Shown one piece after another: positions 1-64,000 of a DNA stretch of 64,000 nt (position 1 is the stretch's first letter; each line of letters begins with the position of its first letter). The translations under genes and the position numbers were made by a program. The notes under the pieces were generated by a model. That model did no database searches. It was not told the origin of the DNA and saw only the letters and a list, made by a program, of their open reading frames with translations. This DNA comes from an uncultured bacterium (GTDB taxonomy: Bacteria > Eisenbacteria > RBG-16-71-46 > CAIMUX01 > WJJG01), in contig CAZNJE010000013.1 in assembly GCA_964573295.1 (NCBI GenBank), positions 14,099-78,098 on the forward strand, read 5' to 3'.

Positions 1-534
1 GTGGCTCCAAGAGCCAATGTACGCGTAGTAGGCGGTTCCGTCGGCGTCCACCGCGATGGTGGGATCGCCGAGGTCGTAAGGATCGTCGATGCTGCCCTCT
101 TCCCAAGTGGCCCCGGCATCGCTGCTATAGAAGTAGTAGCAGCCGCCCCCTTGCGCCACGGCCATGAGGCGGTTCGGATCGGTCGGATCGATGACGATTC
201 CGGTTTCCTCCGGAGCGTAGAGAGCTTGGTCGACACGAACGTTGGGCCAGGTCGAACGCGTGTGGGGCACCTCTGCATCCAGCGGCAAGGGGACCGGTCG
301 GATGCCGTCTGTGTGAACTTCATCCGGGTCGTTTCCGAACATCGGCACCGTGCCTTCCGCTGGGGGTGCCAGGCCCGGGAGAGAGGCGGCATCCTCGGCG
401 GAATCCTTCGTTCGATCACTCGTTCGATCACTCGTTCGATCCCTCGCGAACAGAATCGTCACGGACAGAATCACGACGAGGATGAGGATGAGCCCCGAGG
501 CCGCGAACCATGTTGAAAGACTCCGTCGACTCAT
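1..534 (-). CDS. Secreted BNR/sialidase-like beta-propeller protein, 3' end runs off the window
   Basis: Not in the ORF track. Manual translation of the minus strand from ATG 534 (SD AGGAGGAGCAGGAG) gives MSRRSLSTWFAASGLILILVV... (signal-like), then EETGIVIDPTDPNRLMAVA, YYFYSSDAGATWEE (Asp-box SxDxGxTW) and GDPTIAVDADGTAYY, open to base 1. Confidence 0.8.
   Translation of the reverse strand, partial: MSRRSLSTWFAASGLILILVVILSVTILFARDRTSDRTSDRTKDSAEDAASLPGLAPPAEGTVPMFGNDPDEVHTDGIRPVPLPLDAEVPHTRSTWPNVRVDQALYAPEETGIVIDPTDPNRLMAVAQGGGCYYFYSSDAGATWEEGSIDDPYDLGDPTIAVDADGTAYYAYIGSWSH
409..444. repeat. 12-bp tandem repeat x3 (CGTTCGATCACT), encodes DRTS repeats
   Basis: Seen directly; third copy is CGTTCGATCCCT. 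Confidence 0.9.
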
Positions 535-996
535 CTCCTGCTCCTCCTGACCACGTTGCCCATCCCATGTTCGCGCCGACCCACACATCAATGATACATG
601 AAATCAGCATTGAACATCTTGGCAAGAGAAGCGGGGGCCGCGACACACGCTGGACTCTGCGGACGGCTTGGGATCACTGTCGCTGTCAGCGGCGCACAAT
701 TCTTCACGGTCTTCCGCCGGTCTTAGTCCTGAGGCCTCACGGCCGCGGTCCCCTTCACACGAAGTGGCAGAGAGCATGCCAATGGACCCAAAGCAGAACT
801 CTGGCGGGAGGCTGGAATCACGGTCTTTGCAATTCTTACCCAGGCAACCACTTGACGGCCTGACCAGGCCGAAGCCCTTCGCCTGCGCAGGCAGCGCCTG
901 TTCCGGGCGGAGGGACTTCCGTGGGTCAGCGCCCCGCGTGGGTCCGGATTCCGGTCCCGTGCGGTCCGGAAATCGGACGACATCGGGGATTTCCCC

Positions 997-1617
997 GTGA
1001 CCGACATAGTGCTCGAAGCGGTTCTGCACCCCTGGAATCAAGATCATGTGTGGATCTTCGAGTTTCCCGTCACCGCCTATGGCGGGGATTGGGCGCTGGG
1101 TGGGCCCGGAGGCTCGGGGAACAGCCTCCTCGTCTACCTCGAGGACGGCTCCCTCTACGTGGGCTCGATCCCCAACAGCTACGGTGGCGAGTTCTGGGGC
1201 TTCGTATCCGACATGCCGTTCTCCGCCGTCCGCGTGGTGGGCGGATCGGGCACCCAGCAACAGCACTACTGCATGGATGACATGGTCTACGTGCCCGAGT
1301 TCGAGCCCGGCCACGTCGAGCCGGACGAGCCTGGCCCGGTGACGAGCCGGCTCTCGCTACGGGTGCCGAGCCCCTATGGCATCGGCCAGACGATCCGGGC
1401 GACGGAAGATAGCGCCGGCGAGGCGTCGGCCGGTATCTTCGACACACAGGGTCGCCAGCTCCGAAACCTGGTCGCTCTCAGCCGTGGCTCGGGGGAGGCC
1501 CGTTTCAGCTGGGATGGCCGGACGGCGCAGGGGCGGGAGGTGCCCGCGTCCGCCCTATACATGCGGGTGCAGAGTGGAGGCAGCGCCATCACGCGCATGT
1601 TCGTCATCTTGCCGTAG
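997..1617 (+). CDS. Protein with C-terminal FlgD-Ig/T9SS-like domain; N-terminus probably missing
   Basis: C-terminus IFDTQGRQLRNL...FSWDGRTAQGREVPASALYMRV is FlgD-like. No signal peptide, and there is an in-frame TGA at 853-855 upstream. Confidence 0.6.
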   Translation: MTDIVLEAVLHPWNQDHVWIFEFPVTAYGGDWALGGPGGSGNSLLVYLEDGSLYVGSIPNSYGGEFWGFVSDMPFSAVRVVGGSGTQQQHYCMDDMVYVPEFEPGHVEPDEPGPVTSRLSLRVPSPYGIGQTIRATEDSAGEASAGIFDTQGRQLRNLVALSRGSGEARFSWDGRTAQGREVPASALYMRVQSGGSAITRMFVILP

Positions 1618-1682
1618 CGAGATGGTGCAATCAGTGGGCTACGTCGTCAAACAGCGCTTCGAACCGCGTGGCGAGCATTCGC

Positions 1683-2057
1683 CTAGCTTGCCCTCCGCTG
1701 GCTCTGTTTCTCTCTGATGACCTGGATGACTTCTCGATTGAACGCGCACTCGCAGATTGCATCGCAGCGACCCAGCTGCTCTTTCTCCAGGCAGTAGCCG
1801 GGGCACTCTTCCTTGCCGGTTCGCCGTTCGGCATACTTCGGTCCCTCGTACAGATTCTGAAAGCGCTCGGCGGGGATGGTCAACGTCGAGTGACACCCCT
1901 GTTTGTGATGCGTGAAATAGAACAGGCTCAGTTCAAGTGACTCGAAATCCGCCATGTAGCCGTTGATACTCAAGGACGGATCGGAGATGAAATCCTGCTG
2001 TGTCCTCCATGCTTCGCCGCACATGGGACACGTCCGAAACGGACCGCTCTCGGGCAT
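1683..2057 (-). CDS. Cys-rich hypothetical protein (CxxC...H...C motifs)
   Basis: MPESGPFRTCPMCG..., nine Cys, G-rich SD-like sequence upstream of ATG 2057. Confidence 0.7.
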   Translation of the reverse strand: MPESGPFRTCPMCGEAWRTQQDFISDPSLSINGYMADFESLELSLFYFTHHKQGCHSTLTIPAERFQNLYEGPKYAERRTGKEECPGYCLEKEQLGRCDAICECAFNREVIQVIREKQSQRRAS

Positions 2058-2323
2058 GGTACCCCCCCTCGTCGCCTGCATGCATCTTGCTTGTCTCCAA
2101 GAAGTTATCGGCAACCAGCTCATCAATCTCCGGTGGTTTCGGGAATGGGGTGAGGGATGAGGAATGAGGGATGAGATCGCGATTGCCGTGACGGGCTTGC
2201 CGATAGAAGAGGCTGATAGAAGAGGTATACGAGGCGGCGCCTTGCCCCGGGGCAGATTCTGCTTGATTCAAGACCCATCTGGCTCGACGGTTATGGGTTG
2301 GGAACGCAAGCAAGGAGGTCAGA

Positions 2324-3598
2324 ATGCAAGCGGATTTCAAGAAAGCGGTCGAGATCGGCCGTCCCCCGAATGTCACCGCGCTGTTTCCGAACTCGCAGGC
2401 CCTACTGGTCAGCGGCAAGGTCATCGACCGGGCCCTGCTCGCCAAAGGCAAGGCGATGACGATTGCCGCCAACGGGCGGAACTACTTCGTCATCCGGGGC
2501 GCGCTCCTGGCCGCGCAGCGAGCCAACGCGGCGATCATCATCGAGATCGCCAAGTCCGAGGGCGGGGTGTCGGCCTACTGCGCGACGAACTACTGGAACA
2601 TGGCCCGCACGGTCGACGCGCTGTGCAACGAGCTGGGGATCACGGTCCCGGTGGCGGTGCACGCCGACCACTACGGTATCAAGGGGGCGCCCGACATCGA
2701 GCAGGCCCGCACGGAAATCCCAAGCATGTTCACCGCGGGCATCACCTCGATCGCCGTCGATGCATCTCACCTGCCCGACGACGAGAACCTGCTGGCCAGC
2801 CTCGAGCTGAACCAGTACATCCCGGACTGGGCCGGACTCGAGACCGAGGTCGGCGAGATCAAGGGCAAGGCCGGCCTCTCGACCACGGAAGAGGCGCTCT
2901 TCTTGATCCGGGGCCTCAATGCCCACGGCATCTTCCCCGATTGGATCGCGCTCAACAACGGCACCACGCACGGCCTCGAGGCCAGCGACGCGGGCATCCA
3001 GGTCGAGCTGACCGCCGCGATCCATGAGGCGCTTTCGCCCTACGAGGTCTCCGGCGCCCAGCACGGCACCTCGGGCAACAGCTCGGAACGCCTGCGTGCG
3101 ATCGCCTCCCAGACCAAGACGACCAAGGCCAACGTCGCCACGGCGCTACAGATGATCTCCTGGGGTCTGAAGGTCAACGACTACGGCAATGCCCAGCTCG
3201 ACGAGGACGGCAACTTCATCAAGATGGAGGGCGCGGGCGCGAGCGAAGAAGCCTGGCAGGAGATGCTGGCCTACGCACAGAAGCACGAACTGAAGGGCGG
3301 CAACTTCAAGAAGCTCAACCTGCCGTTCGAGAGCCGCCTGCTGTCCCAGCCCGAGGACTTTCGCCGCCGCATGACCAAGGCCGTCGAGGACTTCATCTAC
3401 ACGCTCTTGACCGACGTGTTCAATGCTCGCGACACCGCGCCGCTGGGGATCGAGGCCATTCTGAAGGCGGGCTCCTACGATCTCGGGCCCAAAGGCAAGC
3501 GGATCGAAGACCCGGCCGAGTGGACCGAAGAGAAGATCCGCGAGGGCGCCAAGGCCATCAGCAGCGACAAGGGGCCGGCGGGGGACTTCGACGACTAG
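2324..3598 (+). CDS. fba: Class II fructose-bisphosphate aldolase
   Basis: VAVHADH, AVDASHL, ETEVGEIKG, IALNNGTTHG, AQHGTSG and KANVAT motifs; SD AAGGAGG. Confidence 0.9.
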   Translation: MQADFKKAVEIGRPPNVTALFPNSQALLVSGKVIDRALLAKGKAMTIAANGRNYFVIRGALLAAQRANAAIIIEIAKSEGGVSAYCATNYWNMARTVDALCNELGITVPVAVHADHYGIKGAPDIEQARTEIPSMFTAGITSIAVDASHLPDDENLLASLELNQYIPDWAGLETEVGEIKGKAGLSTTEEALFLIRGLNAHGIFPDWIALNNGTTHGLEASDAGIQVELTAAIHEALSPYEVSGAQHGTSGNSSERLRAIASQTKTTKANVATALQMISWGLKVNDYGNAQLDEDGNFIKMEGAGASEEAWQEMLAYAQKHELKGGNFKKLNLPFESRLLSQPEDFRRRMTKAVEDFIYTLLTDVFNARDTAPLGIEAILKAGSYDLGPKGKRIEDPAEWTEEKIREGAKAISSDKGPAGDFDD

Positions 3599-3670
3599 CT
3601 GCGTGGCCGGCGACACGCGCCGGCCAGCCGCCTGGCGAGCGATTCGCGCCGGCCTCATGGGAACCACCAA

Positions 3671-6097
3671 ATGACCCACCTCGATCCGACAGGGCCCCGC
3701 ACCGACGGGGCCCTGCAGGTTCTGGTCCCCGTCGGGGCCAGCGCACTCGCCGGCAGCCAGCTTTCGCTGCTGCGCCTGATCGCGGCCGTGCCGGCCGACC
3801 GAGTGCGTTTCCATCTGTGGGTCTTCGAGGACGGTCCCTTGCTCGAGACGCTCGAGCAGCGCGGCGTCTCCTTCGACCGCCTGCCGCGTTCTTGGCTTCG
3901 CACCCCGTGGGGCGCAGCGCGCTTGCTCGCCGCCCTGCGATCCCGCCGCCCTGACCTGATCTATCTCCATGCCAGCCGTCTGCTGGCGCTGCTCGCCCGC
4001 CGCGCGGGCATCCCCTGCCTGGAACGGGTCAACATGCCGCGCGCGCGCGGCGCCGGCGGCTGGTGCCGCTACCGATGGCTGGACCGCTGGGCCTCGAACC
4101 TCAACACCGGCCTCTTGCCCGTATCGGCCGCCCTTGCCCAGCAACTCGCGGGCCGAGGCGTCGCACCGGCGAAGCTCTGCGTCTTCCGCGACCTGATCCA
4201 CCCGGAGCAGTTCCGCCGGCCGGAGTTGCGCGCGCCGGTCCGCGCCGAGCTAGGTGTGGCCGAGGATGAGATCCTGGTGCTCTCGATCGGCCGCCTGGTC
4301 GAGCAGAAGGGACCGGACCTGTTCGCCGATGTTGCCCGGCACCTGCGGTCCAACGGCGAAGGCCGCTTTCGGTTCTGTTGGCTGGGGGATGGGCCGCTGG
4401 CCCCTGTGCTCGGGAATCGCGGCCCCCGGACACACCCGGACGAACGGACGAATCAATGTCCCGTCCTGCATCTTCCCTTCCGCAAGGATGTCGCCGGCGT
4501 GCTGGCCGCGGCCGACATCTTCTTGCAGACCTCGCGGTGGGAAGGTCTGGCCAACACGTTGCTGGAAGCCATGGCGGCCGGCTTGCCGATCGTGGCCACC
4601 GAGGTCGACGGCACGGCCGAGGCATTGACGGTCTACCCGCCAGGCAAGCTCACCCCGTCCGATGACGCCGACGCCGCGGCTGCGGCGCTGCGCGAAATCG
4701 TCCGGCAGTTCCCCGAGTCTCGCCCACCCGCCCGCGCGGCCACCACCGACGTCCCCCGGTTTCCCGCAATGTTCACGGCCCCGTCCGTAGCCGGTCACTT
4801 CGTGGCACTGGTCGCGGCCGCGGCCGCAGGCAGGCCATTGCCCGAGGCTGATGCGGTAGAGAAGCCCTTCACCGAAAAGAACGCGGTGAGCGCAGGGCGT
4901 CCGGAGCCAAGGTCATCCCGTCACAGGGCATCCGCTTCCACACCCGTGGTCGTGCTGGCCAATGACCCGTTCGATTCGCAGTGGCGACGCAAGCAGCAGC
5001 TCTACTCCCGGCTGGCACGGCGCCGGCCGGTCGTATGGGTGGATCCCCCGTTCTCGGTTCTCGACTTCGCACGCGGCCGGCGCGAGCTGGCGTCACACCT
5101 GCGGACGCCGATCCGCATTCGCTCACCGCGCGAGGGATTGACGATCCTCTCCGGCTCCCCGGGCCTGCCGGGTGAGACCTACGCTGGTACGCTCACCATC
5201 GCCAACGCCTGGCTGCACCGGCACTGGTGCCGGCGCGCGTTACGGCACCTCGACGCCCAGCGACCCGGATCGGCCTCGCGGGCCATCCTGGTATGCTATT
5301 GGCCGCTCTTTCATCCGCTACCCGGGCTGCCGCCCGAGCTCCGCCCCCGGAAGCTGGTCTACGACGCCATCGACGACTACGCCGCCCTCACGCCGTTCAG
5401 CGGATTGCGCCGGCGCATCGATCGCGCCGCCGACCTCTTGGCCGCCGCAACCGATCTCACCCTGGTTACCAATCGCCGCCTCGCCGACCGGTTGGCCGCC
5501 GCGGCCCGCCGCATCGAAATCCTGCCGCACGGTGTCGATACGGCGCTCTTCCATCCCGGCGCAGCCGAGGGAAGCCGCTTCGAAGCAATTGCCGCCGAGC
5601 CCGGTCTCAAGGTCGTCTTTCACGGCACACTGGACCACCGGCTCGATCAAGCCGTCTTGATCAAGATTCTCGAAGATGGCATCACGCTGCTTCTGGCCGG
5701 CCAGGTCGGGTGGCGCCGGGGGGAGTTGGCGCGGCTCGAGGCGGCGGGAGACTGTCGTTACGCCGGTGAGCTCACCCAGGCCGACGCCGCCGCGCTGGTG
5801 GCCGCCGGCGATGTGGGCATCATCCCCTATCGCCGGCTGCCGGGCATGGACCGCGTGCAAACGCTCAAGCGGCTGGAGTTCTTCGCCAGCGGCCTGCCGG
5901 TCGTCGCGACCGACATGGCGCCCTACCGGGATCACGCCGGGGAACTCATTTTGGCCGGCGATCCGGCCTCGTTCAGCCAAGCGGTTCGCCGAGCCGAAAC
6001 CCTCTCACCGCTCAGCCGCGACGCACGAATCGCCCTGGCCGAGGAAAACACCTGGGAAGCGCGCGTCAATGCTTTAGACGGCCATCTGATGGATTGA
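3671..6097 (+). CDS. Two-domain glycosyltransferase (GT4 plus TuaH-like GT-B)
   Basis: N half has FLQTSRWEGLANTLLEAMAAGLPIVAT. C half has DPFDSQWRRKQQL, YDAIDDY, PHGVD and KRLEFFASGLPVV. Confidence 0.85.
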   Translation: MTHLDPTGPRTDGALQVLVPVGASALAGSQLSLLRLIAAVPADRVRFHLWVFEDGPLLETLEQRGVSFDRLPRSWLRTPWGAARLLAALRSRRPDLIYLHASRLLALLARRAGIPCLERVNMPRARGAGGWCRYRWLDRWASNLNTGLLPVSAALAQQLAGRGVAPAKLCVFRDLIHPEQFRRPELRAPVRAELGVAEDEILVLSIGRLVEQKGPDLFADVARHLRSNGEGRFRFCWLGDGPLAPVLGNRGPRTHPDERTNQCPVLHLPFRKDVAGVLAAADIFLQTSRWEGLANTLLEAMAAGLPIVATEVDGTAEALTVYPPGKLTPSDDADAAAAALREIVRQFPESRPPARAATTDVPRFPAMFTAPSVAGHFVALVAAAAAGRPLPEADAVEKPFTEKNAVSAGRPEPRSSRHRASASTPVVVLANDPFDSQWRRKQQLYSRLARRRPVVWVDPPFSVLDFARGRRELASHLRTPIRIRSPREGLTILSGSPGLPGETYAGTLTIANAWLHRHWCRRALRHLDAQRPGSASRAILVCYWPLFHPLPGLPPELRPRKLVYDAIDDYAALTPFSGLRRRIDRAADLLAAATDLTLVTNRRLADRLAAAARRIEILPHGVDTALFHPGAAEGSRFEAIAAEPGLKVVFHGTLDHRLDQAVLIKILEDGITLLLAGQVGWRRGELARLEAAGDCRYAGELTQADAAALVAAGDVGIIPYRRLPGMDRVQTLKRLEFFASGLPVVATDMAPYRDHAGELILAGDPASFSQAVRRAETLSPLSRDARIALAEENTWEARVNALDGHLMD

Positions 6098-6111
6098 TCC
6101 GCGCGGACCCG

Positions 6112-7158
6112 TCACAGCCGCACGATGAGCACCCTGCCGGACTCCACTATCGCCCCGTAGCGAACGCATACGAAGAGCAGACCCGTCGGAGCTCCCGCTG
6201 TGTCCAGCCGCAGCTGACTGGGCCCCGCATCCACATTGCGCACCACCGCGGGCGCAACCGCGCGCCCGAGTACGTCGAACAGCTGCACCTGAACCTCGCC
6301 GGAAGCGGCAACCTCCAGCTGCAGATCCACCGCACGACCTCCACGAACCGCGCGCACCGACTGCATGCGCAGGCGTGCAACCTCCCGAGACCTGGATTCA
6401 TCGACCGCGGAGGTCGTGATGCCGTCATCTACCTTGTAGATCATGTCATTGGTGTTGACCGCGATCCACAGGTTGTCGCCGTCGTGGGTGATACCGTTCG
6501 GGGCCCCCCCGCCGTCCGGACACGGGAACGAATCGAGAACCTCTCCCGTCTCGGGGTCGAGCTTGTAGATAGTGGCCGGCGCGCCACCGAGCATGTTGTT
6601 CGACACCCAGATGAAGCCGGCGCCCCAAGCCAGGCCGAATGGGGAATCCCCGGGAGTAGGAATCTGCCCGTGTACGACCCCAAGGGTATCAACCTTCCAG
6701 ATCTTCTCCGGACCGTGCGTGTCGGCGATGTAGAGCCATTCGCCATCCCAGCCGATTCCCAGATGCTGTCCTTCGGCCCCGCCTGGTGCGGGGAAGGAAT
6801 CGCGCACCGCGCCTGAGATTGGATTCAGCTTGTACAACACATCGTTGGGGTAATCTCCCTGCCAAAGGTTGTACCCATCGTAGGCGAGGCCGTGCGGGCT
6901 CTCGCCGGCATAAGGAACCACTCCCAGCACGTCACCGGTCTCGGGATCCATCCGGTAGATGTTCCGATCTTCGATTGGATTGTAGATCTCCTGATAGAGA
7001 ACTCCATCAACCCACGCCAGATCGGACGTACTCGAGCCGGCGGCACATGGAAACGACAGCAGGACATCACCCAGCTCGGCGACGGCCGGTCCCGACATGA
7101 GGCCAGTCAGGATGAAGAAACAAAGAACGATCCGGGGAATGACACGGAAGCACAGCAT
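6112..7158 (-). CDS. Secreted beta-propeller protein (glutaminyl-cyclase/YncE-like repeats) with FlgD-like C-terminal domain
   Basis: Signal peptide; repeated 'SFPAPG...GLA(W/Y)DG..LW' blades; tail VQLFDVLGR...GLLFVCVRYG. Confidence 0.75.
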   Translation of the reverse strand: MLCFRVIPRIVLCFFILTGLMSGPAVAELGDVLLSFPCAAGSSTSDLAWVDGVLYQEIYNPIEDRNIYRMDPETGDVLGVVPYAGESPHGLAYDGYNLWQGDYPNDVLYKLNPISGAVRDSFPAPGGAEGQHLGIGWDGEWLYIADTHGPEKIWKVDTLGVVHGQIPTPGDSPFGLAWGAGFIWVSNNMLGGAPATIYKLDPETGEVLDSFPCPDGGGAPNGITHDGDNLWIAVNTNDMIYKVDDGITTSAVDESRSREVARLRMQSVRAVRGGRAVDLQLEVAASGEVQVQLFDVLGRAVAPAVVRNVDAGPSQLRLDTAGAPTGLLFVCVRYGAIVESGRVLIVRL

Positions 7159-7300
7159 GGCGAAAGCCCTCCTCACTTCGGATCTCAGGAGCCTGCGGCA
7201 GGAACTCCAGGACGCACGCGCCCATCCGACGTCGGGGGAAACGGGACGAGGGCGCAACAAAGATGCTACATGGGCATCCTAGCACGCTACGGTGACGGTC

Positions 7301-8227
7301 TCAATCGAGCAGAATGGTTTCCGAAGAATCGACAGGCTGGAGATTCGGCACACCGAGCGAAGGTCTCCTCTGCCCGCAGTCGAGCCGGCGGGCGACGATG
7401 ATCAGAAGACCGCCCCAGCGGTCCGCGCGCCGCGCGAGGATTCGCTCGAGACCTGCATAGAACCCGGCGCGCGCGAGCAATCGGTCCTTCAGCCGCAACA
7501 GCCCGTTCCACGCTCGGGCGGCAGACGGCCCCACGTCCGGTTCCCGCGCGCCCAGCAGATCCAGCAGCGTCACGCCGTAGAGCGGCAGGATCCGGCGCGA
7601 GGCGGTGACCTCGAACGCGCCGCCGGCCGTGATAAGTCCGGTGAGCTCGGCGGTCGAGAAGGCCCGCTGCCAGCCGTAGAGATCCAGCGTCCGGGCGCGG
7701 CGATGCCGGAACGTGTTGAGATGCGGGCGCGCGGGCACGATGAGGCACACCCACTCTCGTGACAGTGCGAGGTGCTTGCGCACCACCAACTCACGGGCCT
7801 CGCCCGAGAAGTGTTCAGCGAGCCCGGAAGAGAAGACGAGATCGTAGCGGGGATCCTCCGGCAGGTCGAAGAGGTCGGCCTCCACGAACCGGCAGGCACC
7901 CGCCCCGGTGAGCTCACGGCGGGCGCGGCCGAGCGCGGTAGCGGAGAAGTCGACCAAGGTGGCGCCGCGGGCTCCCGCATCCAGCATCAGCCGGCACAGG
8001 TGTCCGCTTCCCGCGCCCAGCTCGAGCACGTCCATCCCGCGCACATCCAGGAGGCTGGCGAGCGCATCGAAGATCCGCTGGTCGAGGCCGGCGATCTGCG
8101 CGGTGGCGGTCGATGCCCAGGTGCGGTTCCAGAGGGCGGAGTCGGTACCCACGCCGACGGCGCCATCGCGGCCGGTGGAAGCGCAACCCGCGGCGGGGGA
8201 TTCAGCGGTGGGGCGATCAGCGCACAT
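7301..8227 (-). CDS. Class I SAM-dependent methyltransferase
   Basis: VLELGAGSG, LVDFS, ADLFDL, YDLVFSSGLAEHF. ATG 8227 overlaps the upstream sulfatase stop. Confidence 0.8.
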   Translation of the reverse strand: MCADRPTAESPAAGCASTGRDGAVGVGTDSALWNRTWASTATAQIAGLDQRIFDALASLLDVRGMDVLELGAGSGHLCRLMLDAGARGATLVDFSATALGRARRELTGAGACRFVEADLFDLPEDPRYDLVFSSGLAEHFSGEARELVVRKHLALSREWVCLIVPARPHLNTFRHRRARTLDLYGWQRAFSTAELTGLITAGGAFEVTASRRILPLYGVTLLDLLGAREPDVGPSAARAWNGLLRLKDRLLARAGFYAGLERILARRADRWGGLLIIVARRLDCGQRRPSLGVPNLQPVDSSETILLD

Positions 8228-9854
8228 AGCCCAGGCTCCGCAGGAGCTCGATATCCTCCGGCGCCAGGTCGACGGGCTCGCCGCGCGGCACCGACTCGGC
8301 CAGCCGGGCGGTGTGCTCGCGGAAGTCGGCCAGCTCACGTGTGAGGTAGGCGGCCACCGGGTGATCGGATCCGGCAAGATCGCTCTGCTCGCCGGGATCC
8401 CGGCTAACATCGAAGAACTCGGTGCCCGCGCGCACCGGCGCCCCAAAGTGGTTCTGACCGGTATCGGCGGTACCGATGAGCTTGAAGCGGGGTCCGCGCA
8501 CGGCCTGGCGCTCGATGTTGAAACGAGCATTCTCGGCATAGACCAATGCTCCCTCGCCAGTCGATGAACCAGGAGCCCGATTGCCCACCCCTTCGCCGAC
8601 TCCCCCTGATGTTGCGCCCACGCCCGGAATCCAGCGCGTCAGATCCTCCCCCTGGAATCCCTCGGGGGCGTCGAGCGACGCGAGCGACAGTAGTGTCGGC
8701 GCCAGATCGATCAGCTCGACCGGACGACCCACCACGGATCCGGCAGCACGGGCCTCGGGCAACCGCAGAATGAGCGGCACGCGGATCACCTCGTCGTAGA
8801 GCGTCCAGCCGTGGCCCTCCATCGAGCCGTGGTCGCCGAACTCCTCGCCGTGGTCGCTCATCAGCGCCACGACACAACGATCCAGATCGAGCTTTGAATC
8901 CAGAAACGCCAGCAAGCGCCCTAGATGATCGTCCGTGTAGCGGATCTCACCGTCGTAGAGCGCCACGACATGCTCGCGATCGCGCTCGGGCATCTGTGCC
9001 GGCGGCACGGGGAAGTACTTGATGTAACGTGACAGGTAGCGGTGCGTGCCCTTCGCCGGCCCGGAATACGGGGAGCCGAACATCGTGTCGTAGGGCGGCG
9101 GCGGCGAGTAGTCCATGTGCGGATCGAAGTAGTGAACGAAGAGGAAGAGGGGCCGCCCGCCATCCTGTCCGTTCCCACCACCGGCACCCTCACCGGCACC
9201 CCCACCAACACCCTCACCAACGCCCTCACCGGCGAGCGTACGCTTGAGGTACGCGTCAAGCCAGCTCGCGACGTGTCCCGTCACGTGCTCGGCCCGGTAG
9301 GCGCCCCCGCCGGAGGCCATCTGCAGATGGTCGCGGTTGATGAGCTCGCGAAACTGATCGAACCCGTGCGCGAACCCGAAGCTACGTCCCACGTAGACCC
9401 AGCTCACGAACGCCGACGTGTAGTAGCCCCCTTGCCGAAACGCCTCGGCCAGGGTGGTGACCGACTCGGCCAAGGAGACCTCGTCGTTCTCCACGCCGTG
9501 GACGCTCGCATACTGGGAGGTCATGACCGACATATGGGACGGAAGCGTCCAGGACGCCTGGCTGAACGCGTTCTCAAAGCGCACGCCCCGCGATGCGAGC
9601 ACATCGATCGCCGGGGAGGTCTCGCGCGGATAGCCGTAGCATCCCAGGTGATCGGCGCGGAGGGTGTCGATCGAGATCAGGATCACGTGTGGCGGCCGGG
9701 CCCGCTCCGCTGGACCACAGCCCAGGCCGGCCAGGACCAGGATGCCCACGACCAGCGCGAACCAGCTCGGGACGCCACGCGTGGCGGCGGCGGAGATGCC
9801 GCTGAGGTTGCCGCGCGAGGAGCGCGGCCGACGACTTTCCGAATCGTGTTCCAT
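8217..9854 (-). CDS. Sulfatase-like (alkaline phosphatase superfamily) lipoprotein
   Basis: Lipobox LAGLGC; ILISIDTLRADH, WTLPSH, HYFDPH, YDGEI, SDHGEEF and VPLILR motifs. Confidence 0.85.
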   Translation of the reverse strand: MEHDSESRRPRSSRGNLSGISAAATRGVPSWFALVVGILVLAGLGCGPAERARPPHVILISIDTLRADHLGCYGYPRETSPAIDVLASRGVRFENAFSQASWTLPSHMSVMTSQYASVHGVENDEVSLAESVTTLAEAFRQGGYYTSAFVSWVYVGRSFGFAHGFDQFRELINRDHLQMASGGGAYRAEHVTGHVASWLDAYLKRTLAGEGVGEGVGGGAGEGAGGGNGQDGGRPLFLFVHYFDPHMDYSPPPPYDTMFGSPYSGPAKGTHRYLSRYIKYFPVPPAQMPERDREHVVALYDGEIRYTDDHLGRLLAFLDSKLDLDRCVVALMSDHGEEFGDHGSMEGHGWTLYDEVIRVPLILRLPEARAAGSVVGRPVELIDLAPTLLSLASLDAPEGFQGEDLTRWIPGVGATSGGVGEGVGNRAPGSSTGEGALVYAENARFNIERQAVRGPRFKLIGTADTGQNHFGAPVRAGTEFFDVSRDPGEQSDLAGSDHPVAAYLTRELADFREHTARLAESVPRGEPVDLAPEDIELLRSLGYVR

Positions 9855-10152
9855 CGCAGGCGAAGCCTACGCGGAAGCAACCGGCGGGGACAAGACCTAT
9901 CCGGGGCCTATCCGGTCCGCTTGCGGGAGACCTGCCGGCGCCGTCGCGGTGTAAGGAACAGGACCCTGCAAAACGGGCCGCTGCTGGCAACGGCCAACGC
10001 CCGTAGCCCACGCCGAGGAAAGGGGTTGTGCGGCCGAGGCCGGCAGGGCCCGCGGCCGCGCAGATCTCCATTTGGTTCTGAGATCGAGAGGGTGTAGGAT
10101 ACGCGCTTCCCCACATCCGCGTTGGTCTCACATCCGGAAGGGAAAAGGAACG

Positions 10153-11601
10153 ATGTGCGGCGTCATGGGCATGCTCAGCCCGCCACAGGACGACGTCTTT
10201 GCGGATCTCACGCACGGGCTCTTTCAGATGCAGCACCGCGGTCAGGACGCGTGCGGGATCGCGATCTCGGACGGCGACCTGCTGCGGCTGCACCGTGGCT
10301 TGGGCTACGTGCGCGAGGTCTTCGCCGACCGCCCCTACGAGGCCTTCCGCGGCTGGCTGGGTTGCGGCCATGTTCGGTACCCGACGCAGGGAAGCAATCG
10401 CCTGCAGAATGCCCAGCCTCACATGACCTCCTCGTTCCCCAACCGTCAGATGGCCTTGGCCTCGAACGGCGACCTGACCAACTACTGGGCAATCCGCGCC
10501 CAACTCGAGGCCCATGGTGTCCGATTCTCCGGCACCAACGACGCCGAACTCTTGCTCAACTTCATCACGTTTGACCACGTCTGTCAGGGGAAGAGCCTGG
10601 AAGAGGCGATCGCTCATCTGATGGGTGAGCTTCAGGGCGCCTATAGCGCTGTGCTGGTGACGCGCTCAGCCATGTACGCCTTCCGCGATCCCTACGGCAT
10701 CCGCCCGCTGTGTTTCGGCAGCGGCAAGGGCACCTGGGTGGTCGCCAGCGAAACCACCGCGCTCGACATCCTGCACGCGGATCTGGTCTCCGAGATCGAG
10801 CCCGGCGAGCTGATCCGTTTCGACCAGGACGGGGTGCGTCGCATCCCCCATCCGGCGCCGGTCGAAGCGCGCCACGGGCGGGAGAAGCCGGCCCATTGCG
10901 TCTTCGAGTACGTCTACTTCAGCCGCCCCGATGCGATCTGCTACGGCCAGCGGGTCTACGATGTCCGCAAGCGAATCGGCGCCTGGCTGGCCCGTCACGA
11001 CGCTGTCGAAGGCGATGTGGTCGTGCCGGTGCCCGACTCTTCGAACTCGGTTGCGCTGGGCTATGCGCTCGAGGCAGGGCTACCCTTCGAGTTCGGCTTG
11101 ATCCGCAACCACTACGTGGGACGCACCTTCATCAATCCCGATCAACCCCGGCGGGATGATAGCGTCCGGATGAAGTTCAATCCCCTGCGCAGTATCTTCA
11201 AGGACCGCCGCGTCATCCTGGTCGACGATTCGATCGTGCGGGGCACCACCTCGCGCAAGCTGGTGCGGATGGCGCGCGCCGTCGGCGCCAAGGAGGTACA
11301 CCTGCGCATCGGCAGTCCGGTGACGCGCCACTCCTGCTTCTACGGGATCGATACCCCCACGGCCGAAGAGCTGATCGGCAACCAGCTCAGCGTGGAGGAG
11401 ATTCGTGCGTACCTGACGGCCGACTCGCTCATGTACACTCCGGTCGAAGGCCTCCGGGAATGCGTGAATGACCAAGGGCAGTTCTGCATGGCCTGCTTCG
11501 ACGGCGACTATCCGGTGCCGCTCAGCGAGGCGAAGGTCTCGCGCGAGAGAGCCAGGCGGGTGAGGTCGGCCGCCGCCGAACCGGCCACCGAACCCGAGTA
11601 G
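10153..11601 (+). CDS. purF: Amidophosphoribosyltransferase
   Basis: N-terminal MCG, QHRGQD, GHVRYPT, NGDL, VDDSIVRGTT (PRPP loop), CFYGID and FCMACF. Confidence 0.95.
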   Translation: MCGVMGMLSPPQDDVFADLTHGLFQMQHRGQDACGIAISDGDLLRLHRGLGYVREVFADRPYEAFRGWLGCGHVRYPTQGSNRLQNAQPHMTSSFPNRQMALASNGDLTNYWAIRAQLEAHGVRFSGTNDAELLLNFITFDHVCQGKSLEEAIAHLMGELQGAYSAVLVTRSAMYAFRDPYGIRPLCFGSGKGTWVVASETTALDILHADLVSEIEPGELIRFDQDGVRRIPHPAPVEARHGREKPAHCVFEYVYFSRPDAICYGQRVYDVRKRIGAWLARHDAVEGDVVVPVPDSSNSVALGYALEAGLPFEFGLIRNHYVGRTFINPDQPRRDDSVRMKFNPLRSIFKDRRVILVDDSIVRGTTSRKLVRMARAVGAKEVHLRIGSPVTRHSCFYGIDTPTAEELIGNQLSVEEIRAYLTADSLMYTPVEGLRECVNDQGQFCMACFDGDYPVPLSEAKVSRERARRVRSAAAEPATEPE

Positions 11602-11641
11602 GACGGCGCTTTCGCGCACTGGCCCGCTGGTGGCGTACGGT

Positions 11642-12583
11642 TCAGTCACCGGTTCTCTTGCGGTCCTTCTCCTTCTCGGTCTTCTGCACCTGGTAGTCAT
11701 CGAGCGGCTCCAGATGGGCGATGACATCGACGACCGGCTCCAAGCGCTCGCATAGCACACGTTCCACCTCCTCGGCGACCGCGTGCCCTTCCTCGACGCT
11801 GATCGAAGGATCGACCTGGACGTGCAAGTCCACGTAGACCTCGGTCTCCGAGCCCCGGGTGCGAACCTGATGGCACCCCAGCACGCCCGGGACCTGGCCC
11901 GCCACCTCGCACACCCTCTCCGGTGCCAGGCGGGCCTGATCGGACAACGTCTCGTTCGCCTTCTTGAGTACCTTCCATGCGGCACGGGCAATGGCCAGCG
12001 CCACCACGAGCGCGACGATCGGATCCGCAATGGGAAAGCCGAGCTCGGTGGCCGCCAGGCCCAGAATCACCCCCAGACTGACCAGCACGTCGCTGGCGGT
12101 ATGGCTAGCGTCGGCCAGGAGAATCTCGCTACGGAGCTTGCGGCCGACCCTGCGCTCATAGAGCGTCACCCCGATGTTCACGAGCATCGTGCCGGCCATG
12201 ATGGCATAGGAGACGAAGGAAACCTCGGGAGCCCGGTCCGGCCGCACGAGCTGATGAAAGGCGCTCTTGCCGACCTCGTAGGCCACCAGGGCGAGCATCA
12301 TTCCGATCAAGGCGGACGCGTAGGTCTCGAACTTGTGATGCCCGTAGGGATGGTCCTTGTCGGCGGGCTGAGAGGCCAGGTAAATGCCCACGAGGCCGAT
12401 GACGTTCGAGGCGCCGTCGAACAGGCTGTGGAAGCCATCGGCCTGCATCGCGATCGATCCGGAAAGGATTCCCCAGACGAGCTTCGCAATCGCGACGGTG
12501 AGGTTGAGCGCCAGGATGGCCCACAGCACCCGCCGGACCTTTAGCGTTCGGGAGGCTCTGCTGCGCTCTCCGGTTCCGCTCAT
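11642..12583 (-). CDS. Cation diffusion facilitator (FieF-like) with cytoplasmic C-terminal domain
   Basis: ADGFHSLFD, HPYGHHKFE, ADASHTASD; C-terminal domain VDLHVQVD...EGHAVAE...IAHLEP. Confidence 0.9.
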   Translation of the reverse strand: MSGTGERSRASRTLKVRRVLWAILALNLTVAIAKLVWGILSGSIAMQADGFHSLFDGASNVIGLVGIYLASQPADKDHPYGHHKFETYASALIGMMLALVAYEVGKSAFHQLVRPDRAPEVSFVSYAIMAGTMLVNIGVTLYERRVGRKLRSEILLADASHTASDVLVSLGVILGLAATELGFPIADPIVALVVALAIARAAWKVLKKANETLSDQARLAPERVCEVAGQVPGVLGCHQVRTRGSETEVYVDLHVQVDPSISVEEGHAVAEEVERVLCERLEPVVDVIAHLEPLDDYQVQKTEKEKDRKRTGD

Positions 12584-12763
12584 GTGATAGCCCATCGCCC
12601 CCCCAAGCCGGCACGTCCGCCGCGCATCGCTCGCCGGCGGCAACTCCCATGGACGGCCCATCCTACGCCTACCCATCGGCGCGGTTCAACGCTCTCCCGT
12701 GGACCGGATCCAGATTCCGAATTCGCTCCAATGGAGCCGTTCAAGATGTGGGCGTGATCGAGT

Positions 12764-12800
12764 TCGATCCCGGCTCTCGATCCCGGCTCTCGATCCCGGC
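12764..12800. repeat. 13-bp tandem repeat x~3 (TCGATCCCGGCTC), intergenic
   Basis: Seen directly. Confidence 0.85.
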
Positions 12801-12865
12801 CCGAACCACAGACATTGCAAACCCCATCCTACGGATGGATTGCGCCCACACAAAGGAGGTCGCCC

Positions 12866-14302
12866 ATGCGTCGCTATCTCGTACTCGTCATCCCAATCAT
12901 CATGTTCTGCTTCATTGGATGTTCGCAGGAGGAAGTATCCTCTCCCGAACCTTCGGCAGACCAGCCTCTTGTCAGTCCCGAGCTGGAAGCCATCGCCTGG
13001 GATCTCATTGAGAAAGCACAGTGGCCCGTCGTGGCGCCCGGAGACGAGCTCGAGGCCCACGGACTCACCCAGGGCCACGGTCCCCACGGAGGCCCTCATT
13101 TCCCGCTCTTCGGCTTCGAACGTACGCGCATCCAGGGGAATATCTATCACTACTTCGTCGAGATCCCGGTCGGTCCCGGAATACATGAACGAATCGGCCT
13201 GCATCGGGTGGTCAAGGAACGCCGCCCATTCCGCCCGATCGACACCGATAAAACGCTCTTTGGCCTTCACGGCACCCCGGGGCATTTCGAGGTCATGTAC
13301 CTGGCCGGGACCGTGAGCGATGAAGTGCCCGATGATCAGTCCCTCGCCGTCTACCTGGCCGAGCACAACGTCGACGTCTGGGGCATCGATCAAGCCTACA
13401 CGCTGTTGCCGGGCGGCATCACCGACTTCTCCTTCATGGATGGCTGGGACATGGCCTTCGACGCTCAGAACCTGCGAACCGGGATGGCCGTCGCCCGTCT
13501 GGTACGGCTGATCACCGGCAGCGGCTTCGGGAAGATGAATCTGATGGGCTACAGCACGGGGTTAGCGGTCGGTTTCGCCGCCGTCAACATGGAGGCGCCA
13601 CTCCCCAACTGGCAGCGGCAGATCGGGGGCTTCATTCCGGTGGATTACTTCATGAAGACCGACGATGTCCCAAACATCGAGAGCGGGTGTGAGTATGCGG
13701 CCAGCCTCGAGGATATGCTCGCCGCAGGCGAATTTTCCACCAATGTCGGCGAGTTGTTCCAGACGATTGGCTACCTGGCAGACACCGATCCCGGGGGGGA
13801 CTCACCTATCATCCCAGACTTCAACAACTTGCAGACTGCCTTGTTCGCCGCTGCACAAACCAGCCTTTTCGCTGGATTTCCCGGTGACGCGCACTTCTTT
13901 GCCGGCATCTTCGACGATGAGACCGGCCTGCCTATCGACCTTCGCTACACTGATGTACAGCACTATCTCGATTGGCTACAGGCGTTCAACTACTACAATT
14001 CGAACTTCGTGGAGTACGACATTGCCGTCCTTCACTGTGACGAAGATGACTCGCCGCACGACGACTATCTGGACCTGATCGAGATCCCGGTCTTCTTCCT
14101 GGGCGCGAATGGGGGTTGGGGACACTTGATGGACTACACCGCCTCGCTCCTTACGAGTTGCGACGACATCGAGATCCTCAATGTCTCCCTCTACTCGCCC
14201 CAGGCCGAAGACGTCGGCCACGTGGACATCTACACCGCCGGCAATGCCGAGACAGAGTTCTGGTCGCCGGTGCTGGAGTGGATCGAAGACCACGCCGATT
14301 AG
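12866..14302 (+). CDS. Alpha/beta-hydrolase fold lipoprotein
   Basis: SD AAGGAGGT; lipobox FIGC; nucleophile elbow MGYSTG; C-terminal GHVD. Confidence 0.8.
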   Translation: MRRYLVLVIPIIMFCFIGCSQEEVSSPEPSADQPLVSPELEAIAWDLIEKAQWPVVAPGDELEAHGLTQGHGPHGGPHFPLFGFERTRIQGNIYHYFVEIPVGPGIHERIGLHRVVKERRPFRPIDTDKTLFGLHGTPGHFEVMYLAGTVSDEVPDDQSLAVYLAEHNVDVWGIDQAYTLLPGGITDFSFMDGWDMAFDAQNLRTGMAVARLVRLITGSGFGKMNLMGYSTGLAVGFAAVNMEAPLPNWQRQIGGFIPVDYFMKTDDVPNIESGCEYAASLEDMLAAGEFSTNVGELFQTIGYLADTDPGGDSPIIPDFNNLQTALFAAAQTSLFAGFPGDAHFFAGIFDDETGLPIDLRYTDVQHYLDWLQAFNYYNSNFVEYDIAVLHCDEDDSPHDDYLDLIEIPVFFLGANGGWGHLMDYTASLLTSCDDIEILNVSLYSPQAEDVGHVDIYTAGNAETEFWSPVLEWIEDHAD

Positions 14303-14323
14303 GCGGCTGCCTACCAGTCTCTG

Positions 14324-14373
14324 GGTGTCGCCGAAGCGGGCCGATCGTGTCTAGGCTCGCTTCGGCCGACACC
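14324..14373. terminator. Strong GC-rich hairpin after the hydrolase gene
   Basis: GGTGTCG-CCGAAGCGGGCC...GGCTCGCTTCGG-C-CGACACC; no clear U-tract. Confidence 0.45.
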
Positions 14374-14564
14374 AACCACGGCCTCACAGGCTCGCTGGCC
14401 GGCGCAAGCCAGATCGTCCACTCCGAGACCGTCCTGACCGCAAGCTCCTGAACCACGCTTCTTTGCCAGCACGCCTCTGGCCCTGAGCCCCTGCCTACGC
14501 TAGACTTCCGGGCATGCTTCGGCTCGGGGTCGAAGCGACGCCTTGGCGGAAGGAGAGCATTCCC

Positions 14565-16427
14565 ATGGAACATCCTCGTCTGGTGATGCCAGCGGCCGGC
14601 TTGGGCCTGCTGGCGGGCACCGCAGCGTGGGCGGGCATGGCCCTGCTGGTCGGCATGATCGTGCTGGCAGGCCTGACCGCACTGGCCGGCATGGCCGTAC
14701 CGGCCGGCGCCCAGACCATCGACGCCCAGGAGTACTGGCTCGACAATGGCATGCAGGTGCTGATCGTCGAGCGCCACGAGAGCCCAACCTTCATGGCGGC
14801 GATCGCCGCGCGGGTGGGGTCGGTCAACGAGATGACCGGCATCACCGGCATTTCCCATCTTTTCGAGCACATGATGTTCAAGGGCACGAAGACGATCGGA
14901 ACGAAGGACATCGAGCGGGACCTGGCCATCATGGCCCAGCTCGATTCGCTCCGTGCCCTAATGCGCGAGGAAGAGCGCGTGATGCGCGAGGCCTTGCGTC
15001 GCGGCCGGATCGATGACATGCACGATCCCAAAGCCAAGACGCCCCGCTACCGGGAGCTGGAGGCCGGCTTCGACCGGCTGATCGAGGAGCAGCGCGAGCT
15101 GATCGTGAAGGACCAGCTCGACGAAATCTACAGCAAGCACGGCGGCACGTTCTTGAACGCTATGACATCGAACGACATGACGATGTACTTCGTGCGGCTG
15201 CCCAGAAACAAGCTCGAGCTCTTCATGTGGATGGAATCCGACCGGTTCTTGAACCCCGTCTTCCGCGAGTTCTACTCCGAGCGCAATGTGGTGCGCGAGG
15301 AACGGCGCCTGACCCTGGAATCGACCCCCACCGGCCTCATCGACGAGGACTTCGCCTCGATGTTCTGGAAGTCTTCTTCCTACCGGTGGGAGGTGATCGG
15401 CTGGCCTTCGGATCTCTACAGCATCACCCGCGAGCAGGCCGAGGACTATTTCGATACCTACTACTCTCCCAACAACCTTACGATGATCCTGGTCGGCGAC
15501 CTCGATCCCGACGAGACGATGAAGCTGGTGCGCACCTATTTCGAGCGCTTGCCGCGCGGCACGAACGAGCCGCCCGATGTGGTCACGCTGGAGGAACGCC
15601 AGTACGGCGCCAAGCGCCTGGTCGCCGAGGCCGAGACCAGCCCGCAGGTCGAGATCTGGTACCACACCGTGGCCTGGAAGCACCCCGACAGCTACCCGCT
15701 CGACGTGCTGGCCGGCCTCATGAGCGGCAAGACCGGGCGGCTGTACAAGAAGCTGGTCGAGGAGCATGGCATCGCCAAAGCCTCGGTCTCCGGAGGCGGC
15801 CGCATGATGCCCGGCGGCGACAACCTGGCCGTCCGGGCCGGCCAGGATTCACGCAAGTATGCCGGCGCGTTCCAGATCAGCGCCGAAGGCGTCTCCGACA
15901 CGCGCTCCGAGATCCTTGAAGAGGCCGTCTACGAGGTCATCGAAGACCTCAAGACCCGCCCCGTGCCCGAGCAGGAGCTGCAGAAGGTGAAGAACCAGAT
16001 GCAGGTGCGCGACATCCGATTCATGGACATCATGTCGGGGCTTGGGATCATGTTCCGTCTGGCCCCCAACGCGGCGATGGGAGACTGGACCGAGGCGAAC
16101 CGCGGGCCCGAGAAGCGCGCGCAGGTAACGGCCGAGGACGTTCGCAGGGTCGCCAACACCTACTTCGCCGACGATCAGCGCAACATCCTCAACATCAACC
16201 CCAAGGCCGGCACCGAAGTGGCCTCGGAGGATGACGGCGATGCGCGCAAAGCGCAGATCGTAGAGCGCATCAAGGCGATCAAGGATCCCGCCCAGCTCGA
16301 ACAGATGATCGGCATGGTCCAGATGGGACTCGGCCAGGTCGAAGACCCCGAGCGCAAGGCCCAGATGGAAGAGATGCTCCAGATCGCCAGCGAACACCTG
16401 GAATCGCTGAAGTCGCAAGAGAAGTAG
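14565..16427 (+). CDS. M16 family zinc peptidase, catalytic subunit
   Basis: Inverted motif HLFEH, NAMTSND, ERNVVREERR; signal peptide; SD AAGGAGAG. Confidence 0.9.
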   Translation: MEHPRLVMPAAGLGLLAGTAAWAGMALLVGMIVLAGLTALAGMAVPAGAQTIDAQEYWLDNGMQVLIVERHESPTFMAAIAARVGSVNEMTGITGISHLFEHMMFKGTKTIGTKDIERDLAIMAQLDSLRALMREEERVMREALRRGRIDDMHDPKAKTPRYRELEAGFDRLIEEQRELIVKDQLDEIYSKHGGTFLNAMTSNDMTMYFVRLPRNKLELFMWMESDRFLNPVFREFYSERNVVREERRLTLESTPTGLIDEDFASMFWKSSSYRWEVIGWPSDLYSITREQAEDYFDTYYSPNNLTMILVGDLDPDETMKLVRTYFERLPRGTNEPPDVVTLEERQYGAKRLVAEAETSPQVEIWYHTVAWKHPDSYPLDVLAGLMSGKTGRLYKKLVEEHGIAKASVSGGGRMMPGGDNLAVRAGQDSRKYAGAFQISAEGVSDTRSEILEEAVYEVIEDLKTRPVPEQELQKVKNQMQVRDIRFMDIMSGLGIMFRLAPNAAMGDWTEANRGPEKRAQVTAEDVRRVANTYFADDQRNILNINPKAGTEVASEDDGDARKAQIVERIKAIKDPAQLEQMIGMVQMGLGQVEDPERKAQMEEMLQIASEHLESLKSQEK

Positions 16428-16463
16428 TCCCTGACGAGGGATCCTATAGAGGGAGTAAGAATC

Positions 16464-18110
16464 ATGGTGTCCACCCATCTGCCCACCTGTGCGAGCACCT
16501 ACGCGTCCGGCGGCGCGACCGCCTATGCATCCACCCGTACGTCCACCCACGGAACGCGCGGGGTCTCGGCCCGCGCGTCCCTTCGAGCCGCTGTCTCCGC
16601 GCACGCGTTTCTTTGGACCACGCTGATGGCCTGCGCGCTGATCAGCCTCGCGCCGGCCTTCGCCCCAGCCTTCGGGCTGGGCTCCGCGCCGGCGCACGCC
16701 GGCGAGATCGCCGACCATCCCGACCAGCTCACCTTCCCCGAGTTGACCTTCACCCCGCCTGAGCCGGCCGATTACCGCCACGAGCTCGACTGTGGCGTCA
16801 CCGCCTACATCGCCGAGAACCATACGGTCCCGACCTTTGAACTCACGATCCTGGCGCGCACCGGATCGATGTACGAGCCGGTGGAGAAGGCCGGCCTGGC
16901 CACGATGACGGGCCACCTCATGCGAAACGGCGGCGCCGGCGAATTGACGGCCAGCGAGTTGGACGAACGGCTCGCCTACCTGGCGGGCACGATCGATGTC
17001 CGGATGCTGGACGACCAGGCCCGCGTCTCGCTGTTCTGTCTATCCAAGGATGTGGACGAGGGGTTGGATTTGCTGCGCAAGGTGCTGCGCGAGCCGCTCT
17101 TCGATCAAGCCATGCTGGAACGTCACCGGACCGACATGCTTGCCGAGCTCGAGCAAGGCAATGCCTCGACGGCGGCCATCGAAGATCGCGAGTGGGCCTT
17201 CTTGCTCTACGGCCACCATCCGTGCACGAACCGCTACCGCCGAACCGCCGCCTCGCTGGAATCGATCACGCGCGAGGATGTCAAGAGCTTCCACGCCCGT
17301 TTCTTCTTCCCTGCCAACTTCGTCGTGGCCGTCTCGGGCGACTTCGAGATTCGCGCTGCCATCGAAAGGCTGGAGAATCTCTTTGCGGACTGGCCGTCGC
17401 CGCGAATCATGATCCCGCCGGTCACCGATCAGGTCGCCGAGCCGGCACCCGGCGTCTACATGATTCCGAAGGCCGACGTGAATCAGTCCCGCGTCCGGAT
17501 CGGGCATCTGGGCGTGACGCGTGACATTCCCGAGCAGTATGCGCTCATGTTGATGAACGAAATCTTGGGCGGCGGCGGCTTCAGCTCGCGCATCACCCGT
17601 CGGGTGCGCTCCGACGAGGGTCTGGCCTACAGCACGGGAAGCCGCTTCGACCGCCCGGTAGATTATCCGGGCACGTTTCGCGCATGGTTGCAGACGAAAC
17701 ATGCCACCGCCGCGTTCGGCTCGCGTCTGATCGTCGACGAGATCGAGCGGATCCGCGACGAGCGCTGCTCCGAAGACGCTCTCGAGCTCGCGAAGGCCAG
17801 CTTCATCGGCAACCTGGTCAACCCGTTCAGCAGCAAGAGCAGCATCGTGGAGACCTTCGCCCAGGACGACTTCACCGGCCGGCCCGACGATTACTGGCAG
17901 GACTACCAAGAAAAGATCCAGTCGGTCACGCCCGAGCAGGCGCAGGAGGCCGCCCGGAAGTTCCTGCATCCCGATGAGCTGATCTTCTTGGTGGTGGGAG
18001 ACCCCGAGGCCGTCCAGGCAGGGTCGGAGAAGCACCCCGACCGTTTCTCCGACTTCGGGAAGGTCACGGTCATGCCCCTCCGAAACCCGATGACGTTGGC
18101 CTTCGAGTAG
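16464..18110 (+). CDS. M16 family peptidase, non-catalytic partner subunit
   Basis: No HxxEH; ILGGGGFSSRITRRVRSDEGLAYS motif; secretion signal. Confidence 0.85.
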   Translation: MVSTHLPTCASTYASGGATAYASTRTSTHGTRGVSARASLRAAVSAHAFLWTTLMACALISLAPAFAPAFGLGSAPAHAGEIADHPDQLTFPELTFTPPEPADYRHELDCGVTAYIAENHTVPTFELTILARTGSMYEPVEKAGLATMTGHLMRNGGAGELTASELDERLAYLAGTIDVRMLDDQARVSLFCLSKDVDEGLDLLRKVLREPLFDQAMLERHRTDMLAELEQGNASTAAIEDREWAFLLYGHHPCTNRYRRTAASLESITREDVKSFHARFFFPANFVVAVSGDFEIRAAIERLENLFADWPSPRIMIPPVTDQVAEPAPGVYMIPKADVNQSRVRIGHLGVTRDIPEQYALMLMNEILGGGGFSSRITRRVRSDEGLAYSTGSRFDRPVDYPGTFRAWLQTKHATAAFGSRLIVDEIERIRDERCSEDALELAKASFIGNLVNPFSSKSSIVETFAQDDFTGRPDDYWQDYQEKIQSVTPEQAQEAARKFLHPDELIFLVVGDPEAVQAGSEKHPDRFSDFGKVTVMPLRNPMTLAFE

Positions 18111-18364
18111 GCGGCCCCTGGAGGTGAAGTGGACCCGGCAACTCCACCCCAAGGATCTCGAGCAGATCCAGAGGCACCCCAATGCCGTCATCGCGAGCCG
18201 GGCGCGAAGCACAAGCGACCTCTTGGGGATCCCGGTTGTGCCCGTGCCCGTCGTCGCTTTGCGGATTGACCATCTTCCCCAGTGACAGACGCCGAATGGC
18301 TTGTGCCGAACGGTCGGTGCCGAATGGTTCACCGGGAGCCGCCGCATCGTAGCGACGACCGAAT

Positions 18365-19810
18365 CTAGGGCCCGCTGTCCGGCTCACGCCCGGATGAATA
18401 CCACACGCGGTACCCGGTGGGGTCCACGGTCAGCTCACCTTGCAGCGAGCCCTCCGCCACGGGGTGGAACTGCCCCTCGCGCCATTCGTACCACGCCCGG
18501 GCCGCCAGGCCCGGGGGCAACCGAAACGTAGGGCGCAGATCCGAGAGGTTCACCGCGCAGAGCATCAGCTCGCCTTCCAGCGAACGGGCATAGACCAGAA
18601 TGTCCGGATGCTCTGCGGGAATCCGTTCCAGCGAACCCCGCCGCAGGACGGCGCTGCTCCCGCGTAGCCTCGTGACATCCCTGTACAGATCGAGGTAGTC
18701 CGGATTCCCTTCGGCCCACGCCACCGACCACGGTTCACTCGGCGTCGCCGGGGTGCGGTCGGCGATCTCCTGTCCCATCAGAAGCTGAGGCGTTCCGGGT
18801 ACGGTCATCAGGAAGGCGGCATAGCCACGCACATACGGCCAGCGATAGAGCGTGCTCGAGCGCGGGCTGAAGTGATCTTCCAGGTAGATCACGGTCGTCT
18901 GGTTGGGGCCCGGAAGATCGGCGGTGGCACTCAGCGCAAGCCAGAGTTCCTCGGTCAGGCCGGGTTCGGCCATGTCCTCCATCCGGCACTCGTCGAGCCG
19001 CTCCTTGAGCCCAGACGCATAAATGGCGTGAAACCCGAGCTCGAGCGATCGCGGGTCGGCCGACTCGGCCATGAAGACGAGGCTTGGGTAGGTTTCGTGA
19101 AGATTCAAGATGAGCGCTTGCCAGAAGTCGTCCGGGGCGAGGGTGGCCAGCGCGCACCGAAAGCCATCGACGCCGGCCTCGCGTACCCAATGCTTGAGTG
19201 TGCCTTCGAGATACTCGCGCGCCGCGGCGTTGTCGAAGTCGAAATCCGCAATGCCCGTCCAGCGGGCCATCTTGCGCGTCAGGACGCCGGTGGCATCGCG
19301 GCGGAACCAGTCCGCATGCTCGTCGATCCGCACATGATTCACGGCCGCCACCGGCAAGACCACATCCAGCAGCACGCGCAACCCGCGCTCGTGTGCCGCC
19401 GTGACGAAACTCCGTAGCGCGTCCAGGTCCCCGAACTCGTCGGCTACGGCTGCGTGATCCCGAACGGCATAGAGATTCCCCAGTTCCCCGTCCCGCTCGG
19501 GCTCGCCGGTCGGGAAGATCGGGGCCAGCACGAGGTTGGCCACGCCCAGGTCCGAGACGCGATCTAGCGCTTGAGTGGCCCCATCCAGATCACCGCTCGA
19601 TGAGAATGCCCGCAAATGCAGCTCGTAGAGCGTGTGGCCCATGAACCAGTCCAGCCTCCCAGGATCCTGGTTGTGGGCCTCGACCGCACCTTCGGTCTTA
19701 CGATCCCCGCCGCATCCGGCGGTGAGAAGAAGGGCGGCGCCGAACAGGAGGGCGGCCCACACAGGCGGGCGGCGCAAGGCGTCCAGCGGGCAGGTTTCGT
19801 GCTCAATCAT
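18365..19810 (-). CDS. GH13 alpha-amylase-fold lipoprotein, predicted catalytically inactive
   Basis: Lipobox LLLTAGC; YELHLRAFS, GNLYAVRDH, FGDLDALRSFVTAAHERGLRVLLD, GVDGFRC, PQLLMGQE. The conserved Asp positions read RCAL and EDHF. Confidence 0.85.
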   Translation of the reverse strand: MIEHETCPLDALRRPPVWAALLFGAALLLTAGCGGDRKTEGAVEAHNQDPGRLDWFMGHTLYELHLRAFSSSGDLDGATQALDRVSDLGVANLVLAPIFPTGEPERDGELGNLYAVRDHAAVADEFGDLDALRSFVTAAHERGLRVLLDVVLPVAAVNHVRIDEHADWFRRDATGVLTRKMARWTGIADFDFDNAAAREYLEGTLKHWVREAGVDGFRCALATLAPDDFWQALILNLHETYPSLVFMAESADPRSLELGFHAIYASGLKERLDECRMEDMAEPGLTEELWLALSATADLPGPNQTTVIYLEDHFSPRSSTLYRWPYVRGYAAFLMTVPGTPQLLMGQEIADRTPATPSEPWSVAWAEGNPDYLDLYRDVTRLRGSSAVLRRGSLERIPAEHPDILVYARSLEGELMLCAVNLSDLRPTFRLPPGLAARAWYEWREGQFHPVAEGSLQGELTVDPTGYRVWYSSGREPDSGP

Positions 19811-20768
19811 CCTCGTCCTTCTCCTGGTTTCTAGACGCGGGCTTGGGAGGAGAGATCCGCCGCCGGGGCGGGGAGTCTCCGGCCTTCTCTTGGCTGTCAC
19901 GCAGGTAGTAGATCGACCGTGTCGGATCGGGGTCCAGACGCACGGTGCTGCGCTCGAAGACCTCGCTGAGCGCGTTCAACCACTGTAGATGCCGCGTGAT
20001 CTCGGGCGATCGTCGGTACTCGGCCGCCAAACGCGCGAAGGCGACCGAGTCGCTGCTCGCCCGTTCCCGGGCCTCGGTGGCGTGGGCCTCGGCGGCCGCG
20101 ACGCTTGCACGCGCCTCGCCACGCGCGCGCGGGACGACCGCGCCGGCGTACCCGCGGGCGTCCTGGACGATTTCCTGCTTCTGCGAGCGAGCGCTCGCCA
20201 CACGCTGGAAGGCCTCACTCACCGTCTCCGGCGGAGAGACATTCGCCAGTTCCACCGAGATGATGCGCACCCCCAGGTCGAGCCGGTCGGCCACCCGCTG
20301 GACCGAGTCACGCACCGTCTGCCTCAGGAGCGACTGCCCGCCGGTCATGGCGATATCTACGCTGACCGCGGCAAGTTCCCGGCACAGGCTTTCCTGCCCG
20401 ATGGCCCGCAACACACGATCGAGCTCCCGCACACCGAATCTCGAACGATCGAGGTCGTAGATATCGTAGCTGGCGATGGCGCTGACCATGACCAGGTTGG
20501 CATCCCCGGTAAGGAGTTCGCGCCCCTCTACGCCTACCTGCAGCTCCAGACCATGGACCTCACTCACTCGCGCCCGCGTGACCCGGTCGATGGGGTAGGG
20601 CAAATGGACATGCACCCCCGGTTCCGCCTGCCGTGCGATGACCCGGCCCCAGCGCAGGACCAGGGCCTCCTCACCGCTGGAGAGGGAGTAGACACCGCTG
20701 GCGAACCACGCGGTCAATGCGGCCCCTACGAGCAGCCCCACGAGCAGCCGGGTGTGATTACGGCGCAT
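19803..20768 (-). CDS. hflK: HflK-like SPFH protein
   Basis: TM helix then GEEALVLRWG, PGVHVHLPYPID, LLTGDANLV, PPETVSEAFQRV, ARGEA coiled-coil; stop overlaps the next ATG (ATGATTGA). Confidence 0.85.
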   Translation of the reverse strand: MRRNHTRLLVGLLVGAALTAWFASGVYSLSSGEEALVLRWGRVIARQAEPGVHVHLPYPIDRVTRARVSEVHGLELQVGVEGRELLTGDANLVMVSAIASYDIYDLDRSRFGVRELDRVLRAIGQESLCRELAAVSVDIAMTGGQSLLRQTVRDSVQRVADRLDLGVRIISVELANVSPPETVSEAFQRVASARSQKQEIVQDARGYAGAVVPRARGEARASVAAAEAHATEARERASSDSVAFARLAAEYRRSPEITRHLQWLNALSEVFERSTVRLDPDPTRSIYYLRDSQEKAGDSPPRRRISPPKPASRNQEKDEDD

Positions 20769-21804
20769 GTTGCCGCCCTCCCTTCGCGGCTGGTCCGAAA
20801 CCCTCCGCCGACCCGCGTCCCTCCGCCGACCCGCGTCCCTCCGCCGACCCGCGTCCCTTCGCCGACCCGCGTCCCTTCGCCGACTCGTATCCCTCCACTG
20901 CCCGGGATCCGGACTCCGCGGGCACGTCGCTCTCAGCACCCGGCTGCAGGGCTTCCAGGAGCGGGGAGTTCTCGTCCAGCACGATGGTGGTTTCTTCGTC
21001 GAAGATCTTCTTGTAGGCCTCCAGAGAGCGTACGAAACGATAGAAGGACAGGTCTCCCCGATAGGTGTCGCCGTAGATGCGCATGGCCTCAGCTTCCGCG
21101 GTGCCACGGATGACACCGGCCTCGTGCTCGGCCTCGGCCAAGATGGTCCGGCTGGCCAGATCGGCCTCGGCGCGAATGCGCAGCGCCTCCTCTTCCCCTT
21201 CCGCGGCGTACCTGCGCGCGATGCGGTTTCGTTCGGCGCGCATGCGCTTGTAGAGCGCGGCCTTGTTCTGTTCGGGCAACATGATCTGCTTGACGAACAC
21301 ACGCTCGATGTGAATCCCCATGCCCTCGCTGGCATCCCGCAGGGCCGCGGTCAAATCTTCGACCAGCCGGTCGAATGCGAGCTGCCCGGCATCGATATTG
21401 ACCAGCGCATCGAGATCGCATTGACCCAGCAGCATGCCCGTGAAAGAGGTCATCAGATCGGTCAACCGCAGTTCCAGGCCCTTCACGTCGCGCACCGTCT
21501 TGATGAAAACGATCGGATCGATGATGCGGTAACAGATCGCCTCCGCCAGAACGACGTTCTTCTTGTCCGCCGTCAAGAATTCCGAAGGCCGCGGTTCGAT
21601 CACCGCGAGACGCGCGTCCAGACGGCGTGGCTGATCGATCGGCGCGGGCAGCTTCCAGTAGAGACCCGGCTGGGTGATAACGCGCACCGGCTTGCCAAAG
21701 CGCTGCACGACAGTGATCTCCCCTTGCTGGGAGACGACCGTGCAGAGGAGCAGTGTCACGCCGGCCAGGACGACCAATGGAATCAGGGATAGACGTTTAT
21801 TCAT
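20758..21804 (-). CDS. hflC: HflC-like SPFH protein
   Basis: VVQRFGKP, PGLYWKLP, FLTADKKNVV, RMRAERNRIARRYAAEG, FYRFVRSLEAYKK. Confidence 0.9.
   Translation of the reverse strand: MNKRLSLIPLVVLAGVTLLLCTVVSQQGEITVVQRFGKPVRVITQPGLYWKLPAPIDQPRRLDARLAVIEPRPSEFLTADKKNVVLAEAICYRIIDPIVFIKTVRDVKGLELRLTDLMTSFTGMLLGQCDLDALVNIDAGQLAFDRLVEDLTAALRDASEGMGIHIERVFVKQIMLPEQNKAALYKRMRAERNRIARRYAAEGEEEALRIRAEADLASRTILAEAEHEAGVIRGTAEAEAMRIYGDTYRGDLSFYRFVRSLEAYKKIFDEETTIVLDENSPLLEALQPGAESDVPAESGSRAVEGYESAKGRGSAKGRGSAEGRGSAEGRGSAEGFGPAAKGGRQHAP
20801..20890. repeat. 18-bp tandem repeat x5 (CCCTCCGCCGACCCGCGT) in the HflC C-terminal tail
   Basis: Seen directly; encodes (K/E)GRGSA repeats. Confidence 0.95.
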
Positions 21805-23611
21805 AGTCGAGGTTTTCCTCTAGGGACGAAAGAACGATGCGCCGCTGGGTGGCAGCCGGCAAAATGGTGATCCGCTTTCCGGCGAGCACTTCCTCGATCG
21901 CGTCCCAGTGCAGGCGAATACGATGAACATTCTCGTCGATTCCGAAGGCGTGCTGTTGCAAGCGAAACCGGTCGGCTCCGCCCAGGGCAGCCACAACCCG
22001 GGTGATCGAATCGGCCTCGGCCGCCTTGACCAGAGCAACGGCTTGGCCACGGCTGCGGGGCACCAGTTCGTTGCTGTATTCGTGCGCCCGATGGATGACC
22101 TCGCTCTTTGTCTCCTTGGCGCTCACCACGGCCCGGTACTGTGGTACGACCGGAAGGGGCGGATGGGCTTCGAGCGAGTAGACCTGGTGGATGGCCACGC
22201 CGATGTCCAGTTCGGCCGCCCGCCGTCTCAAGCGAGGCAGCAGAGTGTCCTGAAGCCGCTGGCGATCGGACGTCAGCAAGCCGTCGAGGGGGATGTGCCG
22301 CTGCACGGCATGGACTTCATGGGCGAAGGCGGCCCGGAGGATCTCGACGGGATCCCGGGCTTGGAGCCCAAAGCGCACGGGATCGATGATCCGATAGTAG
22401 CACACCACGCGACTGTCGACGAGATTCTCATCGCCGGTCAGCGTCAGTGCCTCCTCGGGACGTGTGCGGAAGCGCCCCTGTGTATGCATCGCTTCCCATA
22501 GATTGGCGGAAAGCGAGTCATCCTCGGCATTGAGGTCGGTGCGGAATCCGAGCTCCAGGCGAGAGAGAAGACCGGTACCGATGATCTCGACCGTCCCGAA
22601 GGGCGGCGGCGCGTGAAGGTGCAGGCCGGGGCCGTGCACCGCCACCGCGCGTCCCAGGCCGATCTCGACACCTTCCTCCCAGGGCTGGACGCTGTAGAAC
22701 CCAAGCCCCCCGTAGAGCCCCAGGATCAACACGACCAGTGCGACCAGAACGAGCGGCGCATGACGTCTGATCCACGCGTCCTGGAGAAAGAACGGGGGAC
22801 GGATGCGTGCGATCCGTTCGTTCAAGCGTCGCCCACTCGCCCGCAGGCTTCGTCCGAGCTCGACCGGCCACCGGGGCAAGACGATCGCTCGCACGACGCG
22901 CTGCAGGCGCAGGGGCAGCCGTTCGAAGCCCCGGGCCAGGCTCTGCTGCATCGCCCGCCCCGTCTTCGCCAGCGAGGCGGGCCAGCGGACGCGCAGTTGG
23001 CCAACCGTGCGGATCAAGAGACGGACGGTCATATTGAGGATCGCCAGTCCGATCAAGGCCGTCATCGCGCGTTCGATGTCCAGGCCGAAATAGCCGACCA
23101 GCAACGTGACCCACACCCCGAACGAGGTCAGAAAGTCGGAATGGGTATGCGCCCCTTCGGCTTCGAAGAGCGGAGAATCGTACCGCCGTCCGATGCGCTT
23201 CTTGTAGCCGGCCATGACGAAGGTCACGACCAGCGCGCAGGAGATGCCGACAAACGCGATCACCTGATTCGGGTCGCGGGCCTGGATGAAGCGGTCGGGC
23301 GGATTCTGGACGACGTAGGTCAGAAGTTCCACGGCGCCCACGCCCATGACCCCGGCCACGCCCAGGCATAGGAGCGATTCGGCGAACCGCCCCCAGCTCT
23401 TCGATAGATAACGGTGGTTGACCAGGATCGACAGCAGCACGGTCGCGGTCACACCCAGGTCGCCCACCGAGTGGAACGTATCGGCCAGCAATACCGTGCT
23501 ACCGGTCAGACGAGAGAGACCATACAGAAGTACGATCAGCCCGGTGTCGGCGCCGATCGCGAGGAGCGAGGCGCGCACGAGGGCCTTGAAGCGAATGGAC
23601 TCCGTGGACAT
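21797..23611 (-). CDS. Fusion of a CDF cation-efflux transmembrane domain and an HflK/SPFH domain
   Basis: N-terminal LLADTFHSVGD and EGAHTHSD (CDF TM2/TM5); C-terminal FYSVQPWEEGV, LTGDENLVD, AHPPLPVVPQYRAVVSAK and VPRSRGQA (HflK); one uninterrupted ORF. Confidence 0.85.
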   Translation of the reverse strand: MSTESIRFKALVRASLLAIGADTGLIVLLYGLSRLTGSTVLLADTFHSVGDLGVTATVLLSILVNHRYLSKSWGRFAESLLCLGVAGVMGVGAVELLTYVVQNPPDRFIQARDPNQVIAFVGISCALVVTFVMAGYKKRIGRRYDSPLFEAEGAHTHSDFLTSFGVWVTLLVGYFGLDIERAMTALIGLAILNMTVRLLIRTVGQLRVRWPASLAKTGRAMQQSLARGFERLPLRLQRVVRAIVLPRWPVELGRSLRASGRRLNERIARIRPPFFLQDAWIRRHAPLVLVALVVLILGLYGGLGFYSVQPWEEGVEIGLGRAVAVHGPGLHLHAPPPFGTVEIIGTGLLSRLELGFRTDLNAEDDSLSANLWEAMHTQGRFRTRPEEALTLTGDENLVDSRVVCYYRIIDPVRFGLQARDPVEILRAAFAHEVHAVQRHIPLDGLLTSDRQRLQDTLLPRLRRRAAELDIGVAIHQVYSLEAHPPLPVVPQYRAVVSAKETKSEVIHRAHEYSNELVPRSRGQAVALVKAAEADSITRVVAALGGADRFRLQQHAFGIDENVHRIRLHWDAIEEVLAGKRITILPAATQRRIVLSSLEENLDYE

Positions 23612-23805
23612 ACGCTGCGGCCCACCGCGCTCGCATGTTTCGGGCTCGTGTGTACCCTGTTTGGCGGTACCGTGCTCGGGTCTGTCAGTTGCAGGCATCC
23701 GGCCCCCTCGTGGGTCTCAAAACCACGATACGGGGACCCCGCGCATCGGCGCGGAGCCCCCGCAAATCAGATCAATGCGTAGGACGATTCCAGCCTAGAT
23801 CGCGC

Positions 23806-25575
23806 TTACTGGAGCACGGTCAGCCGCTTCGTCTCGATGTAACCGTTGACGTCGAGCTTGTACCAGTAGGTACCGCTGGCGCAACGAAGGCCGTTGGCGT
23901 CCGTGCCGTCCCACATCAGCGAGTGGGCGCCGGCCGACATCGTCTGATCGGTCAATGTCCGAACCGTACGACCCTGCACATCGAGAATCTCCAGCGAGGC
24001 GTGCACCTCGTTGGGCAGATCGAACTTGATGTTGGTGGTCGCCCGCACCGGATTCGGCCAGTTGGCGTACAGCAGCCCGCCGGAGCGAACGTCGTCGTTC
24101 GTGCCCGGTTCGAACGGCTCGTCGTCCAGAATCGGCGTCGGCTCGTCAAACAGGGTGAAGATCGCCAGCGCAAGCTCGGTGTTGTCCAGGTAGTTGCCCA
24201 CCACCGGGTCGAGCTCATCCGCGTAGGAAGCCAGGACGTTCGAGCCATAGCCCTTGTAGAAGAACGGAATGGCCTGGTTCGTATGTCCCGCCGAATTGGT
24301 CGGATTCTGCCAGTCGTCCCCGGGAGCACTGTAGAAGTAGAAGCCGGGAACTACGCCAGGGCCGTTGTCGGCGACCGGAGCGAACCAGGTATCGGGGTTC
24401 TCCGGATCGACGCCATCACCCCACAAGAAGCCGGTCTCGTGGTCACCGGTGACCACGACCAGTGTCTCGTTCCAGTTGCTGTGGGTCTCAACCCAGTCGA
24501 CGACCGCCTGGAAGGCGTTGTTCCAGTCATTCTGCTCTTCGATCTGGCGACCCATCAGGCGGGCGTGACCCGCCCAGTCGATGGCGCCACCCTCGATCAT
24601 CAGGGCGAAGCCGTCGGCATCCTGGCCCAGGACGTTCAGTGCACCGCGCGCCATCGTCTCGAGCGTGGGGACATTCGCGATCATCGGATCGTGGTAAGGG
24701 GGGAGGGTGGTGTTGTAGTTGCCGCCGTAGGGCACGCTGTCGCCGCTGCGGTTGAACTGCAGGGTGTGCGAGACCTGGGTCACACCAAAGACCTTCTCAG
24801 CCTGGAGAGAGCCGTCGGCCAGCGCCTCGAAGTCGGCCTTCTCATCCATGAAGGTCCAATCGGTCATGCCGCTGGACAGATCCGTCCACAGATCGTAGCC
24901 GCCAACATACTTCCAGTCACCCGGCGCCTCCGGGTCGCCGGGATCCCATTGGCCGTCGGCGTCGTAGTTCGGGTGACCGCAACCCATCACGACTTCGGCA
25001 TCACTGGCGGCCAGCTCTTGGGCGATTTCGGCGTAGTTGTTGCGGCTCTCGTTGTGGGCGACGAAGGTGGCAGGGGTCGCATGGCTCAGCTGCACACTGG
25101 TAATGACGCCGGTAGCCTTGCCAAGTTCCTCGGCCCGCTCGAAGATGTGGAAAAGCGGCTCGCGCTGGCCCGGACCGTCACCGATGCTCATGCCGATTGA
25201 TCCCTTGTAGGTCTTGACGCCCGCCGACATGGCCGTACCCGCCGCCGCCGAGTCGGTGGCGTAGTTCTGCATGTACCACCAGTCGTTCCAGGCCATGTCC
25301 GGATCATAGCCGTAGATGCCGACGAAACCACCGCCACCGTACGGGGGGGTCTCGCCACCTTCGAGGTACATGTAGTTCGTCATGCCGCAGTAGTTCCACG
25401 TCGGATCCACCTCGTACTCCATTCGCTCGCCCTGGTAGTAGGCCGTGGCGTCCAAAGTGGACTGGCCCCAACCATCGGAAATCATGATGATCACGTTCTT
25501 GAGCTCGGCCTGGGCGGTTCCCACCGCTAGAACCAGCGCCAGCACGACGAGCAGTCCCTTGATGCTTCCTCGCAT
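23806..25575 (-). CDS. phoA: Secreted alkaline phosphatase with FlgD-like C-terminal domain
   Basis: IMISDGWG, TDSAAAGTA, HATPA, IEGGAIDWAGH, VTGDHETG; tail NWPNPV...WDGTDANG..CASGTYWYKL. Confidence 0.9.
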   Translation of the reverse strand: MRGSIKGLLVVLALVLAVGTAQAELKNVIIMISDGWGQSTLDATAYYQGERMEYEVDPTWNYCGMTNYMYLEGGETPPYGGGGFVGIYGYDPDMAWNDWWYMQNYATDSAAAGTAMSAGVKTYKGSIGMSIGDGPGQREPLFHIFERAEELGKATGVITSVQLSHATPATFVAHNESRNNYAEIAQELAASDAEVVMGCGHPNYDADGQWDPGDPEAPGDWKYVGGYDLWTDLSSGMTDWTFMDEKADFEALADGSLQAEKVFGVTQVSHTLQFNRSGDSVPYGGNYNTTLPPYHDPMIANVPTLETMARGALNVLGQDADGFALMIEGGAIDWAGHARLMGRQIEEQNDWNNAFQAVVDWVETHSNWNETLVVVTGDHETGFLWGDGVDPENPDTWFAPVADNGPGVVPGFYFYSAPGDDWQNPTNSAGHTNQAIPFFYKGYGSNVLASYADELDPVVGNYLDNTELALAIFTLFDEPTPILDDEPFEPGTNDDVRSGGLLYANWPNPVRATTNIKFDLPNEVHASLEILDVQGRTVRTLTDQTMSAGAHSLMWDGTDANGLRCASGTYWYKLDVNGYIETKRLTVLQ

Positions 25576-25882
25576 TGTGTCTCCTCCTTAGAGATACGAC
25601 TCCATGGCTGACTTGGGTGACTTCAAACCCAATCCCAATGTGACAACCGTCGATGACGGGGACGCGAACGACCCTCCGTGGTCCATGTGCATGCGATGAG
25701 ACGTGCTCTCCCTGAGGGAAAGTGGATTCGTCGCCAGCGGGAACCGGACGAACCGTTCACTCCCGACGCCGGGGACTATGCTCCATCGTTGTCAATGTGT
25801 AGTGTGCCGGAAATTAGGAATGCATGAATCGACCGGGAGGGATAGCTCCCGTTGGCGAATGCTGAGGGGCTGGCTGAGGCGC

Positions 25883-28800
25883 CTACTTCGTCTGGACGGC
25901 GGTCCGCCGCCCGCGCCCGAACATTCGGTAGATCGCCGGCAAAACGATCAGCGTCAGGATGTTCGCCGAGACCACCCCGCCGATCACCACGGTCGCCAGG
26001 GGCCGCTGCACCTCCGCGCCGATGCCGGTGTTGAGCGCCATGGGCACGAAACCCAGAGCGGCGACCATCGTTGTCATCAGCACCGGGCGCAGGCGCATCA
26101 GCGCGCCCTGCTCGATCGCTTCATCGGGCGGCTCGCCCGACTCCAGCCGCCGCCGCATGGTGGAGACCAGGACAAGCCCATCGAGCATCGCCACGCCGCA
26201 GACGGCCACAAAGCCGATCCCGGCCGAGACCGTGTAGGGCATGTCACGCAGCCAGAGGGCCAGGATCCCGCCCACCGCCGCAAAGGGGGCGCCGGTAAAG
26301 ATGATGAACGCGTCCCGCACCGAGTTCATGCTGTTGTAGAGCAGGAACAGAATCAGAAGCAGTGCTGCCGGTACGATAAGCCTAAGACTCCTGCGCGCCC
26401 GCTCCATATGCTCGAACTGCCCCGCCATGCGCACGAAGTAGCCCGGCGGCATGTCGACCTCCGCCGCAATTCGATCGCGGGCCTCGGCCACGAAGCTACC
26501 CACGTCACGGCCGTCGACGTTACATTGGACGACGATCCGGCGCTTCTGCCACTCCCGCGTGACCGTCGCGGGGCCTTCCACGTGCTCGATGGTCGCCAGT
26601 TGATCCAGGGGAATGCGCGCGCCGGCGGCGGTGGGTACGAGGATCCTTCGCAGGGCGTCCGGGTGATCCCGGTAGCGTTCGGGCAAGCGCAGCACCAGGT
26701 CGAACCGGCGCTGGTCCTCTCGAATCTCACCCACCCGCACGCCGCCGACCGCTTCGACCAACTCCAGCACATGCTGGGCCGAGACGCCGTGGCGCGCCAC
26801 GGCGTCCTGGTCCACCCGCACCTCGAGTATGGGCTGCCCGGTGATCTGCTCCACGTAGAGGTCGGTGGCGCCCTCGATCGAATCGAGGACATCGGCCACC
26901 TGGTCGGCGGTTTCGCGCAACCGGCCGAGGTCGTCGCCGAAGATCTTGACCCCGATGTCGGTGCGGATGCCGGCAATCATCTCGTTGACGCGCATCTCGA
27001 TCGGCTGCGTGAAGATCATGCGCATCCCGGGCAGACCTGCCAGGTCGGCGCGCATGTGCTCGACCAGCTCATCCTGCGTACTCGCCCGCGTCCACTCATC
27101 TCGCGGGGTCAGGGTGATGAAGATGTCGGTCAGCTCCATCCCCATCGGGTCGGTGGCCACCTCCGCTGTGCCGGTACGCGCCCACACATCGCGAACCTCG
27201 TCGGGAAACTTCTCGAGGATCACCTTCTCGATCTGCGTGCCGTAGCGGATCGACTCCTCCAGCGACACGCCGGCCAACCGGACGGTGTTGATGACGATGC
27301 CTCCCTCCGATAGCCGCGGAATGAATTCCGATCCGATGGTGAGCCCCAACGCCGCGGCGCCGGCCACCACCAACACCGCGCCGGCGATGACCGCACGCCG
27401 CCGCTGCAGCACGAAGTGGATGACCGGCCGGTAAAGGCGCTTCGCCAAGCGCGCGAACCAGCTCTCGCTGAATGTCTGTCCCCGCTTGAGCGCCAGGCTG
27501 GCCAGCACCGGCATGAGAGTGAGCGAGAGAATCATCGAACCCGCCAAGGCGAACAGCAGGGTCAGCGCCATCGGCCGGAAGAGCTTGCCCTCGATCCCTT
27601 CCAGAGCGAGCACGGGTAGGAAGACGACGGCGATGATGAGCTCGCCGTACATCGTGGGCATGCGCACCTCGAGGGCCGCGTCGCGCACCGTCTCTAGAAC
27701 CGAACGACGCTGATCTCCCTCGCAGCGCTCATCTCCCTCGGAAAGCTTTCTGACGCTATTCTCCACCATGACGACCGAGCTGTCGACGAGCAGACCGAAG
27801 TCGATTGCCCCCAGGCTCAGCAGGCTGCCGGCGATGCCGAAGCGAGCCATCCCCTGAGCCGCGAAAAGCATCGACAGCGGGATCGCCGAGGCCACGATCA
27901 AGCCGGCGCGGATGTTGCCGAGGAAGGCGAAGAGCACCGCGATCACCAAAAGGGCGCCAAGCAACAGGTTCTCCTCGACGGTCCTGAGCACTTCGTCGAC
28001 GAGCTCGGTTCGTTCGTAGACCGGCCGGATCTCGACCCCCGCGGGCAGGATCTTGCGGATCTCCTCCATCCGCTGCTGCAGGCGGGTCGTCACCTCGTGG
28101 CTGTTCTCGCCCATCAGCATGAAGCCGAGCCCCAGCACGACCTCACCCTCGCCGTTGGCGGTCACCGCCCCGCGGCGAATCTCGTACCCCTCGCGGACCT
28201 CGCCAATGTCGCGCACGTGGACCGGCACGCCGTCGTGGGCGGTGATCACGATGTTGCCGATCTCCTCGAGGCTGGTCGTGAGGCTCACCCCCTGGACCAG
28301 ATGAAGCTCGCCGGCTTGCTCCAGGTACCCGCCGCCGACATTGAGATTGTTGCGCGCCAGGGCACCGGCGACCTCGTCGAAGGTGAGCTCGTACTTCGTC
28401 AGTCGCACGGGATCGATCATCACGTGGAACTGCTTCTTCTCGCCGCCCCAGGTGTTGACCTCCGCCACCCCGGCGACCGACTGCAATCGCGGCTTGATGA
28501 CCCAATCGTGCAGGGTGGTCAGCTCCCGCAACGTGTGCGTCTCGCTGGAGAGGACGTAGTGGTAGATCTCCCCCAGTCCGGTCGCCACCGGCCCCATCTG
28601 GGGCTGGGCGATGCCCTCGGGCAGCTGGGCCCCTTGCAGACGTTCCATCACGAGCTGGCGGGCGAAGTAGATATCGGTGCCGTCTTCGAAGATCACGGTC
28701 ACCTGCGACAGTCCGAACTTCGAGATCGAGCGGACCTCCTCCAGGCCCGGCAACCCCGAGATCGCCCGTTCGACGGGGAAGCTGATCTGTTGCTCGATCT

Positions 28801-28978
28801 CCAGCGGCGAGAGGGCCGGGGCGGTCGTGTTGATCTGCACCTGGACCGGGGTCGTATCCGGAAAGGCATCCACAGGCAGGCGCAGCACGGTGTGCACCCC
28901 CACCCCGATCAACACCAGGGTGAGAACGATGACCGTCAAGCGGTGATTCAGGGACCAGTTGATGATCGCGCTCAGCAT
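25883..28978 (-). CDS. czcA: CusA/CzcA-family heavy-metal RND permease
   Basis: LPVDAFPDTTPVQV, GAIDFGLLVD, LFRPMA, RLRPVLMT, EVQRPLATVVIGG. Confidence 0.95.
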   Translation of the reverse strand: MLSAIINWSLNHRLTVIVLTLVLIGVGVHTVLRLPVDAFPDTTPVQVQINTTAPALSPLEIEQQISFPVERAISGLPGLEEVRSISKFGLSQVTVIFEDGTDIYFARQLVMERLQGAQLPEGIAQPQMGPVATGLGEIYHYVLSSETHTLRELTTLHDWVIKPRLQSVAGVAEVNTWGGEKKQFHVMIDPVRLTKYELTFDEVAGALARNNLNVGGGYLEQAGELHLVQGVSLTTSLEEIGNIVITAHDGVPVHVRDIGEVREGYEIRRGAVTANGEGEVVLGLGFMLMGENSHEVTTRLQQRMEEIRKILPAGVEIRPVYERTELVDEVLRTVEENLLLGALLVIAVLFAFLGNIRAGLIVASAIPLSMLFAAQGMARFGIAGSLLSLGAIDFGLLVDSSVVMVENSVRKLSEGDERCEGDQRRSVLETVRDAALEVRMPTMYGELIIAVVFLPVLALEGIEGKLFRPMALTLLFALAGSMILSLTLMPVLASLALKRGQTFSESWFARLAKRLYRPVIHFVLQRRRAVIAGAVLVVAGAAALGLTIGSEFIPRLSEGGIVINTVRLAGVSLEESIRYGTQIEKVILEKFPDEVRDVWARTGTAEVATDPMGMELTDIFITLTPRDEWTRASTQDELVEHMRADLAGLPGMRMIFTQPIEMRVNEMIAGIRTDIGVKIFGDDLGRLRETADQVADVLDSIEGATDLYVEQITGQPILEVRVDQDAVARHGVSAQHVLELVEAVGGVRVGEIREDQRRFDLVLRLPERYRDHPDALRRILVPTAAGARIPLDQLATIEHVEGPATVTREWQKRRIVVQCNVDGRDVGSFVAEARDRIAAEVDMPPGYFVRMAGQFEHMERARRSLRLIVPAALLLILFLLYNSMNSVRDAFIIFTGAPFAAVGGILALWLRDMPYTVSAGIGFVAVCGVAMLDGLVLVSTMRRRLESGEPPDEAIEQGALMRLRPVLMTTMVAALGFVPMALNTGIGAEVQRPLATVVIGGVVSANILTLIVLPAIYRMFGRGRRTAVQTK

Positions 28979-29081
28979 GCTCGGCTCCTTCTGTTGACCC
29001 TAGCGGGCGGCCCAAGGCCGTGCGGTACAGGGCCGATCGGTCCGCACGCAGGAACCCATCGGCCGCGCCCCGCCCGGTGTC

Positions 29082-30737
29082 CTACTGGCCCGGATGCACC
29101 TCGCAACAACCGGCACCCAGGTTGCCGCGCAGGATCTCGGTCTTGAGCAGGAAGCTTCCCTGGGTGACGACCTCGTCTCCGGGGGCGATGCCCGCGAGCA
29201 CCTGGTAGGACCCGCCCTGGGCGTCGCGCAGCTGTACCGCGCGGGGCTGGTAGACCGCATCGCTCTGCTTCACGAAGACCACATTGCAGCAGCCCTCCCA
29301 CTGGACGGCCGCCTGGGGAACGACCAGGGCCGGTTCGCGATCCCGCACCAGGACATTCGCCTCCGCGAACATGTGTGCCTTCAGCAGGCCGGTGGAGTTG
29401 TCGAACTCGGCGCGGGCCCGCAGCGTGCGCGTGCGCGGATCCAGCTCCGCGCTCACCCAGCTGATGTAGCCGCCGAAAACCCGCTCGGGCAGACTGGCGA
29501 CGCGCAAGGTCACGGTCTGTCCCTTGGCAATCTCATCGAGGTCGGCCTCGTAGACATCGAGGATCGCCCACATCTGGGTCACATCGGCGACCGCGAAGAG
29601 CGGCTTGGCCGGACCGACGACTTCACCCACGACGGCATGCCGCTCCACGACCACCGCATCGAAGGAGGCGGTGATCAGGTAGCGGGGACTCGTGTCCTGG
29701 GTTCGCGTGATGGCGTCGATCTCGTCGGCGGAGAGCCCGAAGCTCAGGAGCATCTGCTCGGCTTCGGCCAGCTCGATGCGACTCTCGGCCAGTTGGGTCT
29801 CCATCTCGAGCAGCACCTTCTCGCTGGATAGGCCGCTCGCGTGCAGCTCGGCCTCGCGCTCGTGATTCTGCCTCCGGAGCTTGGTGACCGCCCGCGCTTT
29901 GAGGTAGTGCGACTTCGCCACGCCCAGGTCGGGCGAGGTGATGACGGCCAGCACGTCGCCGGCTTCGACCTCATCGCCCAAGTCGGCATGGACCTCCGCC
30001 ACGATCCCCGGCATCTGCGGGGCCAGACGGGCGTAGAGGTTGCGGTTGTAGTCGAGCACGGCATTGCACTCGACCCACCGGCTGACCGGCTGAACCCGCG
30101 CCGTGGCGAACTCGAGTCCCGCCTCTTGGGCAATCGCCGGAGAAGCGAGGCGTACGATCGAGTTCACCTTGGCGCACACGGTGGCCGGCGCCTGGTGCAT
30201 TCGGGAAGGTGTGGCCGCACCCAGATCCCAACCGGACCCGCCAGCCTGTTCGCCGCCCCCGGTCACTGGAGCGGGAGACACGTTGCCGCCCGCCGCGGCC
30301 TGGACGGGAGACCAGGCACCAGCGCCAGCTTCCGCGTGGGCGGCCGAGCCTGCCCCGCCGCCACCCGCGTTCGCCGGGGCCACCTCGGGATTGCAGATGG
30401 CGCACTGCGACTCGGGCCGCTCGTGCGGGGCACACCAATCCCCCACCGCCTTGAACGCGGGGATGAGAGCGGAATTGCACTGGTAGCACAAAGCCTCCGG
30501 CACGCCGTGGCCGGGGCACGGTCCCATCGACTCGATCAGGGACGGATTGCAGAAAGGACACTGGGCCTCGGCGATCTGGTGCTCGGCGCAGAATGCACCC
30601 TCTTGGGCCGACACCGACGCGTCGGATCCCAGCACCTCGGCCTCGCGGCCATCCTGCCGGTCGCAGCCGAGCTGCGCCGCGGCCAGGATCAGCAGCAAGA
30701 TCACGAGAGACCATCCCAGGGATTGGATGCGCTTCAT
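29082..30737 (-). CDS. CzcB-like RND periplasmic adaptor lipoprotein with N-terminal Cys/His motifs
   Basis: Lipobox AQLGC; three CxxH..xE..CxxC motifs; MFP core; C-terminal VVTQGSFLLKTE...GCC. Confidence 0.9.
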   Translation of the reverse strand: MKRIQSLGWSLVILLLILAAAQLGCDRQDGREAEVLGSDASVSAQEGAFCAEHQIAEAQCPFCNPSLIESMGPCPGHGVPEALCYQCNSALIPAFKAVGDWCAPHERPESQCAICNPEVAPANAGGGGAGSAAHAEAGAGAWSPVQAAAGGNVSPAPVTGGGEQAGGSGWDLGAATPSRMHQAPATVCAKVNSIVRLASPAIAQEAGLEFATARVQPVSRWVECNAVLDYNRNLYARLAPQMPGIVAEVHADLGDEVEAGDVLAVITSPDLGVAKSHYLKARAVTKLRRQNHEREAELHASGLSSEKVLLEMETQLAESRIELAEAEQMLLSFGLSADEIDAITRTQDTSPRYLITASFDAVVVERHAVVGEVVGPAKPLFAVADVTQMWAILDVYEADLDEIAKGQTVTLRVASLPERVFGGYISWVSAELDPRTRTLRARAEFDNSTGLLKAHMFAEANVLVRDREPALVVPQAAVQWEGCCNVVFVKQSDAVYQPRAVQLRDAQGGSYQVLAGIAPGDEVVTQGSFLLKTEILRGNLGAGCCEVHPGQ

Positions 30738-30892
30738 GGCTATTCTCCTCCCGATGTGCACGCGAGCGTGCCCGCTGATCGACACGTGCGTGCGCATGAC
30801 GGCGGCCTACTCTGCTCGGATGCCTGCCGGCAAAGAGTCCGCCCGTTGTCTGTTCGGACAAGAAAGGTTGGTGGTGATGGCGAGACCGGGTA

Positions 30893-31339
30893 CTAGGAGC
30901 GGGGAGGATGGAAGATGTCCACCGGATCCAGCGAGCAGAAGACCCCAATCACGGGGATCCGGTGGGGGCGGACCACGTAACGGGGCGAAAGGGTGACCGG
31001 TCGTGGCTGGAGGACCAAGAGCCCCGCGCAGCACGATCGGAAACAGCTGTGGCAGGCGGTGGGGCAGCCGGTGGGGCAGCAGTCGTTCTGATCGGCGCCG
31101 AAATCGGGACAAGCGTTCAGCGCCGATGAGAGCGGCTCATCGAAATCCGACGCCCGTTCGTCCGGCCGGCGCTCGTCTGGTAGGGAGATGGGCTCACAGG
31201 CCTCCTCCTCAGCTGAGCACCCACACCGGTTCGCCGCCGCGGCCGAGGCGCGATCAGCGCCCACGGCGAACACGGGCGTGCTTCCCAGTCCCATCGTGAC
31301 CAGGAGCAAGCATGTGATGATGCAAGGCAAGGTGTTCAT
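30893..31339 (-). CDS. Small secreted Cys-rich protein ending FHPPRS (DUF2946/CzcI-like)
   Basis: Signal peptide, CCxxxCxxxCxxCxxxCC cluster, terminal HPPR; first gene upstream of the metal RND pair. Confidence 0.7.
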   Translation of the reverse strand: MNTLPCIITCLLLVTMGLGSTPVFAVGADRASAAAANRCGCSAEEEACEPISLPDERRPDERASDFDEPLSSALNACPDFGADQNDCCPTGCPTACHSCFRSCCAGLLVLQPRPVTLSPRYVVRPHRIPVIGVFCSLDPVDIFHPPRS

Positions 31340-31764
31340 CCCGTGAACCGTCCGCCTACCCGTCATGAACGCAAGCCGAGGCACTGCTCTCACTGTGACC
31401 CTACCCCACCCCTCGGGCAGGGGTGAGTTCCAGCGGGTCCGGCCACCGCGGGGGTTGCAAGCCACGCCTGGGTCGCCATCGTGTTGCGCCTAGGGCGATC
31501 CATTGGGAGTCGGCCACACGCGTGATGCCCGCGAAGAACTCGCCGGCCCCAGCGGACCAGGCGGGGAAAATAGCGGCGACGAGCAGGACGATCACTCCTC
31601 GGGGGATCGTACCCACCCGGACCGGTCTTCCGGGACCCGACGTGTTCCCCTCATCGATCACTCCTCGCTAGGCGCGCGTGATCGTGTCTTGTCCTCGGAT
31701 TCCTGTGCGCTATCCTTGGTCGCTCATCTTGCGCGGAGTCTGGAGTTCGGATCGAGGAAGTAGC

Positions 31765-32189
31765 ATGCTGCCACGAATGCTGATGATGACCATCCTCTGC
31801 CTGCTGGCCGCCGCTCCATCGGGGGCGGACTCGGGAGTGCGGGCTCGTCCGCCGAGGGCGACCCTGTCATCCGCACCGGGGTCACGGTGGTTTTGCCCCG
31901 GGGCAAAACTCCCCACCCCTATCGGGCCGACTGGTTCACGCTCAACGGCGATGGCGAACTCACCGGCCTGTCGTACGTCCAGGACTTCGGCGCCGGCTAC
32001 GGTCCGATCGAGATCACCAAGACCAACAGCGTGGGCATCGTGCGCGATGCCATTGGACAGTGGTGCCAGGCCCGGTTCGGCAGTAATGTGTTGGTCGCCG
32101 CCGAGACCATGACCGGCATCCACGGCCACCGGCTGCACGCCTTGCCGCATGACCGGCTGCGTGAGGTGATGAAGGCCTACGGCCGCTAG
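31765..32189 (+). pseudogene. DmpA/P1 (S58) peptidase relic with two internal deletions and a frameshift
   Basis: Frame 1: signal peptide plus VRAR. Frame 3: EGDPVIRTGVTVVLPRG...WFTLNGDGELTG...ITKTNSVGIVRDA, joined directly to the C-terminal VAAETMTG...ALPHDRLREVMKAYGR. Confidence 0.8.
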
Positions 32190-32219
32190 CGCGACCGCAT
32201 CTGGCGCGACCGCATCCGG
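32190..32219. repeat. 15-bp tandem duplication (CGCGACCGCATC(T/C)GG)
   Basis: Seen directly after the DmpA-like stop codon. Confidence 0.8.
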
Positions 32220-32269
32220 GCGCAACCCCATCCAGCCATCGCTTGATGAAGGTGAGAGGAGCCCCACCG

Positions 32270-34450
32270 ATGCCAAGCAACCACGTCACCACGATCGCGC
32301 GCGAGCTACAGCTCGAACCGCAGCGCGTGGAAGCCGCCGCCCAACTGCTGGGCGGCGGCGCTACGGTGCCCTTCATCGCCCGCTATCGCAAGGAAGCCAC
32401 CGGATCACTCGATGAGGTGGCCATCACCGCGATTCGCGACCGGCTCGAACAGCTGGCCGAACTCGACCGGCGGCGAGAAGCTATCCTGAAGTCGCTCACC
32501 GAGCGTGAGCTCCTGTCGCCCGAACTCGAAGCGAAGATTTCCGCCGCTCCCACACTGGCCGTCCTCGAGGACGTCTATCTTCCCTTCCGTCCCAAGCGGC
32601 GCACGCGAGCGATGATCGCGCGCGAGAAAGGTCTCGAGCCCCTGGCCGAACTGTTGTTCGAGCAGCGCGGCGATCGGCCCCTCGATCCGGAAGCGGCCGC
32701 CCGCGACTACATCGATCAAGAGCGCGGCGTGCCCGATGCGGCGTCGGCACTGGCGGGAGCTCGCGACATCATCGCCGAGCAGGTCAGCGAGCACGCCGAC
32801 GCGCGGGCCCGTTTGCGCGAGTTCTTCAAACGTAAGGGGATCCTGACCTCACGCGTGGCCAAGAACAAGGAGACCGAGGGCGCGAAGTACAAGGACTACT
32901 TCGACTGGCAGGAGCCGGCACTGGCGGCGCCCTCCCACCGCGTGCTCGCCATGCTGCGTGGTGAGAAGGAGGGCTACCTATACCTTCACATCGCGCCGCC
33001 CGAAGAGCCGGCCCTCGCATTGCTCGAGCGTCTCTTCGTGCGCGGCACGGGCCCGGCCTCCCAACAGGTGGCCCTGGCCACGGAAGACGGCTACAAACGG
33101 CTGCTGGCCCCCTCGCTGGAGACCGAACTGCGCGTGGCGATCAAACTGCGCGCCGATGATGAGGCGATCCGGGTCTTTGCCGACAACCTGCGTGAGCTGC
33201 TGCTGGCGCCACCGCTGGGACAAGAACGAGTGCTGGCCCTTGACCCAGGCTTTCGGACCGGCTGCAAGCTCGTGTGTCTGGATGCCCAGGGCGCATTGCT
33301 GCACCACGAAACGATCTACCCGCATACCGGCGGCGCTCGGGCCGAAGAGGCATCCGGGCGGTTGCGTGACCTTGGTCAACGTTTCGAGATCGAGGCGGTC
33401 GCGATCGGCAACGGTACCGCCGGACGGGAGACCGAGCGCTTTGTTCGTGCGGCCGGCCTGCCGAAGGCCATCGCGATCGTGATGGTCAATGAGTCGGGAG
33501 CGTCGGTCTACTCCGCATCCAAAGCCGCGCGCGAGGAGATGCCCGAGCAGGACGTCACCGTGCGCGGGGCCGTCTCGATCGGCCGGCGCCTGATGGATCC
33601 GCTGGCCGAGCTGATCAAGATCGACCCCAAGTCGATCGGCGTGGGACAGTATCAGCACGACGTCGACCAGGGCGCGCTCAAACGCAGTCTCGACGATGTG
33701 GTGATGAGCTGCGTCAACAGCGTGGGCGTGGACGTGAACACCGCCAGCCATCAGCTCCTGGCCTACGTCTCCGGGCTGGGCCCGCAGCTCGCCCGCGGAA
33801 TCGTGGCCCACCGCACCGAGCACGGGCCGTTCCCTCACCGGCGCGCGTTGCTCAAGGTCTCACGCCTGGGGCCGAAGGCCTTCGAACAGGCTGCCGGGTT
33901 CTTGCGCATCCGAGGCGGGGAACATCCGCTCGATGCCAGCGCGGTGCATCCCGAGAGCTATCCGATCGTTGACGCCATGGCGCGTGATCTGGGCAGCACG
34001 GTCGGCGATCTGCTCCAAGACCAGAAGCAGCGAGAGCGCATCGATCTCGAGCGCTATGTGGATGATCGCGTTGGCATGCCCACCCTGCGCGACATCCTGG
34101 CCGAACTGGCGCGGCCGGGACGCGATCCGCGCGAACGCTTCGAAGCCTTTGCCTTCGCCGAGAATGTCGCCGCCATCGAGGACGTCCGGCCGGGCATGCT
34201 GCTGCCGGGCATCGTGACCAACGTCACCGCCTTCGGCGCCTTCGTCGATATCGGTGTTCATCAGGACGGACTCGTCCACATCAGCCAGCTCGCCGACCGC
34301 TTCGTGCGCGATCCCGCCGAGGTGGTCAAGGTGGGGCAGCAAGTATCGGTGGCGGTGCTGGAGGTCGACCTGGAACGTAGGCGCATCTCGCTGTCGATGC
34401 GTTCGGCCGCCGGCGGCTCGAGGAACCGAGCCCAGACTGATTCAGGTTGA
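32270..34450 (+). CDS. tex: Tex family RNA-binding transcriptional accessory protein
   Basis: TVPFIARYRKEATG, DPGFRTGCK, NESGASVYSAS, DPKSIGVGQYQHD; C-terminal S1 domain. Confidence 0.95.
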   Translation: MPSNHVTTIARELQLEPQRVEAAAQLLGGGATVPFIARYRKEATGSLDEVAITAIRDRLEQLAELDRRREAILKSLTERELLSPELEAKISAAPTLAVLEDVYLPFRPKRRTRAMIAREKGLEPLAELLFEQRGDRPLDPEAAARDYIDQERGVPDAASALAGARDIIAEQVSEHADARARLREFFKRKGILTSRVAKNKETEGAKYKDYFDWQEPALAAPSHRVLAMLRGEKEGYLYLHIAPPEEPALALLERLFVRGTGPASQQVALATEDGYKRLLAPSLETELRVAIKLRADDEAIRVFADNLRELLLAPPLGQERVLALDPGFRTGCKLVCLDAQGALLHHETIYPHTGGARAEEASGRLRDLGQRFEIEAVAIGNGTAGRETERFVRAAGLPKAIAIVMVNESGASVYSASKAAREEMPEQDVTVRGAVSIGRRLMDPLAELIKIDPKSIGVGQYQHDVDQGALKRSLDDVVMSCVNSVGVDVNTASHQLLAYVSGLGPQLARGIVAHRTEHGPFPHRRALLKVSRLGPKAFEQAAGFLRIRGGEHPLDASAVHPESYPIVDAMARDLGSTVGDLLQDQKQRERIDLERYVDDRVGMPTLRDILAELARPGRDPRERFEAFAFAENVAAIEDVRPGMLLPGIVTNVTAFGAFVDIGVHQDGLVHISQLADRFVRDPAEVVKVGQQVSVAVLEVDLERRRISLSMRSAAGGSRNRAQTDSG

Positions 34451-34604
34451 GGACGTTGAAGACTTCAGAGTCTCCTGCTCCACAATTCACTCGGTATGGT
34501 GCGCAAATTTGGTCGCGACATTGAGCAGTTTGCCTGCCCGAGTTTCCGGCTCAGCGAAGCCTGCTCCCGCCATCCGCGACCTCGCCGCACCCACCTGGGA
34601 GCGT

Positions 34605-35087
34605 TCACGGAGACCGTAGCGGCACCGCGATCCGCCCCAGGATCGCCTCCAGACCGCGGACATCGGCCTCGGTAAAGGCGCCCTTGCGATCCGAGTCCAC
34701 GTCCAGCACGCCGATCAGTGTGCCCGCCGCGTCACGGAGTGGCATGACCACCTCGCTGCGCGAGCGCGCGTCGCACGCCACGTGATCCGGAAACGCCTCC
34801 ACATCCTCGACCAGCACCGGCTCGCCCCGCTTCACACAGGCCCAGCACACACCGTCGGGGCCGGGCAGAACCGCGCAGGCCAGCGGGCCTTGATAGGGTC
34901 CCACGATGAGCCGATCACCGGCCAGACGATAGAACCCCGTCCAGAAGTAGTGGGGCATCTTGTGATGCAGGAGGGCCACGGTCGTGGCCATGCGGGCGGT
35001 GAGATCGCCGGTCTTCTCGAAGAGCTCGGCCAGTTGCAGGTCGATGCGCTCGTAACGTCCAGCCAGACTTTCAGATCCTGGGGCCAT
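34605..35087 (-). CDS. GAF-domain protein (free methionine-R-sulfoxide reductase-like)
   Basis: FWTGFY, VGPYQGPLAC, GVC, FPDHVACD, SEVVMP, GVLDVDS. Confidence 0.85.
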   Translation of the reverse strand: MAPGSESLAGRYERIDLQLAELFEKTGDLTARMATTVALLHHKMPHYFWTGFYRLAGDRLIVGPYQGPLACAVLPGPDGVCWACVKRGEPVLVEDVEAFPDHVACDARSRSEVVMPLRDAAGTLIGVLDVDSDRKGAFTEADVRGLEAILGRIAVPLRSP

Positions 35088-35120
35088 GCTCTGTACTCTC
35101 CCATTCTCCGGCCGATGCGC

Positions 35121-35150
35121 TTGGCACGGCTTGGCTTGAACCGATATGCT
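35121..35150 (+). promoter_or_regulatory. Sigma70-like promoter TTGGCA-N18-TATGCT
   Basis: Sequence match; the implied start site near 35157 coincides with the 5' end of a long hairpin. Confidence 0.45.
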
Positions 35151-35157
35151 AACCGCC

Positions 35158-35300
35158 GAACCCGAGCATGACCTGCGTACGAGGGTCGCAGCCCAGGTCG
35201 ACGTTCGAGTACCGGCAGCCGTAGGTCGTACGCTGGGGATCGCCGGCCGAGGACCTCGTACCGGTGGCCCTCCGTGCACAGGTTCGCCGCCAGTGGGTTC
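35158..35300 (+). ncRNA. Candidate rod-shaped structured RNA (6S-like or unknown leader)
   Basis: Nested pairings found by hand: GAACCC/GGGTTC, GACCTG/CAGGTT, GTACG/CGTGC, AGGGTCGC/GTGGCCCT, AGGTC/GACCT, CCGGC/GCCGG. Confidence 0.4.
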
Positions 35301-35332
35301 CCTCGCAACCGTGGAATGGGAAGGGTCGAGAC

Positions 35333-36529
35333 ATGCGAGTGCTTCTCTTGGGCGTGGGCATGCAAGGCAAAGCCGCCCTCCACGACCTCGTGGCCAGCAC
35401 CGAGGTCACCGGTATCCTGGCCGCCGACGCAAACCTCGATGGCCTGCGTGCCCACGCGGCCCGGATGGGGTATGAGGCCTGTGGCCACCTGCAGTGCGTA
35501 CCCTGTGACGCGGACGACTCGCGGCAACTCAGGGTCCTCTTCGAGCAGCGGCCCGATGTCGTCATCGACCTTCTGCCGGTCCACTTCGGTCACGCGGTCG
35601 CGCAGCTTGCCATCGAGCATCAGGTGGACCTGGTCAACACGATGTACGTACGTCCCGAAATCCGCGCCCTTGCCGATCGCGCCCGAGCCCGCGGCGTCAC
35701 CATCCTGCCGGAGTTCGGCCTCGATCCCGGGATCGACCTGGTTCTCCTGGGCGAGGTGGTGCGCTCGCTGGATGAGATCGAAACACTCGACAGCTACGGC
35801 GGCGGCCTCCCCGAACCCGATGCCGCCGAGCCGCCTCTGCGCTACCGCGTGACCTGGACCTTCGCCGGGGTCTTGCGCGCCTATCGCCGCGCGGCGCGGC
35901 TCGTCGCCGATCGCGGTGTGCGGGAAATTCCACCCGAGGAGATCTTCGCCCCGCAGCACATTCACCCCGTGGAGGTCGACGGCCTGGGGAGGCTCGAAGC
36001 CTATCCGAACGGAGATGCTCTCGCCTTCGCCGAGGCAGCCGGGCTGGATCCGGGGCGCCTCCGATCGACCGGCCGCTATACCCTGCGCTATCCCGGCCAT
36101 GCCGAGCTATGGCGATTGCTGGGTCGGCTGCACCTGCTCGACGAGGAGCCGGTCTTCGTCGGCGGCCATCCGGTGAACCGGCGCGACTACCTGGCCGGCG
36201 TGTTGGGGCCGCACCTCGAGCTCGGAGAGGACGAGAGGGATGTGTCGATCGTGCGCATCGAGGCGACCGGACGGCGCGAGGGACGGCGCGTTCGCGTGAT
36301 CGCCGAGCTGATCGACTGGCGCGATCACGAGTCGGGACTCACCGCCATGAGCCGGACGGTGGGCTTCACCGCCAGTATCGGCGCCCATCTGCTGGCGCGC
36401 GACGCACTGCCCGGGCCCGGCCTGCTCTCGCCGGTGCGCGACGTTCCCTACGATCGCTTCACCCGCGAGCTCGAACGACGCGGGATCCGCACGACCCTGC
36501 GGATCGAGACCGAGGAGGGAGCTCGATGA
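35333..36529 (+). CDS. Saccharopine dehydrogenase family protein
   Basis: N-terminal Rossmann motif LLGVGMQG, FGLDPGID, YGGGLP, YRVTWT, LEAYPNG, TLRYPGH, AMSRTVGF. Confidence 0.9.
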   Translation: MRVLLLGVGMQGKAALHDLVASTEVTGILAADANLDGLRAHAARMGYEACGHLQCVPCDADDSRQLRVLFEQRPDVVIDLLPVHFGHAVAQLAIEHQVDLVNTMYVRPEIRALADRARARGVTILPEFGLDPGIDLVLLGEVVRSLDEIETLDSYGGGLPEPDAAEPPLRYRVTWTFAGVLRAYRRAARLVADRGVREIPPEEIFAPQHIHPVEVDGLGRLEAYPNGDALAFAEAAGLDPGRLRSTGRYTLRYPGHAELWRLLGRLHLLDEEPVFVGGHPVNRRDYLAGVLGPHLELGEDERDVSIVRIEATGRREGRRVRVIAELIDWRDHESGLTAMSRTVGFTASIGAHLLARDALPGPGLLSPVRDVPYDRFTRELERRGIRTTLRIETEEGAR

Positions 36530-36978
36530 CTCTTCCCCAACCATCCCGACCGATCGAGATCCTGCTCATCGAGGACAATCCCGCCGACGTCCGGCTGACC
36601 GAGGAGGCGCTGCTCGAAGGCCGGATGAGCAATCATCTCAGTGTCGCCGGCGACGGCGAGACCGCGCTCCAGATGCTCAGGCGCGAAGGCGTCTACGCAA
36701 ACCAGCCCCGGCCCGATCTCATTCTGCTGGACCTCAACCTACCGAAGCTCGATGGGCGGGATGTACTGGCCCAGCTCAAGCAAGACCCGGTTCTTCGCAA
36801 GATTCCAATCATCGTCCTGACGACCTCGTCGGCACGTGAGGACATCGAGCAGAGCTACCGGCTCCATGCGAACTGCTACATCTCGAAGCCGGTCGAGTAT
36901 GGGGAATTCCTGGAGGTGATCCGCCTGATCGAGGACTTCTGGCTCCGGAGAGTGCGGTTGCCGGGCGTATGGGACTAG
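36526..36978 (+). CDS. Single-domain response regulator (Rcp1-like)
   Basis: ILLIEDNPAD, PDLILLDLNLPKLDG, VLTTSS, ANCYISKP; ATGA overlap with the upstream gene. Confidence 0.95.
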   Translation: MTLPQPSRPIEILLIEDNPADVRLTEEALLEGRMSNHLSVAGDGETALQMLRREGVYANQPRPDLILLDLNLPKLDGRDVLAQLKQDPVLRKIPIIVLTTSSAREDIEQSYRLHANCYISKPVEYGEFLEVIRLIEDFWLRRVRLPGVWD

Positions 36979-36995
36979 GAAGTCCAAGGCAGAAT

Positions 36996-37880
36996 CTAGT
37001 CTTCGGGCTCCAGCCGGGCACCGCAGTACTTGCAGTGCACCGCATCCGGGTCATGTCCCTCGGCGGCACACATCGGACAGGCTTGGGTGGAGACCATCTC
37101 CCGGCCCGTGCGCGCCAACTCCACCGAAACGATACCGGTCGGCACCGCGATGATCCCGTAGCCCATGATCATGACCACCGACGCCAGCAACCGTCCCAGC
37201 ACCGTGGCCGGGGCCAGGTCGCCGTAGCCCACGGTCGTCATGGTGACCACAGCCCAGTAGATACTGATCGGAATGCTGGAGAAGCCGCTCGCCTCGCCCT
37301 CGATCAGGTACATCAAAGCCCCGACGATGACAAGCAGCGTCACGACACCTGCCAGAAAGACGACGATCTTGCGAGCACTGGCGCGCAGGGCGGTCCTCAG
37401 ATGCTCCGCTTCCCCCACGAAGTAGCCAAGCTTGAGCACGCGGAAGACGCGCATCATACGCAGCGCGCGGATCACGGCGAGGGATTGTGTGCCGGGAAGG
37501 ATGACGCTCAGGTAGGTTGGCAGAATCGCCAGTAGGTCGACGATCCCGAAGAAGCTTCGCGCATAACGTATCGGGCGGCCTACGACCAGAAGCCGCATGA
37601 GATACTCCGCGGAGAACAGTCCCGTGATGATCCACTCGATGGTTCGCATTGCCGCGCCGTAGCGCTCCCTGAGCGGCGCGACGCTCTCCAGCAAGACGGT
37701 CGTGACGCTGAGCACGATCAGTATCAAGAGGGCTATGTCGAACGTCTTGCCGGCAGCCGAATCGGCTTCGAAGATGATCTCGTGCGCGCGGTGTCTCCAC
37801 GGCGCCTGGTGGGCTGTCGGCGGGCCGTCCGGCCGGCTCGATGGCGTCATCGGTGTCGTCGATGTCGTCGGTTTCATCAC
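36996..37880 (-). CDS. Six-TM potassium channel / ion transporter
   Basis: S4 helix IRALRMMRVFRVLKL; filter TTVGYGD; C-terminal CxxC...CxxC. Start could be 37848. Confidence 0.9.
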   Translation of the reverse strand: MMKPTTSTTPMTPSSRPDGPPTAHQAPWRHRAHEIIFEADSAAGKTFDIALLILIVLSVTTVLLESVAPLRERYGAAMRTIEWIITGLFSAEYLMRLLVVGRPIRYARSFFGIVDLLAILPTYLSVILPGTQSLAVIRALRMMRVFRVLKLGYFVGEAEHLRTALRASARKIVVFLAGVVTLLVIVGALMYLIEGEASGFSSIPISIYWAVVTMTTVGYGDLAPATVLGRLLASVVMIMGYGIIAVPTGIVSVELARTGREMVSTQACPMCAAEGHDPDAVHCKYCGARLEPED

Positions 37881-37915
37881 CGAGAACCCTAGGCGAGGCC
37901 CCCCGCCGAATCAAG

Positions 37916-38568
37916 ATGACACTGCGATCGGCACATGCACTCCGCCACCGGGCCGCCATTCTCCTGGCCAGCTTCGTATCCGCCGGGTACGTCGGGTGTA
38001 CCGGGCACGCCGGGTGTGCCGGGTCCAGGACCCAACACGACGGCGCCATGGTCACGGTTACTGATCACCGGCCCCAATGTGACCGCGCCATGACCGAGGA
38101 TGCCGGTCAGCAAGCCCAAGATGATGCGGTCGACCGGTGGGTTCATCGGTGGATGCAGGAGCGCCACATCCCAGGCCTCTCCCTCGCGGTCGTCAAGGGA
38201 GGCCGCGTCGTCAAGACGCGCGCCTACGGACTCGCAAGCATCGAGCTCGAGGTGCCCGCGAGTACCACGACCGTCTACGCCCTGGCCCCTGGTACAGCCG
38301 TCTGGCGCTGACCGAGGAAGGACTTCGTCCGGGCAACCGGTTGCATCGCCTTCACGTCGAGTACCCCGAATTCATGCGCACCGCCGGTGGTCTGAACTCC
38401 ACGGTCTCCCTTCATCGCTACCTGGATGACGATCTCACGGTCATCGTGCTCACGAACTGCCAGGGGGCGGGACCCAACGAAATCGCCGAGGGCGTGGCAC
38501 GCGTCTATGTTCCCGAACTCGCCGAATCCCCGGTGTTTCTGTCCGCTGCCGCCCATAACGAAGATTGA
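37916..38568 (+). pseudogene. Serine hydrolase (beta-lactamase fold) lipoprotein relic with two internal deletions
   Basis: Lipobox YVGC; HIPGLSLAVVKGG...YGLASIELEVPASTTTVYALA breaks just before SxxK; shifted frame gives PWYS...AGGLNSTV, joined to RYLDDDLTVIVLTN. Confidence 0.8.
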
Positions 38569-38665
38569 GCTTGCAAGGAACCCGGCGAAGCTGCGTAATC
38601 CCTGCCCATAAGCGACCTCAACTGAAGTCCGATTCCCATCTACCCCGTGCGGAAGAGGTGGCTCG

Positions 38666-40264
38666 ATGGATCCGAACTCATCCCCACGCATCGCCGGGTC
38701 GGTACCGACTCCGGGGCGACGGCGCACCGGTGCCCAGCCGGGCTATCGATCGCGCTCCAAACCGTGCCGTGGACCGCGACTCGGGACGCCCCGCGGAGGG
38801 CGATGCCGTTCGCGCCGTGAATCCGACCGCGCCAGCGGATTGATCCCCTGGCTCCTCCTTCTGATCCTGGGCCTTTCGGGGCAGCTTGGCGGACCAGCGC
38901 ACGGGGATTCGAACACGATCACCCTCTCGGATGCCCTCGAACGGGCCCTGGCGAACAATCCCGAGCTGCAAGCCAGCCACCACGCCGCCGAAGCGGCGCG
39001 GTGGACTTCCCGCCAAGCAAAGGGCCAACTCCTCCCCTCGCTCAACCTTCAAAGCGGGTTCACCCGTCTGGACGAGGAGACGGTCGCGCGGGCCAACGCC
39101 CTCGGTACCGAGTTCACGATGTACTTCCCCGACAGCAGCGGGATGCTTCAACCGGTGACGATCGAAATTCCTCAGACCGTCTTTCGTGACGGCTACCGAA
39201 CGACCCTGACCGCCCAGTGGCTGCTGCTCAATCCCTCGGTGTGGAACACGGCATCGCTGGCCGGTACGGCCGCCGGCGTCGCCCGCGCCGAACACGAGGT
39301 AGCGCGCCAGCGAACGATCCACCAGGTCATCTCCCGCTATCTGGACCTGCTCAAGGCCCACGAGGCCGCCACGATCCAGCGGGATCACCTCGCCCTGGCT
39401 CGCCAGAGCCGGGAGCAAGCCGAGCGGCTCTACGATGTCGGCCGTTATGCCGAAGCCGATGTGCTGCGCTGGCGCGTGGAGGAAGCGCAGCAGCAGCAAC
39501 TCCTGGTCCGGCAGGAGAGCGCCCGGCACATCGCCGCCCTGGCGCTGGAGAACGCCCTCGGCGAAATGCCCCTCGGACACACGCGGCCGGTGCCGGAGCT
39601 GCCCGCGCCGCTCGAGCACGCGCTGGAGGGTTTCCGCGTCCAGGATGAGACCGCCTGGCACGACTTCTTGGACCGATCGCTCGATCCGGCGGTCCGAGCC
39701 ACGCCGACCTACGCGATCCTGGAGGGCGCCGTGCGTAGCGCCCGGCTCGAACACCGGCAGAGCACCTACGAGTTCCTGCCCACGCTGGTCGTGAGCGGCA
39801 GCTACGGGTGGCAAGAAAACGACACCTTCGAGCCCGATGGAGAGAAAGCCTGGTCGGTGGGTGCCACCCTCAACCTACCTCTCTTCGACGGACTGCGGAA
39901 TGTCTCCGGCTTCCAGGCCAGCGACCACCGCCTGGCCGAGGCCCGCCGAACGCTCGAGACCTCCTACCGGAATATGCTGTTGGCCGCGGGGAGCGCCCGC
40001 ACCCAGATTCAGAGTTTCGTCGAGCAACTTCGCTTGGCCGAAGCCAGTCTGGAGAGCGCCCGGCGCAGTTTCGAGATCCGGAAGAACAGCTTCTCGCTGG
40101 GGCGTCTCAGCAACATCGAGTGGATCGACGCCCACCTGACGCTACGCACCGCTGAACAGAACCGGACCCTGGCCTACTACGATCTGATCCAATCGATCGC
40201 CGACTACCACCATGCCATCGGACGCATTGATGAACTGACATCGATCCAAGGGAGAAGACGATGA
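38666..40264 (+). CDS. TolC family outer membrane factor
   Basis: TLSDALERALANNPEL; two OEP repeats; the true start may lie downstream. Confidence 0.9.
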   Translation: MDPNSSPRIAGSVPTPGRRRTGAQPGYRSRSKPCRGPRLGTPRGGRCRSRRESDRASGLIPWLLLLILGLSGQLGGPAHGDSNTITLSDALERALANNPELQASHHAAEAARWTSRQAKGQLLPSLNLQSGFTRLDEETVARANALGTEFTMYFPDSSGMLQPVTIEIPQTVFRDGYRTTLTAQWLLLNPSVWNTASLAGTAAGVARAEHEVARQRTIHQVISRYLDLLKAHEAATIQRDHLALARQSREQAERLYDVGRYAEADVLRWRVEEAQQQQLLVRQESARHIAALALENALGEMPLGHTRPVPELPAPLEHALEGFRVQDETAWHDFLDRSLDPAVRATPTYAILEGAVRSARLEHRQSTYEFLPTLVVSGSYGWQENDTFEPDGEKAWSVGATLNLPLFDGLRNVSGFQASDHRLAEARRTLETSYRNMLLAAGSARTQIQSFVEQLRLAEASLESARRSFEIRKNSFSLGRLSNIEWIDAHLTLRTAEQNRTLAYYDLIQSIADYHHAIGRIDELTSIQGRRR

Positions 40265-41430
40265 AGGCGGTATCGAGCCAACCCCTTCGCCCCGGCGCGC
40301 GACTCCCGGCCGGCGCACGACTCCCGGCCGGCGCGCCCCCGCCGGCCAGCCTATTTCTGGCCGGCTTGCTGTTCCTGGCCGCCGGCTGCGAGAAGCCGGC
40401 CGAGGAGGTGCCCGAGGCGCCGCCGGTCTCGGTGGGCACGATGCGGCTCGCCCGGGAAACCCTGTCCGAATCCTACAACCTGACCGGCATCCTGCGCGCC
40501 TATCGCGATGTCGACATCGTGGCGGAGGTCTCGGGAAGCCCGGAGCGCGTGTTGCACGACGTGGGCGACGAGGTGTCTCGAGGCGCCGTCCTGGCCGTGC
40601 TCGAGAAGGAGGTGCCGCAGGCATCGCTGCGCCAGGCCGAAGCCGCCCTGCTCGCCTCCGAGGCCCGGGCCCGCGTGGCCGCCGCCGACTTCCGGCGCGA
40701 CTCGACCCTTCATGCCGCCGGCGACATTGCCGCCGCCGCCTTTGAGGCCAGCCGCATGGCGGCTCAGACCGCCCGCGCCGACTACCTCGCGAGCCAGGCC
40801 ACGCACGACCTGGCAGCCCGTGAGCTCCGCGAGACCGAGATCCGCGCGCCGCTAGGCGGCCGCGTCGCTCGCCGGATGATCGACGAAGGCGGCTTCGTCA
40901 CCCGGGGCACCCCGGTCTTCCGGATCGTCGATCTGGACTCGCTGAAGCTCTCGCTGTCGGTTTCCCAGCGAGACGTCGCTCGGATCGAGATAGGCGATCC
41001 CGTGTGGATCGACACCGGCCTCGCCACGATCCGGGGACGAATCCGGCGCATCGCCCCCGAGGCCGACGAGGTCTCCCGCACCTTCCCCGTCGAAGTGGTG
41101 CTGCCCAACACGCCGGCTCACGACCTGCGCGCCGGTATGGTGGTGCGGGTCACCCTCCAGCTCTCCGAGTATCCGGATGTGCTGGCAGTTCCCAAAGACG
41201 CCGTCCTCACCGAGGGCGGCGCGCCCTACGTCTTCGTCATCGTCCACGACACGCTCGCGGTTCGCCGCCCCGTCGCGCCCGGGTCACTCATCGATGACCG
41301 GGTCATCATCGAGGCCGGTCTTGCGCCGGGCGAGAGAATCATCCATGTGGGGCTGACGAGCTTGCGTGACTCCACGCGCATTCGCATCGACACCGGCAAC
41401 GAGCTGCCCGCTCGGGAGGTGGCCCGATGA
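40261..41430 (+). CDS. RND periplasmic adaptor lipoprotein
   Basis: Lipobox LAAGC; IRAPLGG, SRTFPVEV, LRAGM; ATGA coupling at both ends. Confidence 0.9.
   Translation: MKAVSSQPLRPGARLPAGARLPAGAPPPASLFLAGLLFLAAGCEKPAEEVPEAPPVSVGTMRLARETLSESYNLTGILRAYRDVDIVAEVSGSPERVLHDVGDEVSRGAVLAVLEKEVPQASLRQAEAALLASEARARVAAADFRRDSTLHAAGDIAAAAFEASRMAAQTARADYLASQATHDLAARELRETEIRAPLGGRVARRMIDEGGFVTRGTPVFRIVDLDSLKLSLSVSQRDVARIEIGDPVWIDTGLATIRGRIRRIAPEADEVSRTFPVEVVLPNTPAHDLRAGMVVRVTLQLSEYPDVLAVPKDAVLTEGGAPYVFVIVHDTLAVRRPVAPGSLIDDRVIIEAGLAPGERIIHVGLTSLRDSTRIRIDTGNELPAREVAR
40292..40337. repeat. 18-bp tandem repeat x2.5 encoding PAGARL
   Basis: Seen directly in the adaptor N-terminus. Confidence 0.8.
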
Positions 41431-44400
41431 GTACGCTCCCCCGTCTGTCGGTGGGCCAGCCGGTTCTGGTCAACCTCCTGATGGTGGGCATCATCGTGGG
41501 CGGCTTCTTCGCGCTGCTCGACATGCCCCAGGAGCTGAACCCCAACGTCAGCTTCAACTGGGTGTTCGTCACCATCCCCTACCCCGGCGCCTCGCCCGCC
41601 GAGGTGGAAGACTTGATCATCATTCCGGCCGAGGAAGAGGTCGATAAGATCGACCGCATCGACGAGCTCCTCTCGACGGCCGGGGAGGGCTGGGGGTTCC
41701 TGTGGATCAAGTTCGAGGAGATGTCGCAGCACGACTTCACCGCGGCCATGCAGGATGTGCGCATGCACATCGATCAGGCCGATCTTCCCAACGACATTGA
41801 GGACCCGATCATCGAAGACTTCGGGTCCGACGACTTCGCTCCGGTCATTTCGGTGGGCATCACCTTCTCCAGTGATGAGGACGCGGCCGCCGACATCGCC
41901 GACGACTTGGCCGACGACATCGAGCACATCGCCGATGTGGCCAAGGTGCAGATCTCCGGACTCGAAGACCGCGAAATCTGGGTCGAGGTGGACCCATTCC
42001 AGCTCGCCGCGCAGAATCTCACACTTTCGAGCGTCGTCGGCGCCCTGGCCGCCCGCAACATCAACCTGCCGGGCGGCAACGTCACGATCGGCCGCTCGGA
42101 GTACTTGGTCCGCGCGGTAAGCCGCTACGAGTCCCCGGAGGAGATCAGAGAGACCGTGCTCTTCTCGGCCCCCGACGGCCGGATCGTCCGTCTGGGAGAC
42201 GTGGCCCGGGTCCGCGCGGTCCGGGCCGAACAGACGGTGCTCGCGCGTTTGAACGGTACGCGCTCGATCACGATCTCGGTCTCGAAGAAAGCCGGTGGCT
42301 CCACCTACGCGCTGGCCGACGAGGTCAAGGCCCTGGTCGCCGAGTACGAGACCCGCAGTCCCGCGGGCATCGAGTACACGATCACGATGGACTCGACCGA
42401 GATGATCTCGGAGATCTTGGGCGTCCTGCGCAACAACGCGCTCTTCGGCATCGTCTTCATCTTCGCCATCCTGCTCACCTTCCTGGGCCTGGGCAACGCG
42501 TTGCTGGCCTCGATGGGCATTCCGCTCTCGTTTCTGATCACCTTCATCCTCATGAACCTCACCGGGCAGACGGTCAACGGCTCGAGTCTCTTCGCCCTCA
42601 TCATCGTGCTCGGGATCATCGTCGATGACGCCATCATCGTGATCGAGAATGTCCACTCGCATCGCCAGCGCGGCAAGCCGTTGCGCCAGGCGGTGATCGA
42701 AGGCACCGAGGAGGTGCTGGGGCCGGTCACCTCGGGCATCCTGACCACGATCGCGGCCTTCCTGCCACTCATGCTGCTGCCCGGCATCATGGGCAAGTTC
42801 ATGCGGGTGATTCCAATGGTGGTGAGCCTGGCCCTGCTCGCTTCGCTCTTCGAGGCGACCACGATCCTGCCGGCACACATCCACGACTGGACCCGCAAGG
42901 CCACCCATCACACGAAGCCGGAGATGCGTTTCTACGTGTGGCTGCGCGACCGCTACGAGCGCGGGCTGCGCGCGCTCCTGAAACGCCGCTATTGGGTGCT
43001 GGGTGCCACGGTCCTGCTGATGGCCCTGAGCACCATGGCGATCCCGCTGGTGGGGATCGAGCTCTTCGGCGAGGAGAACCTGGACTTCTTCACCGTGCTC
43101 GTGAAGCTTCCCGAGGGCAGTTCACTGGAAGAGACCGACCGGGTCATCGAACGCATCGAGGCCGCCGCGCTCGAGCTTCCGGCCGAGGATCTCCGCTACG
43201 TCGTGGCCAATGCCGGCCTCTACCAGGGCAACGACGAGTGGACGACGCGCAAGAGCGTGGGGCAGGTGGTTGTAACGCTCAAGCCCGCGGCCGAACGGGT
43301 GCGCTCGATCGATGAGATGATCGCGCTTCTGCGCGAGCGGGTGAGCGACATCAGTGGGATGACTTCCCTCCAGTTCCAGAAGCCCTCCGGCGGGCCGCCG
43401 ACCGGTAAGCCCATCTCGATCCGGGTAGCCGGCAAGCATCTCGATGAGCTCGAGAGCGCCGCCGCGGATCTGAAGGAGGTGCTGGGCACGGTTGCGGGGG
43501 TCTACGACATCGGCGACGACTTCCCGCGCGGCAAGAAGGAGATCCTGATCAAGGTCGATGAGGAGCGCGCCGCGCTGCTCGGCTTCTCGCCGCAGCAGAT
43601 CTCACTCGAGCTGCGTACCGCCATCGAAGGCGTGACCGCCACCACCTTCCGCGAGGGGGACGAGGATATCGACGTCATCGTGAAGCTCGCCGACTCGAAG
43701 CAGCAGTCCTTGGAGGACATCGGCAGCCTGAAGCTCACCAGCCTGCACGGCGGAAACGTACCGGTGAAGGATCTGGCGGAGATGACCGTGCGCGACGGCG
43801 CCTCCGAGATCAAGCACCGCAACCTGACGCGAACGATCATGGTGACCGCCGAGCTGGACGACGAGATCGTTTCCTTGGATGAGGCGGTCGCCCAGGCGCG
43901 GCGCCACTTCGATCGAATCGCCGCGCGCTATCAGGACGTGCGGTTCGAGATGGGAGGCGAGTTCGAGGAGTTCACCACGGCCTTCAACAACATCGCGATG
44001 CTCTTCGGTGTGGGCGTCCTCCTGATCTACTTGATCCTGGGCACCCAATTCCGCTCCTACATCCAGCCGATCATCATCCTGTTGACCGTGCCGCTGGCCT
44101 TCATCGGCGCCATGGTCGGCCTCATGATCAACGGCGATCGGTTCAGCATCGTGACCCTCTTCGGCATCGTGGCGCTGGCCGGGATCGTGGTGAATGATTC
44201 GATCGTCATGATCGCCTTCATCAACAATGCCCGCCTCCGCGGCCAGGATCGCTGGGAGTCGATCGTCGCCGGCGGCCGGCAGCGCCTGCGGCCGATCATC
44301 CTCACCTCGGTGACCACCATCGGCGGCCTGTTGCCCACCGCCATCGGTCTTGGCGGCAGCTCCAGCGTCTGGCGGCCCCTGGCGAGCACGATCGCCTACG

Positions 44401-44510
44401 GCCTGCTCTTCTCGACGATCCTGACCCTCTTCGTAATCCCTGCGTTTCTGGCAATCGTCGACGACGTCAAGAAACGGACCGGCGCCTCGCTCATGCCCCG
44501 GAAGGAGTAG
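41427..44510 (+). CDS. AcrB/AcrD/AcrF family RND permease
   Basis: GIIVDDAIIVIEN, GIVVNDSI, RLRPIILTSVTT, WRPLASTIAYGL. Confidence 0.95.
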   Translation: MSTLPRLSVGQPVLVNLLMVGIIVGGFFALLDMPQELNPNVSFNWVFVTIPYPGASPAEVEDLIIIPAEEEVDKIDRIDELLSTAGEGWGFLWIKFEEMSQHDFTAAMQDVRMHIDQADLPNDIEDPIIEDFGSDDFAPVISVGITFSSDEDAAADIADDLADDIEHIADVAKVQISGLEDREIWVEVDPFQLAAQNLTLSSVVGALAARNINLPGGNVTIGRSEYLVRAVSRYESPEEIRETVLFSAPDGRIVRLGDVARVRAVRAEQTVLARLNGTRSITISVSKKAGGSTYALADEVKALVAEYETRSPAGIEYTITMDSTEMISEILGVLRNNALFGIVFIFAILLTFLGLGNALLASMGIPLSFLITFILMNLTGQTVNGSSLFALIIVLGIIVDDAIIVIENVHSHRQRGKPLRQAVIEGTEEVLGPVTSGILTTIAAFLPLMLLPGIMGKFMRVIPMVVSLALLASLFEATTILPAHIHDWTRKATHHTKPEMRFYVWLRDRYERGLRALLKRRYWVLGATVLLMALSTMAIPLVGIELFGEENLDFFTVLVKLPEGSSLEETDRVIERIEAAALELPAEDLRYVVANAGLYQGNDEWTTRKSVGQVVVTLKPAAERVRSIDEMIALLRERVSDISGMTSLQFQKPSGGPPTGKPISIRVAGKHLDELESAAADLKEVLGTVAGVYDIGDDFPRGKKEILIKVDEERAALLGFSPQQISLELRTAIEGVTATTFREGDEDIDVIVKLADSKQQSLEDIGSLKLTSLHGGNVPVKDLAEMTVRDGASEIKHRNLTRTIMVTAELDDEIVSLDEAVAQARRHFDRIAARYQDVRFEMGGEFEEFTTAFNNIAMLFGVGVLLIYLILGTQFRSYIQPIIILLTVPLAFIGAMVGLMINGDRFSIVTLFGIVALAGIVVNDSIVMIAFINNARLRGQDRWESIVAGGRQRLRPIILTSVTTIGGLLPTAIGLGGSSSVWRPLASTIAYGLLFSTILTLFVIPAFLAIVDDVKKRTGASLMPRKE

Positions 44511-44618
44511 CCGGGCAGCGCACGCCTGGTGCCAGATGCCTGACAGCAAATGCCTCGCAGGCAGATGCCCGACACGCAAGCACCTCGCAGGACCTCGCAG
44601 GAAGATGCCCGACACGCA

Positions 44619-44663
44619 AATGCCCGCCGCGGACAGCTGGGCAGCTGTCCACCGGCGGGCATT
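44619..44663. terminator. Strong hairpin between convergent genes
   Basis: AATGCCCGCCG/CGGCGGGCATT outer stem and GGACAGCTG/CAGCTGTCC inner stem. Confidence 0.6.
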
Positions 44664-44691
44664 CGTGAACTTTTGACAGCGGGAGGAGCTG

Positions 44692-44985
44692 TTACCAGCG
44701 ATTCCGGCCGCCACCGCCGCCGCCACCGCGGGGACGGTCCTCACGGGGACGGGCCTCGTTGACCTTCAGGTTCCGACCGCCGAACTCGGTCTCGTTCAGA
44801 GCGCTGATGGCCTCGTTGGCCCCTTCGCTCATCTCGACAAAACCGAATCCGCGGGGACGGCCCGTGTCGCGATCCGTGATGAGTTTCACCGAATCCACCT
44901 GCCCGTACTGCCCAAAGAGGTCGCCAAGTCCTTCCTCCGTCGCGTCGAACGGAAGATTGCCTACATAGATCTTCTTCATTGTCAT
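44692..44985 (-). CDS. RRM-domain RNA-binding protein with Gly-rich tail
   Basis: RNP2 IYVGNL, RNP1 [18 protein letters not shown]. Confidence 0.95.
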
Positions 44986-45287
44986 GTCCTCGCTACGCGC
45001 CTGCATCCACAGCAACGCACGTCGAGTTACCAACCGCAGGAAAGAGGGTGAAACCTGAACTCAGGAAGGCGAGGCGGAAACCGCTTTCACTTCACGAGGG
45101 AAGTCACCTACTTGCCTTGTGGGAACACCCCACGGCGCGGAACGGTATCACGTTCCTCCGCCAGAATGCCAGAAAATTCGTGCAGGCCGATCGGGTGCCG
45201 CCCAGCAGAATCAGGACCCGCCCCGCGCCCGACGTCTCCCCGGATCGATGCTCGCAACGCGTACTCTTGTAAGCAGATCGCGTTCTC

Positions 45288-45975
45288 GTGCGCAGGTGGC
45301 GAACGGTCGTTGCCGGCCGTTTTGTTGCTGTTGGTCTCGGGATTGCTTGCGGCGCCGGCGGCAGGACAGCAGAAGGCCATCGATCTTTGCCTGTTCGGCG
45401 GCATCAACCTGGCGAATCTCGATACCGATCCCGAGCCGGACCCATCTCTCGAGAACCTCATGCGCTTCTGAGGCGGTGCGGGACTCTGTTTCAACATCCG
45501 CCGCGGCCTGAGCTTGGAGATCGAGGGCCTCTATATTGGAAAAGGCGCTAGCGGGGAAAGCAACGGCACCGAGTACGAGACCCACCTGGACTACATCGCG
45601 GTCAGTCCCGTGCTGCGCATCGCACCGTCGATTCGCCACTCGGGCTTCTATCTTCTGGCCGGCGCCGAGTTCGCCTTCTTGTTGGGGGCGACCTCGGCAA
45701 GCGGGGATGGCGACCTGGAGGGTGCCTCGACCACGAGCTCGAACGAGCGGGACATCAAGGATTCCTTGAACGACACCGACTTCGGCGTGTGCGCCGGGCT
45801 CGGCCTCCAGATCGGCGGCGAGGGGCAAGTGGCCTTCACCCTGGAAGGCCGCTACGTCCTGGGACTGACCAACATCTTAGACACCGGCATCGAGGATGAT
45901 CACCTCCCGGAGGACTCGATCGACCCTGAGTGGAAGACGCAGGGAATCTACGTGTTCGCCGGTCTCCGCCTCTAG
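45288..45975 (+). pseudogene. Outer-membrane beta-barrel (porin-family) gene with in-frame TGA at 45469-45471 and a probable signal-peptide frameshift
   Basis: GGINLA...RF*GGAG...LEIEGLYIGKG...LDYIAVSPVLR...DFGV.AGLG...EGRYVLGLTNI...FAGLRL. The two flanking ORFs are in the same frame. Confidence 0.75.
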
Positions 45976-45976
45976 G

Positions 45977-46023
45977 AGGAGCCCGGATTCCGAGGAGCCC
46001 GGATTCCGAGGAGCCCGGATTCC
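45977..46023. repeat. 16-bp tandem repeat x3 (AGGAGCCCGGATTCCG)
   Basis: Seen directly after the porin stop codon. Confidence 0.9.
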
Positions 46024-46108
46024 AGATTCCCTTGGGCCCTCTTCGGTAGCGCAGTTTCCCTGGGCAGCTCCGGCTCTCCTCGGCCGCCCTGTGGATCCGC
46101 CGACGCCC

Positions 46109-49015
46109 TCAGTTGGCCGCAAGCCCCGAGAAGAACGCCCGCATATCCGGGTCATAGATCGGCTCGGGCGCCACCCTTTGGAGAAGATCCAGCGTGCTCT
46201 CCAACTCGAAGGCCGGGTCGAGGACGAAGATCTTCTGATACTCCTGCCGGGCGCGGTCCTCGTCGCCTTGGCGGTAGAAGCACGCACCCAGAAGCTGATA
46301 GAGAATGACGCGCTGCCGGGGGGTCAAACGGGCAGCGTCACGCACGACCATCTGGCCGAGGCAATCGGCTGCGCCCGAGAACTCCTCCGCGCGCCAGTGC
46401 GCCAGAGGTTCGGCGAGAAGCGCGCGTAAGTCCAGCAGAGCCACGTGCTCATCGTAGTGGGCTCGTAGCTCCGCGCAGTCCGGCGAAATCGCGCCCGCAT
46501 AGGTGCGGATGAAGACGGCTGCCGTGATCGTATCTCCGGCAACCATGGCCGAATCATAGACCGCTTGGGTTGCGTCGATCAGCGCCGAGTCGGCCAGCTC
46601 GGCGCAGGGGAGGTTGGCGTTCGTCACCTCGAGCAGGATATCCGCCGCCGCGTTCGGCTCGCCCAGGGCGAGATGAGCCCGCGTCATCACGATTCCGTAG
46701 CGAACCCGCTGGGCATCGGCGACCGACGCTCGCAGCGGCGTTCCGGTGGCCACGACCTCAGCGGCATCGCCGCCCTCGGCCGCAGCAAGGAACAAGACGA
46801 GCTGAAGACGCTCGCGCATCTCCGGCGCGGCATTGAATGAATCGGTTCCCTCGCTGGCCAGCTGTGTCAGGGTCTGCTGTGCCCAGTCGACCGCGGTGGG
46901 GAGATCCCCCGCGCCGTCGGGCCCCATCGCCATCAAGCCTGGCAAGGCCACCGGCCGGCTGGGTTTTCCCGGCATGCCCCCCAATCCCACAGCCGCCACC
47001 CGCAGGGCCGCCGGCGTCGTGCCCGCCGACTCGGCCAGCGGCACGTGGATACGGTGGTCATTGCCCCGGTAGAGCAGGCTGTCCGGCCCGTTGCCCTCCG
47101 AATTGTGGTACCCGTAGACCTCGTAGCCGGTCACATAGCGGCCCAGGCACTCGTCCCAGAGCACGTTCGCCCCGCCGGCATCGTAGACCACGCTGAAGCG
47201 ATCGGGCGTCGGCAGGGTGGCCGACCAGTGATAGACATGCGTGCACCGCTCCTTGCGGTCGGGCACGTAGATGTTGCCGCGATCGTCGGCCAACAGGCCG
47301 GCCGGCTCACCATAGGCTCTCTCGGGACCGAATGCGAAGATCACCTCTTGGCCGGCCGGATCGATGACCGAGATGCGCTGGCTCTCGCCGTTCAGCACGA
47401 CGAAGTTGCCGGCTGGGTCGAAGGTGAGTCCGGCCAACTTGGCGGGAAACGCCGGACTCAAGATCGGCTCAACGCGGTCTTGGCCGGCTGGAATCATCGA
47501 CAGTCCGGTGCCGTCTTCCGACCAAACGTAGATGTTGTCCTGACCGTCACAGGCAACCCCGACCGGCTTGCGAAACTCGATGCTGTTGACGCTGGCCAGG
47601 TCGGAGCTGACGATGCGCACGTGGTTGGTGTTCCTGTCCGCCACCACGATGCAACCGCTGCGGGCGATCGCCACGCCGCGCGGATCATCGAATCGGCGGT
47701 CGTCCCGGTAGCCATCGCCCAGCGTTGCGATCAGCTTGCCGCTCGTGCGCTCGTAGACGGCAATGCGGTCCTTCGACGGATCCGACACCACGAGCCACAC
47801 CTCGTTCACGGCCACCGAACCCACCGATTCGAGCTGGTCACGATACTCCGCGGCCAGCGCACCCATGTCGGGTTCATACGCCTGCGCGGGATCGCCGGCG
47901 CTGGTCGCGAACTCGGTTGCACGCACGGGATGGGCGAGAATGACCTTCTCATCGGCAAAGCAGAAGCTACGAACGCCATCTTCGCCGCGATCGATGGCTT
48001 CGAGCACAGCCTCGATCTTCCCCGGCCGGGCGTAGCACGCGGTGATCGCCATGCGCCTAGATCCCGGAACCGATGGTGCGTCTTCAGCCGTGATCCGGAT
48101 GCGCTCGACCTTGCGGACCTTCCGGTCGAGGATGAGGAGTTCATCTCCGCTCACCCAGGCCAGGCCGATGGCCTCATCGAACGATCCGAAGGCGTCTCCC
48201 AAACCGCCATACACGTAGTCGCTGGCGCCGACGGGCGTCTCATCCAGCGGGCAACGGCGCCAGAGCTTACCCGTCCTTCGATCGAGTAGGAACAGCGTGC
48301 CGCAGTCGCTCGACACCATGTCGGCAACGTCCTCCAGCTCGCCGCCGCGAAGCATGATGCTCTTGGCGCAAGAGCCCGGCAGCGGTCCCGTCCACGGCAC
48401 TGCATTGTAGGAAGGCAGCTGGTAGAAGCGCCGCTGGAGCGCCTTGTCGCTGATGTAGATCATGCCGTCGGGCGTCACCGCGAGCGCAGTTGGCTCGGCC
48501 AGCAAGTCGGCCGGGGTCACTTCGCGAATGAAGAGCCCGGTTGACGAGAAGATCTGTACACCCTTGCGTCCCTTGTCGAGGATGTGAAGCAGGCCCTCCG
48601 GACCGCGGGCCATGTCGATGGGGTCGCGGAATTCTCCGGCGTAACCGCCTCCCCGGCCGAATGTCCCCAGGAGCTGCCCCGCGGCATCGTAGGTTACGAC
48701 CTGCTTTCGGTTGCTATCGAGAATGAGCATGCGGCCGGCCTCACCGGCGACGATCGCCACAGGCCGTTCCAGTTCGCCCATTCCGTAGGTGTGAAGCAGC
48801 TCGCCCTCACCGTTGAAGACCACCACCTTGCCCTCACCATCCAGGACGTGGATCCGATCCTGACCGTCGACGGTCAGTGCCAGCGGATCCTTGACGGTCA
48901 GCCCCACATCCCGCGGCGGCAGGTCGAAAGACTTCTCTCTCAGATAGGAAGCCTGCTGGGCGTGGGCGGCGGTCATCGACAGCATCAAACTCCACAAGAG
49001 CATCATCAAGCGCAC
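46109..49015 (-). CDS. Large secreted NHL-repeat (two propellers), FN3-like and TPR protein
   Basis: GTG start after GGAGGGGAGG; signal peptide; NHL repeats (FRDPIDMARG, FDDPRGVAI, YGEPAGLLADDRGNIYVPD); C-terminal TPR-like helices. Confidence 0.8.
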   Translation of the reverse strand: MRLMMLLWSLMLSMTAAHAQQASYLREKSFDLPPRDVGLTVKDPLALTVDGQDRIHVLDGEGKVVVFNGEGELLHTYGMGELERPVAIVAGEAGRMLILDSNRKQVVTYDAAGQLLGTFGRGGGYAGEFRDPIDMARGPEGLLHILDKGRKGVQIFSSTGLFIREVTPADLLAEPTALAVTPDGMIYISDKALQRRFYQLPSYNAVPWTGPLPGSCAKSIMLRGGELEDVADMVSSDCGTLFLLDRRTGKLWRRCPLDETPVGASDYVYGGLGDAFGSFDEAIGLAWVSGDELLILDRKVRKVERIRITAEDAPSVPGSRRMAITACYARPGKIEAVLEAIDRGEDGVRSFCFADEKVILAHPVRATEFATSAGDPAQAYEPDMGALAAEYRDQLESVGSVAVNEVWLVVSDPSKDRIAVYERTSGKLIATLGDGYRDDRRFDDPRGVAIARSGCIVVADRNTNHVRIVSSDLASVNSIEFRKPVGVACDGQDNIYVWSEDGTGLSMIPAGQDRVEPILSPAFPAKLAGLTFDPAGNFVVLNGESQRISVIDPAGQEVIFAFGPERAYGEPAGLLADDRGNIYVPDRKERCTHVYHWSATLPTPDRFSVVYDAGGANVLWDECLGRYVTGYEVYGYHNSEGNGPDSLLYRGNDHRIHVPLAESAGTTPAALRVAAVGLGGMPGKPSRPVALPGLMAMGPDGAGDLPTAVDWAQQTLTQLASEGTDSFNAAPEMRERLQLVLFLAAAEGGDAAEVVATGTPLRASVADAQRVRYGIVMTRAHLALGEPNAAADILLEVTNANLPCAELADSALIDATQAVYDSAMVAGDTITAAVFIRTYAGAISPDCAELRAHYDEHVALLDLRALLAEPLAHWRAEEFSGAADCLGQMVVRDAARLTPRQRVILYQLLGACFYRQGDEDRARQEYQKIFVLDPAFELESTLDLLQRVAPEPIYDPDMRAFFSGLAAN

Positions 49016-49291
49016 GGTAACCTCCCCTCCATGTGGATGAACGCTCCTATCTTGCGACAACTTCCGCAGGTCGCGCAAGGGGGACTGGGACGGCGGACGA
49101 AGGGTTGCAGGGATCGACTGATTGCGTTCCGCCTGATGGTCCTTCCGAGGAAAACTAGTGAATCCCGGCTGTGCCTCCTGGAATCGGTCCGACCACTGAA
49201 TCCTTCTTGATCGGCTTACGACCAAACGGCACAATCGACCGTGCCGTTCGACGCCGAACGTACGGTTCGAAGCCCCATCGGAGCTGGATGA

Positions 49292-49702
49292 ATGACTCGC
49301 GATCACATCATCAAGACGCTGCGTGATCTCCTGCGGGAAGCACACCCAGAGGTCCAGACCGCCTACCTGTTCGGAAGCGTTGCCCGAGACGAGGCTCGGG
49401 TGTCCAGCGACATCGATGTGGCGGTTCTCTTGCGTAAGACACCACCGCCGACTCTGGATGGACTGGGTGCATCACTTCGCATCCAAGACAATGCCGAAGC
49501 GAAGCTGAGGCAACCGGTTGACGTGGTTGTCCTGAACACTGCTCCCATCGATCTCATTCACCGAGTACTGCGGGACGGGGTGATCTTGCTTGATCGCGAC
49601 TCGCCGCAGCGGGTCCGTTTTGAGGCCAGATCATGTCTTGCTTACCTGGACTTCCTTCCGGTGCTTCGGCTATATCGACGACCAAGAGGTATCCAGCCGT
49701 GA
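49292..49702 (+). CDS. Minimal nucleotidyltransferase (MNT antitoxin)
   Basis: AYLFGSVARD...SDIDVAV, VDVVVLNTAP. Confidence 0.9.
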   Translation: MTRDHIIKTLRDLLREAHPEVQTAYLFGSVARDEARVSSDIDVAVLLRKTPPPTLDGLGASLRIQDNAEAKLRQPVDVVVLNTAPIDLIHRVLRDGVILLDRDSPQRVRFEARSCLAYLDFLPVLRLYRRPRGIQP

Positions 49703-50115
49703 CGGATCCCGAGCTCCTGGAAAAGAAATTGGCCTTTGTCGAGACGTGTGTGAGTGAGCTTCGCTCGATGGCCGACCCCGGCCGCCTTGATTCCGATCTT
49801 CGCGAAGAGCGCTTCGTGGTTCACACCCTTCAAATCGCGATTCAGGCTGTGCTGGATGTCGGTGCGCACATCTGTGCAGCCGAGCGATTGGGTGAACCCC
49901 AAAGCTACCGCGAGATCTTCGATCTCCTCGTGAAGCACGGTTGGTTGCCCGCTACCTACGCGACCTCACTGCGCAACATGGCGGGTTTCCGAAACGTCGT
50001 CGTTCATGGCTATGAATCCGTGAACCTGGGGGTTGTGAGGGAGATTCTGGAATCCCACCTGCAGGACTTGCTCGATTTCGTCGCGGCAATTCGGGAAAGG
50101 CTCCGGGCTGACTGA
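49699..50115 (+). CDS. HEPN/DUF86 toxin
   Basis: GTGA overlap with MNT; IQAVLDVGAHI, PQSYREIF; RxxxxH motif FRNVVVHGY. Confidence 0.9.
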   Translation: MTDPELLEKKLAFVETCVSELRSMADPGRLDSDLREERFVVHTLQIAIQAVLDVGAHICAAERLGEPQSYREIFDLLVKHGWLPATYATSLRNMAGFRNVVVHGYESVNLGVVREILESHLQDLLDFVAAIRERLRAD

Positions 50116-50149
50116 CGGTCGCCCCCCAAGACACTCAGATGCCCAATGG

Positions 50150-50652
50150 GTGCGAGGCCCGCTCCCAGCTTCACTCGGCCGCCGGGCACGGATCCTCGAA
50201 CTGGAGGAGCAGGTGGCCGCGCTGCAAGCGGAAGCGCGACGCTACCGCACGCTCTTCGATGCCTTCCCAGGCGGCCTCACCATTGCTGACGCGGAAGGCA
50301 AAGTCGTTGGCCGGCGTCATCGCACTTCGTGAAGGACGGCCGGTCTTCAACCAGGAGATGGGCGTGATGACCGATGAGGGTGTGACCTGGATCAATGTGT
50401 CGGCGGCCCTGCTCCCCCCGAAGAAGGAGGCATCGTGATCACCTACAACGATGTGACCGAAGGCCGGCACACCGAGGCGGATCCAGCCGCCTACGACCTG
50501 GTCATCTGAGCCCGGAAGAGGCCAAATCGATCTGCGCCCAACGAGGCCTACTCAAGCCGGTCACGAGGGCCGACTTGTCACGCGCGGTTCGCGAGGTCTT
50601 GGATCAGGCAGCGTCAGCGCCGCTCGGTCAGCCACCAGACCAGCAGCAATAA
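50150..50652 (+). pseudogene. Relic of a PAS hybrid histidine kinase/receiver gene
   Basis: Fragments in successive frames: ILELEEQV...RYRTLFDAFPGGLTIADAEGKV; WINVSAALLP; GIVITYNDVTE; YDLVI; LLKPVTRADLSRAVREVLD. No H-box or HATPase domain. Confidence 0.7.
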
Positions 50653-51312
50653 CCCCACCGGCACCATGAGCAGGATCAGTGCCGGCCAGAGAAACATGAA
50701 GTGCATGGCCACGGGTTGGTGGGCCACCGCGTGGCCCGATAGCAGCCACGCCCCGCCGCGCGTCATCAGCGCGAGCAGGAAGAACAGCGCCGGACCACCC
50801 AGTGCCACGACGGCCACCACGCGCAGGACCCACGGCAGCCCGCCGCGCTGAATCCGGTGCGCCGCCCGGTCACCAGCCAGAACCCGCCAGACCAGGAGCC
50901 CTCCCACGGCGACGACGGTTAGCTGAATGATCAGATGCAGCAGACGCGTGGAGGTGAAGATGGGCGGCTCGAAGTCGGGGAGGCCCGACCCGAAGGTGGT
51001 CAGCTGGGCGGCGAGGCCGCCCACGACCAGGAGCAGAAGGGTCACCACGCCCCCGATGGTAAGCCAGCGCATGCGAAGACCCCGCCTGCGACCCGGATCC
51101 GCAAGCGCGAACTCGGCGCCGAGGGCGTCGGCGTCGCCGAGCCGCCGGGCTGCGACCAAGAAGGCTTCCTCCCGCTGCAACCCGCGTGCCTGCAGATCCG
51201 CAATGGCCTCGCGAAGGTGGTCTTCCAACTCGTCGAGATCATCGGCCCCCAGGTCGGCGCGCTGGGCGAAACGCCGTCGCCAGGCCGTGATGGCGGCGTT
51301 CAGGTCGAACAT
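50614..51312 (-). CDS. Permease-prefix-domain membrane protein (PadR partner)
   Basis: FDLNAAITAWRR...LDELEDHLRE..I..L...G...EEAFLVA.RRLG, followed by TM helices; SD AAGGAGG. Confidence 0.85.
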   Translation of the reverse strand: MFDLNAAITAWRRRFAQRADLGADDLDELEDHLREAIADLQARGLQREEAFLVAARRLGDADALGAEFALADPGRRRGLRMRWLTIGGVVTLLLLVVGGLAAQLTTFGSGLPDFEPPIFTSTRLLHLIIQLTVVAVGGLLVWRVLAGDRAAHRIQRGGLPWVLRVVAVVALGGPALFFLLALMTRGGAWLLSGHAVAHQPVAMHFMFLWPALILLMVPVGLLLLVWWLTERR

Positions 51313-51668
51313 GACTTAGCCTCCTTCCGCAGGCGGTCGAACACCGAGCTGACCAGCGACCACTGCTCGAGCTGGCGGGCGAGCTCTTGACGGCCGGCTG
51401 CTTCGATCCGGTAGAAGCGCCTACGCCTGCCGCCCGCGGCGCCGTCCCAGAATGAGGTGATCAGCCCCTGCGCCTCGAGGCGCCGCAAGACCGGGTAGAG
51501 CATGCCGTCGGACCAGGCGATGCGTTCCCCTGAGAGCTCCCGGATGCGCTTGATCAGGGCATACCCGTAGCCGTCCCCCTGCTCGAGCAGGGAAAGCACG
51601 AGCGGAATGGTGGACGCTGCGACGAGTTCCTTCGATAAGGTCATCTGGGGCCGTACGGGTCGATCCAT
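51300..51668 (-). CDS. PadR family transcriptional regulator
   Basis: GYGYALIKRI, GMLYPVLRRLE..GLI, RRRFYRI...G..EL. Confidence 0.95.
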   Translation of the reverse strand: MDRPVRPQMTLSKELVAASTIPLVLSLLEQGDGYGYALIKRIRELSGERIAWSDGMLYPVLRRLEAQGLITSFWDGAAGGRRRRFYRIEAAGRQELARQLEQWSLVSSVFDRLRKEAKSCST

Positions 51669-51672
51669 GACT

Positions 51673-51703
51673 GCACTATACATAGTGCTGCTATGTATGT
51701 CTA
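51673..51703 (-). promoter_or_regulatory. Sigma70 promoter TAGACA-N17-TATAGT, 6 nt before ATG, with overlapping palindromes
   Basis: Palindromes ATACATAG-N5-CTATGTAT (51678-51698) and GCACTAT-AC-ATAGTGC (51673-51688). Confidence 0.7.
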
Positions 51704-51734
51704 GTCCACTTTCGCGATGATCCGAGGATCTCTG

Positions 51735-53387
51735 CTATCGCACAGCCGCACCCACCGGCTGCTCGGCCGCCAACCGGTGCCCCTCTGCTGGGGCGATCCC
51801 ACTCGGCACCTGGAGAGGTTCGAGCTCGGCCAATGCCATCTGGCGGTCCAGACGATCCTGCAGGAAGCGGGCGTAGGGTTTGATGTGGAGGTAGAGGGCG
51901 GCAAAGGTCACCGCGCTGCGAATGGAACGCGGATTGTGCGTCAGGCAATCGCCGAAGGTCTGCCAGTAGGCGCCTCGTGCTTCGCGATCACGCACGCCCA
52001 GCTTCCAGCTGATCTTGGCGAGCGATCGCAGGTTCCGCCACTGACGGCGCAGTGGGGTGCGGATCCGGTGCTGGGAGAGATCGAGGGCACGGTTCAGACG
52101 GCGAACGCGCGCGAAGAAGGCATGCGGGGCGTAGATCGCTTCGATGACCGCACGGTAGTCGCGGAGGATCTCCTTGCGTGGACGGTGGGTGTGGTAATTG
52201 AGGCCCGAGGTGCACTGATCGGCATCGCTATCGGAGAACCCACGATCGCTGTCGGCGTGGAGCCGGCCCTCCTTCTGCAAACGCCGGGACAGCTGGGTAT
52301 GTGGCAGCGCATAGAGCAACCCCACCATGCAGATGGGAATCGCCGCGTCTTCGATGCAGCCGATCATCGAGTCCGCCACCGAGCCGGTCTCGCCATCGAA
52401 GCCCACGATGAACCCCGCGTTGACGAACATCCCGGCCTGATTGATCCTGCGGATGCTGGCGGCGATGTCCTTCTTGGTGTTGTGCGTCTTCTGGGCACTG
52501 CGCAGCACGCAGGGGTCGGGGGTCTCGATGCCCACGAACACTGCGAAGAAGCCGGCCCGGGCCATCGATAAGAGCAGTTCCTCGTCATCTGCCAAACTGA
52601 GACAGGCCTCGCTCGTGAACTCGAACGGGTACCCGTGCCGGGCACGCCAACCGGCGAGGGCAGAGAGCAGCGCACGGACGGCCTTTCGATTGCCGATCAG
52701 GTTGTCGTCGACAAAATCGACGTGGCCCCGATAGCCGAGCTCGTAGAGCGTGTCGAGTTCGGCCAGGATCTGATCGGGCGATTTCTGCCGCGGCACCCGC
52801 CCATTGAGCTCGATGACGCTGCAGAACTCGCAATGGAAAGGACAACCGCGACCAAACTGGACCCCGACGTGCATGTAGTCCTCGAGGCGCAGCAGGTCGA
52901 ACCGAGGTACCGGGGAGGCGGCGAGGTCGGGGAAGCCGCTAGCCGTGAAGACACCGCGGCGCTCGCCGGCCTGCCAGGCGGCCACGAAATCGCCCATGAT
53001 GTCCTCGGCCTCACCAATGACGCGGAACTCGGCCTCCTCGTACACCCCGGGACTCAGTGTCACGTCGGGGCCGCCCACCACGACCGGCTTGTCTTGCTCG
53101 TGGGCCAAGGCGATGACCCGCTTCGCGTCGGGCTGCTGGGAGAGCATACCGCCGATCATGACCAGGTCGGCCCAGCGCAGATCTTCCTCTCCCAGCGTGG
53201 AGGTATTGCGATCGATGAGCCGAACCGGCCAGCTCTTCGGCAGCAATGCGGCAACGGTGATCAGTCCGAGGGGGGCCGCGACATAGCGAGCGCCGACGAT
53301 GGCGCAGGTCTCGCGGTAGTTCCAAAACGACTGCCCGGTAAAGCGAGGACTGACCATCAAGACATTGGGAACCAGCGTACGAACCAC
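51735..53387 (-). CDS. B12-binding radical SAM protein (DUF4070-type)
   Basis: PLGLITVAALLP, VVVGGP, GCPFHCEFC (CxxxCxxC), FVDDNLIGN, VFVGIETP, GFIVGFD. Confidence 0.9.
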   Translation of the reverse strand: MVRTLVPNVLMVSPRFTGQSFWNYRETCAIVGARYVAAPLGLITVAALLPKSWPVRLIDRNTSTLGEEDLRWADLVMIGGMLSQQPDAKRVIALAHEQDKPVVVGGPDVTLSPGVYEEAEFRVIGEAEDIMGDFVAAWQAGERRGVFTASGFPDLAASPVPRFDLLRLEDYMHVGVQFGRGCPFHCEFCSVIELNGRVPRQKSPDQILAELDTLYELGYRGHVDFVDDNLIGNRKAVRALLSALAGWRARHGYPFEFTSEACLSLADDEELLLSMARAGFFAVFVGIETPDPCVLRSAQKTHNTKKDIAASIRRINQAGMFVNAGFIVGFDGETGSVADSMIGCIEDAAIPICMVGLLYALPHTQLSRRLQKEGRLHADSDRGFSDSDADQCTSGLNYHTHRPRKEILRDYRAVIEAIYAPHAFFARVRRLNRALDLSQHRIRTPLRRQWRNLRSLAKISWKLGVRDREARGAYWQTFGDCLTHNPRSIRSAVTFAALYLHIKPYARFLQDRLDRQMALAELEPLQVPSGIAPAEGHRLAAEQPVGAAVR

Positions 53388-53740
53388 GGTCGACGTCTCC
53401 CGGCGGGGGAACCCCCTCACCCATTGCGAGGTCCGCTGGATGAGCTTCGCGGGGTGGCTCGCGGAATCTCCGAGCGGTCCTGGATCCGAGCGCGTCTGCT
53501 CCATGAGGTCCGCCCGGCTTTTCCGGGAGTCCTTCGCCCAGCCCCACCGCTGAGCAACTCACCCGGCATCATACGTCAATGTCAGGCTGAGCGACAGGAA
53601 GATGATCGGGCTCCATCCGGGGCGGGGCACGGGGACGGGGACTGGCGACTGTTGGCAACCCCGTGGCGGTCCGTGCTATCATGGATGCGCTCTTGAAGAC
53701 GCAAGCGCATCGCGTGAACCCGCACACAGGAGGAGCCGTC

Positions 53741-55408
53741 ATGGCCAACCTTCACCGCCACTCGGTCCTCACCTTCCCCGGAACAACTCTCATGACTCTC
53801 ATGGCAGCCGCCCTCGTGATGGGCTCGTCTCTGCTGTTGCCCTCAGTGTCCCGGGCCGACACCGAGCTTCTCTGGTCCTTCGCCGGCAACGGCAGCCTGG
53901 AAGCCATCGCCGCCTTCCCGGACATTGATGGAGATGGCGGCCCCGACATCGTCTTCGAAGGCTACGGCAGCGGCCCCTCGGGCGTGGACCACGTCTTCGC
54001 CGTACGCGGCGCATCGGTGGGCACCGGCGAGATGATCTGGTCGGCGCGCCCGATCGGCGGCGCGAGCAGCGGCGGCGGCAGCGGCGACAACTGCCTGCGC
54101 ATGGGACCCGACCTCAACGGCGACGGCTTCCCCGAGGTCCTGCTCGCCACCGCCTGGGGTGGGCGCACCGCCTATGCGCTCAATGGCCTCACCGGCGAGA
54201 CGTTCTGGAGCTTCGACACCTACCTCCAGCCGCAGTCGGGGTGGGTCTACGCGATGGATGACCTGGGCAGCGACATCACCGGGGACGCCGTCCCCGAGGT
54301 CGTCATCTGCTGCGGCAGCTACAACGACCGAATGTACTGCCTGAACGGCGCGACCGGCGAGCAGGTCTGGGTCTACAACGGGCAGGATGCGTCCTTAGAG
54401 ATTCGTTCGTGCCAGGACATCAACAACGACGGCATTCGTGACGTCGTCGCGGGACTGGGCGACAACTCAGTGCCCGAGCAAGTGATCGCGCTCAGCGGCG
54501 CCGACGGCGGGCTCCTGTGGTCGCGCCCCACCGGCGGCTCGGTGTGGAATCTCACCTTCGTCAGCGACCTGGACGGCGACGGCATACGCGAGGTCGTCCC
54601 GGCCCTGTGGGAAGGCGCCTTGATGTGCATCAACGGGCGCACGGGCGCCGTGGAATGGAACGTGAGCGCTCCCTACCAGCAGCGCGTGGCCACACTGCAG
54701 GATGTCAACGGGGACGGCTACGATGACGTGGTCGTTGGATTCAACACGTCGATCGGGGTGCGCGCCTACGACGGCACCGACGGCACGCTGCTCTGGACCG
54801 CGATCACGCCCGACTGGGTATGGGCGGTCGATCAGGTCGCCGATTGCACCCAGGATGGCATAGGCGATGCGGTGGCCGGCGATTTTGACGGCTACATGTA
54901 CTTGATCGACGGGGTGAGCGGCGAGATCGTCTGGAGCTGGCTCAACCCCACGGGCGATAAGATCATGACGATCCGCGGCGTCCCCGACCTCAACGGCAAC
55001 GGCCAGCCCGACGTCGTGGGCGGCACGCAGCTGCTCTACAGCCCGCCGACCGGCGGCAATGTCTACGCCGTCGAGGGCAATCACGAACCGATGTCGGTCC
55101 CCGAACTCGTGCTCGATCAGGGCCATGGCCTGCGCCTTTCGCCGGCTTACCCCAATCCCGCGCACGGGCACGTTTCCTGGAAGCTGGGTGCACAGCAGGG
55201 CGGATACGTGCAGGTGCTCGTCATCGGTGCCGACGGCCGCCGCGTGGCTGAGCTCGGCGGCTTCAGGGCCGCCGCGGGAAGCGAGGTCGGTCTGTCGTGG
55301 AACGGTCTGGACCGCTTCGGCCGGCCGGTGGCCGCGGGCATCTACCACACGCGCGTCTTACTCGACGGCGAGCTGGCGGCACAAGGTCGGGTCGTGCAGG
55401 TTCGGTAA
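53741..55408 (+). CDS. Secreted FG-GAP/PQQ-like propeller protein with FlgD-like C-terminal domain
   Basis: SD AGGAGGAG; repeated D(I/L/V)(D/N)GDG motifs; tail AYPNPA...WNGLDRFGRPVAAGIYHTR. Confidence 0.85.
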   Translation: MANLHRHSVLTFPGTTLMTLMAAALVMGSSLLLPSVSRADTELLWSFAGNGSLEAIAAFPDIDGDGGPDIVFEGYGSGPSGVDHVFAVRGASVGTGEMIWSARPIGGASSGGGSGDNCLRMGPDLNGDGFPEVLLATAWGGRTAYALNGLTGETFWSFDTYLQPQSGWVYAMDDLGSDITGDAVPEVVICCGSYNDRMYCLNGATGEQVWVYNGQDASLEIRSCQDINNDGIRDVVAGLGDNSVPEQVIALSGADGGLLWSRPTGGSVWNLTFVSDLDGDGIREVVPALWEGALMCINGRTGAVEWNVSAPYQQRVATLQDVNGDGYDDVVVGFNTSIGVRAYDGTDGTLLWTAITPDWVWAVDQVADCTQDGIGDAVAGDFDGYMYLIDGVSGEIVWSWLNPTGDKIMTIRGVPDLNGNGQPDVVGGTQLLYSPPTGGNVYAVEGNHEPMSVPELVLDQGHGLRLSPAYPNPAHGHVSWKLGAQQGGYVQVLVIGADGRRVAELGGFRAAAGSEVGLSWNGLDRFGRPVAAGIYHTRVLLDGELAAQGRVVQVR

Positions 55409-55410
55409 GG

Positions 55411-55472
55411 CGCGTCCAACGCGTATCCAACGCGTATCCAACGCGTATCCCATGCGTATTCCATGCGTGTCC
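55411..55472. repeat. 11-bp tandem repeat (AACGCGTATCC x3 plus degenerate copies)
   Basis: Seen directly between convergent genes. Confidence 0.9.
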
Positions 55473-55552
55473 TGCCACGCACGCCGCGATCCTGGAGGAT
55501 GCCCGGGGCCTGATCGCTGGGGCGGAGCAGGGGTAGCCGATCATGGGTCCTG

Positions 55553-56734
55553 TCACCGGGAAAGCAGCGCACCGGACCAGAGCTCGCGACAGAACACGTC
55601 CCAGGGCAGTACCTCGATCCCATCGGCGGTCTGGCGGCGGTCGGGTTCGCGCGAGACGACCAGGCAGCGCCGGGGCGTGCGTTCATCCATGAGCGCGCGG
55701 AGCCCTTTCAGGTCCACGGCGCGAATCTCGCGCGAGGACTTGCACTCGATGGCGAGATCCATGTCGCCGACGATGAGATCGACCTCGAAGCCGGACCTGG
55801 TCCGCCAGAAACTCAGAGGTTGGTCGACCCGCTTGTAGTGCAGGAAGGCCCGCACTTCATTCAGGATGACATGCTCGAAGGCACGCCCGAATGCGTCGGT
55901 TCCTTCTTCGATCGAGCGTACTTCGGGGTGAAGTGCGTTGGCGACCCCCACGTCGAAGAAGTAGAACTTCTCGGTTTCAACAAGCTGCCGCTTAGCGCGC
56001 CGACGCCAGGGCTCCAGCCGAAAGCCCAGCAGCGTGTCGTCGAGAATCTGATAGTAGCTGCGAATGGTGCTGGCCGAGACGCCGCTTTCCCGAGCGGCAT
56101 TCGCGTAGTTGACTTGTTGGGCATGCATAAGCCCGGCCACCCGCATGAAGCGGGTGAACGCGGGGATGTTTCGGGTGGCCGCTTCGTCCACGACCTCCTC
56201 TTTGATGTAGTTGTTGATGTAGGCCTTCAGTAGCGGCGCAGGATCGTCCACCAGATAGTGGGCCGGGAGGGCGCCGTGGCGCAGAAGCCGGAAAAGATCC
56301 ACCTCCCCGATCTCACGGGTGGTAAGAGGCAGCAAGGAGTTGTCCGTGGCCCGACCGCCCAGGAGATTGTGAGATCGTCGGCGGAGCTTTCGGGCGCTCG
56401 ATCCACACAGGATGAACGAGATGGCGGTGTTCTCCAGCAGCCAGTGAACCTCTTCCAGAAGAGGGGGGACCTTCTGGATTTCATCGATCACGACGAGTGA
56501 GGGCCTTTGGGCCAGGAGATGCTCCCGAAGGAGGTAGGGCCGGACGGTCAATTCGGCGCTAAGTTCAGTGTCGAGAAGGTCATAGAAGCGCGCTTCCGGA
56601 AAGGCCGTGTGGAGATAAGTCGTCTTGCCGACTTGACGGGGGCCCCAAAGAAACGCCGCGCTGGATCCGGTGAGCGGATTCGGGATGCGCGTGACCTCCA
56701 AGCGACGCTCAAATCTGGAAATCCGAGGACTCAT
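55553..56734 (-). CDS. AAA_14 ATPase with DUF4143 / restriction-endonuclease-like C-terminus
   Basis: Walker A GPRQVGKTT, Walker B VVIDEIQK, GSSA, KFYFFDVG, FWRTRSGFEVDLI...AIECK. Confidence 0.9.
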   Translation of the reverse strand: MSPRISRFERRLEVTRIPNPLTGSSAAFLWGPRQVGKTTYLHTAFPEARFYDLLDTELSAELTVRPYLLREHLLAQRPSLVVIDEIQKVPPLLEEVHWLLENTAISFILCGSSARKLRRRSHNLLGGRATDNSLLPLTTREIGEVDLFRLLRHGALPAHYLVDDPAPLLKAYINNYIKEEVVDEAATRNIPAFTRFMRVAGLMHAQQVNYANAARESGVSASTIRSYYQILDDTLLGFRLEPWRRRAKRQLVETEKFYFFDVGVANALHPEVRSIEEGTDAFGRAFEHVILNEVRAFLHYKRVDQPLSFWRTRSGFEVDLIVGDMDLAIECKSSREIRAVDLKGLRALMDERTPRRCLVVSREPDRRQTADGIEVLPWDVFCRELWSGALLSR

Positions 56735-56767
56735 GTGCGGAATTTCGCGAAAATCCGCAGATGAGTC
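56728..56767. promoter_or_regulatory. 40-bp near-perfect palindrome over the ATPase start codon
   Basis: GACTCATGTGCGGAATTTCG|CGAAAATCCGCAGATGAGTC; 18 of 20 positions pair. Confidence 0.65.
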
Positions 56768-56769
56768 AA

Positions 56770-57785
56770 CGATTTTACTCGTTTCCCCTCGACCGGCTCG
56801 AGCGGTGGCGGGCGTCGACGCCTTCTTCGTGGGGTACGATACCGGGTTTCACGTCGCCGATGTTCAGAATTCAGCCAACGTCGCACCCATCGGGACAGCA
56901 ACGATCGGGTACTCCGCCCGCGGGATCGACGTGAGTGGGACCATCGTCTGTGTCGCGGACTCGTACGCCGGATTTCGGATAATCGACATTGCAGATCCTT
57001 CGAATCCTGAGACGATCGGGATACTTGATCTGCAAAGAGTCGCATTCGACGCGCAACTCCATGGATCGCTGGCTTTCGTCGTCACACGCTTCACAGGCCT
57101 CGACATCGTGGACATCGCAGACCCCACCAATCCCGAGGTTCTCAGCACGATTGACGTCGGAAGTGGCGCCGGCGCTGCGGCCCGCGATAGTTTCGTCTAC
57201 CTGATTGATTGTAGTTCCACACTATATGTGATCGACATAACAAACCCAGAGAGCCCCGCTATTGTCCATGCAGACTCCGGATGCAGACTCCGGATTCGGA
57301 TATCTTCGCAGTATTGCTATCGATGGTGACCACGTCTATGTGACCGATGGGGAGACCGGCCTCACGATCATGGATCTCAGCACCCCGTCGGTCCCCTCTC
57401 ACGTTGGCGTGCTGCCTATGGAGGGATACGCCCGGGGCGTGGCCGTATCCAACGGGCTCGCGTGCATTGCCGGGGCGCAAGGAGGCATGCGCGTCGCAGA
57501 TGGTAAGCTCACCCACGAGCCCCTGCGTGGTGGGACTGCGTGGTGGGACAATCAGCCCACCTGAATCCGTTTGGCATCGCGGCCTCCGCTGATTACGTCT
57601 TCTTGGGGGCCGGCGATCTGTTCATCTACCCAGCCCAGTGTGGCACAGGTGGTATAGACCCGGATGCATGGCGCACGGGAATCCCCGGCCTGCTAGGCCC
57701 GGGTCGGACAGATCTCGTCTGGGACGAACAGGACGGTTATCGATTTGTGCCCTCAGGAGCGCCTTCACACACAGATCGAGGATGA
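56770..57785 (+). pseudogene. LVIVD-repeat protein relic (5' truncated, frameshifted)
   Basis: LVIVD repeats (FRIIDIADPSNP, LDIVDIADPTNP, LYVIDITNP, LTIMDLSTP). A 13-bp duplication at 57268-57293 shifts the frame, with a second break near 57540. No start or signal peptide. Confidence 0.8.
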
Positions 57786-57883
57786 GGCGCATCCTCCCAC
57801 TCATTGATCTTCGGCCCGGTCGCATCGTCTCTGAGCCGGGATTGACCATTGGAGGAGCCCTGGAGAGACGGTATCTTATCTCC

Positions 57884-58081
57884 ATGGGATCGCATCTAAC
57901 CGAGGAGTACATCGCCCAACTGAGACGGATGACGGGCGAGCAGAAATGGCACGCGGCATTCCGACTCTACTGGGGCGCCCGCATGCTCAAAGCGACCGCG
58001 CTCCGTGAGCAGCACCCGGATTGGAGCGCGGAGCAGATTGAGCAGAAGGTGAAGGAAATCTTCCTCCATGCCCGAACCTGA
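57884..58081 (+). CDS. Small helical protein, partner of the downstream nucleotidyltransferase
   Basis: YIAQLRRMTGEQKW...LREQHPDWSAEQI; overlaps the next gene; TATCTT 6 nt upstream of ATG and no SD. Confidence 0.75.
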   Translation: MGSHLTEEYIAQLRRMTGEQKWHAAFRLYWGARMLKATALREQHPDWSAEQIEQKVKEIFLHART

Positions 58082-58634
58082 ACCTTTCGTGATTTTCACG
58101 AGAAGATTGGAACAGCTTGCCCTTCAGTACATGGTGTCCGGCTCAATCGCCTCGATCTACTATGGCGAACCGCGGCTCACTAACGATGTTGACATCATCT
58201 TGGTCCTTCCGTCGAGCTCAGTGGAGCGCTTCTTGGCTGCATTCCCGTTGGACGAGTTCTACTGCCCACCTCTCGACGTCATACATCTGGAACGGGCGCG
58301 CCCCGAGCGGGGCCACTTCAACCTCATCCACCATGAGACCGGCTTCAAGGCAGATATCTATCTCGCTCACAACGACCAGCTCCACCAGTGGGGACTCGAC
58401 CGCGTGCGACAGGTCTTCCTGGGAACCGATACGATTCGTCTGGCGCCTCCCGAGTACGTGATCATCCGCAAGCTTCAATTCTACAAGGAAGGGGGGCATG
58501 AGAAGCACCTGCGGGACATCCAGCGCATGCTCGTTGCGCTCGACGATCAGTGGAGCCGGGACGAGCTACTGAATCTGATCGGACGCTACGGTTTGGCTGA
58601 TGCATGGAACAGGGCTGAGCACTACACTGCCTAG
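58068..58634 (+). CDS. Pol-beta superfamily nucleotidyltransferase (DUF6036-like)
   Basis: YMVSGSIAS..YGEPRLTNDVDI, FKADIY, APPEYVIIRKL, KHLRDI. Confidence 0.8.
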   Translation: MPEPEPFVIFTRRLEQLALQYMVSGSIASIYYGEPRLTNDVDIILVLPSSSVERFLAAFPLDEFYCPPLDVIHLERARPERGHFNLIHHETGFKADIYLAHNDQLHQWGLDRVRQVFLGTDTIRLAPPEYVIIRKLQFYKEGGHEKHLRDIQRMLVALDDQWSRDELLNLIGRYGLADAWNRAEHYTA

Positions 58635-58709
58635 TCCGCAGGCATGTGCCGGGGATGATCGCCACGCCCGCAACGAACACGCGCCGGCACGTTGTCCTTG
58701 GCCGCCCGG

Positions 58710-59519
58710 CTAACGCAGACGCGGCCAGGCGCCACGAATGCTGCCTGGATGAAACAGGACCCGGCCTTCGCCAAGGGCATCCGGAAGAACGCCTGCCGTT
58801 TCCTTCAGTAGCAGGCCATGCTCGTCCAAGACGCATGTTCCGGCATCATCCGGAGGAAGCACCTCCACGATGCGCCTCGCTTCATCGAGGATCCTGCGCC
58901 AGCGTCGTGACAATTCCCCCGCATCCGGCGTCTCCCCCCGGAAGGACAGCGACGACACCTCCGCCTGCGAATACCGGCTCGACCGGGCGGCCTGTTCGAG
59001 GATGGCCGCGGGGCTGAAGCCGGGATCCTTGCCGCTGGCGGCCCAGGCGAGATACCCCAGCGGCTGTATGGCTTCATCGCTCGTCATCACATCCACCCAG
59101 TCGCGAACCTCCAGACGTCCGACCAGCGCGAGGACCTTGTTGGTGGCCAGATCCACGGGATGGAGCGTCAGGCCCAGTGCCTCATGTTCCACGAGTGGGA
59201 AGAACCGAAAGGCGCTGTCTTGCGCCCACTGGAACGCGACCGCCTCACCCGATCGCCGCGCAACGGCCTCGATGAACCCGGGATACCGGCGCAGCACCTC
59301 GAGCTCACATCCATGGGACTCGAGCAGTGCGCGGTCGGCCTGCCAGCTGGCTTCCACGGCCACCGCGGTATCGTGAAACAGGTCGATGTCTCGCGAAACC
59401 CGCGCCGAGGCGCTGAAGGCATTGAGTGCGGCCGCGCCGGCCACATAGCTCTCACCCCGCTCCATGCGGGCTCGTGCCATTACTCGGCAGAGTTCTCTTT
59501 GGAGTTCTGTAAGAACCAT
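58710..59519 (-). CDS. AbiEii-like nucleotidyltransferase (type IV TA toxin-like)
   Basis: YVAGAAAL...ARVSRDIDLF, DLATNKVLALVGRLEVRDWVD. Confidence 0.8.
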   Translation of the reverse strand: MVLTELQRELCRVMARARMERGESYVAGAAALNAFSASARVSRDIDLFHDTAVAVEASWQADRALLESHGCELEVLRRYPGFIEAVARRSGEAVAFQWAQDSAFRFFPLVEHEALGLTLHPVDLATNKVLALVGRLEVRDWVDVMTSDEAIQPLGYLAWAASGKDPGFSPAAILEQAARSSRYSQAEVSSLSFRGETPDAGELSRRWRRILDEARRIVEVLPPDDAGTCVLDEHGLLLKETAGVLPDALGEGRVLFHPGSIRGAWPRLR

Positions 59520-59707
59520 CGTTTCAGGGTAGCGGCTTTCTGAAACGCCGCCCGGTCTCCGTGCTTCTCAATTGCTTCTAGGACTGTTACAGCTTCCCGG
59601 ATCGTCTGCGGATAGTAGTCCGGACGAAGAAACCACAAGCAACGATCTCGGTACTCGTCGACCAACTGGTAGACCTCGTCCATGGCTGTCGTCTTGTCCG
59701 GCTTCAT
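59480..59707 (-). CDS. Small antitoxin-like partner protein
   Basis: LVDEYRDRCLWFLRPDYYP...VLEAIEKHGD; overlaps the toxin start; TTGTGT-N17-TAGGAT 9 nt upstream of ATG. Confidence 0.75.
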   Translation of the reverse strand: MKPDKTTAMDEVYQLVDEYRDRCLWFLRPDYYPQTIREAVTVLEAIEKHGDRAAFQKAATLKRWFLQNSKENSAE

Positions 59708-59863
59708 GGCACAGCGATCCTAGAACCGGAGGCACACGGACACAAGAACCCTTGGTGGAGCCGGCTGGCCGGCGCCTCGAGGAGGCCACCAACACACCTC
59801 GGTCGCGTGGCGTTTCCGAGCGTACTCCGCCCAGCGGACAAGCGTCCTCGGGCTGGCAGCCGG

Positions 59864-59923
59864 ACTCGCACCCGAACTCGCACCCGAACTCGCGCTCGAG
59901 CTCGCCCGCAGGCTCGCACCCGG
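59864..59923. repeat. 12-bp degenerate tandem repeat x5 (ACTCGCACCCGA)
   Basis: Seen directly. Confidence 0.8.
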
Positions 59924-59925
59924 GC

Positions 59926-60667
59926 TCAACTCAGCGGAATCACCACGTGGCTGCGCAGCGGGCAGCTCGCCATGACGTTCGGCGGGACCTCACCGAGCAG
60001 CAGGAGCATGTCCCCTCCCCCGGCGCCGGTGGGCTTGACCCTGAGCCCATGGCCGCGGGCCCAGGCGGCCACCTTCTCGTAGGCCGGGGGCACGTAGTCG
60101 ATCCTGGCGGCGGCCATGAGCGTCCTGATCCGCTCGAGATACTCGTCGAGTCGGTCCTTCCAGCCCGTGGCGCCGGGCACGCTGCGCAGCGTCTCGGCCA
60201 GCGCATCGCCGGCGGCACGACTGCCAGCGGTGGCCCGCGCGCTGGTAGCGAAGCGCGATCACCCCGACGCACTCGGCGGCCGATGACCCCAGGCCGAGTT
60301 TCAGGTCTCGGCCTTCCTCGTCGCGCCCCCGCAACTCCCACCGGTCGATGCAGGGATCGGGTAGCCCGTGTTCACGTTCAAACTCGGCGAGCTCGGGCAC
60401 CGGCTCGCGCAACGCCGCGGCGATGACCGGGGAACGCTCACCGGGGCCCTCCGCGGGCCTCCCGCCGCCGCCCCCATCTTCCGGCGGCGGGGTGGCAGCG
60501 GGGTCATCCACGTCACACTTCGGCGCCGGGCGCGGGTGGAGGGGCACCTCCTCCTGACGCCGCTCTTCCACATAGAGATAGCGCGGCACGGGACTGAGCA
60601 GCGACCATCCGCCGCGAAGCACGGCATACTCGCCGCAGATCATGACCTTGCCGGGAATGCGAATCAT
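59926..60667 (-). pseudogene. GHMP kinase (phosphomevalonate/mevalonate kinase-like) relic with internal deletion and frameshift
   Basis: PGKVMICGEYAVL and KLGLGSSAA in one frame; KPTGAGGGD C-terminus in another; the central substrate-binding block is absent. Confidence 0.8.
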
Positions 60668-60785
60668 GGGGTTCCTCCATCCTGTCGAGGCAACCTATCA
60701 CACGGCTCGGAAGCCGTCTTGCCCAGCAGCACCAGGCTGGCGTGAGAGACCGCGCCCCGGGTGGCCACCCCTGGGCTCTTCCTGC

Positions 60786-60840
60786 TTGCATCTTGTCAAA
60801 TCATTTGACAGAATATATGTCATCTTGTCAAATCATTGAC
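60786..60840 (+). promoter_or_regulatory. AT-rich promoter/operator with 17-bp direct repeat and palindrome
   Basis: CATCTTGTCAAATCATT at 60789 and 60821; TGTCAAA-TCA-TTTGACA at 60794-60810; SD AGGAGG follows. Confidence 0.65.
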
Positions 60841-60853
60841 TAGGAGGCACGGT

Positions 60854-62050
60854 TTGAATCCGCCTGAAGCAATAGAATTACATTCAATGGCCATGGAGAA
60901 GGTCTCCAGCTACGAGCGTCGGCGATTCCTCTTCGACGAGCTTCTCGAGCCACGTGGCAAGCATCACGTCGGCGTTCTGGGTCCCCGCGGGGCCGGCAAG
61001 ACGGTCATGCTCCTGCAGCTGGCATCGGCAACGGAGAATGCCATCTACTTGTCGCTTGATACCGTCGATCCGGACGCCGACGTCTTCGACCTCGTGCGCA
61101 CGCTTGCCGAGACCTATGGCTACCGGTCGTTCTTTCTCGATGAGGTGCACTATCACCCCGGCATCGAAGCCACGCTCAAGAAGATCTACGACTTCCTTCA
61201 AGTACGGCTGATTTTCACCAGCTCGATGGCGATATCGCTGCACCGATCCGCTCAGGATCTTTCGCGCCGGGTTCGCCTCGTGTCCCTCTATCCCTTCTCC
61301 TACCGCGAATCCCATGCCTTTCGCCACGGCGAGCTGCTTCCCCGTCTGTCGTTGCGCGACATCATCGAGCACCGCTGGCATGCGAATCACCTCCGGGCTT
61401 CGCATGGGTTCGACGAGTACATGCGGGGAGGCTTGATGCCCTTCTCGCTGGAGGAGCCAGACGTCCTCCCGCTTCTGGAGAACATCCTGGAGACGATCAT
61501 CTCCCGTGATGTCCCCAAGGTCGCACAGCTTCGCCTCGATGAACTCGAGCTCATGCGCAAGATGGTCCAGTTCATCGGCCGAGCCGGCATCGACGGCATC
61601 AACTACACGAGCCTGGCCCGGAATCTTTCGATCACGAAGTACAAGGCCGAGCAGTACGTGGATCTGCTGGAGATGGCCTTCGTCCTCCAGAGGATCTTCC
61701 CGGCGGGCACGAACGTCCTTCGTGAACCCAAGCTTCTCCTATGCCTGCCGTACCGGCTGCTGTACCGCGAGTGGACCGAAGCCCTCGGCGGCCTGCGCGA
61801 GGACTTCTGCGTGCAAGCCCTGCGGCAGGCGGAGGTCCCGGTCCACTACCTGAAGAGCACGCGGGGCCAGAAGACACCCGACTACCTCATCGAGCTGGAT
61901 GAGGAGACGTTGGTCGTCGAAGTGGGAGGCCGGGGGAAGGGCCGGGAGCAGTTCAAGGGCGTGACGCCGGACCGCAAGCTCATCATGACGCACAGCGATC
62001 GCACCGACGGGATCTACCGGCCCCTGCCGCTCCTCGGCTACCTGGTCTAG
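60854..62050 (+). CDS. AAA_14 ATPase (DUF4143-related)
   Basis: TTG start after AGGAGG; GPRGAGKT, FFLDEVH, FTSS, DLSRRV, PDYLI...VVEVGG. Confidence 0.85.
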   Translation: MNPPEAIELHSMAMEKVSSYERRRFLFDELLEPRGKHHVGVLGPRGAGKTVMLLQLASATENAIYLSLDTVDPDADVFDLVRTLAETYGYRSFFLDEVHYHPGIEATLKKIYDFLQVRLIFTSSMAISLHRSAQDLSRRVRLVSLYPFSYRESHAFRHGELLPRLSLRDIIEHRWHANHLRASHGFDEYMRGGLMPFSLEEPDVLPLLENILETIISRDVPKVAQLRLDELELMRKMVQFIGRAGIDGINYTSLARNLSITKYKAEQYVDLLEMAFVLQRIFPAGTNVLREPKLLLCLPYRLLYREWTEALGGLREDFCVQALRQAEVPVHYLKSTRGQKTPDYLIELDEETLVVEVGGRGKGREQFKGVTPDRKLIMTHSDRTDGIYRPLPLLGYLV

Positions 62051-62165
62051 ATCACCGGAGGAAGCTCCTTCGTCATTGACACCGCATGGATAACCCGCCC
62101 AAGGCACCCGCCCAGAAGGCGGCCGTCCACCAACCACTCGCATGCGCCGAACGGGTCCAACCACC

Positions 62166-63479
62166 TCACCTGACCACGGTCACCGCCTTGCTCTCGGACT
62201 CCCCAGGGGTCTCCAAGTGAATGTAGTAGATGCCCGATTCGACGGCGTGTCCCACATCGCTCCTGCCGTCCCACCGCATGGCGTGCTCACCAGGCAACAT
62301 CGTGCCCGTCCCAAGCGTCCTGACCTTGCGACCGAGCACGTCGTATACGCCAACATCGACGGCCGTGGCGGCCGGCAGCTCGAACCGGATCGCGGTATGG
62401 CCATGCAGAGGATTCGGCCGACAGGGAGCGAGGTGAAGCACTGTGGCTGCGGGGTCGGCTGAAGGGAGATCGCTGGTCGGGAAGCCGTCCCAGTAGGCGA
62501 CGTTGCTCACGGGAATGCCCCCGGCCTCGGAGAACCGCCCGCAGACATAGAACCGATCGGCCACCACCAGCACATCCTCGACGGGCATGTCGCCGGTGAC
62601 GACCAGGCCGTCACCCAGCGGTGACCACGTCTCAGTAGCTGGATCCCATGCGGCAATGTGGTTGGCGGGAACCCCGCCGGCCTCCGTGAACTCTCCGCCT
62701 ACGATGATCTGGTCATTGTATTCGGCCAGACAACTGACGTACCCGTTCAGCCCACTTCCAAGTGCGTGCCACGAGGCCCCGTCCAGACGTGCAATGCAGT
62801 TTGCAGGAACGTAGCTTGCCGCTGTGAACCAGCCTCCCACATAGAGGCTCCCTTGATGGCTGACCAGACTCCGAACAGCTGCATTCAGTCCACCATACGC
62901 ATTCTGCCACGTCGTGCCATTCCATATGGCCAGGTTGTCTATTTCGCCGGATCCAGATCCTGTTATATACCCTCCCGCATACAGGTCTCCATCATGTTTG
63001 CAAGCTGCCAACACCGCCCCGCCGTCCAGGCCAGCGCCTAGCTCATGGTATACAGCTCCGTCCCAGGCAACGATCAGGCCCGTCTGCGGGTTGCCCCAGA
63101 AATTCGCAAACCGTCCACCAATGATGAGTTCACCCTGACACGTCGTCAGGCAGTCCAGTCCGGGTTCAACCAACTCTTCCCCATACATGTCGATCCATCC
63201 ATCGCCATCCCAGGTTATGATGTACTTCGAGCGAATCATATCCCCCTGGCTAAACCCTCCAATCATGACCAGTTGATCGCCGTAGACCAGCATCCGGCGG
63301 ACACAACTCTCTTCCGGACTGTCACAAACAAGCCCATGACCCAGCTGCTGCCACTCCAGTATGCAATGTGATCCAGGTCGATTCCCCCAGCTGAAGTGAA
63401 GATGAATCGTCCCCGATTCATCGGCAACCAGCAGATCCAGATCTCCATCCGCATTCACATCTGCGATCATGGGCGTCAA
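62166..63479 (-). CDS. Galactose-oxidase-like repeat protein with FlgD-like C-terminal domain; N-terminus appears truncated
   Basis: Starts inside an FG-GAP repeat (IADVNADGDLDLLV) with no signal peptide; repeats 'W..LG.G..G.V..L.....LYVGG.F'; tail RPNP...WDGRSDVGHAVESGIYY. Confidence 0.65.
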   Translation of the reverse strand: MTPMIADVNADGDLDLLVADESGTIHLHFSWGNRPGSHCILEWQQLGHGLVCDSPEESCVRRMLVYGDQLVMIGGFSQGDMIRSKYIITWDGDGWIDMYGEELVEPGLDCLTTCQGELIIGGRFANFWGNPQTGLIVAWDGAVYHELGAGLDGGAVLAACKHDGDLYAGGYITGSGSGEIDNLAIWNGTTWQNAYGGLNAAVRSLVSHQGSLYVGGWFTAASYVPANCIARLDGASWHALGSGLNGYVSCLAEYNDQIIVGGEFTEAGGVPANHIAAWDPATETWSPLGDGLVVTGDMPVEDVLVVADRFYVCGRFSEAGGIPVSNVAYWDGFPTSDLPSADPAATVLHLAPCRPNPLHGHTAIRFELPAATAVDVGVYDVLGRKVRTLGTGTMLPGEHAMRWDGRSDVGHAVESGIYYIHLETPGESESKAVTVVR

Positions 63480-63525
63480 GGGAGTATCGGGGAACCGGCG
63501 TCTTCGACGTCCGCGCGTTCTCCCG

Positions 63526-64000
63526 TTACGACTCTAGCAATGTGCGCGGATCCGACGCGAAGAACTCCTGCAATGGCACCCCCCCGCTACCAATGATCAA
63601 ACTGCGCGCGCCGGGATGCCGTTCGCGAAATGCCCCCAACCCGGCCGCGGGTCGTGGGCGCCCGCTCTTGACCTCGAGAGCCCACAGCCGGTCTCCCGCC
63701 CGCACGACGAAGTCCACCTCGTGCTTGCGGTGGCGCCAATAGAAGACCTCGTAGGCCAGCCCTTGGAGATGGTTCAGCAGATGTGCTCCCACGGCATTCT
63801 CTACCCACCGTCCCCAGAGGTCCGTGTCCCGCCGGGCCTCATCGAGCGTGCGAAGGCTGGGCGCGGTGATCAGCGCGTTATTCCACAGCACCAGCTTGGG
63901 ACTGGACCCGCGGCTTCGGGCGCCCCCCGCTGAGTACTGCTCGAGACCGGAGATCAGGAAGGCCGTCTCCAGAAAGCGCAAGTAGTGCGCGAGCGTGGTC
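63526..64000 (-). CDS. AAA_14/DUF4143 ATPase, C-terminal part (5' end outside the window)
   Basis: SSPKLVLWNNAL, GRWVENAVGAHL, FYWRHRKHEVDFVV...ALEVKSG. Confidence 0.85.
   Translation of the reverse strand, partial: TTLAHYLRFLETAFLISGLEQYSAGGARSRGSSPKLVLWNNALITAPSLRTLDEARRDTDLWGRWVENAVGAHLLNHLQGLAYEVFYWRHRKHEVDFVVRAGDRLWALEVKSGRPRPAAGLGAFRERHPGARSLIIGSGGVPLQEFFASDPRTLLES

Follow-up and report, generated by a model that had tools for sequence, protein, structure and literature searches.

The 64-kb window analysed here, a stretch of DNA from an uncultured bacterium, raises the question of why several of its genes survive with both ends kept and their middles gone, and of whether these forms are real. 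The preliminary description had taken four of them (DmpA, a serine hydrolase, a hybrid kinase and a GHMP kinase) for pseudogenes made by several large internal deletions. This is borne out by our comparison, as full-length forms occur in relatives and the losses in the window can be sized against them. Alignment to intact orthologues, one of the checks proposed there, gave the deletion sizes and revealed microhomology at the junctions.

The intact forms used as comparators came from L002, L082, L086 and the contigs of runs X2-X4, with ~90-97% nucleotide identity to the window; the nearest known relatives of the window are 3-10% diverged. For the source sample run (SRR7048224, here X1) the evidence was its Logan contigs, Logan being an independent k-mer assembly of this run, from which the window contig comes. 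In close relatives, a full-length orthologue was found at the same position for the DmpA, DUF2330, OMP-like, hydrolase, OMP and GHMP relics, and the longer forms of the hybrid kinase were seen in parts only, on X2-X4 Logan contigs. With that limit for the kinase, all four loci are collinear mosaics of their orthologues; the two to four blocks per gene described earlier hold as to collinearity, but the kinase has five blocks. Four further relics were found, namely a DUF2330 gene, an OMP-like gene, an OMP beta-barrel gene and an LVIVD-repeat gene. The window thus contains at least eight relics beside ~50 intact genes, and relic DNA makes up ~9% of the 64 kb. The number of deletions per locus is graded from one to six. 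Every relic has a frameshift or a stop or has lost its start, the frame-breaking deletions being of 100, 427, 275 and 106 nt, plus a 1-nt deletion.

At the DmpA locus, L002 carries intact DUF2330, OMP-like and dmpA genes, and its dmpA product (381 aa) covers the whole Peptidase_S58 model. The window DmpA (31765-32189, + strand) consists of three blocks and lacks 100 nt (frameshift) and 621 nt (in frame). The features of this locus are as follows.

31254-31501, - strand: DUF2330 remnant, the 3' end with about the last 80 codons
31502-31539 and 31540-31676, - strand: OMP-like gene islands, two pieces of a 229-aa gene with a 150-nt deletion between them
31765-31848, + strand: DmpA relic block 1, ATG and signal peptide, ending at the junction of the 100-nt frameshifting deletion
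31849-32083, + strand: DmpA relic block 2, Peptidase_S58 profile positions 18-91 (Pfam), bounded at its 3' end by the 621-nt in-frame deletion
32084-32189, + strand: DmpA relic block 3, the final 35 codons with the stop

The ATG of the DmpA relic is homologous to L002 position 8729. The Peptidase_S58 match in the window is limited to profile positions 18-91 of 307, and the complete domain is absent. The 621-nt deletion takes residues 141-347 (207 codons), including the Gly-Ser autoprocessing nucleophile: G262/S263 of L002, which alignment places as the equivalents of G249/S250 of PDB 1B65, lie inside it. G249/S250 form the autoprocessing nucleophile of DmpA, as reportedly described by Bompard-Gilles et al. 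(2000). The DUF2330 gene, a 435-aa ORF with a DUF2330 match in L002, has lost its body by a ~1420-nt deletion, with a left edge placed somewhere in 31487-31501 and a junction containing ~9 letters that do not align; the X1 contig jumps over 1429 nt of L002 here, a segment that X2-X4 cover. A 109-nt deletion between the OMP-like gene and dmpA lies next to the OMP-like islands. An independent DmpA relic was found in an unrelated metagenome, with a different junction and 94 nt upstream of an ABC-transporter operon.

Intact homologues of the serine hydrolase have 365-384 aa, and the full-length orthologue at this position was seen in L082 and X4. The window form (~37951-38568, + strand) lacks ~184 nt (37947/37951), 427 nt (~38284-38287) and 204 nt (38400-38405), and three blocks are left.

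37951-38283, + strand: block 1, the N-terminal part to '...TTTVYALA', Pfam Beta-lactamase positions 1-53 of 329
38284-38399, + strand: block 2, 'YSRLALTEE...GGLNSTV', between the 427-nt and 204-nt deletions
38400-38568, + strand: block 3, the C-terminus and the stop codon

The junction 37947/37951 precedes block 1, and relatives have the ~184 nt extra there. The 427-nt deletion causes a frameshift and has a 4-nt overlap at its junction, and the 204-nt deletion is in frame with the 6-nt repeat CACGGT. The relatives go on past the window junction 38287 with TCGATCACCAAATCG, which encodes the SxxK motif (S-I-T-K), and this middle part is present in X2-X4 and L082. In a protein alignment, the relic shows gaps of 143 and 68 columns. 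Both the SxxK motif and a continuous domain of the PF00144 (beta-lactamase/penicillin-binding) fold are absent from the window relic. The earlier statement that the genes keep their ends applies to most of them, but a deletion junction follows the ATG at 37916, which is therefore unsupported as the native hydrolase start.

The kinase relic (50150-50652, + strand) has lost 155 nt (50187/50188), ~125 nt (50301/50306), at least ~0.8 kb (50477/50478) and 106 nt (50505/50506), together with 1 nt near 50412.

50150-50187, 50188-50301 and 50306-50477, + strand: blocks 0-2, coiled coil and partial PAS domain (weak PAS_7 match)
50478-50505, + strand: block 3, a 28-nt receiver-domain island ('ADPAAYDLVI')
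50506-50652, + strand: block 4, the receiver domain's C-terminal part, with the stop codon

The at least ~0.8 kb missing to the left of block 3 corresponds to HisKA, HATPase_c and the N-terminal part of REC, and neither HisKA nor HATPase_c was matched in the window by Pfam; the relative P0103 has a HATPase_c tail and Response_reg. The 106 nt missing to its right include the phospho-acceptor Asp, and this junction creates a TGA. Alignment to L084 indicated that the receiver domain of the window is without 'TDMAMPG...SEHV', which holds this Asp. L084 and L085 carry a different truncation of the kinase.

The GHMP kinase has 338 aa in relatives and is intact in two of them (comparators L086, L087 and L088). 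In the window (59926-60667, - strand), it carries one frameshifting deletion of 275 nt.

60217-60667, - strand: block 1, with the ATG and motifs I (PGKVMICGEY) and II (GLGSSAAE)
59926-60216, - strand: block 2, in another frame than block 1, with the C-terminal domain, motif III (TGAGGGD) and the stop codon

The deletion, at 60217/60216, lies between 8-nt direct repeats (CGCCGCCG), and a 179-nt deletion is also found upstream of the gene, 57 nt 5' of the ATG (60724/60728). Motifs I, II and III are all present, with no single continuous reading frame. Loss of the catalytic cores, as previously claimed, therefore describes DmpA, the hydrolase and the kinase, which lose key motifs, but not the GHMP kinase.

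Two of the further relics lie between these genes.

45316-45975, + strand: OMP beta-barrel relic, an intact 235-aa gene in L082
56670-57564, + strand: pieces of an LVIVD-repeat beta-propeller gene, spread over two reading frames, with Pfam LVIVD matches

A 136-nt deletion at 45315/45316 took the promoter, the start codon and 16 codons of the OMP beta-barrel gene, and an in-frame TGA stands at 45469-45471 where L082 has GGA. In the LVIVD relic, 56802-57328 is absent from the relatives X3 and X4, which also carry a single deletion of their own, 254 nt inside HepT.

The retained blocks show 85-97% nucleotide identity to relatives, and some of them keep a third-position-biased substitution pattern, in agreement with the earlier impression that they read like good protein. 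At codon positions 1, 2 and 3, DmpA block 2 differs at 5, 4 and 26 sites and the OMP relic at 13, 19 and 24. Divergence at positions 1+2 relative to position 3 is 0.17 for DmpA block 2 (not relaxed) and 0.67 for the OMP relic (relaxed); for the pooled relic blocks it is 0.37, from small counts and with no outgroup, and intact neighbours give 0.13-0.8. As block 2 still looks purifying-like though its locus has six deletions, the DmpA deletions probably followed one another fairly quickly. The little point decay noted before holds in that the blocks are close to relatives, but the 1-nt deletion in the kinase and the TGA in the OMP relic qualify it.

At the junctions, microhomology is enriched above chance. 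It is 8, 6, ~4 (four junctions), 2, 1 and 0 nt (three junctions), and the chance mean is 0.75-1.0 nt. Six of 12 junctions have at least 4 nt, for which the chance is 0.02-0.06 per junction (P ~2e-5, simulation), and 4 of 12 have 0-1 nt, i.e. no usable microhomology. The clean cases are CACGGT (6 nt, 204-nt deletion) and CGCCGCCG (8 nt, 275-nt deletion), with one repeat copy kept. No inversions, duplications or templated insertions were found at the junctions, and apparent fillers are diverged original sequence. In 22.5 kb aligned at loci picked because of their large deletions, gaps of at least 100 nt account for 9 of the 21 missing in the window and 2 of the 15 missing in relatives, and the DNA lost is ~3.7 kb in the window and ~0.5 kb in the relatives, so that the loss falls mainly on the lineage of the window. 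This hints that large deletions are over-represented against small indels, and at something beyond the textbook spectrum, in which few pseudogene indels exceed 15 nt (PMC6054270). As to a bias toward multiples of three, the deletions of 621 and 204 nt would fit it and those of 100, 427, 275, 106 and 136 nt would not, too small a number of events for a judgement.

Taken together, the relics are most probably genuine, recently dead lineage-specific pseudogenes, eroded by the normal deletional bias of bacteria acting on dispensable genes, with the ends spared by selection on the neighbours. A set of dispensable genes, mostly for envelope or exported proteins, would have lost its function in the lineage of the window, and deletions of 0.1-1.4 kb would then have piled up inside the dead genes. 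Joining would have been homology-independent or by short homology, either through replication slippage between short direct repeats or through alternative end-joining after a double-strand break; about half of the junctions retain a single copy of a 4-8 nt repeat. A deletion would persist only where the intact neighbour genes and their upstream regions were left untouched; both ends would be kept and the middle lost because selection shields the adjacent intact genes. The kept ends do adjoin such genes. Between the DmpA stop and the intact Tex gene downstream of it (32243-34450) there are 54 nt, and 98 nt separate the hydrolase stop from the intact OEP/MFP/AcrB efflux operon that follows (38666-44510). 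Kinase block 4 and a convergent intact 232-aa gene (50614-51312, - strand) share 39 nt at their 3' ends, and the DUF2330 remnant lies on the upstream side of a small Cys-rich ORF (30893-31465, - strand) that is intact.

The preliminary description had suggested a strongly deletion-biased or microhomology-mediated repair process. Its second half agrees with the 6 of 12 junctions above, but our data do not support invoking a special process with strong deletion bias, given the 4 of 12 with 0-1 nt and the similar deletions in sister lineages. No such process is required because deletional bias and microhomology-flanked pseudogene deletions are general in bacteria (PMC2817411, PMC6054270). There is a small chance that the lineage of the window has a shifted spectrum, with deletions of 0.1-1.5 kb as frequent as small indels, or that whole loci were hollowed in single multi-junction events. 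Possible causes of a shifted spectrum are frequent double-strand breaks that are end-joined after long resection, or a lost repair function.

A single complex event per locus, by serial template switching at replication restart (MMBIR/FoSTeS-like) or by joining of several simultaneous double-strand breaks, is unlikely in itself. It predicts collinear islands joined at microhomologies, and microhomology does occur at several junctions, all deletions of a locus are private to the lineage of the window, islands of just 28 and 38 nt persist between large deletions, and DmpA block 2 gives no sign of a long neutral period. However, the island lengths fit random placement, since for a mean of ~100-120 nt the smallest island should measure 30-40 nt in ~70-80% of cases. 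The junctions are of mixed type, with 0 to 8 nt of homology, and show none of the rearrangements or templated insertions looked for; the loci span one or two deletions (GHMP, OMP) to six, and single deletions of a like kind occur in sister lineages. Intermediates with a subset of the deletions of a locus were not found among the relatives, the nearest of which are 3-10% diverged, and for this reason the stepwise accumulation that we prefer is one that we infer and did not see.

An assembler collapse or mis-join, with the genes intact in the cells, was the main alternative named earlier and is rejected as very improbable. The window is a metagenome-assembled contig, and a second relative (88% identity) co-occurs in the source sample and makes the assembly graph branch at a distance of 18 nt from the GHMP junction. 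Nevertheless, the X1 Logan contigs give every junction with 0 mismatches at an even depth of ~10x; they match the window with 0 mismatches over 31000-39000 and 45000-64000, and one contig of 2056 nt spans the GHMP junction. Over the DmpA locus of L002, X2, X3 and X4 give unbroken cover and X1 shows five joints only; the intact form is absent from X1 contigs, with the deleted segments essentially uncovered, at this locus, the only one where it was testable. The junction repeats are at most 8 nt, far under any assembly k, and 15-17 separate collapses, all inside dispensable genes, are not credible. It is just as implausible that the short forms are functional mini-genes or that insertion made the long forms of the relatives, as the in-frame 621-nt and 204-nt deletions, a 100-aa 'Peptidase_S58' ORF annotated by gene callers (P0104) and a 105-aa DmpA-like short ORF elsewhere (P0178) might suggest, because each relic is frameshifted, stopped or start-less, essential motifs (Gly-Ser nucleophile, SxxK, HisKA/HATPase_c, receiver Asp) are among the lost segments, complete Pfam and PDB families are matched over their whole length by the long forms, and no conserved short form sharing the junction, which would have spoken against the pseudogene reading, was found among 1.84 billion representatives, where only the ORF of the window has it and P0178 has a different one.

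The gene losses in the window therefore follow the ordinary route of unused-gene erosion in bacteria, though the cases are unusually clear, and as it stands the finding leaves current understanding unchanged. It offers a clean natural example of gene removal in which the direction, deletion sizes and junction sequences are known, in an uncultured lineage from several environments, and a reason why relics may keep their ends, as the flanks would serve neighbour genes. Annotators should be aware that 100-aa 'Peptidase_S58' and 73-aa 'Beta-lactamase' ORFs are debris rather than small proteins. Should large deletions prove to be in excess across the whole genome, the lineage could be useful for studying the natural deletion rate and mechanism, and if a shifted spectrum or single-event hollowing were true, it would mean fast deletion-driven gene loss in a free-living uncultured FCB-group bacterium.

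Deletional bias and the erosion of pseudogenes in bacterial genomes were reportedly set out by Mira, Ochman and Moran in 2001. As in published accounts of this bias (PMC2817411, PMC2916853), the dead genes carry several deletions each and relics vanish piecemeal, and deletions exceed insertions in number and above all in length (~3.7 against ~0.5 kb here). In contrast to that literature, the organism is apparently a free-living member of a microbial mat and not a host-restricted symbiont or pathogen, and events of at least 100 nt form a large share of those at the loci of the window. RecA-independent deletion between short direct repeats by replication slippage is said to have been described by Albertini et al. 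in 1982 and by Lovett in 2004. The 204-nt and 275-nt deletions resemble it, lying exactly between 6-nt and 8-nt direct repeats with one copy kept; slippage is not the cause of all junctions, because several have no repeat. Mycobacterium leprae, Rickettsia and Sodalis have reductive genomes rich in relics. The high relic density in the window is similar to that of such genomes (Sodalis: PMC7067036). However, our observation concerns one 64-kb window, in which the neighbours of the relics are intact and under purifying selection and no insertion-sequence expansion was seen. Danneels et al. (2018) found microhomology at 171 of 396 pseudogene deletions and attributed it to alternative end-joining (PMC6054270). 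Our junctions are alike in that microhomology of a few nucleotides occurs at about half of them (at least 4 nt at 6 of 12) and long repeats are not involved, whereas their deletions were mostly of 15 nt or less, with power-law sizes and few larger ones, and those in the window are conspicuous at 100-1420 nt.

Genes hollowed from within, with both ends kept, had been described at four loci of this DNA; the observation is confirmed and extends to at least eight relics, beside about 50 intact genes, with zero such loci in the region 1-20000. Contigs identical to the window were found in a microbial-mat metagenome run (SRR7048224, hereafter X1). The window has a G+C content of 65% and carries ordinary chromosomal genes (fructose-bisphosphate aldolase, amidophosphoribosyltransferase, M16 peptidases, two RND efflux systems, Tex and a radical-SAM enzyme), and tRNA and Rfam scans of it returned zero tRNA genes and zero Rfam matches. 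FlgD_ig or Por_Secre_tail domains at the C-terminus of several exported proteins suggest a bacterium of the FCB group.

Relatives at ~90-97% nucleotide identity occur in runs of three other studies, X2 (sediment), X3 and X4 (sludge), in the MAG GCA_964654025.1, of which L002 and L086 are two loci, and in an ENA contig (L082). The loci L084, L085, L087 and L088 belong to more distant relatives (~85% identity), and above 97% the run index yielded the source run only. X2-X4 and L002 group as a single clade against the window, so substitutions are not polarisable. In L088 the RRM_1 gene adjoins the FG-GAP gene (L088 5408-7892 against window 44607-45188 and 53832-55428), which means that window 45.2-53.8 kb and 55.4-58.7 kb are missing from that genome or lie elsewhere in it.

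At the DmpA locus, ~1 kb of debris lies in the window where L002 has three intact genes:

DUF2330 gene, intact in L002, 435 aa
OMP-like gene, intact in L002, 229 aa
dmpA, intact in L002, 381 aa; Peptidase_S58 positions 1-306 of 307; aligned end to end with PDB 1B65 (E = 4e-84)

Compared with L002, about 1420, 150, 109, 100, 621 and 59 nt are missing from the window. The dmpA relic retains its start codon, signal peptide and stop codon. Its 100-nt deletion is a frameshift. The 621-nt one keeps the frame and takes out residues 141-347, including G262/S263, which align with G249/S250 of 1B65, the autoprocessing site and nucleophile. Nearby (30259-30544), the N-terminal region of an HlyD-type membrane-fusion gene exceeds its L002 counterpart by 261 nt (87 codons).

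The serine hydrolase, whose intact homologues have 365-384 aa, is retained as three blocks with gaps of 143 and 68 columns between them (alignment A1). Deletion sizes were taken from a 2107-nt X4 contig and L082. The 427-nt deletion has a 4-nt overlap and shifts the frame, and the 204-nt deletion is in frame, between two copies of CACGGT. Directly after window junction 38287 the relatives have TCG ATC ACC AAA (S-I-T-K); therefore, the active-site SxxK begins exactly at the window's cut. At the third junction (37947/37951), X2 has 187 nt in place of 3. The ATG that had been called a clear start lies 31 nt before this junction and so is not established as native.

For the hybrid kinase, the X2-X4 contigs carry extra sequence at every junction:

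50187/50188, junction, 155 nt more in the X2-X4 contigs
50301/50306, junction, about 125 nt more in the X2-X4 contigs
near 50412, site with one nucleotide more in the X2-X4 contigs
50477, junction, long unmatched continuation, 1543 nt onward in X4
before 50506, junction, long unmatched continuation, 956 nt

These sizes come from contig coordinates, not alignments, and the X2-X4 genes are longer forms, possibly complete. The homologue search returned only P0103, a protein with a HATPase_c tail and a receiver domain from the 85% relatives, which are themselves truncated. Comparison with P0103 identifies window 50478-50505 as an island of 28 nt from the receiver domain ('ADPAAYDLVI'); to its right 106 nt are gone, including the phospho-acceptor Asp, and the junction makes a TGA. 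The putative PAS domain is based on one weak PAS_7 match (E = 0.003, below the curated cut-off) and on reading of the sequence. In L084 (3031-3636) and L085 (3030-3635) the same kinase is truncated at a different point, survives from the HATPase_c G2 box onward only, and stands directly beside a divergent Transglut_core gene. An MNT/HepT toxin-antitoxin pair (49292-50115) is intact in the window.

The GHMP kinases of the relatives have 338 aa and are 88-95% identical to both window blocks. A 275-nt deletion between two copies of CGCCGCCG causes a frameshift, and another 179 nt are gone 57 nt before the ATG. The relic still has motifs I, II and III, so the earlier description of catalytic cores as gone does not hold here. 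Just past the relic's stop lies a tandem repeat (59849-59927; 12-mer, 6.6 copies).

Further relics include an OMP beta-barrel gene (45316-45975), which has lost 136 nt with the promoter, the start codon and 16 codons and is interrupted by an in-frame TGA (45469-45471), and which is an intact 235-aa gene in L082. A perfect 16-mer stands in three tandem copies just past its stop (45976-46023), where L082 is 31 nt shorter. At 56670-57564, fragments of an LVIVD-repeat beta-propeller lie in two reading frames. The tandem-repeat scan showed that such repeats account only for small length differences of 59 and 31 nt.

The short forms are not conserved genes. Among 1.84 billion representative proteins searched by phmmer with the 141-aa DmpA relic ORF, only the window's own 100-aa Peptidase_S58 ORF (P0104) has the dmpA junction. 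The same search returned one unrelated relic with another junction, P0178, a 105-aa ORF (L089 5001-5318) from the unrelated JGI metagenome 3300023283, where an ABC-transporter operon lies 94 nt downstream. In P0178 the N block meets the C-terminus at another point; therefore, a hollowed DmpA arose independently elsewhere.

Assembly collapse, the main alternative in the preliminary description, is ruled out by contigs of the source run from Logan, an independent k-mer assembly, in a check made at contig level. At about 10x depth, the X1 assembly agreed with window 31000-39000 and 45000-64000 without a mismatch and reproduced the junctions, all those of the kinase inside one 11.3-kb contig and that of the GHMP gene inside a 2.06-kb contig. 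On the intact L002 locus, X2, X3 and X4 gave unbroken cover, whereas X1 gave five joints and left the missing segments essentially uncovered. The longest junction repeat is 8 nt, so collapse is impossible in any assembler. One contig break lies 18 nt from the GHMP junction. It is due to a 32-mer shared with a second relative (88% identity) at similar depth in the same sample, not to an intact allele, and among the X1 contigs on the window no intact GHMP allele was found, only this different relative. Its 467-nt contig has a depth of 9.2, and the shared 32-mer is at 60169-60200 (region 59950-60200). The junctions are not an assembly artefact.

Microhomology at the 12 junctions measured 8, 6, about 4 (four junctions), 2, 1 and 0 nt (three junctions), with 0-2 nt at the kinase REC junction. 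Simulated random deletions in the same sequences had a mean of 0.75-1.0 nt and reached at least 4 nt at a junction with a chance of 0.02-0.06, so that P is about 2e-5 for at least 6 of 12; for the two clean cases taken alone, P is about 0.01. Filler DNA as a sign of NHEJ was rejected, as the 4-, 9- and 27-letter strings between blocks are diverged original sequence, not insertions. The earlier interpretation, a deletion-biased or microhomology-mediated repair, is supported in part: microhomology at the junctions exceeds chance, but no special, strongly deletion-biased process is required.

Intact genes border all the retained relic ends. The dmpA stop and the Tex start are 54 nt apart, and 98 nt separate the hydrolase stop from the efflux operon. 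The kinase overlaps a convergent gene at its 3' end, and the GHMP stop and the DUF2330 remnant lie upstream of a toxin-antitoxin pair and a small intact ORF, respectively. We infer that random deletions are filtered by selection against those harming neighbours or their promoters, so that only internal ones survive and produce the accordion appearance. The lengths of the islands fit random placement.

At four-fold sites, intact neighbours diverge from the relatives by 0.12-0.25 near dmpA (core genes, 24492-34407, against L002) and by 0.08-0.13 near the efflux operon. In the accessory region at 57-62 kb (57740-62058, against L086), which holds an AbiEii-like pair, two AAA_14/DUF4143 ATPases and the GHMP relic, the divergence is no more than 0.03-0.055; the low value relative to the core suggests a recent exchange of this island between lineages. 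Differences at codon positions 1, 2 and 3 number 5, 4 and 26 in DmpA block 2, still a purifying-selection pattern, and 13, 19 and 24 in the OMP relic, a relaxed pattern; the pooled relic-block ratio is 0.37 at low resolution. These patterns and the neighbours' divergence suggest that the genes were inactivated recently, as measured against the split from the known relatives. The earlier impression of little point decay is partly right, but point decay does exist and the resolution is low.

In an alignment of 22.5 kb to relatives, the window lacks sequence at 21 gaps (9 of at least 100 nt; about 3.7 kb in total) and the relatives at 15 (2 of at least 100 nt; about 0.5 kb). This excess of large deletions is suggestive but is biased by the choice of loci. 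The sister lineages X3 and X4 have a 254-nt internal HepT deletion (49714-49969), whose joint contains 6 unmatched letters, and lack 525 nt of the LVIVD region (56802-57328), and X2 lacks 1.8 kb at 12690-14470 (a 514-aa ORF with no Pfam match), a segment present in X4. These large gaps are the same kind of event as in the window.

Slippage between short direct repeats is a classical deletion route, with which the junctions here also agree. They resemble the deletions of bacterial pseudogenes in showing a mixed picture with and without microhomology; there, 171 of 396 deletions had microhomology, alternative end-joining was proposed, and indel spectra followed a power law in which events above 15 nt were few (PMC6054270). 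Pseudogenes with multiple indels, and deletions of kilobase size, are nevertheless well documented (PMC2817411), and pseudogene removal is faster than the neutral expectation (PMC2916853). The relics described here are new instances of this known process.
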